NCBI GenBank assembly: GCA_030704615.1
Contig: CM060734.1
Coordinates: 22,444,001-22,508,000 of the forward strand
Direction: 5' to 3'
Length of the DNA stretch: 64,000 nt
DNA from: Takakia lepidozioides
Lineage: Eukaryota; Plantae; Bryophyta
The translations under genes and the position numbers were made by a program. Positions 1 to 64,000 of the stretch are shown piece after piece (the stretch's first letter is position 1; every line of letters begins with the position of its first letter). The notes beneath the pieces were generated by a model. That model was not told the origin of the DNA, made no database searches, and worked only from the letters and a program-made list of their open reading frames with translations.

Positions 1-708
1 GGAGCTCAGCCACTGATGCTGGGCAGAGCTGCTATTGCAGGCTTGGGCCTCACGGAGGCGGATATGGAGCCTTGTCATTTCCAGATATAGACGTCTCTGG
101 GAGGATCGGAGCAAGCTCGAGGCATGACACGGCGTGAGTTGGCTATCAGACTACGGCCGGATCACCCTATAGATGGCTTAGTGATGCGATCCAAGGCCAT
201 TGTGACAGACGCGGTCTCATACGATGTCCTGGTTGGTGGGGCAGTGTTGTACCCCATGGGCTTCACCCTGGATTTTTGGGAGGAGTCAGCTTCCTATAGG
301 CCTGCATGGTAGTCAGGGGAGGGCCGGCGTGTGCAGCTCCCTGTGACGTTCATAGGAGGAGTTGCGGTTGCCCAGCGAGGCAAGATGCCGACACTAGCAG
401 CATTCACAGCGGCAGTGAGTTGGCCTAGAGAGTTGCTTGAGGGCAACGCTCATTCAGAGGATGTACCACCTCTAGGAGAGCAGGATGACATGTATGGTAT
501 GGCGGAGTTGCCTACCATGGTTGCTCAGACTCCATTGTGGGGCACGAGCAAGGATTTGCAGCGGGATGCTAATCGACGGGTGCAACAAGCCTGGGTGGAG
601 GCTTTTGTACCGTCAGGAGAGGAGGAGAGTGCGGGGATTGCACCAGGACCACCTCAATTGTCTCCATTGGACACCACACCTATTGTGTGGCAGTATCCAG
701 ATGAAGGC

Positions 709-1644
709 ATTTGTCTTCTGGACTTGTTTGGCGGGATCAGCACCAGATTTGCTGCTGTGTTACAGGCAGGTGTACGAGTTCGGCGTTACCTGTATGTGGA
801 GAGGGATGAGACTGCACGACACGTTTCACTTCGCCATATTGCTCAGTTGGTGTAGCGGTACCCTGAGTTGTTGTCGGTGTCTGCAATTCGTGGATATCAG
901 CAGGCCTTGCCAGCAGACATTTCGTTGTTGGGGGCGCAGGATTTGGAGCGGGTTGGCTCCATTGATCTGGTAGTGGCAGGTTGGCCCTGCCAAGGGCATT
1001 CATCAGCCGGGCATGGCAATGGATTGCGAGACTCGAGGTCGGGTCTGTTTTGGGAGATGGTGCGGGTTTTGCGCCACTTACAGCTTCATCAAGCTGTACC
1101 TCCAGCATACATCTTGGAGAATGTGCCACTGATGGGCAATTCTCGGGCCAGGGTGATGGCCAGTGTGCATCAAGTCCGGTCGTGGCTTGGGTCAGCAGTG
1201 TTGCTGGATGCAGCTGCAGTGGGGTCACGGGCTCATCGTCCACGGTTATGGTGGACTAACTTGATGCCACCCGCACTGCTTAAGCGTGCATTTGATGGGG
1301 TGCAGCGGCCAGCACATCTCACAATGGATAATATTCTGGACACAGGGAGGTAGTCTCAGCGTGTGAGACATGATGACCGTTCGCCTTTGGCAGTGGTCAA
1401 CAAGGTGGGTCAACCACGAGCAACATTACCTACACTGCTCAGCTTCCCAGGATCGCATGTTTTTCGGGATAGTGGACCTGGTCTCCTGTGGGATGCTCAG
1501 TTGCAGCAGTTAGTGGAGCCTAATGCCGACGAGCGAGAGCGGGCTATGGGATTTTCCACTGGGACCACGGCGGTGCCTTCTCTTTCTGAGGCATCACGTC
1601 GTCAGGTGTTGGGGCAAGCAATGGATCTCAATTGCTTGACCTGG
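709..1644 (+). pseudogene. DNMT3-like C5 cytosine methyltransferase domain in the copy 1 polyprotein (two in-frame TAG stops)
   Basis: Motif I LDLFGGIS, II YVERD, III ADI, IV DLVVAGWPCQG (PC 985-990), V RSGLFWEM, VI YILENV (ENV 1117-1125), VIII DAAAVGSRAHRPRLWWTNL, IX ERERAMGF, X RRQVLGQAM. All in frame +1. Confidence 0.93.
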
Positions 1645-2057
1645 ATTATCAGCTTGGCTATGGCTGAGCAACGTAGAATGAGGAGTGCACTTCCCTTGAT
1701 GGTCTCTCTGCCTACTGAGACGGTACAGGCAGCGAGTGGGGGCGAGCCGGTGAGGACCACGGGGTGTAGATATCCATGGCACACGTGGGAGGTGCTCGAG
1801 GTTCAGAGGGAGTTGGCAGCCAAGGCAGCTGTGATGGATGAGGTTGGGGATTCTTCTCGGGATGAGGAGGTTCTCAATGATGAGATGATAGGGCAGGATG
1901 AGGACTTGTCATTGACTGAGCAGGAAGGGACGCGTCCTCTACCTCTAAGCCCACTGGACTTAAGGTTGCAGTTACGGAGGACAATTGGGAGCCTGACATT
2001 GGACCCATTGTCACCGGAGGAGAGAGACGACGTATACGGCGGTTCCTGAGGGCTTAC

Positions 2058-3410
2058 ATGAATTGCTTTGCCTTCAGTTTGAAGGACTTGGTAGCACTGA
2101 AGGGTCAAGAGATCCGTATTGAGTTGGCCACTGACACGCCAATCTTTCGGAGACCCTATAGATACAGTGACATGGAGAGGTCTTTGATTCAGATGAGGAC
2201 TCAAGATCTGTGGGAGGCAGGTTTGGTGGAGCTCTCTGGTGGAGAGTATGCTTCAGCCACAGTGATGCCAGCCAAGAAGGATGTCTATGGCAATTGGACG
2301 GAGAGACGTATGTGCGGTGATTACCGGCCTGTAAATCGTCAGACCTGATAAGTATGCCATGCCAACACCAGAGGAGATCTTTGATGCCATCGGGCATGCT
2401 AAGGCCTTTAGCACTTTGGATTTACGATCCGGATATCACCAGTTGCCAATCAAGGAGGCGGACAAGCAGAAGACGGCATTCTGGGGGATCAATGAGCACG
2501 GCAAGGATTGCCTATATCAGTGGCGGTTCTTACCATTTGGGCTTAAGAATGCTCCTGCAGAGTTTCAGAGAGTCATGGATAGGATTCTAGCAGGGGTGGA
2601 CTTTGCTCGGTGCTACATAGATGACATCATCATCTTTAGTGTTATGATGGAGGAGCATGAGAGACACCTTCAAGTGGTATTGGAGCGCTTGAGAGCGCAC
2701 GGATTGAAGTTGCATCCAGGGAAGTGCAAGTTTTTCCACAACCAGATTGAGTATCTGGGTCACATGATATATCCTGGAGGATTGGGGGTATAGTAGACTA
2801 AGGTAGAGGCCATTGCACAAATTCCACGCCCCACGGATGTGAGCCGAGTTCGAGCTTTCATGGGGTTGGCAAACTATTATAGACGGTTTGTCAAGGGATT
2901 TAGTACCATTGCAAAGGCTCTAACCAAGCTGACCAAGGTGGACCAGGAGTGGCAGTGGGAAGATGAGCAGGAACGAGCTTTTCAAGAGCTCAAGGCGAGG
3001 TTGACCTTGGCGCCTATCTTGAGACGACCTATCAGGGGGCGTCCCTTTCAGCTGCATACGGATTGGAGCATGCTGGGGCTTGGAGCGGTGCTCACACAGG
3101 TGGATGATGAGGGAAGAGAGTTCGTAGTGGCTTACGCTAGCCGCTCAAACAACGCTGCAGAGGCTAAGTACAGCTCATAGGAGGGAGAGTGCTTAGCTGC
3201 AGTGTGGGCCGTGGCACACTTCAGGTGCTATCTATACGGCAATCTTTTCACCCTTGTCACGGATCACCAGCCACTCAAGTGGTTGATGGAGTCAGACAAG
3301 CTTACGGGGAAGCTTGCACGGTGGGCACTTATACTCCAGGAGTATGACTTTCAGGTTGTGCATCGACCGGGTTTGGTCAATCGGGATGCGGATGGATTGA
3401 GTCGTAATCC
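2058..3410 (+). pseudogene. Reverse transcriptase + RNase H, copy 1
   Basis: RMCGDYR, LDLRSGYHQ, YIDD, KCKF, YLGH, FMGLANYYRRF, TDWS, NRDADGLSR; broken by a frameshift and stops. Confidence 0.95.
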
Positions 3411-3789
3411 ATGCATGAGCCAGCAGGATGACACTGGAGCTCGGTGGCATGGTGAGACGGACGAGGAGATGGTGCCGGGATGGCACGCATCTGCATTTTT
3501 GTGTATCTTGGCATCAGGAGGTCAGATTGGACCTACAACAGGGATGACTGTAGACGGAGTGACTGAGGACCCTGAGGCTAGTGATGAGCTAGGTGGTGCC
3601 AGAGATATACATGAGGATTCGGCTGTGTTGGACTACCTCCGCACGGGAGACACGGCAGCCATTGTGACTGCCAGGGAGAGGGATCGGATCCTGCAACGAG
3701 CCAAGAGGTTCAAGTGGGAGGGGATACACCTACTTCGAGTGTGGGAGGATGGTCGGGTGAGGATTGTGCCTCACCCCACACAGCGTGCA

Positions 3790-5079
3790 CGGTTAGTGTG
3801 GCATGCCCATGAGGAGTTGGGGCATTTTGGAGTGCGACGCACTCACAGTTTACTGCATAGGCAGTATTGGTGGCGTGGTATGCATACAGAGGTGCAACAG
3901 TTCGCGGCTAGGTGCATGGTGTGTGACAGGGTGCGTGCTTCATTCAACGCCCCTACACCACAGTTGCATCCTTTACCAATCATGGGATTGGGCTACAAGT
4001 GGAGACTTGACTTCGCAGGACCGTTGCCACTGACTATGCGCCACCACAGATATGTGTTGGTGATGGTGGAGCACTTCTCCAAGTGGATTGAGTTGGTTCC
4101 ATTGCCTGACAAGGCTACTGAGGGGGCTGCGTATGCATTCTTAGATCGTGTGCTTAGCCGATTTGGTGCTCCAACTGAGGTACTCACGGACCAAGGGAGA
4201 GAGTTTTTGGGGGAGTTTCAGGCTTTGTGTGATAAAGCCTTGATAGACCACCGCACCACTTCTCGGGATCATCCTGAGGCCGATGGCTTAGCAGAGAGAG
4301 TTGTTCAGACGGTGAAGAGGGGTTTGCGCAAGTATGGCTTGCAGAAGGGACACCTAGGAGATTGGGATCTTCAGGTTCCTTGGTTAGCCATGGGCTACAG
4401 GTTCAGCAAACAAGCATCACTTGCCTCCTTCTCACCATATTTCCTTCTCTTTGGCCGAGAGCCGGATTTTCCTGCAGCCATTCGTAGGGACACTGCTCAA
4501 GTCCTTAACCTTGACGATCCGGACGTGTGGGTACGTGCATGTGATCAGCGTGCAGAGTTGTTCAAGAAAGTCATGCCCATGGCTTTTGAGAACCTTGCCA
4601 TTGCACAGCACCGTGATACGTTGAGGTATGCCACTATACGTGGTGGAGGATATCGTCCTGGGGTTCGGAGGTTTAGCCCTGGTGACTATGTTTATTTGCA
4701 GCAGACTGCTCCTACGACTCTGGATGTTACTGCAGGGCGTGTTATTCTGAGGGTTCGAGAGGTGTTGCCCTCAGGGGTCCTGATCTTGGAGGGTCGGGAT
4801 GGCATGACTTGGAAGGACCATGTGCGTAATTGTGCGCCATGTCACCTTCCCAATGTCGATGGCAGAGTTGACCCAAACTTGGCAGTGGTACCTGCAGGTT
4901 TGAGGTGCATGCTCTGTGGGTCTGCCAAAGGGGCAGCCACCATGCTGGTGTGTGATCGATGCTCAACGGGTTGGCATATGGGATGCTTGACACCACCTCT
5001 TGAGAAGGTTCCTGACGGAGATTGGAGTCAATACATGAGATCCCAAGCTCAAGTTCACAGGTTGCAAGACGGTGACTAA
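3790..5079 (+). CDS. Integrase (HHCC, DDE, GPY/F) with C-terminal PHD finger (~4900-5025; last Cys pair deleted)
   Basis: ORF 3202-5079: HEELGH..CMVC, LDFAGP, TDQG, AERVV, SPYFLLFG, then CMLC..CDRC..WHMGCLTPPLEKVPDGDW. Confidence 0.92.
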   Translation, partial: RLVWHAHEELGHFGVRRTHSLLHRQYWWRGMHTEVQQFAARCMVCDRVRASFNAPTPQLHPLPIMGLGYKWRLDFAGPLPLTMRHHRYVLVMVEHFSKWIELVPLPDKATEGAAYAFLDRVLSRFGAPTEVLTDQGREFLGEFQALCDKALIDHRTTSRDHPEADGLAERVVQTVKRGLRKYGLQKGHLGDWDLQVPWLAMGYRFSKQASLASFSPYFLLFGREPDFPAAIRRDTAQVLNLDDPDVWVRACDQRAELFKKVMPMAFENLAIAQHRDTLRYATIRGGGYRPGVRRFSPGDYVYLQQTAPTTLDVTAGRVILRVREVLPSGVLILEGRDGMTWKDHVRNCAPCHLPNVDGRVDPNLAVVPAGLRCMLCGSAKGAATMLVCDRCSTGWHMGCLTPPLEKVPDGDWSQYMRSQAQVHRLQDGD

Positions 5080-5229
5080 TGATGGGGCAACTCTTGCACC
5101 CGGCCTCTTGATCTATCGAGTTTGAGTGTAATAGGGATAGTGGTGGAGGACTTAGTGAGGCTATGGTCACTATCACATCTTGTGGCTACCTGGACTTAGA
5201 GGGACCTAAGCACCAGCTAGGGGGGCGAT

Positions 5230-5910
5230 TGTGTGGACTAGTGACTGCCATAGTGGGCAGCATAGTGGTAGCCTAGTGACTGACTAGTTGTAGCCTAGTG
5301 GTTGGACTAGTGGCTCGACTAGTGGTGGACTAGTGGTATACTAGTGTGTGGTGTGCACATGTATTGTGTGGTTTTGGACAGCGATGTAGTTGTGTAGCGA
5401 TATGTATGCGCACGACAGCTGTCAAGTTATTTACCACTAGTGTAAAACTAGCTAGGAAATAGCTAGCTTTTACATATTGACAGTTGGGATTGGCCCAAGT
5501 GTCAATCCAGGGGTCAAGGCAGATTTAGGCCCTGGAGTGGTTATCTTCACGGCAAGCGCGGGAGGCTCATCTTTCTCGAGTTGAGCCTCACTGCGCCTAG
5601 CTATGGCGCCGTAGTGTGGATTCCCCATGGCGTGGGGTGCACTTGGCTTGACTTGTATTTGAGTGATGAGGCATGAGTTTATGCTTCAGCTTTGTGAGCT
5701 CGCATGAGCTTGTGCTTGTATTCTTCTTCTTATTGTGTGGACTAGTGACTGCCATAGTGGGCAGCATAGTGGCAGCCTAGTGACTGACTAGTTGTAGCCT
5801 AGTGGCTGGACTAGTGGCTGGACTAGTGGTATACTAGTGTGTGGTGTGCACATGTGTTGTGTGGTTTTGGACAGCGATGTAGTTGTGTAGCGATATGTAT
5901 GCGCACGACA
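5230..5910 (+). repeat. 3' terminal region of copy 1: block B (5230-5417), GC, block A (5420-5733), block B again (5734-5910)
   Basis: Near-identical direct repeats TGTGTGGACTAG...GCGCACGACA with internal CTAGTGG repeats. Block A starts TGTCAAGTT. Confidence 0.85.
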
Positions 5911-6150
5911 GTTACGAGTAGGTGGACCAATCGAATGCCAAGGTCCACCTACTCGTAACCAGCATCGAACCAGCAATGAATGTCCATCATTTGAATGCAT
6001 TCATCGAATCGAATCGATTGAATTCATCGAATCGAATCGATTGAATTCATGGAATCGATTTGAATGTCCTCATCAAACCAGCATTTGAATGTCCTCATCG
6101 AACCAGCATTTGAATTTCCACCTACTCGTAACCAGCTTCGATTTGAATGT
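5911..6150. repeat. 18-bp perfect inverted repeat plus short tandem repeats (ATCGAATCG, CCACCTACTCGTAACCAGC)
   Basis: GTTACGAGTAGGTGGACC (5911-5928) pairs with GGTCCACCTACTCGTAAC (5942-5959). Confidence 0.8.
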
Positions 6151-7339
6151 CCAGCTTTGCTAATGCGAGCTTTCATTGTGCGAAGGATTAAAAGACCAAG
6201 CAATAGGGCTGATTTGGCTTTGGGCAAATCAGTGCACTTTGTAGAATATGTTGAGATTGGGTTTCAATCTCGAGCTTCAGCATTGAGAGGGCTCTTGCCA
6301 TGACAAGAGCAGGGCTGGAACAGGAGCTAAGAGGTGCGGCAAGGCCATGGAATGTGCACCTAGGGTTTCAGAGCATGGAAGAGGAGCTCATGCATGATCA
6401 CAAGAGGAGTGTCTTGTGGCTGGAAATATAGACCTTAGGGTTCAGAAGCTTAACAAAGGCTATAGAGTGTTTAGTCTTGTTTTAGAGGGAATCAAGGAGC
6501 CAAGATATGGGGCTGATACCTCTTGTGTGAAGGGGATGCATGTATGGAGCATGCATTCAGCCCATTGAAGCTTCTATCTTCAAGCTTGGAGAGCAAGCAA
6601 GGAAGGTAAGGGGCTGATTTGCTCTTATGTGACAGTCTGGCACTTGTAGAGCATGTTTTGAGTTGGGGTATCAACTTCAAGCCTAGATAGAGCATGGCTC
6701 TTGAAGTGGCAGGTGTAGGGGGCTGGAATAGGCTCTAAGATGCATGTTATGACCAAGGAGAGCGCATGAATGAGTGCTTACAAGGGCTGGAAACCAGTAA
6801 GGAGTGGTTGTTTGCCACGGACTTGAGTGGCGTGTTTGGGGAGTCTAAGTGAGAAAGAGGGCTTGGTTTGTGGCAAACATCTTCCTCATGGGCAAGAGCT
6901 ACTATTGGTGGTGTGTGAGAGCCGAAGAGAGCAAGAATACATTGCAGATTTCTTCACAACTACCGTAGCTCGTTGCAAGAGAGCTCAAGGTTCAAGAGAC
7001 ACAAACCCTAGCTTGACGTGGCTAAACCCCTTGGAGAAATGGCTAAACTGCCATGAGCGGCCATCATGGGTTTCATGAGGGCTCATGAGGGCAGGACCAT
7101 GAGTGGCCATGAAGGGGTCCATGACTGTGACCTGTGACCTGTGGCCTGTGACCCTGTGTGGGCCTGTGACCTCTGTGTGGCCTGTGCTGGTCTGTGGTGG
7201 CCCGTGCTGACCTGTGGAGGTTTGTTTGAGGCTTCTTTGAAGGCTTTGGCGGACTGTTTTGGGAGACCTGCATGGGTCCTTGAAGGCCAAATTTCATGAG
7301 CTCATGGAGGATAGTTTGAGGAGTATCTTGTAGGATATT

Positions 7340-9461
7340 CCCCATGGTCGTGTGAGTGATGGTTGAGAGGAATGAGAGAATATTGGGATGAGAGCATGCT
7401 ACAGGGGTTAGGCATTGCTTTAGCTTCTCTTCCTCGGAGTTTTCCACCCTCTCTATAGGCCAAAACCTTTCCGTAGGTGGAGGCAAGAGTCAGTTCGGGT
7501 TTGGGCTGGGGTGTCTTTGCAGGAGCGACACTATGGAGTGATTTTGGTATGGGGGAGTTGTTGCTTTCATTTCTTGTGTTTGGATCCCCTCCACACCTGC
7601 ATGCTTGACTGTGCGCCATGTTGTTTTGTGTGGGGGTGATGACCAGTCAGACCATCATTGTTTTTCCTGTGGTAAGGTTGGAGGTGATGACCAGCCAACC
7701 ATAGGAGTGTTTGCGGTGGATGCAGGTGCAGGCTATGTTAGGAACCTAGTATTCCAAACCATAAGCCGCAACAGGTTCTCTACCCGGTTACCTTGTGAAA
7801 AGGGGGATTAGGGACATGTTCATGACCGGTTGAGTATCAGTTTGTCAACACGGAGGTGCCACTAGTTGCTGGGGAGAGTGTCGGTTTGAGCACTAGCGAT
7901 AATAGTGGTACACGAGACAAGGTGTGCGGTTTAGGCCACCTTCTTCTCCTGTGTCTTCTAAGAAAGGTTCTGATTCAGACTCTGAATCAGGAGGGTTCAC
8001 GCCGATGGTGCAAGTTATTCCATTGCCATTGTTGTGGGATACAATGGAGAAGATGTATGGAGCTACCAAGGGGCCATGTCGCGCACCTCCCTTCGGTAAG
8101 CTCCCCTACTCGCTTTGATGCGCGCGCCTGACTCCCAACCTGGCCGCCGGGCCAACTTGGAGCTTCGGCTGCTCACCGGGACATAACGGTCCCCCTTTGC
8201 TTCCCACTAAACCCTCCACCTATTTGGGACTAGTGGAATTCCCTTTGGTAGATGGCAGTCCGGAATAGCTCCCCACTCTTTGGTCGCTTTCCGGCTCGCT
8301 CGCTTACTCACTAGTTTTTGGTCACCAACGGGCTTGCACCGTTCTCGGGGTTACTACTCCCTATATATACTTCTGTAGCTGTCCGCGGGGGTTTCATAAC
8401 CAGCCATGCCATTTTATGGCGAACCACCACGAAAACCCTCGACTCCCGGTGATGAGTCGCGGTGAGTCTTGGCCCACTCACCACGGCCCCTATGGACCGT
8501 GATGAGTCCCAAGACTCCCCACGACTCCCACCACGAGGTCTCCGCCCCCATGGTGAGTCCTATGCCACCCCCACTAAGTCCCGCTAAGCTACCACCACCC
8601 CTTGTGGAGCCACCCCCACCGCAACCCGGTGTGCGGGGCTCCACCTAGTGAGCGCCTCCGCCTCCTTCAGTGCCTTGGGCACTCAAGGGTGCTTCAGCCC
8701 CCCATACCTATCGCTGCCGATGCCCCCACCACAGGGGCAGCCCCTCATGTGTCCCGACCCCCTGCCCTCAAGGCAAAGGGCCGCGACAGGCCACATAGGT
8801 ACTCTGGAGCAGTGGGCACCATTGACTTGGACGATTCTATCCAAGAGTTTGATAGTTGGTGTGACTTGCAGCAAATGCGCAATCCACAACTGTTTACGCA
8901 TTTCATGGCATGGAAGGGGCTGTTTTAGCACCTTGAGGGGCCGCCCATGGATGATTACCATGAGTTTAGGCGGGGGCATAAGGTTGAGATCGAAGAGTAG
9001 AGGATATACTGGTCACCCGACTATGTCTCCATCACTAGAGGCACAAGGGCAGTAGCCACACCGGCAGCTTCAACAAACAGCAGTGAGACTAATGGGACTA
9101 GTGGTACCGTAGCTACGACGTCCACCCAAGCCACTGCCGCACCAGCACCAGTACCCGTGTCTGCCTTCAACCCTGTTGTGGAGTTCTTCGAAGAGTTGAG
9201 AAGGAACTACCAAGGGGTGAGGACAGAGAAGTTGCGGAGCTTGTAAGAGTTCCAACGGAAGCCTACTGAGATCTTGAGGGAGGCTTTCACTCGCATGAGG
9301 CGCGTGGGCTTACAAGCGGCCCAACCCACCTTATCAAATGTGTTTTTGCTGGCAGAGCGGATAGAGCTCAACATGGTGGAAGAACGAGTGTCATGGTGGG
9401 ATTTGCTAAAGAGACACCACAAGGTAGTGGTGCTCCTAGCCAACCACTACCCCAACGTGCT
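7340..9461 (+). mobile_element. 5' leader + gag fragment of the same Gypsy-DNMT family, split by a solo LTR
   Basis: Leader matches the reverse complement of ~28450-28935. MEKMYGATKGP | HRYSGAVGTIDLDD..QEFDSWCDLQQMRNPQLF and VFLLAERIELNMVEE match the gag of copies 2 and 4. Confidence 0.85.
8077..8788. mobile_element. Solo LTR (712 bp) of a second family, inserted in gag
   Basis: Termini TGTCGCG...CGCGACA; 5-bp TSD GGCCA at 8072-8076 and 8789-8793; near-identical copy at 42340-43066. Confidence 0.92.
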
Positions 9462-9994
9462 TGTCAAGTTAAATAAACACAGTGTGAAACTAACTAGAAT
9501 AAATCTAGTTATTTGCATTTAACACTTGGAATTAGTTCAAGTGTTAAGTCAGGTGTCAAGTTTAGCTTGACACCTGAACCATCTTATTTTCACGAGCTCG
9601 TCAGTCGTGCGGCTCATCTCTCTCGAGTTGAGCCTGCACGACCAAGCTCCTTCACTGCTTAGAATCTGAGTGTGCTTATGAAGGGAGAATAGGATGTTGT
9701 GGGGTGGAGTCCCCATAGCTTGGGGTGCCCCTGGCTCGACTCTTAGTTTAACGAGTGATGGTGTTGCATTTCGTTTTTCGGTGTCAACAGTGTGATTTTA
9801 GTTTCCTATCACTCGAGAGAGATGAGCTTGCATCTGTGAGTACCAGAGGTGAGTTTAGTTTAGCACTTGTGGTTTTTGTTTTGAAAGTGAGAGAAGAAAA
9901 TTATGGTGGTTTGTAGATTATGTTTGTGACAAGCTGGTTGGAGACAGAGAAGTGATTATCTGTGTTCAGGTAATCTTTAGTTAGAAAGATGTCA
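9462..9994 (+). mobile_element. Block A-type LTR of the Gypsy-DNMT family without adjacent pol
   Basis: Starts TGTCAAGTTAAATAAAC; matches the reverse complements of 31559-32090 and ~21232-21577; related to 5420-5733. Right end uncertain, no clear TSD. Confidence 0.75.
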
Positions 9995-10107
9995 AGTGCA
10001 TCATCAACAGTAGAGTTCAAGTGCGGACTTTGTTCAACTTTCTTCATTGTGCAGGCTCTGGCATTTTTGTTCATGTGATCTGCCAACTTGTCAGCCGCAG
10101 CAGCAAT

Positions 10108-10576
10108 GCATTAGAACACCAGAGAAGCAGCACAAGCAATCAAGCACTTTGAGCTTGCGAAGGCCAAGCGGTACTTGGAAGATGTGCTCGCCTACAAACA
10201 AGGGATTCATTTCCGTCGTTTTTGTGACGGTGTTCGTCGCACAGCTCAAGCGAAGTCGCGACGTTCTAATGGACAAGGACGATGGCCTGTGAAGTATGCT
10301 ACTTTCTTGCTTGGATTGTTGAAGAAAACAGAGAGCAATGTTGAGGTGAAGGGTCTTGCTGTCGACACGCTCGTCATTTGATACATACAGGTCAACAAGG
10401 CCCAGAAGCAGCGCCGCCAACCTACCGAGCACATGGTCGCATCACTAGTCCCTACATGTCATCGCCATGCCCTCTTGAGCTGACTCTCTCAAAGAAGGAG
10501 GTTGTTGTGACGAAAGAGGTGGACACAGAGATTACTCCTAGGAGATCCCGTAAACAACAAGCGCGCTTGCGAAGTG
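10108..10576 (+). pseudogene. RPL17: Processed pseudogene of 60S ribosomal protein L17 (uL22)
   Basis: [67 protein letters not shown]; no introns, with stops and frameshifts. Confidence 0.9.
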
Positions 10577-11399
10577 GTTTATACACAAGGGGTGGATAAA
10601 TTGATAATAAAATATATACAGGGGGTCATGATCACTGTCCAATGCTAAGTACAAAGGTGATCGTGCTACCTCGCTCCCCAGTTCTCGTCTGAGGTCCAGC
10701 TGCTCAGAAACAGATCCATTCTGGCTAAGGAGAAGCTCGATTCATTGAAAAGGATTCATGAGCAAGAGGGAAGTATCCAGAAACAGGTAACAGAGACGAG
10801 GAGAGGCTGTGGAATGAATACTTTTCTGACCCAATCAATGGTATCGGCACCAATGGAGGACGAATAGCTAGCTCCATCGACAAACCGGCCTGCAATGGTG
10901 GAGCTGCGAACAGAATTGACGTTGATGGTCTGATGTACCTAGCCCAATCGTCGTGGCTGGGATATCCCTATGAAACAGTAAACCTAAACAGAGAACAAGA
11001 AGCCGGACAAGTTGAGTGCAATGAAAGGCACCAGTAGAGCTTTCAGCAAGTTGATATGCTGTCCAGGATCAGCAAATACACAACAACAATGGATGCAAAC
11101 CTCTGGAGAGTCTCTGTCAATTTGAAAGAGCCCCAATATCGGCAGCAATATGCACGCCCAGACTACGGAGAGCCTGACCCGAGACCTGCATATCGAAAGC
11201 CATACTTCCTGCACCGACGCTCCGCATGAGGTCACATTCAGTGCGAATCCTCGTAGACCTGCCTGCATTGCTACACGATTCATGTGAAACTAAAGACCTC
11301 GGGTATCTGTTGCTGCGTACTCTCCAAATTAGAACGAGCAAGATGACCATGCTTGCGGGAAGCAGCTAGCACGATCGTGGTCACATGTTCCAAAGATGA

Positions 11400-11632
11400 C
11401 CAGTAGGGAACTTAGGGAACTGGGAACCAGTGACCAGGTACTTTGGGTGTAGTTTAATTTTTTTAAATCCCTCTCTGATCGAATTTAAATTATATAGAGC
11501 CTGGTTGGTCATATCTTTGTCAAATGATCTCCGTTTGACGCAGTTTTTGAGGGGATAGCTGTAGAAAGGGGACATCTACCTATCTAGACCCGGTTTTAGT
11601 TTTTTGGACTATGCTAAAAATCTATGGAATTT
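11400..11632. repeat. Dispersed non-coding repeat; inverted copy at ~29050-29255
   Basis: GGTCATATCTTTGTCAAATGA.CTCCGTTTGACGCAGTTTTTG matches the reverse complement near 29110-29150. Confidence 0.75.
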
Positions 11633-11779
11633 TTTGAGTGTGAGTGTGAGTGTGAGTGTGCTATGAAATATCCACAATTCTGTTTCTAGAACTTGTTGTG
11701 GTCTACATGAGAGACAAATCAGGGGATGTCCTCTTTGTATGGCTGGGGGAAATGAGGACGTAATTGAAGGGCAGGTCTC

Positions 11780-14700
11780 TTCCGGAATTTTGGGCAAGGA
11801 GCTCAGGAGAAGGGTGCGGGATGCAACCTTGTTACAAGTAGCCCAACCCACATTAGCAGATGTGTTTCTGCTGGCTGAGCGGATTGAGCTCAACATGGTG
11901 GAGGAGCGAGTTGTTACCATTGGATTTGGCAAGGACATGCCTGCACGAGGCGCAGCTGCCAGCCAACAGGCACAAGGGACTGCCCAACAGTGTGGTCAGG
12001 GGGGCAAGGTTTCCCAACCCAAATTCCATGGAGCTTACAGAGGACCTCAGGTATAGAGGCCAGTAGCATCTTTTGCAACCCAACAGTAACCAGGGGTGAT
12101 ATGTTGGACATGTGGAGGACCTCATGTCAAGAAAGATTGCCCAGAGAGTGGCAAAAGGCTGGCACAAGCACAGTCTGCACAGTTGCAGTGTGGGCATTGT
12201 GACAAGTATGGGCATGGAAATGCCCAGTGTTATGACTTGCACCCTGAGTTGCGGCGAGGCCAGTTCCAAGGGAACAATGGTGGCCGAGGGCGAGGTGGAG
12301 CACCTCAGAGAGGACGAGGTGCTCAGGCACGAGGTGCAGGACGAGGGCAAGCACAGTATGGCCAAGGACGTGGAGGTTAGGGCGTTGATCAAGGTATGGC
12401 CAACCGGCTTCAGCAGCTAGAGCAAAGGCTTGCTGCCATGGCCACAGCTCAGGTGGTACTAGCTCCAAGACCTGAGGGTCCACCTCCTGTTCCTCCTCAA
12501 CAGCGTCATCCTGACGGAGGAGACATGAGAAGCATGGGATTTATGTGTGGGGCAGCACTACCACTAGTGCCGGTGGAGTCTGCTGCAGCCGTCACTCGAG
12601 TAGCAGCACAAGTTTCTGAGCCACGAGGTGCAGAGGTGGAGTTGGATTCACAACGTGGGGAGGCAAGCCGTCAGGCTAGGTTGCCTCAATCATTCATCTT
12701 GGCGGAGACAGTGTTGACGATATCCATGGCACCTAATTCTCGCCCCACGGATACCGAGGCGGAGGTTATTGTGCCATTGGGAAGATCTATACGTACAGCA
12801 CTGGCACCGGCTGCCAAGGCTAGTGCAACCAGTGTGTTGTTGGGGGCAGCCACCTCTGTGTGTCAAGCCCCACTGTTCTCGGCAACCATGATCGCGACGC
12901 CGGGGGTAAGACCAGCTGCACAGTTCAGACTAGCAGCAACACTCTGCGAGAGTGGGGAGCTCACTTCATCTTCTGCGGAGTTAGTGGAAGGTACAGTGGC
13001 AGGTATAGTAGCAGAGGGATCCTTAGATTTGAGGGTCAAGACTGCCACGGCTACGCCATGGCAAGCTGCAGCTGCCAGGTTGACAGAGCTGCCAGCTAGG
13101 CTAGCCTTTGAGCGCGCCATGGTGACACCTAGAGTTGTCTTGTTAGACAACCAGGATGGCATTTTCTCTTTGAGTGGACCAGCAGGCAAGAGGTACCGGC
13201 CACTGCGGGTCTTGTTGGACTCGGGAGCTCAGCCATTGATGTTGGGCAGAGCTGCTATTGCAGGTTTGGGCCTCGTGGAGGCGGATATGGAGCCTTGTCC
13301 TTTCCTATACAAACATCTCTGGGAGGATCAGAGCAGGCTTGGGGCATGACACGGCGTGAGTTGGCCATTAGACTACAGCCGGATCATCCTATAGATGGCT
13401 CAGTGATGCGAGCCAAGACCATTGTGCCAGATGCGGTCTCTTACGATGTCCTCGTTGGTGGGGCAATGTCATATCCCATGGGCTTCACCCTGGACTTTTG
13501 GGAAGAGTCAGCATCCTACAGGCCTAGATGGCAATCAGGGGATGGTCGTCGTGTACAACTCCCTATGACATTCATTGGGGGTGTTGCTGCTGCCCAACGG
13601 GGCAAGATGCCAACACTAGCAGCCTTCACAGCTGCAGTTAGTTGGCCTGGAGGGTTGCTGGAGGGCAATGCCCATGCAGAGGATGTGCCACCTCTAGCAG
13701 AGCAGGATGACATGCATGGTACGGCGGAGTTTCCTACCATGGTTGCTCACACTCCATTGTGGGGTACGAGCAAGGATTTGTAGCAAGGCTGTTGATAGAC
13801 GGGTGCAACAAGCCTGGGTAGAGGCCTTCGTACCATCAGGAGAGGAGGAGAATGTGGTGATTGCACCAGGACCACCTCAGTTGTCGCCATTGGACACCAC
13901 ACCTCTTGTGTGGCAGTGCCCACATGAAGGCATATGCCTTCCGGACTTGTTTGGAGGGATCAACACTGGATTGGCTGCAGTGCTACAGGCAGGTATACAA
14001 GTTCGACGTTACTTGTATGTGGAGAGGGATGAGACTGCACGACGCGTCTCACTGCGCCATGTTGCTCAGTTGGTACAGCAGTACCCTGATTTGTGCCAGT
14101 GTCTGCAGTTCGTGGATACCAACAAGCACTGCCAGCAAACATCTCTTTGCTGGGGGCGCATTATTTGGAGCGGGTTGACCCTATTCACTTAGTAGTGGCA
14201 GGTTGGCCCTGCCAAGGGCTTTCATCAGCTGGGTATGGCAATGGGTTACAAGACTCAAGGTCACGCCTGACCCAAGCCAAGACCACACTCGATGTACACT
14301 GGCCATCACCTTGGCCTGAGAATCACCCATCAATGGCACATTCTCCAAGATATATGCCGGAGAGTCTGTCTGCTGAAGTTGTAAATAGCGTAGGACCCTC
14401 AACATCTCCCAGCAGTGTTGTTGGATGCAGCTGCAGTGGGGTCACGGGTTCATCGCCCACGACTATGGTGGACCAACTTGATGCCACCTACATTGCTCAA
14501 GTGTGCATTTGATGGGGTGCAGCGGCCACCAAACCTGACGGTGGATAGCATTTTGGTCATAGGGAGGCAGTCTCAACGTGTGAGACACGATGACCGATCA
14601 CCTTTGGCAGTGGTCAATAAGGTGGGTCACCCACAAGCCGCATTGCATACACTGCTCAGCTTTCCAGGATCTCATGCCTTTCGGGATGGTGGACCTGGCC

Positions 14701-17700
14701 TCTTGTGGGATAGCCAGTTGCAGCAGTTAGTGGAGCCCAATGCTGACGAGCGCGAGCGGGCGATGGGTTTTATCACTGGTACCACGGCGGTGCCATCTCT
14801 TTCTGAGGCATCACGTCGTCAGGTGTTGGGGCAAGCAATGGATCTCAATTGCTTGACCTGGATTATCAGCTTGGCTATGGCTGAGCAGCGCAGAGTACAG
14901 AGTACACTTCCCTTGATGGTCTCCCTGCCCACCGAGACGGTACAGGCAGCGAGTGGGGGCGAACAGGTGAGGACCACAAGGTGCAGGCCGCATCCATGGC
15001 ACACGTGGGAGGTGCTCGAGGTTCAGAAGGACTTGGCAGCCAAGGCGGTGGTGATGGATCAGGTTGGGGATTTTTCTCGGGTTGAGGAGGTCCTCAGGAT
15101 GGGATGATGGGGCAGGATGAGACATTGTCACTGACAGAGGAGGCAGTGGTCACTGCTCAAGAGGTTGCAGCATAGCAACCACGAGACGCGTCTTCTACCT
15201 CTAAGCCTGTTGGACTCAAGGTTGCAGTCACGGAGGACAACTGGGAGCCTGATGTTGGACCTATAGTCACCGGAGGAGAGAGAAGACGTATACGGCGGTT
15301 CTTGAGGGCTTACAGGAATTGCTTTGCCTTCAGTTTGAAGGACTTAGGAGCACTGAAGGGTCAAGAGATTCGCTTTGAATTGGCTACTGACACGCCAATC
15401 TTTCGGAGACCCTATAGATACAGTGACATGGAGAGGTCCTTGATTCAGATGAGAACTCAAGATTTTTGGGAGGCTGGTTTGGTGGAGCTATCTGGGGGAG
15501 AGTATGCGTCAGTCACAGTGATGCCAGCCAAGAATGATGTTTATGGCAATTGGACGGAGAGACGTATGTGCGGTGATTACCGGCCTGTAAATCGTCAGAC
15601 CAAGTCCGATAGGTATGCCATGCCGACACCAGAGGAGATCTTTGATGCCATTGGGCATGCCAAGGTCTTTAGCACTTTGGATTTACGATCCGGATATCAC
15701 CAGTTGCCGATCAAGGAGGCGGATAAGCAGAAAACGGCATTTTGGGGGATCAATGAGCACGGGAAGGATTGCCTATACCAGTGGCGGTTCTTACCATTTG
15801 GGCTTAAGAACGCTCCTGCAGAGTTTCAGAGAGTCATGGACAAGATTCTAGCAGGGGTGGAGTTTGCTCGGTGCTACATAGATGACATCATCAACTTTAG
15901 TGCTACGGTGGAGAAGCATAAGAGACACCTTCAGGTGGTATTTGAGCGCTTGAGGGCGTACGGATTGAAGTTACATCCGGGGAAGTGCAAGTTTTCCACA
16001 ACCAGATTGAGTATCTGGGTCACATGATATATCCTGGAGGATTGGGGGTACAACAGACTAAGATAGAGGCCATTGCACAGATTCCACGCCCCACGGATGT
16101 GAGCCGAGTTCGAGCTTTCATGGGGTTGGCAAACTATTATAGACGGTTTGTCAAGGAATTTAGTGCCATTGCAAAGGCTCTAACCAAGCTGACCAAGGTG
16201 GACCCGGAGTGGCAATGGGAAGATGAGCAAGAATGAGCTTTCCAAGAGCTCAAGGCGAGGTTGACCTCGGCGCCCATCTTGAGACGACCTATCAGGGGGC
16301 GTTTTTTTCAGCTACATACAGAGTGGAGCATGTTGGGGCTTGGAGCGGTGCTCACACAGGTGGATGATGAGGGAAGAGAGTTCGTAGTGGCTTATGCCAG
16401 TCATTCGAACAACGCTGCAGAGGCTAAGTATAGCTCATATAAAGGAGAGTGCTTAGCTGCAGTGTGGGCCGTGGCACACTTCAGGTGCTATCTATATGGC
16501 AATCTCTTCACCCTTGTCACGGATCACCAGCCACTCAAGTGGTTGATGGAGTCAGACAAGCTTACGGGGAAGCTTGCACGGTGGGCACTCATACTTCAAG
16601 AGTATGACTTTCAGGTTGTGCATCGACCGGGTTTGGTCAATCGGGATGCGGATGGGTTGAGTCGCAATCCATGCACGAGCCAGCAGGATGACACTGGAGC
16701 TCAGTGGCATGGTGAGACGGACGAGGAGATGGTGCCCGGATGGCATGCATTTGCATTTTTGTGTATCTTGGCAGCGGAAGGCCAGGTTGGACCTACAACA
16801 GGGATGACTGTAGACCGAGTGTCTGAGGACCCTGAGGCCAGCAATGAGCAAGGTGGCGCTAAAGATATACATGAGGATTCAGCTGTGTTGGACTATCTCC
16901 GCACTGGGGGCACGGCAGCCACTGTGACTGCCAAGGAGAGGGATCGGATCCTACAAGGAGCCAAGAGGTTCAAGTGGGAGGGGACACACCTGCTCCGAGT
17001 GTGGGAAGATGGTCGAATGAGGATTGTGCCTCACCCAACCCAGCGGGCATGGTTAGTGCGGCATGCCCATGAGGAGTTGGGGCATTTTGGGGTGCGACGC
17101 ACTCATAGTCTACTGCCGGGGCAGTATTGGTGGCGTGGTATGCACACAGAGGTGCAACAATTTGTGGCTAGGTGCATGGTGTGTCACAGGGTACGTGCTT
17201 CATTCAACGCCCCTACTCCACAATTGCACCATCTTCCAATCATGGGATTGGGCTACAGGTGGAGTCTTGACTTCGCAGGGCCGTTGCCACTGACCATGCG
17301 CCACAACAAGTACGTGTTGGTGATGGTGGAGCACTTCTCCAAGTGGATCGAGTTGGTTCCATTGCCTGATAAGGCTAGTGAAGGAGCTGCGTTTGCATTC
17401 TTGGATTGTGTATTTAGCCGATTCGGTGCTCCAGCTGAGGTACTCACGGACCAAGGGAGAGAGTTCTTGGGGGAGTTTCAGGCATTGTGTGACAAGGCCT
17501 TGGTAGACCACCGCACCACTTCTCGGGATCATCCTGAGGCCGATGGCTTGGCAGAGAGGGTTGTTCAGACAGTAAAGAGGGGTTTGCGCAAGTATGGCTT
17601 GCAGAAGGGTCACCTAGGAGATTGGGACCTTCAGTTACCTTGGTTAGCCATGGGCTACAGGTTCAGCAAGCAAGCATCACTTGCCTCCTTCTCACCATAC

Positions 17701-17997
17701 TCTCTTCTCTTTGGCCGAGAGCCGGATTTGCCTGCATCCATTCGTAGAGAAGCTGCTACATTTCTCAACCTTGACGATCCAGACATGTGGGCACGTGCAT
17801 GTGATCAGCGTGCAGAGTTGTTCAAGATAGTACGTCCTGCAGTCACATCCAAGGTCGTAGGAGCAGTCTGTTGCAGATAAACATAGTCACCAGGGTTAAA
17901 TCTCCGAACTCCAGGACGATAGCCCCCACCACGTATGGTAGCAGACCTCAACGTATCACGATGTTGTGCAATGGCAAGGTTCTCGAAAGCCATGGGC
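11780..17997 (+). mobile_element. Gypsy-DNMT copy 2: gag C-half, PR, DNMT, RT, RH, IN; 3'-truncated, two internal inversions
   Basis: Zinc knuckles CWTCGGPHVKKDC and CGHCDKYGHGNAQC; RGG tract; LLDSGAQ (DSG 13218-13226); DNMT ~13930-14850; RT ORF 15302-16027; RH/IN ORF 16261-17880. Confidence 0.95.
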
Positions 17998-18462
17998 TGT
18001 TTGAGACAATCGATGGGTGGGTTGAGGGTAGGGTTAAAGATGGCTTTGTGCGCTTTTTTGGGGTGATCATGTAACAGTTGGTTAAAAGAGGAAACAATTT
18101 TTTTGTGATTGGCGGTGGCCTTTTGTTTGGTAATACTATACCCGGCTTTCTTAGTATCTTTTCCAACTTTGGAGAGAGCAGCTATCTAGTTAGGAATGTT
18201 TTGGGGATTGTCGGGTGGAGGCATAAGTGCTTGACATGTAGTTAGGGTATTTATGCAAGTGATATGGGAATCCGTAGCCTATTTATTCTCTGGGTGTATG
18301 GAGGTAGTGGTAGGTATAATAGTGAGGGCGCGTCTGATCGTGTGGTATGTGTTAAGGTGTGATGTCCATGTACGTTTTTGTGTGCGAGTAAGGTAGCCAC
18401 CATTTTGTTTGGAGCGCGTAGTTTGCGGGATTTCAGGGGGGGCAGAGTAGGTAGCAATGACA
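17998..18462 (-). mobile_element. Probable LINE-like fragment
   Basis: Same C/A-rich minus-strand skew and Pro/Thr/His-rich translation as the LINE at 32-35 kb; no diagnostic motif. Confidence 0.3.
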
Positions 18463-18547
18463 TGTCGTGCGCATATGTATCGCTACACAACTACATCGCT
18501 ATCCAAACCACACCACATATATATGCACAATAAAGTAGTCTGCCACA
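18463..18547 (-). repeat. Isolated block B (85 bp, TG...CA)
   Basis: Near-identical to 21580-21664; on the minus strand TGTGGCAGAC...GCGCACGACA. Confidence 0.85.
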
Positions 18548-21190
18548 AGTGCAACCTCCAGTTTACATCATGGAGAATGTTCCTCTCATGGGGGATTCTC
18601 GGGCCAGGATTATGGCCAGTGTACATAAGATCCGGTCATGGATTGGACCAGCTGTATTGTTGGATGCAGCTGCAGTGGATTCACGGGCACATAGGCCTAG
18701 GTTGTGGTGGACCAATCTTGCACCACCAGAGTTGCTCAAGAGAGCCTATGATTCCATTCAACGACCACCCAACCTCATGGTTGAGGGCATTTTGGACCAA
18801 GGGAGGCAACCACAGAGAGTGCGACATGATGATCGTCCACCTTTGGCGGTGGTCAATCGAGTGGGGCAACCACGTGCGGCCTTGCCTACACTCATGAGTT
18901 TTCCCTCGTCTCATGCTTTTCGAGACAATGGTCCTGGGTTGATTTGGGACAGTGTGTTACAACAATTGGTGGAGCCCAATGCGGATGAGCGAGAGCGGGC
19001 AATGGGATTTGCCACGGGCACTACAGCTATGCCAGCTCTGTCAAAGGCATCACGACGCCAGGTGTTGGGTCAGGCAATGGATCTCAATTGATTGACATGG
19101 GTCATTGGCTTGTGTATGGCTGAGCAACGGAGATTGCAAGCATTGGTGGCTACTTCCGCTCTCCCATTGGATATTGCACCATCTCTGCCAACCGGGACGG
19201 TGGAGGCAATGAGTGGGGGCGAGCACGGGATCATGGGGTGCAAACACCCATGGCAGATGTGGGATAAGATGCGCAAAGAGAGAGTCATTGGATCTCTCAA
19301 GCAGCAATATGAGGAGTGGGGAGAGCCATACACTGAGGATCAGTTGGAGGCAAGGTGGCTAAGGTTTTGAAGAGGTTGAAGATGTTTCTTCCCCAGAGGA
19401 TGTTCTCAAGGTGGCTATGGCGGAGCAAGTGGAGGCTACGCCACAGTCAGGATGGGCGGACAAGGCCCAAGAGGTATTATCTAGCAACCAAAGGATGCGT
19501 CTCCTACCTCCAAGCCTGGTGCACCCAAGGTTGTAGTCACTGAGGACAATTGGAACCAGATGTTGGACCTACAGTAACGGAGGAGAGAGACGGAGGATCC
19601 AACGAGTTCTAAGGGCTTATGGAAAATTGCTTTGCCTTCGGTTTGAGGATTTGGGGAGTTTGAAGGGTCAGGAGATTCGTATTGATTTGGCAAGTGACAC
19701 GCCAATCTTTCGAAGGCCCTACCGGTATAGTGACATGGAGAGGTCATTGATCCAGTCACGGACTATTGAGTTGTTTGAAGTTGGATTGGTGGAGTTGTCA
19801 GGCGGGAGTATGCCTCGGCAACGGTGATGCCAGCTAGAAGGATATCTATGGCAATTGGACAGAAGAAGGATGTTGGGGGACTATCGTCCTGTGAACCGAT
19901 TAGACTAAGTCCGATAGATATGCCATGCCAACTCCAAAGGAGATCTTTGATGCCATTGGGCATCAAAGGTGTTGATCACATTGGACATTGCGATCTGGTT
20001 ACCACCAGTTGCCGATCAAAAGGCAGGCTGATGGCTTGGCGGAGGAGAGTTGTTCAGATAGTCAAGAGAGGTTGAGCAAAAAGTACGGTTTGCAGAAGGG
20101 ACACCTAGGAGAATGGGACCTTCAGCTGCCAGGTACGCCACTATACGTGGAGGGGGATATCGGCCAAGTGTGCGGCGTTTCCATCCTGGGGACTATGTGT
20201 ATCTGTGCAGACAATGCTACGACCTTGGATGTCACAGCAGGTTGTGTGATTCTAAGGGTCCGGGAGGTGTTGCCTTCAGGAGTGTGATTCTGGAGGGTCG
20301 AGATTGGCATGGTATGGAAGGACCATGTGCGACTTGTGCGCCAGGTCACCTCCGCATGGGGATGGAGGATATATCCCACCTGCAGTGGTACCTGCAGGGT
20401 CAGGGTTGCGTTGCATTGCTATGTGGGCATGTGGTGTCGTGTCGCACCATGTTGGTGTGTGACAGCTCAAGGGGTGCGACCATGGGATGCTTGACACCGC
20501 CACTTGAGGAGGTTCCTAGTGGAGAATGGTTGTTGTCCACAATGCCTGGACAGAGGTAGTGGGGCATGACAGTGGTGAGAGCGTTGACAAGTGATCGAGG
20601 TAAGCTAACTGGCGTTCAATGCCATGGACACCCAATTGAAGCCATGGATTGCAGGAAGCGAGTAACGATGGGGCTACTTTTGCTTAGATACTGGGACTTG
20701 GGCGATTGATGACCACGCGGTGGATCTTATGGGAGGGATACTTGTCAACTATCTGGTGTTAGAGGGACCTAATCACCAGTTAGGGGGGCGATTGTGGTAT
20801 AGCTCTCTAGGACTGTGTGCTTAGATTGTGTGATGGACAACGATGTATGTTGTGGCACGATGCTTAGGTGACGACAGCTGTCATGGTTTAGTCATGGTTA
20901 TCTAGAATTCCTACTCTAGTTAACTATGACATTTTAGATCATTTATATTTATATGTGTGTGTTGGACTTCATCTGGTTCTCACATTGCCAAGTGAGAGTA
21001 TCGAGCCTCACTTGGGACATGGGGATAGGTTTTCCCCTTGTGAGATGGAGGAGGCTCATCTTCTTGTAGTTGAGCCTCCATGAGCCTCTCTCACTCTATA
21101 GACTCTAGGTATTGAGAGGGAGTGTGGGGAGGGCTGTGTAGGGTGGACCTTGGCTTGACTTAGTTTATGTGATTGAGTGGGTTATGGAGG
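18548..21190 (+). mobile_element. Gypsy-DNMT copy 3 (diverged subfamily): DNMT motifs VI-X, deleted RT/IN, PHD, PPT, terminal blocks
   Basis: ORF 18549-19091 YIMENV..HRPRLWWTNL..ERERAMGF..RRQVLGQAMD; RT and IN scraps; GCLTPPLEEVPSGEW; PPT 20782-20791; block B 20793-20876; palindrome 20873-20882. Confidence 0.88.
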
Positions 21191-21231
21191 GGAGGGTTTC
21201 CATTATGTTCACTTCAATTATCACTACAAGA

Positions 21232-24200
21232 AGAAAACTAAACTCACATTGTCTGATGACACAAAAACACGAAATACAATACAATCACTCGTTAAAATAA
21301 GGGTCGAGCCAGGGGCACCCCAAGCTATGGGGTCTCCACCCCACAAACATCCTACTCTCCCTCCATAAGGTACACTCAGATGCTAAGCAACGAGGGAGCT
21401 CGGTCGTGCAGGCTCAATCGAGAGAGATGAGCCGCACGACTGACGAGCTCGTGAAGATAAGATGGTTCAGGTGTCAAGCTAAACTTGACACCTGACTAAC
21501 AATTGAACTAATTCCAAGTGTTAAATACAAATAGATTTATTCTAGTTAGTTTCACACTGTGTTTATTTAACTGAAAAGCTGTCGTGCGCATACGTATCGC
21601 TACACAACTACATCGCTGTTCAAACCACACCACACATATATGCACAATAAAGTAGTCTGCCACAACGCCCCTCCATCGCTTGATGGTTAGGTCCCTCTAA
21701 CTTAGATAGCTTACAAGATGTATAGCCACAGCCAAACTAAGTCCTTTATCACTATGTCCCTCTTGACTCAAATCTATAGACCAAGAGGTCGGGTACAAGA
21801 GTAGCCCCCATCGTTAGTCGCCGTCTTGCAATCTGTGAACTTGAGCCAAGGATCTTGTGTGTTGGCTCCTAGTAGCTTGGCCTGCATTCTTGTTAGCATT
21901 CCCATGCAGGTTGTATCCACTCCCACTATCCACTGTAATGTGGACATAACCAATCCCCTCAGGAACCATTTCAAGAGGGGGAGTCAAGCATCCCATATGC
22001 CAACCTCTAGAGCATCGATCACACACCAGCATGGTGGTGCCCGTCTAGCAGGACCCACACAACATGCATCTCAAAACTTGCAGGCCCACTGCCAGGTTTG
22101 GGTCAATCCTGCCATCGACTTTGGAGGTGACATGGCACGCATTACGAACATGGTCCTTCCAAATCATGCCATCCCGACCCTCCAAGATCAGGACGCCTGA
22201 GGGCAATACCTCTCGAACCCTCAAATAACACGTCCTGCAGTCACATCAGGGCGTTGGAGCAGTCTGCTGCAGATAAACATAGTCACCAGGGTGAAATGAA
22301 TCTCCAACCCATGACGATAGCCCCACCACGTATGGTAGCATACCTCAACGTATCACGATGTTATGCAATGGCAAGGGTATCAAAAGCCATGGGCATGACT
22401 TTCTTGAACAACTCCGCGCGCTGACCACATGCATGTGCCCAAACGTCCGGATTGTCAAGGTTGAGAACTGTAGCAGCTTCTCTACGAATGGATGCAGGCA
22501 AATCTGGCTCTCGGCCAAAGAGAAGAAAGTATGGTGAGAAGGGGCAAGTGATGCTTGCTTGCTGAACCTGTAGCCCATGGCTAACCAGGGTAACTGAAGG
22601 TCCCAATTCTAGGTAGCCATTACTTGCGCAAACCCCTCTTCACTGTCTGAAACAACCCTCTTGCCAAGCCATCGGCCTCCGGATGATCCCGAGAAGTGGT
22701 GCGGTGGTCTACCAAGGCCTTGTCATACACCGCCTAAAACTCCCCCAAGAACTCTCTTCCTTGATCCGTGAGTACCTCAGCTGGAGCACTGAATCGGCTA
22801 AGTACACGATCCAAGAATGCATACACAGCTCCCTCACTAGCCTTATCAGGCAATGGAACCAACTCGATCCACTTGGAGAAGTGCTCCACCATCACCAACA
22901 TGTACTTGTTGTGGAGCATGGTCAGCGGCAACGGCCCTGCGAAGTCAAGACTCCACCTGTAGCCCAATCCCATGATCGGAAGAGGGTGCAATTATGGTGT
23001 AGGGGCGTTGAATGAAGCACGCACCCTGTGACACACCATGCACCTAGCCACAAATTGTTGCACCGTGTGTGCATACCACGCCACCAATATGCCCTGCAGT
23101 AGGACTATGAGTTGTCGTCGCACCCCAAATGTCCCAACTCCTCATGGGCATGCCGCACTAACTGTGCCCACTGTGTTGGGTGAGGCACAATCCTCACTCA
23201 ACCATCCTCCCACACTCGGAGCAGGTGTGTCCCCTCCCACTTGAACCTCTTGGCTCATTGTAGGATCCGATCCCTTTCCTTGACAGTCACAGTGGCTGTC
23301 GTGTCTCCAGTGCGGAGATAGTCCAACACAACTGAATCCTCATGTATATCTTTGGCGTCACCTTGCTCATTGCTGGCCTCAGGGTCCTCAGACACTCGGT
23401 CTACAGTCATCCTTGTTGTAGGTCCAACCTGGCCTTTTGCTGCCAAGATACACAGAAATGCAGATGCATGCTATCCGGGCACCATCTCCTCGTCCGTCTC
23501 ACCATGCCACCGAGCTCCAGTATCATCCTGCTGGCTCGTGCATGGATTGCGACTCAACCCATTCACATCCCGATTGACTAGACCGGGTCGATGTACCACC
23601 TGAAAGTCATATTCTTGGAGTATGAGTGCCCACCGTGCAAGCTTTCCTTTAAGCTTGTCTGACTCCATCAACCACTTGAGTGGCTGGTGATCCGTGACAA
23701 AGGTGAAGAGATTGCCGTATATATAGCACCTGAAACGTGCCACGGCCCACACTGCAGCTAAGCACTCTCCTTCATATGAGCTATACTTAGCCTCTGCAGC
23801 GTTGTTTGAGCGGCTAGCATAAGCCACTACGAACTCTCTTCCCTCATCATCCACCTATATGAGCACCGCTCCAAGCCCCAGCATGCTCCAATCTGTATGC
23901 AGCTGAAAAGGACGCCCCCTGATAGGTCGTCTCAAGATGGGCGCCGAGGTCAACCTCGCCTTGAGCTCTTGAAAAGCTTGTTCTTGCTCATCTTCCCACT
24001 GCCACTCCTGGTCCACCTTGGTCAGCTTGGTTAGAGCCTTTGCAATGGCACTAAATCCCTTGACAAACCGTCTATAATAGTTTGCCAACCCCACGAAAGC
24101 TCGAACTCGGCTCACATCCGTGGGGCGTGGAATCTGTGCAATGGCCTCTACCTTAGTCTATTGTACCCCCAATCCTCCAGGATATATCATGTGACCCAGA

Positions 24201-27200
24201 TACTCAATCTGGTTGTGGAAAAACTTGCACTTCCCCGGATGCAACTTCAATCCATGCGCCCTCAAGCGCTCAAATACCACCTGAATGTGTCTCTCATGCT
24301 CCTCCACTATAGCACTAAAGATGATGATGTCATCTATGCAGCACCGAGCAAACTCCACCCCTGCTAGAATCCTGTCCATGACTCTCTGAAACTCTGCAGG
24401 AGCGTTCTTGAGCCCAAATGGTAAGAACCACCACTGGTATAGGCAATCATTCCCGTGCTCATTGATCCCCCAGAATGTCGTCTTCTGCTTATCCGCCTCC
24501 TTGATCGGCAACTGGTGATATCCAGATCGTAAATCCAAAGTGCTAAAGACCCAACACTTGACGACATGATGCCTCAGAAAGAGATGGCACCGCCGTGGTA
24601 CCAGTGGTAGAACCCATCGCCCACTCGCGCTCGTCAGCATTGGCCTCCACTAATTGTTGCAACTGGCTATCCCACAAGAGGCCATTGAACAAATTTCGTT
24701 TCATCTCATATTACTCTGGGACCTCTTAGATGGTACATTGAATCCTGGAAAGCTGAGCAGTGTAGGCAATGCGGCTCGTGGGTGTCCCACCTTATTGACC
24801 ATTGCCAAAGGTGATCGATCATCGTGTCTCACACGCTGAGACTGCCTCCCTATGTCCAAAATGCTATCCACCGTCAGGTTTGGTGGCCGTTGCACCCCAT
24901 GAAATGCACGCTTGAGCAGTGCAGGTGGCATCAAGTTGGTCCACCATAGTCGTGGGCGATGAGCCCGTGACCCCACTGTAGCTGCATCCAGCAACACTGC
25001 TAACCCAAGCCAAGACCGCATCTGATGCACACTGGCCATCACCTTGGCCCGAGAATCACCCATCAATGGCACATTCTCCAAGATATATGCCGGAGAGTCT
25101 GTCTGCTGAAGCTGTAAATAACGTAGGACCCTCAACATCTCCCAAAACAGACGTTGTAACCCATTGCCATGCCCGGCTGATAAATGCCCTTGGCAGGGCC
25201 AACCTACCACTACCAAGTGAATAGGACCAACCAGCTCCAAATCATGCGCCCCCAGCAAAGAGATGTCTGCTGGCAAGGCTTGTTGGTATCCACGAACTAT
25301 AGACACTGGCAACAAATCAGGGTACTGCTGCACCAACTGAGCAACATGGGGCAGTGAGATGCGTCGTGCAGTCTCATCCCTCTCCACATACAGGTAACGT
25401 CGAACTCGTACACCTGCCTGCAGCACTGCAGCCAATCCAGTGCTGATCCCGCCAAACAAGTCCAGAAGGCATATGCCTTCATCCGGGCACTGCCACACAA
25501 GAGGTGTGGTGTCCAATGGCGACAACTGAGGCAATCACCGCACTCTCCTCCTCTCCTGATGGTACGAAGGCCTCTACCTAGGCATATTGCACCCGTCTAT
25601 CAGCAACCTGTTGCAAATCCTTGCTTGTACCCCACAATGGAGTGTGAGCAACCATGGTAGGAAACTCCGCCATACCATGCATGTCATCCTGCTCTGCTGG
25701 AGGTGGCACATCCTCTGCATGGGCATTGCCCTCCAGCAGTTCTCCAGGCCAACTAACTACAGCTGTGAAGGCTGCTAGTGTTGGCATCTTGCCCCGTTGG
25801 GCAGCAGCAACACCCCCAATGAATGTCATATGGAGCTGTACATGACAACCATCCCCTGACTGCCATCCAGGCCTGTAGGATGCTGACTCCTCCCAAAAAT
25901 CCAGGGTGAAGCCCATGGGATACAACACTGCCCCACCAACGAGGACATCGTAAGAGACCGCGTCTGTCACAATGGCCTTGGCTCGCATCACTGAGCCATC
26001 TATAGGATGATCCGGCTGTAGTCTAATGGCCAACTCACGCCGTGTCATGCCCCGAGCCTGCTCTGATCCTCCCAGAGATGTCTGTATCTGGAAAGGACAA
26101 GGCTCAATATCCGCCTCCATGAGGCCCAAACCTGCAATAGCAGCTCTGCCCAACATCAGTGGCTGAGCTCCCGAGTCCAACAAGACCCGCAGTGGCGGTA
26201 CCTCTTGTTTGCCGGTCCACTCAAAGAGAAAATGTCATCCTGGTTGTCTAACAAGACAACTCCAGGTGTCACCATGGTGCGCTCAAAGGCTGGCATAGCT
26301 GGCAGCTCCATCAACCTGGCAGCTGCAGCTTGCCATGGCGCAGCCGTGGCAGTCTTGACCCTCAAATCCGAGGATCCCTCTGCCACTATACCTTCCACTA
26401 ATTCCGCAGAAGATGAAGTGACCTCCCCACTCTCGCAGAGTGTTGCTACTAGTCTAAACACTGTAGGTGGTCTTACCCCCGACGTCGCAATCATGGTTGC
26501 CGCGAACAGTGGGGCCTGACACACAAAGGTGGCCGCCCCCAACAACACACTGGCTGCACTAGCTTTGGCAACAGGTGTTAGTGCTGCACGTGTAGCTCTC
26601 CCCAATGGCACAATCGGTATCTGTCAGGCGAGAACTAAGTGCCATGGATGTTGTCGACACTATGTCCCCCAAAATGAATGATTGAGGCAACCTAGCCTGA
26701 CGGCTTGCCTCCCCACGCTGTGGATCTATCTCCACCTCTGCACCTCGTGGCTCAGGAACTCGTGCTGCTCCTCGAGTGACGGCTGCAGCAAACTCCACCT
26801 GCACTAGTAGTAGCGCTCCCCCACACATAAATCCCATGCCTCCCATGTCTTCTCCGTCAGGATGACGCTGCTGAGGATGAACAGGAGGTAGACCCTCAGG
26901 TCTTGGAGCTGGTACCACCTGAGTTGTGGCCATGGCAGCAAGCCTTTGCTCTAGCTGCTGAAGCCGGTTAGCCATACCTTGGTCAACGCCCTGACCTCCA
27001 CGTCCTTGGCCATAGTGTGCTTGCCCTCGTCCTGCACCTTGTGCCTGACCACCTCGTCCTCTCTGAGGTGCTCCACCTCGTCCTCGGCCGCCATTGTTCC
27101 CTTGGAACTGGCCTCGCCGCAACTCAGGGTGCAAGTCATAACACTGGGTATCTCCATGCCCATATTTGCCACAATGCCCACACTGCAACTGTGCAGGCTG

Positions 27201-28935
27201 TGCTTGTGCTGGCCCTTTGCCACTCTTGGGCAATCTTTCTTGACATGGGGTCCTCCACATGTCCAACATACCACCCCTGGTTGCTTTTGGCCTGCAAAAG
27301 ATGCTACTGGCCTCTATACCTGAGGTCCCCTGTAAGCTCCATGGAATTTGGGTTGGGCAACCTTGCCCCCCTGACCACGCTGTTGGGCAGTCCCTTGTGC
27401 CTGTTGGCTGGCAGCTGCGCCTCGTGCAAGCATGTCCTTGCCAAATCAAATGGTAACAACTTGCTCTTCCACCATGTTGAGCTCAATCCACTCAGCCAGC
27501 AGAAACACATCTGCTAATGTGGGTTGGGCCACTTGTAACAGGGTTGCATCCCGCACCCTTCTCCTGAGCTCCTTGTCCAAAATTCCATACCAGAACTGGA
27601 CTGCCTGAGCTTCACTAACCCCTTGTAGGCCTCTTGCAAGCTCTCACTGGATTTGCACTAGAAGTCTTGCAAACTTCGCAGCTTCTCTGTCCGTACACCT
27701 TGGTAGTTCCTCCGCAACTCCTAGAAGAACTCCACCACCGGGTTGAATCTAAGCACATGTGTTGTAGTCGTGGCAGGAGGAGTGGTAGCAACTTTAGAAC
27801 TGGTACCACATGCATAAGTACTGGCACTACTTGTTCCACTACTAGTGCTGGCAGTGAGAGATATTGGTGCTGATGCAGCTACTGGTCGCGTCGTGCCTCG
27901 AGTAATGGAGACGTAGTCAGGTGACCAATACATCCTCCACTCCTCAATCTCTGCTTCATGTCCTCGCCTGAACTCGTGGTAATCGTCCATAGGCGGGCCT
28001 TCCAAATGCTGGAACAGTCCCTTCCACGCCATGAATAGGGTGAACAACTGTGGATTGCGCATCTGCTGCAAATCACACCAGCTGTCAAACTCCTGGATAA
28101 AGTCATCCAGCTCGATTGTGCCCACAGCTCTAGAGTACCTACGAGGCCCCTTGGTAGCTCCATACATCTCCTCCATGTTGTCCCACAACAATGGCGAAGG
28201 AAACTGCACACCTGTTGATGAAGCCTCCGAGTCTGTGTCAAACTCTGCACTAGTTGAGGGTGGAGGTGAAGGTGGTCTAAACCAAACACCTCGCCTTGTG
28301 AATCCACTCTCACTGCTACTGCCTATAGCCGTACTCCCCTCAAAACCCTTGGGTAACTCCGTGATGACACTCACAACCCGCACCTCCCCCACGTGATACT
28401 ATAAGGCTCTGGTACTAATTCTAATAGTGAAACGGGTTGGCACCTGTTGCGGTTTAAGGGTCATATCCCAGTGGCTAAGGGCACCTGCACTTGCATCCAC
28501 CGCAAGAACTCCTGTGGTTGGCTGGTCATCAACCCAGCCTCACCATAGAAGAAACATTGGTGGTCTTGCTGGTCATCACTCCAGCCTCACCACCGACAGC
28601 ATACTCTAGGATTGACCGACGATCAAATCCGGCCTAATCCCTATGAAAGCAAGCGCCCACACAAAACCAACATGGCGCACAGTCAAGCATGCAGGTGTGG
28701 GGGGGGGATCCAAACACAAGAATCAAAAACATCAACACCCCCACACCAAATCCCTCCGCAGTGCTGCTCCTGCAGAATACCCCAGCCCAAAAACCCGGAC
28801 CGACTCTTGCCTCCACCTATGGAAAGGTTTTGGCCTGCTGAGAGGGTGGAAAGCTATGGGGAGGAGAGACTAAAGCAATTCCTAACCCCAGCATGCCCTC
28901 ATCCTGACACTCTCCATTTCCTCTCTAGCCATACA
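21232..28935 (-). mobile_element. Gypsy-DNMT copy 4, the most complete: leader, gag, PR, DNMT, partial RT, RH, IN, PHD, PPT, terminal blocks
   Basis: gag 28392-26560; LDSGAQ at ~26180; DNMT ORF 25534-24701; RT C-half, RH and IN ~24550-22100; PHD ~22070-21940; PPT ~21666-21674; block B 21580-21664. Confidence 0.93.
24555..25475 (-). pseudogene. DNMT3-like domain of copy 4 (motifs I-VIII open in one frame)
   Basis: LDLFGGISTG, YVERD, GWPCQG, YILENV, HRPRLWWTNL within ORF 24701-25534; motifs IX-X follow a short filler insertion. Confidence 0.92.
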
Positions 28936-31558
28936 CTAATATCAAAGATTAACGGGTGTGTTACAAATAGAACGTTAAGTGATCATCCCTGACTTGAAAC
29001 AGCTTCTTCAATAGACCTTAAATAGATGTGGGGAGGATCTAATTTACATTAGAAAAATTCTATAGATTTTTGGTAGGTAGATTTCCCCTTTCTGCAGCTA
29101 TCCCCCCAAAAACTGCGTCAAACGGAGGTCATTTGACAAAGATATGACCAACTAGGCTCTTTAAACATAATACCCTTTAAAAAATAAACAAATACAAGGG
29201 AAAATCTATTTTCAATAACTTGTCTTGGTTCCCTGTTCCCTGGTTCCCTAAGAATTCATTGGACTCATGCCTGGCTCATATCTGAAAAATGACGATCTTA
29301 GATTCTTAACTCAATCGCTCCACAGTGGAATTACCATGATAAAGGTAATGTCTTCATTGGTATGCCAGATTTTCAGAACGAGAACACCTTGTTGAAGCTG
29401 TTGCGATCAATGCCATCTTATCGTTGTTGTATGAGAGCCCATGTCTACTACCCTGTCAGAGTGACAACCAGGATGGCTTTCCGCAACCATTCATGTACTG
29501 GGCAAATACATATCAACCACAACAATAAGACCATCACGTTCAATTTGTGATTTCCAAGGTGGTGCTAATACCTTCATCGACCATTGGCATATACACCCCA
29601 AGAGCAGCCTAAAGATCGCCATAGCAGAGAGGGTTACATTATACGCTGGTGCTGTAAACGTTCAAGCTCTCAAGGACCTCAAACACCACTCTAAACTGGC
29701 TTAGGGTGATTATTACGTCCCCATGACCAGGGACAGGCGCACAGAACCGAGGCGATGGGATGAAGCTGCCCCATCTTGAGAACTGATAGTACCAGTACTG
29801 GCAAGCGACTTGCAGCAAGGCCCATTCGATGGCTCACTTCTGCCCTAGCTGCACTGGGAGCTATGTGTGTGGCAGTGGTGTTGGAAGGATCAGACACTGA
29901 CCGGGCGGGCTGCTGAAGTGTTCAGTAAGCACCATTTAGTTCGTTAGTTTGCCGTTTTTCCCATACTGCTATGGTATATGTGAAGAGTGGATATCTGATC
30001 AGGCTCCAGAGGTGTTGGTGAGTCGTTTGGTTTTGTGAAGAGGCTGGTTTTGTGAAGACACAAAATGCCAACTCGAGCTGGAACGGCCAGTATCGGCCAG
30101 CCAAGGTGCAGGCCGTCCTAAGGTGCGTTAGAAGACGCCGGTGAGTGTGAAGAACGTCATGCTAGATTTTCTAGCAAGTGCGTAAGCTGCTGTCCAACAA
30201 GGAAAAGCTGATCAGCAGCAGAAGCATGAGATGCGATGTGTGTGACCAGAGATAGATGTGCACAAGGAAGGACCAGCCGCATAGCCTGCTCTGCGATCAG
30301 GTCTTGCATCAGGTCTAGGCGACATTGGCGGCATTAATGTTTGTGAGACGGGGTGAATCTCATATATTAACGTTGCGGCCTAATGAAGGAAGACCAGGTG
30401 AGGCTCTACATATATGACCAGCAGTGCTTTGATCCGGAGTTGCAGTTAGAAATCGTGAGACAAATATATATATATATATATAAAACATTGCAGTACATTT
30501 GGCATTTCGGCCACCAGCAGGTGCAGGTCCAATTATATCACTTGGTCCTTGAAGTGGTATACCAGGCCGAGCTTCTCCCTTTTGATTTTGCGTTCAGTTG
30601 GTGAGCCCGCGCCCTATCCTCCCTGTCCCAGCACTCTTGAGTTCAACTTGTGACATGTTTGTGGCTGCACAGAGCCTAAGAGTCTGACCAAGCCTCCATT
30701 CAGCCCTTTGTAGCTCGGGTGTGCTATGCTCTGGCTACCATGCGAGCTTCACGACTATATTATGTGGCTGCTTCAACGCCACCCGGCTGCTCTTTTTGCC
30801 TGCACTGTCTCACCAAGTTGTAGCAACCGCTAGCCCCTGTTGCAAGGTCACTTCATCGCCCATGCCACTAGGAGGCTAACTACTGGCTGACCAGGCTCCT
30901 TTCCTTGTGCACATAAACATGCTAGGCTTCAGATTCTAACAACGGCGTTGCAGCTTCAGCCTTTTGCCTCTCATGAGCTGATCGCTCTATAAGGATTTTA
31001 ATACTGTCAACTTCCAGAAGTTCGTTCACTGACCCCTGTCCAATATTCTCTGCAATGGCTCTATGGCATATGTTGCCCAACCATATTTGGACACTCCAGA
31101 ACAAAAACTTCAGAACTAGTTGATGGTATTCATTGGGACGACAGCACAAGGTTACACATGGTAGAGTTGTCCAGCAATATTAAAGCTAGATATTTGCCCA
31201 TTGACTTGCGAAATGTAAGAAGTGCAGGCTTCTTTGATGTGGCATGATTCACCTTGTTCATAAAATCATGAAATCTGCCTCCTTCCATTCTTGCAACCAG
31301 CCCTAAGTAGCCCAACACACTCCCGCTCGCTGCGTGGATCAAGCCCGATGGAAAATGAACGCAAGTAAGAGTGATAGACCAAACGCTGCCATCGTCAACT
31401 CTCCCTAACTCCTCTGTTTGGCTGCGAGCAGCTTAAGTCAGCCTATGATGTCTTTTGCTTGGCTTCAGATCATGATGCCAGTGGCAATGACAAAGCCCAT
31501 AGGCAGTATTCAGCCTTACTGCGCTTTCTAACCATTGCTCCAGCGCCGAACTTGACAA

Positions 31559-32090
31559 TGTCTTTCTAACTAAAGATTACCTTGCAGACAAATAATCATT
31601 TCTCTGTCTCCAACCTTGTCACAGACATAATCTAGAGACCATAATTTTCTTCTCTCACTTTCAAAATAAAAACCACAAGTGCTAAAACTAAACTCACATT
31701 GGCACTCACATATGCAAGCTAGCATCTCTCTCGAGTGATATGAAAACTAAACTCATACTATCTGTTGACACAAAAACACGAAATACAATACAATCACTCG
31801 TTAAAATAAGAGTCGAGCCAGGGGCACCCCAAGCTATGGGGACTCCACCCCACAACATCCTACTCTCCCTCCATAAGTACACTCAGATGCTAAGCAGCGA
31901 GGGAGCTCGGTCGTGCAGGCTCAACTCGAGAGAGATGAGCCGCACGACTGACGAGCTCATGAAGATAAGATGGTTCAGGTGTCAAGCTAAACTTGACACC
32001 TGACTTAACACTTGAACTAATTCCAAGTGTTAAATACAAATAACTAGATTTATTCTAGTTAGTTTCACATTGTGTTTATTTAACTTGACA
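31559..32090 (-). mobile_element. Solo block A-type LTR (532 bp)
   Basis: TGTC...GACA termini; flanks GACAA and GACAC (4/5 match, probable TSD); homologous to 9462-9994. Confidence 0.8.
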
Positions 32091-35000
32091 GACACTTTTG
32101 GTCATTTCTTGCATTGAAGTTGTGAGTATGATCTCAGATTCGATCCAGACTTTGTCAGGGAATTGCACGAGGTTTGCCTCGGAGAGTATGTCCGAGAGTT
32201 TGAGCATAAGGTGTGAGGATGTTGGTTGGAAGTGTTTTAGAAAGGCGGCTATGTTACTTTGGGGGAGTGGGGATAAAATTCTAGATTACGGTGGTGGAGC
32301 ATGTATGGGTGGAATAGGTCTAAAGGGGATGAGGGATGGTGGGAAGGTTACCGAGACGGGGGTAGAAACCGTCAAGAAGGCTTGAGGAGGAGTAGTTGAG
32401 TCCGCCTTGTCTGGAGTATTGATGGTCGGCGGGTATATAACGGAGGTGGTGTGACTGAGTGAATTTTGCCCATTCATGGTCTGTTGAGGATGGAGATTTG
32501 TGTATACCATTGTATGTGTGACCCAGGAGGGCAATGTCCCTGTTGAAATCGCCTGCTAGGATGTAGTGCTGGGGGTGGGTAGGTGACTGGGTTAGTGTGT
32601 TGGAGATGGTGAGTAAGATATCAGGGATCAGGGGGAGATCATCAGCGTGTGAGGGCATGTATAAGTGTATAAGGATAATGGGGGGGAGCGCTGGAAGGTG
32701 TAGTTTGATAATTTGGAGATGCGATCGGAGGGGGAGAGCGACAGGTATTTTGACCGTGGTGCTAGGGGAGTGATGTGTGCGGAGGATACCGAGAGCCACC
32801 CCGCCACGGGTAGGATGGTATGGCGCAGAACGTCTGGTAAGGCATTGTGCAGCTGTGAACGAGTTGCCATACAACATATAGTATTCTGGGAGGAGTTTGT
32901 TGATATATGAGCTATTGGGGTTGTTGAGTTTAGTTTCTTGTAAGAGGATGATATGCGGGGGTGTAGAGTCTGTGAGATGGATAAGGCTTTGAATGCTGGT
33001 GGCAAGTGATCCTACATTCCAAGTTATTATGTTGAGTGCGTGTGCGTGCTGGGAGGGGGAGGTGTGTGGGGGGCAGTAGGATCTAGGAGGTGTTGGAGGT
33101 GGGTTACTGATGGGGCTGTGTATGTAGGATGGGGAGGTAGGTGGTGGTGTCATGGACGGGGATTGATATCCGGGGATGCCTCTCTTGGCTTGAATGGTTG
33201 CAGTGAGAATGTTTTTGGAGAGGAAAGGGAATTTGTTGGCGATAGTATCTAGCTCTGGGCTGGTTGCAGTTGGGTGGGCCAGGTGTTCACCTAGAATCCT
33301 ATGGACTTCTCCGGGTGTGGCTTGTAGTAGGCTGAGAGATTCGTGGAGGGTGTGTAGGTAGTGTGGGGGCGCTAGGTATCTGTGGGGTAGTGCGGGTAAA
33401 TTATGCAGTTGTTGTAGTAGTGAACATACGTGTGTGTCTAGTTGGGTTTGGAAGTAGTCGTTACATAGTGAGGGTATAAGGGAGATGATGATGATTAGTG
33501 AGAATAGGAGGTGTTGTGTAGGGTATGCATTAAGTTTATGGGTGGCATTGACTAGAGATGGGTGTTGGCAGGCATGAAGCCCAAAGGTGGCAATTGGGTA
33601 TGTGGGTTTGCGTTTGGTGGAAGGATTGGGAAGAAAGGGAGAGAAGTGGTCGCTTAGGTGTTGATATGCAGATATGAGTGAGATAGTGTCTTTTTGGAAA
33701 TATAGTTCATATCTTTCTTGATGGTCTTTGGAGAGTTTGTTGATGATGCTGGTGATGGTAGAGGGGCCTGGGTTTGGGTGGACGTCACCGCAGCGTAGGA
33801 GTACAAGTGTTTCACAAGCAAGTTTATAGGATTTAAAGTGGGACGGTGGGTGGTGAGAGGAGTGTTTGGATGCCCGAGGTTTCTGGTGGTATCTCCCATG
33901 TGGACAATGGGTTATAAAGTGGACTTGGGGGGAACAAGGAGTAGGGGTGCATTGGTGGTAGCTGTTATAAGAGTGGAAGAGGGGGGTGGAGTGGGTAGCA
34001 CCGTAGTGGGGTGTGAGTGGAGCTGGTTGCTTGAGTGTGTGTGGGGGATTTTATTTTGCTTAGCTTAGTGGGTGGTTCCATCCGGTGGCCATGGGAGGGG
34101 TTGTTGTGCGGCGATTAGTATGGGAGCTCATATGGTGGGGTTGGTAAGAATTTAATATGAATGTATGGTGGGTGGGGGATATAGGTTTAATTAGAGCGGG
34201 AAAATAGGATAGGTGGGCGACACACATGGATGAATGAAGTCGGGCAGAGGCGCGGATGAAGTGGCCTGTGGTTGGATGAGGTGTCGGTTATGGGCTATAG
34301 GAGTGTGAGTGCAGGGGATTTGATTAGGGGTAGCCATGTGGCGATTATGTGATTGTGCTAGGTGGCGGGTGTGATATGTGGATTGTGCATTGCGCTGAGT
34401 AGAGGAGGGATGATAAACGTTTTGAGGACTAGGATGAATGAGGAGTGTATGGAAGATGTTTAGGATATAATGACGAATCGTAGTTGGATGAAATGTGCCT
34501 TGGGGATGATGAACATCCTGATGAGAGTGAGATGCTTTTTAATAATGATGGAGTGGTAGCATGGAGTAAAATTCTTGGAGTGAGATCATGGATATAGAGT
34601 AGCATTGTTGTAGCATTGTTTGATATGAGGAGAGTACATATGCCCAAGTAGGAATCGGAGATGTTGCATAGTCCTCGCTTGAGATGGGACCGGGAAGAAA
34701 CAGATGGAGATTAGAGTGATGATCAGAAAGCAGCAGGTGAATAGAAGGATTGGCCATGGATCAGGGCATGGCCAGTTAGTTGAGAGGAGGGGTACATGCA
34801 GAGTAGAGATTTGGGATGCTGGTATACCAGCAGGCATAGCTATGAGAAAGAGAGATGTTAAGGCAGCGGAGATCATTGTAGTAAGATCCAAGTCGGAGAT
34901 AGTCGAGGGACCAGTCGTTGGGGTTGCGATTTACAGAAACAATCTTGGTGGGAGCAAAGGGCCACTGTCTTGGAGAGAGGGCCTGTGAAATACATGGGGC

Positions 35001-38000
35001 CAATAGGAGCACTTCAAATACTTGGGGAGATAGACATTGGGGTAGTTACCTTGATAGAGACTGGGTGCCAACAGATGGATATTGGGTGGTCTTGTACCTG
35101 GGTGCGTAGATGGTGAGAGCAAGGGTGGTGTTGTGCTTAACACAGTCTGCACCTTATGTTGGATTGATCACCAGGGTGTCGTGGGGCTGTGCGTGGGAAG
35201 ATTTGTTTGACCAGTGAGCATGTCTTGAATTGGGGATGCCATCAGCAGCATAGCATGGGAACAGCAGAGAGTGATAAATATGAAGTGCAAGTGATGTGTG
35301 AACTGCTTGTCAAAGGAAAGGGGAGAGGCAACCAAGGGTGGGGAGGGGGGTAAGTGATTTCCCTGAGCGTGGGAGGGCCTTGGTGTGGTGAAGGCCAGTG
35401 ATGGGGGCCTCGCATCTGACATTGCGAGGGCCCGAGCATGTTGTCACTTGCAGCTGTTTTGCAGAATTTGAGGGGGCTGGGCGAGTCATGGCAACCGCTA
35501 CGGGTATCTGGCCAGGCCAGCAACTCTTGGCTATAGTTGAGTCCAGCCACATGACAGCTTGCCTGTCTCCAGGTTGATGCAAGTAGTTCTTGATGGGTGT
35601 CTGCCCTGGGGAAAAGCCTCCGAGCAGCCATGTGATGATTTTTGTGAACCGGCCCCTGTAACCCCTTGGCAAGGGCAGCCCTCACGCTATCACCTGATTC
35701 AAATCTGGCTCTGATGATGCCCGCATGGATCTGCTGGCCATGTTCCAGGGCTGCAGGACCAGCATACGTGCTCAGGATGCTCGTGAAAGTCACGCTGTCT
35801 GTCCTTACTTCGTCTCGTTGCATCTGTTCATAGACCTTCAGAGCCTTCCAACTACATCCATTGTGGGCATGTCCTATGATTATTGCATTCCATGGAACCA
35901 TTGTTTGTCGACGCATATGGTCAAACACTTGGCATGCATCGGCTGTGCTGTCACAATTGGCGTATATGTCAACCAGGGCGGTGTACAGACTGGTATCTGG
36001 CTCAGGGCGCACCGTGGTTGCACCGGTGGTTAAAAGGAGAGAGATAATCAAGCAGACGCTGATGCCCTGAGTGGCGTAATGTCGTTCTATGAGCTTACTT
36101 ACGTAAACCCTTCGTGCAACCAATCTGAAGGGTACGAGAAGCCGAGACACCGGGGAGGGGTGGGTCGCAGTAATATCCCAGCATGAAAACTTTCTTACAT
36201 ACCGAAGCCACAGGGATGGGCCTTGATAGAACATCCCTCCAACACGCACAATGCTAATGAGATTCAACCATAGCGAAGTGGACATGAGTGTGAGAGTCTG
36301 GGAGAGATGACACCAGTGGATCGCCGCAGGAACTACCATCAGGCGCCCTGGGTCAGATATAGCCATTGGGAAGAAGCTCGGGCACCATACCTGGGCTGGA
36401 AGATGACTAGTATACCTGGTAATCTGATACAGAGGTGGAGGGTGAGGGAGCACCCACTGGGGTATCGGGTCCTCATGGGGGGGGGGAGTGATTGTTGCCA
36501 TGGTTACGAGCCAATTGACATCTACAGAATTTGCACGACCACCGGATTTTGCTCGACCATCATGAAACCACCACTGTGAAGGATCTGAGCAAAGCTCCAG
36601 CCAGAACTGTTGGTTACTTATTGCTTGATCGTTCTTCAGTATCCCTGGAAACTGGGGAGATTTCATAGCTATCGCTTGCAAGTATTTGGAAACCAGCCCT
36701 GCCCAACTGCATACCCACTTCAGCTCCACCTCCTGGTCCGTTTATTTGCTGCAGATTTTGATATCACAATCTCCACTCATATAACTGTTCTTTGCATCAG
36801 CAGGGCGTGCCAGGGGGATCAATGTGGTGTTCACGTGATCTTGGTCATGCGGGGGGCAGCCTTTGTAGCTTCGTGGCGTCAGAAAAGGAGGCAGCGTCTC
36901 ACCTCCAAGCCCAAGGATGTTCAACCCCAGATCTGCAGATTGCGTTGGTGTTGCACATTTTGCACTTGGAGAGGGTGTCTCAGCGGGGGGAGCCAGAAGG
37001 TCGTCATCGGTATAGAGGGCAGCATCTGGAGGCTGGGAAGTGACCTGCCCATGCCTTTGCGCAGCTGGCATGCTGAGGGAGGCCGAGTTGGGACAGAGTA
37101 GTGAATTGAGAGGATGGGAAGACATGGTACCTGAGAGGAGCATAAGGGAATAGGCATAGATGTTGGAACGATTGTACCTGGTAATGTGCGGTCGAATGTG
37201 GGAAACGGATATGTAGACAGAGATGGTTGAGTGAAGACCCCGAGTGAGGTGCCAACGCGGGCAGAGTAGGGATGCAGCAGTGAAGAGCCTCTGACGCAGT
37301 GTAGTGTCAGATGGGTGTGCGACGTGTAGAAGGCTCCAGTTCGGCATTTGGGAGATAGAAGTAGTGATCCCGTCCGTGCCTATGAGAGGTGGGGTTAGCG
37401 CCTTGCGCTGCAGCTTGCGATCATCCTGAGAGTAACTAGGCTGTAAACAGAGATCTGTCGACCTGGTTAGAGAGGCCTTATACTTTGCCTTGGAGGGTAG
37501 CTCCGCCCATTCCGCTAGGAGAGTGTTTAGGTAGCAGCTTGGAGTGGATGACGAGAGCAGATCGGTGAAATCACTCCTGTTGGTGACGACGCGTTGTGTG
37601 ATGTGTGGTCTTTGCAGCTTGCAAAAGAAAACTGATGTAGAGAACTCCAGCCCTGCGGGGACTATGTAACCCACCCTGAGGGAAGACGCGTTGCAAACAG
37701 AAATAAAGTTGTCTTCCAGAGTGTGCAAGCCGCTCGGTTGAGCCACTAAATGAGCTTCAGTCACATAAGAAAGATGTAATGGGCCCTTGGTGATGGGATT
37801 TTCGCCCAGCGATGTGGCCATGAGGCCACCAGAGTGGAACAGAGTGATTCTGATCGCACTGTTGCCGATGTTCGGGGAAGTATCCGTTGCCCCAAAAATT
37901 CCATGAGGGAGATGAAGGGTTGAGTTGGTGCATATCGTAGCGTAGCTCCTTTCCAGATACAAGGAGGGGGGGGTGGAAGAGTACCCATTCGCGCAGTGGA

Positions 38001-38230
38001 TCCTCATCGCAGGGAGGGAGCCAGGGGGTAGAGCTATGGCGGCGGAGGTCGATGGTGCTGGGGCGATTGTTTGCTGGCGTAATCCAGTCTGACAAACGCC
38101 AAGGAGGAGCTCAAAAGAAGCGCTATGACAAAGCAGTAAAAGACATTGCTAGAGCAAGGGGTGGGGCGGTGAGACCAACGTGTGAGAGCACTTAGAGAGG
38201 TAGCAGAGGCCATGGCGGCTGCCATGGTTA
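32091..38230 (-). mobile_element. Degenerate non-LTR retrotransposon (LINE) region: APE endonuclease and a possible ORF1
   Basis: ORF 32320-33153 has ITWNV, LLQETK, GGVA, LYMP, LAGDFN (APE motifs). The 421-aa ORF 36742-38007 is only tentatively ORF1; extent uncertain. Confidence 0.7.
35680..36010 (-). pseudogene. PLS-class PPR gene fragment
   Basis: YTALVDIYANC..ACQVFDHM..VPWNAIIIGHAHNG..ALKVYEQM..DSVTFTSILS..ALEHGQQIHA. Confidence 0.85.
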
Positions 38231-38502
38231 AGTATAGAGACGCTGGTAGATAAGCGGGACCGCTGATCTGGAGAGCTTAGGAAGACGAGGAGATTAGGGA
38301 TTTGGCATAACCCATAACTAGAACCTTGCTAAGACGTAGACAAGATCATGGTGGGCGGGTGGGAGGGCGGGGAGCGCCGCTGCACCCCTGCGAACGAGTC
38401 CTTAGTGTTAAAATTGAGGCCAGATCCTATGCCGACCATACCTTCCAGGTCCTTATCTTGAGGCTCGGGCAAACCCAGGGAATCTCCCGTGTGAGCAGCT
38501 CA

Positions 38503-40198
38503 GGGGATCACGCTTTGCGTGGTAAATGTGAGCAGAATCCCTAAAGTGTGAGTAGATTGTAAGCGTGAACAGATTAGTGAAGCGGAGCCTACAACCGAGG
38601 GAAAAAGAGGGCCTATTGTCGTGGTCGCTAAGGACACAAACTCCTCTCCATGAGACCCAAGAATCCGTGCTTCCTGACGACAATGTGGTACAAATGTACT
38701 ATGAAAAGCTGCCGGATGAATGAATTTGTGATGAATGAAAGAAGGGAAGGGATGAATGTTGGATGAAAAATTGGCCTGATGAATGAACCATGGATGACTG
38801 CTACAACATTTATCCTTATCAACATGTACGCAGGGAACAGGCATTAAGAGCATCTCCAATGGGGGGTCCCTAAATGCCCCTGCAGCAAAGGAGCCCCCGG
38901 CCTTGGTATCCGCGCCCCCGGGGCCCGCACTTTCGTGGAGGATAGAGGCATGACAACCCGGCCGGTACCTGCTGGAACGACTAAAAACACGACTGCCTGC
39001 ATTTATGGCGTGAGGGTAAGGCAGCGTCAAGGCAGCGTCAGTCGAGGTGGTCCCTCCAGAACAAGGCACGTCAGCCGAAAAGACATGTGCAAGGTAGTTT
39101 GATGGGGTTGCCGTTGGGGGAGGGGAGTGTTGGAGGCCGCAGGAGGTTACCGTTGCACGGTTGTTTGGTGTACCCCGGTGGAGATGCTCTAAGCTCTCCT
39201 CAACGCCAGCTTAATTCGCAGCCCGTGTTAGCACATGACAATTCAACCGATGAAAGAAAGAAAGAAATGATTCCAAAAAACCTTACGATAAGCATCTATG
39301 TGCAGAGATACAGACATTAAGGTGGCGTCAACGCCAGCTTAATTCCGAGCCCCTGTTGGCACATGACAATTCAACCTACGGAAAAAAACCTTAGTGGTAA
39401 GCATGTGTGTGCAGGGGCTTGGGATTAAGGTGTCGTCAACGCCATCTTAATTCCCAGCAAGTTTTCAAAAAATAATTAAAAAAAATCGTTTTTTGTTTTT
39501 TTTTTTTTTTTCTTCCCTGATTGTGCTAGATTAAGGTGTCGTCAACAACATCTTAATTCCCAGTACGAGTTGGCACATGACAATTCATGGAAAAACCAAA
39601 AACCCCAAAAAATTTCACCCAAATTTTTTTGATGACGAACAAGCATTGGCGGTAAGGCGGTGTGTATGCAGGTGCTGGGGATTAAGGGTCGTCAACGACA
39701 TCTTAATTCCCAGTACGTGTTTTGAAACGTTTATTTATAAAGCACAAGTTCACCTCTCTACCTTCTTTAGATTTGGGTGTGAGCCTCTCTCTCAACTTTG
39801 GATACTGGAAAAATGACAAGTAACCCCTCCTCAATCAACAAAGCAATGTGGATTCATTGTTGGCAATATATACTGCACTTTCATAATTGATTTGCAAGCA
39901 AGACTAGCATGGTTTAAAGGATTTCGGAGCTCAGGGGATTTGGGAGCTACTACTACAAAACAACTTTGTATTATTTCACTTATTTCATTCATCTATGTCT
40001 CATTCATCATATAGACATTCATCCGCCATTCATCCCTCATCCATCCAAGCAGCATCCATAACCGAGCTTGTAGTACTGGCCACTCTGCGCAGTAATAGGT
40101 CTTCTAAGTCGAATAGGCGTCCGCGGTTATAGGTGAGCAGATCTTGAAGCGTGAGCAGAATTCTGCTCACAGGATCTGCTCGCAGAGTAGCATCCCCC
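38503..40198. mobile_element. Non-autonomous TIR DNA-transposon-like insertion inside the L1
   Basis: Ends GGGGAT.../...ATCCCC(C); GCTCA on both flanks; subterminal GTGAGCAGA repeats at both ends; internal repeat array. Confidence 0.7.
39200..39720. repeat. Five ~105-150 bp-period repeats with palindromic core TTAAGGTGTCG-TCAA-CG(C/A)CATCTTAA
   Basis: Cores near 39200, 39317, 39425, 39531 and 39682. Confidence 0.8.
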
Positions 40199-42339
40199 GC
40201 TCAAACCTGGGGCTCTTTCAAGAGCAAAAAGAACAAAGGATGAAAATGCAAGCTGGGATAAACTAGTCAGCCAAAGGAGAGAAAATGTCTAAGTATTTCT
40301 TCCAGAAGATTAAGCTTCGAAGAGCCATGCAATCTATCCCTGAGCTGTACATTGATCAAGCAGGCAATAAATCCTCTAATCCCAGAGAGCTATGTGCTAT
40401 GGCCTTTAGCCATTTCAGCTCTCTCTTCCAGGCAGACCATCGGCTCTGACTATTCTACCCTGCTGGACTCTTGCCTTCGTTCGACCCCAAACAGACTGTC
40501 TGCTGACAAAGGTCTAGCCTTGTTTGGGGTCTTCACACCTATGGAATTGGAAGAGGCCCTTCATCAGATGAGCAATGGGAAAACTCCAGGTTTAGATGGG
40601 TATGTCAGTCGGTTCTCGGGTTTCCTCTCCTTGCTCTCCCCAGAGATTGTTACCATCCAGGCAAGGCAGGTCTCTCTAGCACGCATCTGCCACTGGTCCT
40701 CTAAATTCAAAGACTTCAACCCCTCCCTCCCGGCAGGGGAACATTCTTCCATGGCTGAGAAGTAACTTTTTTGCTTGGATTGATGGCCTACCTCTCGGGA
40801 AGCTCCAGCTTGACCTAGCCAAGTGGCAATGGGAATTTGAAGGCTCTCTAGAGTCTTTCTTTGCATATTATGCTAAGAAAGCATACAGGGCTCTCCTTCA
40901 ATCCAAACCTTTGCTCAAAAAATGCAACAAAAAGTGGGACCATTATCTATTCAGAGACGAAAATTGGAAATGTATCTGGGGTCTCATCTGGGAGAAAGCT
41001 AAGCCATCCAAAATTAGTGCGTTCTTATGGCAGATTGCGAACAGGGTCCTAAAGGTGGGTCGGTTCCTGGACTGGTAAGGGAACACCCTCTATGGTTGCT
41101 GCACTTCCACCACTGTAGAAACTCTGGAACACTGCCTCTTGCAGTGTGTGGCCCCTTCGGCCATTTGGCCCCTTGCCTTACAATTCTATTCTGAATGGGA
41201 GTGTATTGCCCCAGACCCAATTGTTCTCCTACTGAACTATTAAAAAACAGGGAAGGCCAAGGCTGTTGGATGTCCTGTTTTTGAAGTCCTTTGTTCGGCC
41301 ACCCTCTGGCAAACATGGAAAGCCAGATGCAGTTGGGCATTGGACAATCAGAACTCATCTCTTACAAAGATCCTCACTTTGGTCTTCAATGACCTCACCA
41401 TTGCTGCTAAACTTGCCTGGGCGAAATTGGGTGCAGAGTACGACAAACGCCCAGAACGTGGTCCAGCACTCCTTGCCTCCTTCAGACGATCTTGGGGGAA
41501 TCGGGGGCTCATCTGCTCCTGCATCGACATCGACACCTGTTTATGGGCATGAACAATTCCCCATATCTGGCAGCAACAAAGAGCCCCCCTCTTCGGCCTC
41601 CCCTGACTATGAAAGATCATATCGAAACTGGAACTAGCACATCAAGACAGCCCGCGTGAAGTCCAAGCTTCATTTCCACCAGTAGATAGACTACCTTCTC
41701 ACTGGCTTCTTGTTTGTCACCTTACCCTACACTAGTATCTGGCTCCCGGCCCTGATCTAAGGTTATTCGAGGGTCTCCCCCTCCATCGCTCTATGTTTAT
41801 CTCTCCTTAATTCTACTTGTATTGAGGAGGTCGACTGTCTCAGGTCCACTATACCCAGGAATCTCCTACACTGCATGTCATGTGTTAGGCCTCATGGCAG
41901 CCCTCGGGCCTGTAAAGGGTTTAATGTTTTCCCTTCAAATAATTCCAAATAAAGTTGTCAGAGCCACTACCCCCTGTTCCTTAAAAAAAAAAAATTAAAA
42001 AAAAAATCCCAAACAATTGTTGACAAATGACTCACTTTCTAGAATATCAGAAAGAACTAATTTGAAGCCATGCATTCCAAATTGGCCGCTTCCATGCTTC
42101 AGATCCATGAATGAAGGGCCTGGGCCTGGATACTCCTTGCACAAGGAGGGAGACGGCCAGCTAGATGCGTTGTAGTAGGTTTAGCTGTGACTGATAAAGC
42201 CCATTGTAGCAAACTAATAGGCTCTTACTTACACTGGCATAATTGTAAAATTTCAATATATATATATATATGGTCTTGCCCAAGCAAATGTAACTTCTTA
42301 TGGTGTCACTTGACCAGAAGCCTACTTCCGATGGGGAGG

Positions 42340-43066
42340 TGTCGCGCACCCTACTTCGGTAAACTCCCCTTCAAGTCATAGTTACTCGCTTTGATGCGCG
42401 CGCCTGACTCCCAACCTGGCCGCCCGGGCCAACTTGGAGCTTCGGCTGCTCACCGGGACATAACGGTCCCCTTTCGCTTCCCTCTAAAACCCTCCACCTA
42501 ATTGGGACTAGGAGAATTCACTTTGGTAGATGGCAGTCCGGAGCAGCTCCCCACTCTTTGGTCGCTTTCCGGCTCGCTCGCTTACTCACTAGCTTTTGGT
42601 CACCAACGGGCTTGCACCGTTCTCGGGGTTACTACTCCCTATATATACTTCTGTAGCTGTCCGCGGGGGTTTCACAACCAGCCATGCCATTTTATGGCGA
42701 ACCACCATGAAGACCCTCGATTCCCGGTGGTGAGTCGCGGTGAGTCTTGGCCCGCTCACCACGGCCCCTATGGACCGTGATGAGTCCCAAGACTCCCCAC
42801 GACTCCCACCACGAGATCTCCGCCCCCATGGTGAGTCCTATGCCACCCCCACTAAGTCCCACTAAGCTACCACCACCCCTTGTGGAGCCACCCCCACCGC
42901 AACCCGGTGTGCGGGGCTCCACCTAGTGAGCGCCTCCGCTTCTCTGAGTGCCTTGGGCACTCAAGGGTGCCTCGGCCCCCCATACCTATCGCTGCCGCTG
43001 CCCCCACCACAGGGGCAGCCCCTCATGTGTCCCGACCCCCTGCCCTCAAGGCAAAGGGCAGCGACA
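42340..43066. mobile_element. Solo LTR (727 bp), same family as 8077-8788
   Basis: TGTCGC...GCGACA termini; 5-bp TSD GGAGG at 42335-42339 and 43067-43071. Confidence 0.92.
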
Positions 43067-44109
43067 GGAGGTGGACACCTTTACGACATTTGACACACTT
43101 GTATGGTTTTGAACCCACAACCACAAGTGAAATGGCTATTATGCTATAATATATATTGGCCCAACCGCTGTGATTGAAGGGTTGAACCCTCAATCTATTT
43201 TTTTTTGGAGGAAAATTTTTAACCACCGATAATGTAGTAGAGCAGATAGCCCAGTAATTTGTACCTTTGCCTGTGCATAACCTGGGTGATCTAGGTTTCA
43301 AATTGTCGACTTTCCAACGGAAGGCAGTATTGAAGAGACACCATAATTTGCGCTTCTTTCAATTTTTTCAATTTTTTTTCCGGCATTATTTTCCACCCTC
43401 ATGATTTGGGTCCTGCTACTTTGCTGCGTGTGGTAACTTACATCGTCTGGATTCGTGGCCACAGATCGTGACTTATATGAAAGGGGATATTTTCCCCACT
43501 CTTCTTCAAATCTCATCTTTGAAAAAAGACTAGAGCTTCGCGATGCTCCGCACTACCAGTGACGAATGGTAACTGAGTACTGAATGGAGGAGAGAGATAG
43601 AACAGAAAAGTTATAAGATTTATGATTTTAACATAGCGTATATGAGAGCCGATATAATTGCTATTAGAAGGGGTGAGGGAAATAAATTCACTAAGTTTTT
43701 ATTAATGAAGAAAGAACATAGCAAAAGTTTCCGAAATATAAGGTGGAGAGGGAAGGGAATGGAATAAAAACTTTATAAAATATTTACAAATATACAAAAT
43801 TGTTTAAAAATATCATGTCACAAGGGGCTTTATCAAATGTTTGTCTATAGAGACTATTGATGCTAAAGAGTTAAGACTGATTGGGCAGCTGAAAAGTGAA
43901 GCACATATCTCAAATGCGGGTTTTGGATTGTAGGCAGAGATTTTATGACTAAAATGAGCGTGTGCTGAACTTGTAGAATAATGAAATTGAGTCCCGTTGA
44001 GAATATGTGCCCACATATTTTTGTTCATTCTGGGTGCATCTTATGGGGCTGACAAAGTATGGCTGGACAATGGGGAAGTGGCATCCTATTTCTATGCTAG
44101 CCGTCAACC

Positions 44110-44215
44110 AAGTTGTAGCCGAGTGGTAATGGGCACATACCACCTCGGAAGTGGTTGTGAGTTCAATCCACCCTTGGTGTCACAAAGGTGTCCACCTTCA
44201 TAGCGGAAAGGCATT
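44110..44215 (+). mobile_element. tRNA-derived SINE-like head; related inverted copy at ~43070-43140 interrupted by the solo LTR
   Basis: Pol III A-box TAGCCGAGTGG (44116-44126) and B-box GTTCAATCC (44161-44169); shared AAAGGTGTCCACC motif; no clean cloverleaf. Confidence 0.5.
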
Positions 44216-45418
44216 AACCTTTCCGGGTGAAGAGACACCATAATTTACGCTTCCTTCGAGGCGTCAAATATTATTATTATCTATGCTAGCCTCTACACAT
44301 GTCCTCATATTTCACACATTCGAACATGGCTGCCCTCCGTTTCCATTGGCCGGTCCAATCTTCTCACTGTTTTTGACCTCAAGGAATACCCCTGCGAGGA
44401 TTTAGGACCCTTATTTATTTATTGGACGGTTTATGGCGAACAGCAGGCACAATTAGTGATTTTATTTTATTTTATGTTTTCTTCCACTCAGATTCACATA
44501 TCCCTTAGTCTGGTGTAATTTTTTCAATATTAATTGAACCCACAAGAGCTTCCTTCACAAGATTTTGGGTCCAAATTTGAGATATTGGTCGGCTGCTGGA
44601 AGCAAGAGAAAAAGACGTTCACTTTTCTTGAAAGTGAAATTTAGAAGAGCTTTCGGCGTGTTTGCAATCAGCAGCTCAAGGAGTTATTGAGAACACTGGA
44701 GTCATGCCAGCGACCAGCACCTGCTTCCATGTACAAGCAGGATCAGTGATTGTTGCATGAGTTTATGGACGATTGTTTGATACATGCTCCCAAATCTGGT
44801 CTCAAACTACAGCAATTGTGTTCTGAAGTGGGTGGAGTAGGTGGACTGTCCCCCAACCTTGAACTCCATGCACGAACTTGATGTTGTAGTGGAGTCATGC
44901 CGCATCAATCAGTAACAGAATACCCAAATACCATTACAATCACTATGTGAACTTTCAAGCAGCCGCCATGGGATTGGATCCTGGTGGGTTAAGGCTAGCT
45001 TTCGACAGCATCCATGCAAGTTAGTCAGGGCTCTATCTGAAGCAGCACCGCAGGAAACATGTCCAAATTTAAGATGCTGAACTAACTTGCGCACAGGGCT
45101 GCCCCTCTAATCACATTACAAATTGTATGCACTCCCATCTTCAAGCTCTGGAGAAGCTCCACCACCCACACCAGAATTGGGACAGCACTCTGATCTCCTT
45201 CCGCTAGAATCAGAGTCAGTCAGAATCCGTCCTTTAGTCAAGTGCAATTATGGGCTTACTTCCCACTTATGCTGGGTAATTTCCTGTGGATGTCACACAG
45301 GAAATGCCCTCAACAGTGCATCACGGTCAATATTCTCAGGAAATGGTGGATGAATTGAGTAGCTGCACAGATCAATGAATGAAGCAAGACACTCGCACCT
45401 TTCCAGAAAAACATCTTC

Positions 45419-48400
45419 TCACAAGTAATCCCCACAGGAACAAACCCCATCTTCGAAATGGTGAAAGCAGTTAGCGTCCGGTACAACAATTGCTCGGCCA
45501 ACAATCTTTGAGATGAATTTGGTGGAGGTGTGGCAGTCACCACACACCCGAAGATTCTTGATGAGACGGAGAGGCGTCCCATATGCTTATGAGCCCAAAA
45601 CCAATGGCCAGCTTCTCACTGTGGAGGCAAAGAGAAAATTCCTTTTGCTGCTCCCCCACCTTGAAAATGGTGAAAGCAGCTGGCATCCCTTACAACAACT
45701 GCTCGCCCAACAATCTTCGAGATAAACTTGGTTGTGGAGTGGCAGTCCCCCCACACGCGAAGGTTCTTGATAATACAAGTAAGTGTCCCAAGGGGTGTGC
45801 TAATCAGCCCAAAAGCAACGGCCAGCTTCTCGCTGTGGTTGCAACAGAAAAGTCTTTCTGCTCCTCTTCATATCATCCAATATAGAGTGCGTTACATGTG
45901 CATATCCAGCCTTCTTAATCTGCAGAGACCACCACTTCAGCTCAGCATGGATATTCTCAACTTCTGGATGTGATTTGTCTTCTACGAGGAATGTATGCAC
46001 CCTGTTGTTGACCTCAGTGGAGCTGTTCCTTCCGAACACCCCTAACTTCCATCATTTTCCTGACCTTTTGTTTGTCATCCCATCTGCCAGTCACAGCATA
46101 GATGTTTGACAGCAGCACATAAGTTGCAGCGTCCTCTGGATCACTCTGGAGAAGATATTTTGCGGCACGTTCAGCTACCTCCAAATCACCATGAACCCTG
46201 CAGCACCAAGTAAGGCCTTCCATGCCGCAGCACCTGGTTTGATTCTCATTTTGTTGATGAAGTCTTCTGCCTCAACCAATCGTCCTGCGCGGCCAAGGAG
46301 GTCCATCATGCAGCCAAAATGCTCCACTTTGGGAGTGAGCCCATGATCCCAACTCATGGAATCAAAGTAATGGCAGCCTTCATCCACCAGGCCCGCACGA
46401 CTACATGCAGAGAGAACATATGTAAAGGTGATACTGCTCGGCTTCATGCCTTCTTGTTGCATTTGTCAAACAGTTGCAGAGCCTCTCCGCCACACCCATA
46501 CTGAGCATATCCTGCAATAATCGCACTCCATGAGACCACATCCCGTTCAACCATGTTGTCGAACACTTGGCGTGAATGTTTCTGCAAGCTCCCACATTTG
46601 GCATACTTGTTAACGAGGGTATTCTCGAGAATGCTGTCTGTCAGTATTCCAGCTTTAATGATGTCCGCGTGGACCTATATGCCCTTTTCCAGGGCTGCCA
46701 GGCTGGCAGCCGCCTTCAGAACACAAATAAAGGTGACCTTATCAGGCAACACATCTTCTCGTATCATCTGCTCATAGCTCTCGAAAGCCTCCCTACCACA
46801 CCCCTGTGGAGTGAGACCACATTCCGTTCTATCATTTTGTCAAACACTTCACGGGCATCCTTCATTCTCCTGCATTTGGCATACATGTCAATGAGGGTTG
46901 TCTCCAGAATGACTCAGGGAATCGAAGTAGCGTCTTCCTTCATTCAGTAGGCCAGAGTGGCTGCATGCAGAGAGGACACATTTGGTATAATTCCAGCTCT
47001 GATGATGTCGCCATGGACCTCTTTGCCCTTTTCCAGGGCTGCCAGGCTTGCACACGCATTGCAATGCACACAAACGGGATGTGGTCGGGCTTCACCCCTT
47101 CCTCCATCATTTGCTCATAGGTCTCCAAGGCCTCCATCCCGCGCCCCATGTACATATCCTGCAAGCATGGCGTTCCACAACACCAAATCTCGTTCAGCCA
47201 GAGTGTTGAAAACTCCCTCCGCATCCTCAATGCTCCCACATCTGGCAAACATGTCCACCAGGGCAGTGTTCAGGATCACATCTGGTACAATTGCAGCTTT
47301 GGCGATGAAACCATGCACCTCTTTGCCCTTTTCCAGGGCTGCCAGGCTTGCACACGCACTGTAAACGTAAACAAACGCGATCTGGTCGGGCTTCACCCCT
47401 TCCCCCATCATTTGCTCATAGGTCTCCAACGCCTCCATCCCGTGCCCCTGCTATGTATATCCTGCAAGCATCGCCCTCCACGACACCACATCTTGTTCAG
47501 CCATACTGTCGAACACTCCCTCCATACGTGTCCACTCCTCTTTCAGAAGCTGTGGTCATGGTTGAGGTGCCTGATTTTATCAACTGTGCAGCTGCAGCTG
47601 CTGCCTTTAGTTGAACATCTACCCATGCAGGTTTCTTGTAGCTACTGATCCATATGGAATCATAGGTAATCTGGGCTTGAAGTCCAGCCCTCTTGGATGA
47701 ATCTGGACCCACACTCTATCCCTGCTCCTTCAGCTATCCATGCCTCTGCACAAATCATGCACACATCCTTGCCTTGCTGCTAGCAGCTGACAATGACAGC
47801 CTAGATTTGTTCTAGGGAACACCCAACTCAACTTATCACACTAGTTCCTATGCTCAATTGCATCTGCTACTCTCTGTAATCCAACAGGCATTCACCTTTT
47901 TGCCTCGATTGTCTCACCGTTGACTGGGGGTCAGAAAAGTATTCATTCCACAGCTTCTCCTCGTCTCTGTTACCTGTTTCTGGATATTTCCCTGTTGTCA
48001 CATTGGCAGTATCATGTCAAAGTCACTCCAAACTATCAAAGATTCACTTCAACATGAGATTTAGGGCTGATTCTGATAAGAGGGAAAAACAGGGTGCAAT
48101 GTGTTGAAGAAGATGCCTTCATTAGCATTGGTTTTTATCAATTGTGCCCTGCTGCTGCGGCTTCCAGTTGACCATCTACTGGCATGCAGGTTTCCAGACC
48201 TTTCATCTTGATGCACTTAAGCAAGAGACAGACAAACAATCTGCTGAAATGCCTCCTACATTTGGCATACATGTCCACGAGGGTATTGTTCAGAATGACA
48301 TCTGGTACAATTCCAGCTTTCGCGATGCAACCATGCACCTCTTTGCCCTTTTCCAGGGCTGCCAGGCTTGCACATGCATTGCAAATGCACACAAACGTGA

Positions 48401-48710
48401 TGTGGTTGGGCTTCACACCTTCCCCCATCATTTGATCATCGGACTCCAAAGCCACCATCCCACGTCCCTGCTGTGCATACCCTGCAAGCATCGAGCGCCA
48501 CGACACCACACCTTGTTCAGCCATAGTGTTGAAAACTCCCTTCGCATCCTTGGCGTGAATCCACTTTGGATAATGTGAGTGTGCACCTGCTTTCCAGCTT
48601 CCAGACCTTTCATCTTGATGCACTTAAGCAAGAGACAGACAAACGTATCTGAATCTGCTGAAATGCCTCCTACATTTGGCATACATGTCCACGAGGGCAT
48701 TGTTCTGCGA
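45419..48710 (-). pseudogene. PLS-E-DYW PPR RNA-editing factor pseudogene
   Basis: Repeated ACASLAALEKGKEVHG and LVDMYAKC; HFGCMMDLLGRAG; TYVLLSNIYA; HSEKLA; [10 protein letters not shown]; ends CSCGDYL*; many frameshifts. Confidence 0.93.
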
Positions 48711-51376
48711 ATTGCTTGGTCTGCATGCAAACACATTAAACATAACTGTTTGGCGTCTCATAATTGCGTGACCTAACTAGAAATGTTGGTTTAGGCGCTC
48801 TCTCTCTCTCTCTCACACTCTCTCTTCAGTGGGGCAAATCACACAAAGCAAATTGATGCTTGTGTAAAGAGATTTCTAGAGGATATCTGGAAAACTCGGA
48901 TCAATTGTCTGTTCCAAGGTAAGACATACTACCGGCGTCAGCCCGTAACAAAGGTAGTTTCTGTTCCTTTGTGTTCCGCTCTTATCAGTACATTCTCTCT
49001 CCCTTCAGTGCCATCACAGAAGGGACCGACACAAAAGAGTGAGCTCAAAAATGCTTCACTTCTTGGATTTCAAAGCGGGATTTCCGTGTTTGCCTGAAAG
49101 AATCCAGTGATCTTGTTTCCTGGAGCCTGGATCGCTCCGACGCCCGCAACCAACTGAATGCTCCATAAAAAGAGTTACGAGTCCATACCTTTCTTCAATT
49201 CCCCTGCCATTGAGAAGCCGCATCTCCATTGCACAACCATCAATCTGTCCGCCTTCACATCTTTCAGCATCATTTGCTCGCACATCCCCAAACCCTCCAT
49301 TCCACACACCTGTCGCGCATACGATGCAAGTGCGCGGATTTGACGAGAGAAAGAGAGCCTATTCTCGCCTCTGCTAAAACCAGTTCCAACTTTGTCGTCA
49401 TTGGAATAATGATAAAAGGCTAGAAATCACCTGGAGTGAAAGATGACAGTAAACCGTGGATGAATATGGAGTTTCGTCCACAGCCCGAGGTGGCGATGGC
49501 GGTGATGAAGCTCGGCAGGCACACGGGCACCACGACCACAGCTAGGGCCGCGCTCTAGCTGCTCTGTGGCCGCCTCAAGCCTCTTGCAGTCTGCCATGTG
49601 TGCACAGGATTGATATCACGGTGGCTCACTGGGATCCTGTAACTTCCGCTTCACTGCCAACCCTTCCTTGTGTGGATTGCATCTAGGGTTCTGGGCCAGT
49701 CGCTTGTGACTACATTCTATGCGCGTTGTGGATTGTAGCTTGCGGCTGATTGTTTCATATTTCCTCAGATGCTCCCAATTCATGTAGGTTGGAGTGTTCG
49801 CGGGGTGTGATTGTTGTTGGGAGGTCCGATCTTCACTCGTTGTCATGACCTGAGTACCAAGAAAGTAGGTGCTAAGGAGGTCGAAGTGAAGCGTGTCTGC
49901 AATTAAGGAAGGTGAGTTACAATTTGCTCGATTTCCGTTTGTTTGTCTGGTTAGTCGGTTGTCCGACGGATTGAAATTCGATCTGTGAGGTACTGCATGG
50001 AGTCTTGTCTCCTACCTTCCTGCACTTGAACTTCTGGTTGTTTGTCTGCATTTGAGTTTCATAAAAATCACGAAACCGACGAGTGTCATGTACCCCTCTT
50101 TCCAGGATTGAACTCTGTGTTTTCTTGGCATTCTGATAGCGTGTACAACATCGTCCCCTCATATGCATCATAATCCCTTAACAATACTGGATGATTGTGT
50201 ATCAGAATTCATTTTATCCCAATTTTGTCTTTGCTAATTCATGCTCAGCGACTTTACCTGACTCAATTTAGAGAGGTTTGATTTGTAGATTTATTTGGAA
50301 TGCGGTATCATCACATCAAATGGGGAATGGCAGGGATGTTATAAGATCCATAACAGTCGCGAGGTGGCATCATGCTGCATGGATTGCACCTGGAGTGCAA
50401 TGTTAGATAGCGTCCAGGGCCAGTTCTTTTATCTTCCAAGCTCCTTTGCACGTGGCGCAGACATTGCCAGACCATGAACTGGACACGCATATGGCATGAC
50501 TACGTATGATCCTCACGTCAGTGGAAATTACTATGACTGCGGTCCTTTCAGTATGGATCAAACCGTATTTGAAAGGGAATTTCACAGGTACTACATCTTT
50601 GATTCACTGGCAGGAAGTATTTGACCTGAGTGTGGCTAGTGGCCATACTTGCAAATAATTCAGTAAACATTTGAATTCTTTGCTCAGAAAGTTAGCCTCA
50701 AGACCATCGACATTGCAAATGCCAGTTTCCCAGTCTAGGGACAGATCCATAGGGGATTCACCAATCTTAATCAGAGATGGAGTACAATCCTCTACACCCA
50801 TTTTTAGAGAAAATTTCATAGAACTCCTCCCCAATAGCCTTCTTTTCTGTTTGCATTTACCTTTCACACTCACCTTTGGTTGAGCAAGCACTCACAGTCC
50901 TCTTCATGGAGCCGAACAACAGGTTCTTCCACAATGCTCTGTCTCTCATGTGAGAAATATCTTTGTTGTGATTGGTTTATGGAACTGGATTGGTTGCAGT
51001 TGAGCTTGGACTGTCACAAAGTTGGAGGAAGGGAATTTGTGAGCTATGTGCTAGCTACAAGTGAGATATCTTGACATCGGGCAGACAAAGATGGGTTGGG
51101 AGAATCATGGACAGTCAAGCTGCAGAGGCCTTGATATTGTCTCTAAGAACCAGAAGGTTACTGTCAGCCTGATGCTTTATGTGGTGTATAGTTATTGACA
51201 TCATTTGGAATCTGACGTGTGCTGTTTCTTTGTCTAGGCACTCTTAGTTGCATCCATCTTGAGTGCAGTGGCTTCCTTCGATAGGTCCATAAAGATTCCC
51301 ACCTGTCTGTGTGCTGTGTTGGCCCGCATCAAGGCCTGTTGTAAAGGCATTAGGGTTTGGATGGGTCTCCTGCAGC

Positions 51377-53620
51377 ATGAGCAAACCATCAAAGGTTAGA
51401 AAGTCGTGATATGTAGTGGCAGTGTGTATGGGTGGTGGTGTGGCCAGGATTTTTATAAGGTGCTCGATGTGGAGTATGATGCCTCAGATGACTCTATACG
51501 CACCAACTACTTGCGGCTTGCTCTGGTATGTGGTTTGTCCTTTTAACTGCTCCTTTTCTCTTCTTTGGCTTTAATTCAGTAGTCCTTTGGTTCTGGGTTT
51601 TGTTCTGCGTCCCCTGGGCCTGTTGCGCATTGCTACTAACTTAATATGCTTTTTTCTTTTTTCTTTTCTCTCTCTCACTCTCTAGGCTACAGTTCTATCC
51701 GCGTTCTGCAAGAACATCAAGTCCCAACTACTTTGTCTGCATCTCTCTCTCTCCCTCTCTTCTCCAGTCTTTGAGACGATTCAGCGTGTATAGGCCAAGG
51801 ATTGAGACAGGTAGATTGGATAAGCTGCGACACACTGCTTGAGCTACATAAGACAGGCTGGAGATTGAGACCACAGAAGATGTCTTCTTTCACCGTTGAA
51901 ATCCAGGACGCTACTTTGTCGTTTTAGAGACTGCCACTCCCTGACATAGATCTTCCAGTACCAAGGTCACATATGCCTTGGGCCATATGGCTCTCCACCT
52001 TAAAGAATTTCTTGACGGCTGATTTTAGTTTTATTTTTGCGCTGTCTGGTTGTGGGACCCACTTTTCTATCTTGTGTCTTACACTCTCTTTGAGCTCCCT
52101 ATGGATGTTGAAAAGTTCCTTCGTTTGTTGTTTCTGTCACTCTCCATTCGGCATTGGGTCATAAAGGTAAGAGAGGTGTAGTTTCTTACCTTCCTTGAGC
52201 AGCATTATAACTAGATGAACTGTGAAAGATTTTGCATGTTAACAGAGTCCATCCTGAGCAATTTCCTCCCCCTGCCATCTTATGCAGAAGTGGCACCCAG
52301 ACAAACATAGTGGTGCAGATGCAGCCACCCTTAAGTTCCAGGAGATCAATGAGGCTTACCGAGGTGTGTTCTTTTTAATATTACAGTAAAGTTATAAGGA
52401 ATGGAGCATTCTGTCCAGGAGTTGTTGTTAGAAACATATAATGATAGCCTAGGGTTTGTTTAATAATGGACAAAGGCTATTCTAGATAAGAATCCTTGCC
52501 AAGCAGCCTACAATGGCTTTGCCAGGTTTGAAGAGGTATAGGGACATGAATTCCGACTTGGTAGCATCAGAGAGTAGGTCCAGACAGCCCTATTGTTGAT
52601 AGTTGTTGGAAACATCATCTACTTACCCATGTGAGGCTCATTGGGTCTGAAGTATAGGTGAATAATGTCATGAAGAGAGGCCTAACAAAGCATTTGTGGG
52701 ATGGATGGTTTGGTGGGGCAGTGCTTAGTGATCCAGTGAAGCGGCTTGAATATGATATGCAGGGTAACTATGATGTTCAGGACTACAACATCACGGTAGG
52801 AATCAACCAATCAACCTCCCTACTTTGGCGTCATTATTTAACCTTTTTAATCTACTCTCATCTCTCTCCCAGACGTCTTATGAGTTCTCATCTCTCCCAG
52901 AGGCACTGCACCTTCGTGGAACATTTTGGGGTTGCTCCAAGGATTTTGTGTCTTCACTGGTGTATTCTACTGTGCCTCTCGTGTATCTTTCTTCGGTTTT
53001 TTCTTTCTACTTCTCTCTGGTCATGTTTTCTAGAGATGAAAGGGGTCCATCCGCTTTCTTATCACTCTTGCCTTTCCTTTGCAATTCCTTCCATCCCTCA
53101 CCTGTGAGGGAATCCTCCACTTCTCTCCTTTAACACCCACGTATTCACTTTAATACTCCCTTCACTCACTTACACTTACACGAGGCCGAATATGAAACAT
53201 GCCTGACGTCAATCCTCCCCTTGGCCTGTCATAATAGTCTTCTTTGTTTCTGTTTAAGGTCTTTTGTTGTTGTTCAAGTTAGTCCCGCCAGTGTGGATGC
53301 ATAAGGTTTCTTTTTTTCCTTTGTGCTTTTGTGAGGAGGTCATTTCTTTCGTTATTTGTCGCTGAAGTGAATTTTTAAAATGCAATGTGATGGCCATATG
53401 AGATTGTGATGCAACTGTTTAATGGCTTGCTCGTTATATTGTCTTTCTCTTCACCGTTCTAAGTGCTGACTAGTATGGGAGGAAAGTTGTCAAGAGTGCT
53501 ATATGGCAGGCAGAAGGGGTTTTACTGATGGATGCTTGGATGCAGGATTATTTGAAGCGTTTTAAAGGCTTAATACTGACATGCAATGGGCTAGGAATAA
53601 ACAAGCATGCTAATTGGTAA
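51377..53620 (+). CDS. Small J-domain (DnaJ) protein, spliced: 51377-51394 (tentative), 51448-51525, 52288-52363, 52722-52795, 53546-53616/53620
   Basis: GT-AG phased exons give [26 protein letters not shown]|[17 protein letters not shown]|[11 protein letters not shown]..|[17 protein letters not shown]; HPD motif intact; start and end uncertain. Confidence 0.9.
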
Positions 53621-55024
53621 GCGTATCTTCTTTTAGTGGTGGCTCTTCACTAGTTCATGAGTGCGCTTTCTCTCACTTTCTAATGTCCTTCCTCTGTCTC
53701 TCCGCCATCATGCAACGCGTGAGTACATTCTCTCTGTATATTGGATGTTGGGATGTGCTGTCTGGTGAAGGGTCCAAGATATTCGTGCCACAATCCTCAC
53801 TTGCTTTGGTGTTTCTTGGTACGTCAGTGGTGACACAGCACACTAGAACATCAATAGCTGTTGAGCTGAGTGGTGTCATCTGAGTGTAACACAAACCAAC
53901 CTGGGCCGTTGTTGAAGAGCTCAAGCCACAAGGTATACGAGTTCCTCCACCCTCCACACGTGTGCATGAAGATCTGCTGACAGAGGAACACTTACAGGTC
54001 TTGGCTAGTATGCAAATGTGCCCAAGGCAAGAGAAGCAAGAGACAGAAAAAGGATTTGATTATGTACAGGGAGGTCTTTATGACCTTCAAGAGGGATAGA
54101 GAGAAAGGATTGGTGAGGCAAGTTGGTTTTTCCTAGCTAGTAAAAGCCATGTGGGAGGTCCTCACCTTTTCTGGTCACTCAATAGGGTTGAGAGTGAGAG
54201 TTTGGGAGACAGTGACAAGGACCTCCAAAGTGGGTGAGCGGGTGTTGATTACTGGCAGACCGGATGACCATGTTCTTGTCAAGTCAAGTGCAGTTGCAGA
54301 CAAAGAGCAGTGCTGTCCTCATGATGTTTGACACTCTTTGTGTGGGCACTTAGGATGGCGGGAGAATGTACCGGCACATTCAAACTCAACTGCGAGGGAC
54401 GTAAGTGCTGTTGACCAAGGGTGCCAACTACTCTGCACACACAGCAGCTTTCACTCATTGGAGCTGTTTCTCTGTAATGCCTTCCTCTCACTACTCTAGG
54501 TTACTTCCAGTTTGATAGCCAGAACCCCGTCCCAAAGCTTGGATGTGGTTTGTTGTGAAGGAGGAGACATTGTCACCCACTAAGGAAGGATTTCTTTGTG
54601 TGTGGGTAGAGTCACGTGGTATTCAGACGCATTCGACTGGGACATGTATATCAGTGCTAGTTTGGAGAGAGGAAGAATCCCCATGGTCCTGGAAAGATCC
54701 AATCCTGGTGTCCACCATCAAGCATTGCTGTAGCCCAATAGTTTTGGCAAAGGAGTTTTTAATTTTGTTGCCAAGTTTATTGTGGCAAGTGTCACAAGAA
54801 TCTTGGAAACCACATGTGGTGTTAGCAACCTCTCCTCCAGTCCCTGTATAGTTGTAAAAGATTGAGCAACTACATAGCATGTCACTGATTAATCTTTTAG
54901 ATGGGATTTTCCAAAGGTGTTTGTATAAGGGAAACAATGAATATGATGGGTAGGTCTGCGGACTATATTGTATAATCTGACAATCTGCCAACCTTGTAAG
55001 AATTTTATTGGAGATTTGGTTAAA

Positions 55025-55269
55025 AAGAAAAGTCATAGTTAAAAGTCTTGCGGAATATATTTTTAAGGGAGATTGTCAAATGTTTGAGTAAGGTATAATC
55101 TTGGACACTTAAGTTGAGAACAAGAAAATTAATGTGGGAATCTAATACAAGAAAAGTCATAGTTAAAAGTTTTGGAATATATTTTTAAGGGAGATTGTGA
55201 AATGTTTGAGTAAGGTATAATAGTAGACACTTGAAAATTGACAATAAAATTAATGTGGGAATCTGATGC
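55025..55269. repeat. Tandem duplication, ~122-bp unit x2
   Basis: AAGAAAAGTCATAGTTAAAAGT...TTAATGTGGGAATCT at 55025 and 55149. Confidence 0.85.
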
Positions 55270-55321
55270 AAGATGCAATCTCTGATAACACATTCCGACC
55301 CCTTTGGTCTATCAAATTTTT

Positions 55322-57347
55322 ATCACCCCCTCCAGAGAGTGAGTGACAGAGAATTGCATGGCATTATGGGCATGACTACCACTTGGTGACATGAAATTAG
55401 AAGGGTAGAAGAGAGTGACCTGTCAATAGCAGTTGTTCAGCGATGGGGAGCCTCACAAACTGTCTCATCTGGCATCATTGTAACCATTTTTGCACACCCT
55501 GTTTCATGTAATCTGGATACTATGGACTAGGTAGCCTTGGAGGCCAGACCGCTTCAGTTTCAATGTCAAAAGTGCACTCTTCAAGGCCATTAGCACCCAT
55601 GTGATGCCAATGATCTAGGTATGTTTGGGGATGATGGCACTCAGCCCGCATCGTTGCTTTATCTCCACTCTTGACTTTAGTGACAAAGTGTAATGACCTT
55701 CTTGGCCTTCCCCTTGCCATGAGTGCTTTGTCCAACAATGCTACAGTGACCTGCATTTCTGGTTTCTGAGGTCTCGTCCTTGAACCTCCCTCCTCCGAGC
55801 CCAGGCTCCAACTATGAGTATTTCCAGCCTGCACATCACTCTGAACAACAAGCTCTCCTGCAGCAATACTCACCTTCATCTCTCCTTCATACAGCACCAC
55901 CGAGTCACCCTCTTCATGATCTTCCCCAATTCTTTCCTCCATTAAACTGTCACTTGGTGGAGCGGCAGTTCCAGAGCTGCTCTGCTCTTGCTTTTTCGGT
56001 CAATGCTTGAGCTTGCATTGAGCATTCTCAGATCTCCTAGCGTCCCCGGGTCCCATGCCCTTTGCTGGTCACAGTTCATTGGCTGACCTCTGAACGCTAT
56101 CAGGTCAACCAGGGTCTTCTTAGCAGAAAGGCCAACCTTCTCTTTCTCTTCCCTATGCATCCTCTTCATCCCAAGATGCATCTCTCTAAGAGAGTCAAAC
56201 TTTGATGCTAGTTTCCCCATATTCCAGATCAAGAATGAACACAACAAGAGTGTTGAAACGTGAGAAGATTTCAAACCTTTCTCGTGAACGGTACTCAAAT
56301 CTCCCATCTTTTGCTCCGTGGGTAGGAATTCAAGTATCCTTCCATCAACATCTACAGTTTCAAGCTTTTGGCACGAACTGGTGATTTCAGCTGACTCACA
56401 TCTGATCCCAAGTTGTCATGCAAGTTGATGTCTCTTGTGCTCTCAACCATCATCCTTCTGAACATACTATCCTCCTTGTCATCCTTCCCATGTGCTACAT
56501 TGGTCATATGGCCTCCTTTACTTGAGTGTCTGATTCCAGAGGCATCTTGCCAGACTTTGCAAGTCCTCTTTCCAGATCAATAGCTGTTTCCAGAGCTTCA
56601 TTCACATCCCCAATTGTTCTCCCTAAGAGTGTTGTTACAATCTCAGGTTTCAATCTTTTCACAAATCTCATCTTTCGCTCAATGTCAGAAGCTTGAGCTT
56701 TGCAACACCAACAATCCAATCTGTGAAAATACTTACATACCTCCTCGTTGTCTTCTTGCTTTATATTGTCCAACATCATCCTGGTTTCAGTCTGTGCATG
56801 AGCCCCTCCAAATTTTAAGATGGCTGCAATCTAAAACTCCCACCAATTGTTGAGTTTAGGGTTCTGCATCTTATACCATGTGTCTGCTCGCGCTTGAAGG
56901 TTCAGCCTCGCCAACTTTAAGAGCTTGTCTTCTCCAAAGCCCCGAAGCTCTCCTTCCAAGTATAGCTCATCGAACCAAAGATGAATACCCTCATTTCTCC
57001 TCCCTTCAAATGGCCTGTCCAAGCGAACCCAATTGTTCACCATCGCATACAAATGTTGCTTTCTTTGCTCTTCACAGCATAGTAGACTTAGAAAGGTTCC
57101 AACACTTGGTCCTTTATGTAGGCACAAGAGTAAGAGCAACATTTTCTCTCAACCAAGGTTCCATGATACACATGCTAATCATAAGAGCGGTAATTAGTTC
57201 TGAGACAACGGTGATCCTTATCAGACCAGATCAGACCTCCCTTCTACTCAACCACTCTAGGTCCTCCTATTTTAGTTTTTATTTTTGCAAAGCACACATG
57301 CACCTCTCATAATCTAAGGTCCTTTGAGCGCACAGGCTCTGATACCA
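55322..57347 (-). mobile_element. Degenerate LTR retroelement internal region: iMet PBS and gag remnant
   Basis: TGGTATCAGAGC on the minus strand at 57336-57347; gag-like LLKLARLNLQARADTWY and KQEDNEEVCKYFHR..RFVKRLKPEI; PPT-like GGAGGGGGTG at ~55323-55332; no RT motifs seen. Confidence 0.65.
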
Positions 57348-59589
57348 AAAGAAAGGGGCATAAATCCCCTTCTAGTTAACTCCTAAATTGTTCCTTACCC
57401 AAATATACACTTACTGCCCTATGACTCACACCACAGATAATTACTTCTACTCTATTCATGACCAAAGATTGGGTACCCTCATCCACGCCGCAGCGGAAGA
57501 GAAGACATGGACAGGGGTTGAGAAGTTTCTCTAATTTATAGCTTGGCTCATTTATAAACAGGGTATTGCATATGCCAGGGTTATGTTTCCTAAATGTTTC
57601 AACACTTACATTATCACAAAATCAGGTTAGCCAGAACCCATGAAGGGCAATCACTTGATAATACTGGCAGGCCAGTTCCATGAAGTACACCTCAAGTTTT
57701 GTGGTCACTGGTTCAACTACAACCAGCTCCGGGTTTTCCACACACATAACCTCACTTTGATTATCCACCATTCCTCTTTCAAGATCTCTTTTCCCCATCC
57801 CTTTGCATCAAGGATGTATGACACTTTCAACCCTCTCAATCCCTTCTTGCAGATACAAATGGGCTACCAATAATCACCCTCAAGTGATCTTCTCTGTTGC
57901 AGGCCTCAGCCCCTGCATGATTCTAAGTATATCATGCAATCAGCAGCCAACAGGTTTACTTCCACCTGATTCATTCTCTCTGAAAATGCTACTGCCTAAC
58001 CTAATTATATGCATGCTGCCCTCATTGTAAGTCATGGGCACTTCTTTTTTACTCCTCATTCACGTCCTCCCAAAACAGGAGACATCCTATGTTAAGAATT
58101 GACTTCCCAACTTCTTGCAACACTCCACATAACTTCCATCCTGCCTCACTTTCTCTCTACCACCAGGACTGGTATGAATTCCAGAAGTCTCCATTCCATT
58201 TTCCAAAGCCTTTTTTCCCCAAGGTCCTCTCTAGAAAAACATCCCTACTCCTAAATTGTCACCAGTAGAAGAAGAAGATTTTCATTGCACTTAGCTCTCT
58301 TATACCCCCTCCACTCAGGCGGTCGAGCTCCTTACTTGCTATGATTTATCCACATCCTCTGTCAGCCAGTCTTAATGCCTGCCGTGGCTGCCCTTGCTGG
58401 CGCATCCTCAGACAGGAGATATCAAGCCTTGGTTTATGATTCCGTCACCGCCCCACTTCTATCCTATCCTCTATCGAGCTATACATTACGCATCATCAAT
58501 ACCATGGCGGCACCGCAGCTCCTCCTGGCAGCATTAAGCTCAACTTCTACTGCTGCTGCTCTTTCCCCGCCGCACCCCAAACAGGATACATCAAGGCATG
58601 GCGCTTAGTTCTTCACCGCCCCCAACTATCCTATCCTCCAGCAAGCCAGGTCTCCTCAATTCATAACCCCTTCACGGCATTACTGGCAGTAGCACAGATT
58701 TCTATGCTGCCCCCCTCATCACTCCTTATCCTCTTACATAACTATTTCTAAATTGAGCTATGAGCTAAAATTAACAGTCAGCACACAGATCGTGTGCTCA
58801 GGTTGCCAGGCATGCCAGCTTTCTCCTCGCAGCTTCGCCATCGTTCTTCTTCATACTTCGCCTCCCCGTCATCCTAGGGCATCAACAAATGATGTATGCT
58901 TCTGCGAATGAAAAATACACAAGGTTCATTAGTCAAGAAAAAGTACTTAAACATTTTCACTAGACAGATAATGCCCCCCCATGCATTCATACTGCAATTT
59001 TAATGGAGTGTGGCAAACCCCCCACACATTCACACTACAATGCCAACACGGATAATGCCTAAGTCTACGACAGATCGCCACGGCCAAGTTCCTGCTGTAG
59101 GGGCTGCCTAGGGGCCGCCAGCAGTACGGGTAAGCCCCGACTGGTGACCCAACGGAAGAATCGTAGGGAGCAGCCGCGGCCCCACGCGTAGGCGCTGAGA
59201 AGGCGGGGCGCTGACCCTAAGCTCTATGTGCAAAAGGACGGCCTGCGTGGCCAGCACGCGGGGCAAAAAACAGCCGCATGCCAAATCTGATTCATTAACC
59301 ACTGTGTAAAGCTACGGCCCGCGGACCGTCGTGCTTGATATGTGTTTTTAGGGAGGAAGTAGGTTTTTCCAACCCCTTTGGCAATCTTGTCCGGGGATTG
59401 GGAACTATTTTTGCAGTGGGAGAAACCTTATGAAGGGGTCTGGTATGCACTCCCTTACGGGGTCAGTGCATACCACACTCACTCCATAAGGGACTGCCAT
59501 ACCATGGGCTGGTTGGTGGGTGCCCCCTCTCTCCCTCTGTCTCCCTCCCTCCTTGGAATTGGCCGGTTTTATCAGTGTTAATTTCCTAT

Positions 59590-60150
59590 TTTTCCATCTA
59601 TATCGGATGGATTATGACAGGGTGGACACTAAATTACCTCTAAGCTGAGTCTATGATTTTTTCATTTATTGACTTTCACCCATACCGGATGAGTCACCAG
59701 AGAATGAGGAATTACCTCTATAGGGGTTGACACTGGCATCCTATATATAAAATTTTCCATCCATACCGGATGAAAATAACCAGGATATTAATTCGTTTAT
59801 TCCTCTTTTATGGCTTTTTTCCGTACTGGATGAGACATTTTTTGGGGATGTTGAATTACCTGTTAGGATGTGAAACCATTGCCTTGGATGTTATGTACTG
59901 TTTTTCCATCTTATTGATGAACCTTCTCCAACTGGATGAACTTATTGACTTTTTCATCTAAACCGGATGAAATATACAGCCTATGATGGCCCTGGACTGT
60001 TGATTAATTACCCTTAATTATGGCTAATTAAGGAGTGAAACCCTAACCCCTACCCTATAACCTACTTTTTAAACCTAGCTAACGGATGACATCCGTCGGG
60101 TTTCGAAAAAAGTGGTGTTGATTACTCATCCTGCACGGATGAAAAAATCG
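59590..60150. repeat. Array of (TTT/CATCC)..(CGGATGA) short palindromic motifs, likely CACTA subterminal repeats
   Basis: About 7 copies of A(C/T)GGATGA-type motifs in both orientations, next to the transposase remnant. Confidence 0.55.
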
Positions 60151-61049
60151 GGCATGGCCCTAGGGTGTCTCTCCCGCCGTCAGCAGCACTCCTCGTGCTT
60201 CTGAGCTCGCGGGATAAGAGTTATGGCATCTGCGTTTTGCTGCTACCCTGTCTGCTGCTTCGTGCCCATGCTGGACGAGCTCCTGGGGATGCGCAATGGC
60301 GGCGTTTTGTCTCTTCTCACTGGCGGGAGACAATGATGTGAATGCATTGTCTCTTTCCCTCCTCTGGCTTTTAATTCTTGCAGCGGCGCTTGTGTGGGGA
60401 AGTATCTCTCTCTCCCTTCTTAAACCTAGCAAGTGTGCTTGTATGCTTCACTTCTCCTTTGTTTTGCTGGTGGTGATGGCGCACAGTTCTCTTCCCCAAT
60501 CACTGAAGGTGCTTTTGGTGATTAGGGTTCCTTTTGTTTTATGTCTTTCTCTCTTGCTTTTGAGGTTCTTAGTTGACATCGATGACAAATGTAGGGGTCT
60601 GTGATTCACCCGGGGTTCCACAATCCTCACTAACCTGTTGGTTTTTGTGGGGGCTTGCGATGGGACCAGGTGAGGATCCCTACTTGCTTTGAATTCTCTT
60701 GAGCTTGCAGATAAAGATGTGGGCAAATGGAACCTATTCCGTATGGCGTCATGACTTGGCTGCTGCCTGCAGCCCCGAGCTTTGCTTGCTCCTGGTTTGG
60801 CATGCTAATGCTTACTTTTGCCTTATGTTTTGCTGCCTTTGATGGAGCACTTTCGACTTGGCAGGCTTGTCTCTTGAAGCCCAGCATCTGGACCTTACCT
60901 TGTCTTGAATCTTTGACAGCATTGCCTGTGGATTTTTAAACTAGGTATTGTTTTGGCCTTAAAGAGGAGTTATGGTTTATGGGTAAGGCATCAATGGTTG
61001 CTAGGTTCTAAGAAAGAGGAGGCCCTGTTTTTAAAGATGGCAGCCTGAT

Positions 61050-62144
61050 AAGGCAATGACAGACCTCTTTCAGACCTGGATTTAGTGTGGAATGGAGCAT
61101 AGTGAGGTTTTATTTACAAAACCTGGCATAAACCTCCTGGAAAACAGTGTTGGTAAGCTCTACTGGACCTTTGCCAGAGATTATTTACCTTATCTTGCCA
61201 TCAGACCAGGCACCTGCAATATATGATTTATTTTTTGGCCAAGTGGGCTTGGTCTCGGGCACTCAAAGTGTTTGTGTGTCCATATCTTGAATCTATAATC
61301 TGGCAGGCCTTTCTTCCATGCCAAAATGCCTTACATGATGCATGTCTTGGGGCAATTATACATGGTGTAGAATGAAGCTGCAGTCTGTCTTGTCATGCCC
61401 AAGAGGGTCATTTGGTTACATGTTTGGAATCCATCAATTTGAGAAGCTCGTCCACTGCTGCATTAGAAACACCGCGAGTAGCATTTACGTTTAAGAGGAG
61501 CAAGCTGGCTGCCAGACGACTTGTTCGGCAGCCAGGATACAGATGGGTCTTCACCGCATATTCATACTCGGATACCACACGGGCATCTGTAGAGTCGCCA
61601 TCTCCCCCAGCTTGCCCGCTTTCTTCGTGGGCATTCACTTGTTGTTGTCCAACAGTGTCCGCAATTGAAAATGTCTCCCACAACATCCTCAGCATGTCCA
61701 TTTGCGAGTCTAATCCTTCCCCACCCACAAGCAAGCCAAACTTCCAACATTGTCGTCTTGTGGAGACTGCGGTCCATCCCCGTTCCCCTGCACAAGTCAC
61801 TTCCGCACGTGTCATAATACGTGTCATCCCCCATCTGCAATCAGCCAAAGCGGAATTCAAAAACTACGTTGAAGGATTTTGAGATAGAACCTAGAGGATA
61901 GAGGAGAGGCATTCTCACAGGGAGAAAGCGCAGGTTGGGATCTCGCAAATGAACCAGCAAATGAGTTGTAGCAGTGCTCAAAAACTGCATGTGCCCCACC
62001 ATGGCATTCATTGCACGGACACCATATTTGCCGCATATGCAGTCTCCTTGCATTTTGTTCTTCTTGTTGCCATAGAATTGCGTCTAACAGACGATCTGGG
62101 TCAGAAGCTTCTGCCATGGTCTGAATGACTTGACCTCCCCACAA
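61050..62144 (-). mobile_element. CACTA/EnSpm transposase N-terminal remnant
   Basis: IWCPCNEC; LYPGCRTSRLAASLLLLNV..GVSNAAVDELLKLM; CPKTCIM, typical of the region preceding Transposase_21. Confidence 0.75.
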
Positions 62145-64000
62145 ACTTACTAATTGTTTACTGTCTACTGCTCCAACTGACTACTATGCGTGCGTGACAA
62201 TGTGAGTATGAGCCCTCACCCTGAGGTCTATTCTTTTTCTTTGTTCCAGTGTCTCCTTGTATGCATTTTCACCCCCTGGTGAAGCTCTATGAGGTGTCAT
62301 TCTGTGATCTGGGCGACATTTCCAGCGACGATATGAAAGAGACTGAGAGGAAGAGTGCATACGAGGCCGCGAGAGATGCACGAGTGAAGAGTAACCTGGA
62401 AACGCTGGCAATGCTAGACCTAACAAGCACGAAGGAAAGGTTCATGGTGCTGCATTGAAGTGAGCATATTTTGGCTTTCCGCAATACTTTAGTTTTTGCT
62501 GCTTCTTTTCAAATTTTAGATTTTGGTTCTGTGCAAAACAAGGATGCGACGTCGCTGGCATTGTGCAGCTTAGCACAATTATCCTGGAGGCCAAGTAGGA
62601 AAGAGAAGTTCGTGCATACTGGCCCTCCCCGCCAGGGGTTGCTATTTCATGAGCGGCATGAGCATGAGCGAAAAAAAAAAATGCATGAGCGGACAATTGT
62701 GTGTCCACGAAAATAGGGTTAGGAGGCACGGAAATAGGGTCATTTGAAGCTGGAATGTGGCACCACTGGACTCGTCATAGCAATGAAATGCAACATTTTA
62801 TTGCAAATTTTGTGGCAAGCCACATCTATACAAGTGTGTTCTAACTGTCATAGCCGGAATGGGCACTACTCTCCTACACCCTCCGAGGAACTTGCCCCAC
62901 CTTCCTCCTCATCCCCCTCATCCCCCCCATCCTCTGAGCTTTGAGATGCATCAGTTCCACTACAGGTGGACCCTCCTCTACTGAGAGTGGTCTATCCAAT
63001 CCTGCAGGAATATGAAAATGTCCCCTGACTTGGGGCGAGAAGTCCCACGGGGTGAGATGCTTGTTAGGGCAGTTGCTAGGATCCCGGCACGCCATCGCCG
63101 ACTATTGAAAAGGCTGCCAGGAAGCAGAGAGGGTGCGCAGGGAAGTGGGAGTGTGGGAGGAGAGGAAGTGAGAGGAGCTCGGAGCGAGGAAGTGCTGTTG
63201 CAGTCTCGGTTTGAAACGCGTGGGTGACAAAGCCAGTGTCTCCCTCTCCTCTTCCCCTCCCTTTCCCGTGCCCCCCTATTTCCCTCTTCCCTCTTCTTGT
63301 CTTTCTCCCTCTTCCTTTCCTCCTCCTTCCACCTCATTGCGGCCTCCTTTGAAGCCTCCCTCTTCTCCCAAGGTGATGAGGAAACCCCCCCCCCCCCCCC
63401 CCCCCCCCCTTATAAGCCCTCTTGGCTATAGGAGAAGGGGAAAAGACATTGGTGCTGGGGGTAAGCTCAAGTTGCCCATACTTGGCGCCAGATCTGAGAA
63501 TGCGCTTCCCCACGTAAGTGTCAAGGCCCTCCATCAGCCCGTGGGGTGGCATTCTAGCCTGAACATTGGATGCACCACCCTGAAGTGGAGGCTCATCCTC
63601 AACCTCGACCTTCAAGGGCGTGGAGGCCTCGACGGCCTTATGGCTCGGTCCTCTCACATAGCTGCCTATAGGGCTGGTGAGTTTGCTCTTAGGGTTTTAA
63701 GGGTTACATAGTTTAGTTTAGGATTTAGTTTCATAGGTCAGTTTAGGGTTAGTTATAATATAGTTTGGTTTTTAGGGTTTCATTGTTGCGGGGTGGGGAC
63801 ATATGGCTTTACGTTTGGAGGGTTTGTTTTCTCAAGGTTTTACTAGGGTTGGGAGTGTAACTCCACCGAGGTTACAGTGGATCACAGTACGGTTGGGAGT
63901 AACATAACTCCACTAGAGGGGGGGATACGATTAATTAGGTTTTTAGAGTCAAGATGCAATAATTCCTCTACCTCTCTCTTGTGCTAGGTCATGCCGCGTG

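Follow-up and report, generated by a model that had tools for sequence, protein, structure and literature searches.

Background

Retrotransposons that carry their own DNA methyltransferase (DNMT) were reportedly described by de Mendoza et al. in 2018 from dinoflagellates and charophyte algae. The closest described system is KnitGypsy-Dnmt3 of Klebsormidium nitens, which, in the available part of its description, has DIRS-like repeats and a DNMT in one ORF with reverse transcriptase (RT) and RNase H (RH) (PMC5890265). SymbioDIRS-Dnmt3 and the EpiLTRs likewise carry a cytosine-5 methyltransferase (C5-MTase), but as far as the available text describes them they are tyrosine-recombinase elements, or have a DNMT4-related enzyme with DAM and a chromodomain, and they represent separate captures (PMC5890265; bioRxiv 10.64898/2026.05.21.726589). 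The same 2026 preprint mentions 'streptophytes (Gypsy-DNMT3)', with no land-plant detail in the part available, and such elements go unmentioned in the available parts of PMC11982613, PMC11244446 and PMC10952607. A literature search made without most subscription papers and Repbase returned no description of a land-plant family, a stop or readthrough, or a circle route.

Here we describe a family in Takakia lepidozioides that shares with KnitGypsy-Dnmt3, as published in the text available, the Gypsy domain set, an unrearranged DNMT3-like domain, purifying selection and DIRS-like split repeats. The kinship in kind to charophyte DNMT elements proposed in an earlier note on this DNA is upheld by the split repeats and the DNMT3 domain. 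Unlike KnitGypsy-Dnmt3, the family has a land-plant host, with relatives in Marchantia, Calypogeia and Sphagnum, and a conserved stop splits its DNMT from RT/RH; the single-ORF arrangement, by which the published description sets KnitGypsy-Dnmt3 apart, is met here only in distant relatives. The accessible portion of that description (PMC5890265) makes no mention of target duplications, an att palindrome, self-priming or readthrough. What appears to be new here is the land-plant family, its conserved stop and the permuted-repeat integration route proposed for it; the DNMT3 Gypsy kind was already known.

A DNMT-bearing Ty3/Gypsy family in Takakia

The window analysed is a stretch of 64,000 nt (T. 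lepidozioides CM060734.1), in which element copies were compared by self-alignment. It holds four related copies and a partial fifth, and all of them are broken. The element is a Ty3/Gypsy retrotransposon with a DNMT3-like C5-MTase between protease (PR) and RT, and its domains run Gag-PR-DNMT, an in-frame stop with CAA-CC, then RT-RH-integrase (IN)-PHD finger. The features, with A and B denoting the two repeat segments, are as follows.

1..330, plus strand: copy 1 aspartic protease, starting outside the window; relatives match Asp_protease_2
709..1644, plus: copy 1 DNMT3-like C5-MTase, motifs I-X ordered, frame +1, two stops within
1920..3350, plus: copy 1 RT and RNase H, with a 37-nt deletion at ~1925 and a 5-nt deletion at ~2345
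3775..5025, plus: copy 1 integrase (H2C2, rve) and C-terminal PHD finger, from Pfam
5219..5228, plus: copy 1 polypurine-tract-like sequence ahead of B1
5229..5910, plus: copy 1 3' end, with B1 to 5417, A2 from 5420, B2 at 5732-5910 and a GACA terminus
5414..5423, plus: copy 1 palindromic B1/A2 junction GACA-GC-TGTC, predicted integrase att site
7355..9461, plus: fifth copy, partial, covering the 5' leader and the beginning of gag; another repeat intrudes at 8077-8790
9462..9827, plus: 5' repeat A1 (9462-9811) and putative self-priming PBS (9812-9827), the latter complementary to 9612-9627
11784..15172, plus: copy 2 gag-PR-DNMT, broken, with an inversion at 14262-14411 and several 1-nt indels
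15173..15181, plus: copy 2 stop and CAA CCA at the DNMT/RT boundary, a TMV-type readthrough context
15176..17997, plus: copy 2 RT-RH-IN, truncated, with an inverted piece at 17822-17997
18463..18553, minus: copy 4 B2, then TGTC, the target duplication partner
18554..21234, plus: copy 3, a diverged subfamily fragment inverted at the copy 4 A2/B2 junction; it comprises the C-terminal half of DNMT, TAG CAA CCA (19482), RT and IN pieces, PPT, B, A and its own 11-nt PBS
20873-20882: copy 3 B/A palindrome, same as copy 1 and also found in related loci
21235..21663, minus: copy 4 B1 and A2
21950..28400, minus: copy 4 gag-PR-DNMT (24555-25475)-RT-RH-IN, in which a 791-nt deletion has removed everything from the end of DNMT through the start of RT, junction included
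31723..32090, minus: likely copy 4 A1 (32090-31736) and PBS (31735-31723), TGTC ahead

As in other Ty3/Gypsy elements, the order is PR-RT-RH-IN with a DDE integrase, and there are TG...CA ends, a 4-bp target duplication, within the 4-5 bp typical of the group, and a polypurine tract (PPT). The two identical LTRs expected around the coding region are replaced by an A...B-A-B or A...B arrangement. Where chromoviruses (Tcn1, Chlamyvir) have a chromodomain, the integrase here ends instead in a PHD finger (PF00628, E 1.5e-7, Pfam) that is present in 130 of 145 integrase relatives. DIRS/PAT/Ngaro membership was rejected, given the rve integrase, the 4-bp duplications and the lack of a recombinase match in the 22 ORFs scanned.

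The earlier note had PR preceding DNMT in the copies that keep PR, as is indeed seen in copies 1, 2 and 4. It also read PR, DNMT and RT-RH-IN of copy 1 as all lying in frame +1; the RT N-terminus is actually in frame +3. The PHD finger, the split repeats and the fifth partial copy (7355-9461) had escaped it, and the copy 4 5' repeat (32090) lies outside the range it covered, 1..28935.

The methyltransferase domain

A PF00145 profile search, proposed when the domain was first noticed, gave a match above cut-off in copy 1 (856-1350; E 4.4e-15, 56 bits versus a cut-off of 22) and matches below it at 14090-14509 (E 1.9e-4) and, on the minus strand, 24704-25534 (E 7e-4). The copy 3 piece at 18534-19088 has no Pfam match, yet aligns to the other DNMT copies. 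C5-MTase sequence is therefore present upstream of RT at all four places originally proposed, the pieces other than that in copy 1 being weaker matches or recognized by alignment. Motifs I, IV (PC), VI (ENV), VIII, IX and X are ordered, as had been claimed for the family, but the full set survives only in copy 1: copy 2 is without motif VI, from an inversion/deletion at 14262-14411, the copy 3 DNMT is without motifs I-IV, and copy 4 is without the end of motif X.

The early impression that the wording is nearest to DNMT3 agrees with the PDB comparisons, in which DNMT3A is the best match by sequence and by fold. The copy 4 ORF has DNMT3A as its best PDB sequence match (E 3.8e-8), and a 73% identical relative, P0121, ranks DNMT3A (3.6e-11) ahead of the best DRM-type enzyme (1.2e-6) and M.HaeIII (4.5e-5). 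The domain is unrearranged, and the PDB ranking sets it closer to the DNMT3 class than to DRM or to enzymes of bacteria. P0001, modelled with AlphaFold (pLDDT 88), had DNMT3A as its top Foldseek match (TM 0.63/0.79, E 1e-17), and among the matches listed all were DNMT3 (DNMT3A/B). A database search (Atlas) returned generic PF00145 clusters alone.

The DNMT domain is evidently kept under purifying selection, with dN/dS of 0.11-0.20 between window subfamilies (RT, 0.16-0.17; IN, 0.22). Closer window pairs give 0.55-0.57, as expected from decay after insertion. The catalytic motifs PCQ, ENV and RxR are nearly invariant over 41 sequences.

Relatives in land plants

Judging from its homologues, the element type is present in land plants. 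PPR genes and the affinities of the TEs likewise indicate a land-plant host. Domain homologues were named from Marchantia polymorpha, M. paleacea, Calypogeia fissa and three Sphagnum species, at 66-71% identity for Marchantia and Calypogeia and 54-63% for Sphagnum, and a single Marchantia cluster comprises 18 proteins, several of them 1278-1281 aa long; none of the homologue matches retrieved was named Klebsormidium. A DNMT tree made up of TE-borne domains only places copy 1 inside a 12-row clade (SH-aLRT 100) with Marchantia, Calypogeia and Sphagnum relatives. In the host species the family is very abundant: 54,991 contig pieces of run X1 align to copy 2.

Querying with the integrase-PHD region yielded 145 new proteins, 57 of them with RT, RH and IN. 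DNMT is present in 43 of the 57, between RH and IN in 38 and before RT in five. Half of the DNMT-less relatives (7 of 14) start no more than 36 aa from RT, as for a Pol behind a stop.

A conserved stop between DNMT and RT

Copies 2 (15173) and 3 (19482) are about 75% alike and both carry TAG CAA CCA at the DNMT/RT boundary; in copy 3 the TAG is in phase with both motif X and the start of RT. By alignment, DNMT and RT are in frame yet split by a conserved stop. The earlier note had argued from deletions of 37 and 5 nt in copy 1 that the ancestor encoded one continuous polyprotein. Both deletions are real, but the DNMT/RT junction itself falls within the 37-nt one, and the conserved in-frame stop divides Gag-PR-DNMT from RT-RH-IN-PHD, leaving a continuous polyprotein unsupported for the immediate ancestor. 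Also rejected was a -1 frameshift from DNMT into RT, at which the frames of the copy 1 and copy 2 ORFs had hinted; copy-specific indels account for those frames. An extra 1-nt difference at ~15096 leaves copy 2 alone short relative to copies 1 and 3 and to contigs of four runs.

In metagenomes, a scan with the single copy 4 protein matched 0 of 108 stretches and an alignment query gave 80 loci, 51 with an RT start and 41 distinct; among viral contigs, 0 of 21 stretches matched. Among these 41 loci, which are mostly members of a single family agreeing in text with Sphagnum fallax P0158 and stand for about 3-4 independent lineages, the junction codon is a stop in 36 (TAG 28, TAA 8), TAC in two and unlocated in three; CAACCC follows in 32. 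Over the 39 in-frame loci a stop occupies the junction codon in 36, against at most 6 at any other of 100 codons. One separate lineage, L038, has TAG CAA CCA at the junction. Full-length ORF1 proteins of several subfamilies terminate at homologous positions 36-165 aa past the DNMT.

Continuous forms appear only among more distant relatives: the continuous PR-DNMT-RT proteins P0228, P0232, P0227 and P0234 fall outside the 35-row clade (support 98) that contains the window elements. From the continuous count we left out P0128, P0129, P0132, P0134 and P0158, Marchantia/Sphagnum gene models that skip the junction, and short fragments labelled 'ends after DNMT' by default in the DNMT tree carry no evidence. 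P0226, which stops inside RT, is a truncated continuous form.

In-frame UAG codons between ORFs are also found in MuLV, SIRE1, Tca2 and tobamoviruses, and UAG CAA CCA fits the TMV readthrough consensus UAG_CAR_YYA, according to the available parts of PMC2194720 and PMC3542737; the Tca2 stop is described there as not locally leaky (PMC2194720). Window copies 2 and 3 and L038 fit this context, and the CAA-CCC of the peat-moss-type loci is off consensus. Unlike in MuLV, SIRE1 and Tca2, the stop here follows PR and DNMT, so that both would reach Gag level. RT-RH-IN-PHD is likely produced through stop-codon readthrough, and, if such readthrough is real, DNMT and PR would be synthesized as abundantly as Gag.

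Split repeats, target duplications and predicted self-priming

Eight long loci (7 sites) have the layout A1-coding-B1-A2-B2 and ten (9 sites) have A1-coding-B; the related loci come from assemblies of short reads, where collapsed repeats can occur (L023 versus L072). Such collapse, or B-B recombination, may explain the A...B forms. Elements start with TGTC and finish with GACA. Their 4-bp target duplications are perfect in 7 of 10 cases and match at 3 of 4 positions in the other three, compared with 2 perfect among 90 mismatched pairs; copy 4 has a likely TGTC/TGTC duplication. In copies 1 and 3 and at several loci, B1 and A2 meet at the palindrome GACA-GC-TGTC, of which other loci have decayed versions, and the att region contains CG and CAG/CTG.

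A PPT-like tract lies ahead of B1, and the sequence following A1 is complementary, over 13-16 nt in the window family, to a stretch within A. The copy 3 family has an 11-nt PBS/A complementarity of different sequence, and the peat-moss type matches with at most one mismatch in 10 of 18 loci, the priming site lying ~31 nt below TATAA in several. Pairing of the PBS inside A thus occurs in three families with different sequences, and in the predicted fold of the leader RNA the 5' end pairs with the PBS (z -3.85). Self-priming is known in Tf1/Sushi and Tcn1 chromoviruses, which, in the available text of PMC6317226, share with this family predicted self-priming, the absence of a tRNA PBS and occurrence in non-seed plants; the window family differs in having a PHD finger instead of a chromodomain, a DNMT and permuted repeats.

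With a PPT before B1 and a self-priming PBS after A1, the true LTR would be B+A, and the integrated form would then correspond to a circle with two LTRs that had been opened within the 5' one. The A2/B2 join is mostly clean, although L039 carries ~20 nt of filler. Copy 3, which ends exactly at its own PBS, lies inverted in the A2/B2 join of copy 4 with short microhomologies, the placement that an end-joining step would produce. Foamy virus and HIV-1 integrases cleave palindromic circle junctions, and their 2-LTR circles resemble the structure predicted here in a palindromic CA..TG junction and a predicted cut to 3'-processed ends, as far as the available text of PMC1180852 and PMC1905944 goes; unlike theirs, the palindrome of the window family lies inside the LTR and its cutting is apparently the normal route, leaving permuted repeats. 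The A-B-A...B form predicted by a symmetric circle model was seen at 0 of 21 5' ends (17 distinct sites), which counts against the circle route in its simplest form.

A proposed mechanism

The steps below differ in how firmly we hold them. The RNA very probably starts inside A and primes itself in the manner of Tf1, the LTR being B+A. The Gag-protease ORF ends in the DNMT3-like enzyme, many copies of which would likely be packaged per particle; ribosomes would probably pass the stop at a low rate, setting DNMT at Gag level and keeping Pol scarce. It is somewhat likely that the ends of the linear cDNA are then joined (A2/B2) and that the palindrome within the 5' LTR is where integrase cuts, which would leave CA-3' ends and overhangs of 2 nt. 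The remaining steps stand at about even chances: the protease would free the DNMT, the DNMT would methylate CG in the cDNA so that the new copy would resemble host heterochromatin on arrival, and the PHD finger would guide integration. Taken whole, the model of a Gag-level DNMT that is packaged and methylates its own cDNA before insertion from a circle is, by a small measure, probable.

Packaging and cDNA methylation we infer from the domain's position, the conservation of its motifs and the analogy of SymbioDIRS-Dnmt3, for which CG methylation activity is reported in the available text of PMC5890265. The CpG depletion that self-methylation might leave was sought in the window copies and is absent; observed/expected ratios of 0.46-0.55 in the copies and 0.39-0.56 in other window sequence speak neither for nor against methylation of the cDNA. 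C/T differences in the copies are above the CHH level at CG and CHG, a pattern for which host methylation accounts.

The same element might instead use its DNMT in trans on host chromatin or earlier copies, for copy-number control or re-marking of insertion sites. Expression at Gag level, as the stop implies, would yield surplus enzyme, the family is abundant in its host (the 54,991 contig pieces) and a host benefit was raised by the authors of PMC5890265 in the part available; we nevertheless consider this unlikely, given that the position of DNMT between RH and IN in 38 of 57 relatives, mostly distant ones, ties it to cDNA synthesis and integration.

Lower still in our estimation is the idea that the DNMT is a DNA-binding or protective module, or marks one att palindrome and thereby confines cutting to the 5' site, with no part in genome-wide silencing. 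The asymmetric use of att (B upstream at 0 of 21 5' ends), the CG and CAG/CTG in the att region and the finding, in the accessible text of PMC5890265, that the isolated KnitGypsy-Dnmt3 domain of Klebsormidium produced no methylation in yeast (a result its authors call inconclusive) would suit such a role, but the near-invariance of PCQ, ENV and RxR argues for catalysis.

Least probable is a Pol made without readthrough (by re-initiation, or from a spliced or separate RNA) with repeats regenerated in DIRS/PAT fashion from an A1-to-B2 RNA, for although peat-moss-type loci have an ATG right behind the stop that permits re-initiation, the A2/B2 junction is almost constant and the repeats are arranged as in DIRS-type elements (legend to Fig. 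4c of PMC5890265, in the part available), the ATG is missing in the window copies and L038, the PPT before B1 and PBS after A1 make B+A an ordinary LTR, and 4-bp duplications with an rve integrase differ from recombinase insertion.

If the family indeed integrates obligately from an end-joined circle cut inside the LTR, its integration route would be a third kind, between those of LTR and DIRS elements, and circle opening, if true, would provide a natural case of an integrase whose regular substrate is a palindrome of this internal sort. A broader generalization, that a DNMT3/PHD clade of Ty3 elements, green-lineage and abundant in bryophytes, relies throughout on readthrough to load its particles with DNMT at capsid stoichiometry, on obligate circle integration and possibly an att chosen by methylation, is a tentative and rather doubtful one.

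Self-encoded DNMT3 retrotransposons are hereby extended from one alga to land plants, among them the model species Marchantia polymorpha, whose full-length natural ORF1 copies (such as Mp4g09160, Mp5g06330 and Mp5g06860) make the role of a TE-borne DNMT directly testable. The clade is probably undercounted, because LTR finders look for a pair of flanking LTRs, which its permuted repeats do not provide. Some annotated bryophyte 'DNA methyltransferase genes' are these elements.

Age and structure of the insertions

A single 5,009-nucleotide contig from run X13, which is labelled as another organism, matches 13622-17897 of copy 2 at approximately 95% identity. Because the inversion and the joint of copy 2 are also present in this contig, the comparison suggests that copy 2 is an old insertion common to more than one species.

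Several other features lie in and around the copies:

10050-10500, plus strand: decayed retrocopy, presumably ribosomal protein L17/uL22-like, directly 3' of the element's 5' leader
32323-34050, minus strand: LINE-type endonuclease ORF (PF03372 match)
35245-36741 and 46100-49400, minus strand: broken PPR genes with PLS-like wording

We take the first to be L17/uL22-like by eye, from its wording and without a tool match. Since different, unrelated DNA begins at the same point behind the second leader copy (32090-31550), the elements with these two leaders may be cargo-carrying derivatives. Unrelated intervening DNA stands before a repeat of about 100 nucleotides shared by copies 2 and 4 upstream of gag (11500-11600 and, on the minus strand, 29090-29160). 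Self-comparison of the window revealed a second repeat, of about 720 nucleotides, in two copies 94% identical (8077-8790, an insertion within the fifth, partial element, and 42340-43068). The closest Atlas clusters of the PPR genes are from Streptophyta, which favours a land plant as the host.

Related elements

L023 and L072, metagenome loci of related elements, have an identical 3' flank, but one contig carries only end-repeat part B and the other B-A-B; either the B copies have recombined with each other, or the repeats were collapsed during assembly.

Among the related proteins P0154-P0163, P0229-P0250 and P0256-P0396 is a sister clade in which the DNMT is placed between RNase H and integrase, forming a separate group in both the RT tree (99) and the DNMT tree (84). 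Its members include Cz02g39130 of the chlorophyte Chromochloris, and some carry a G-patch.
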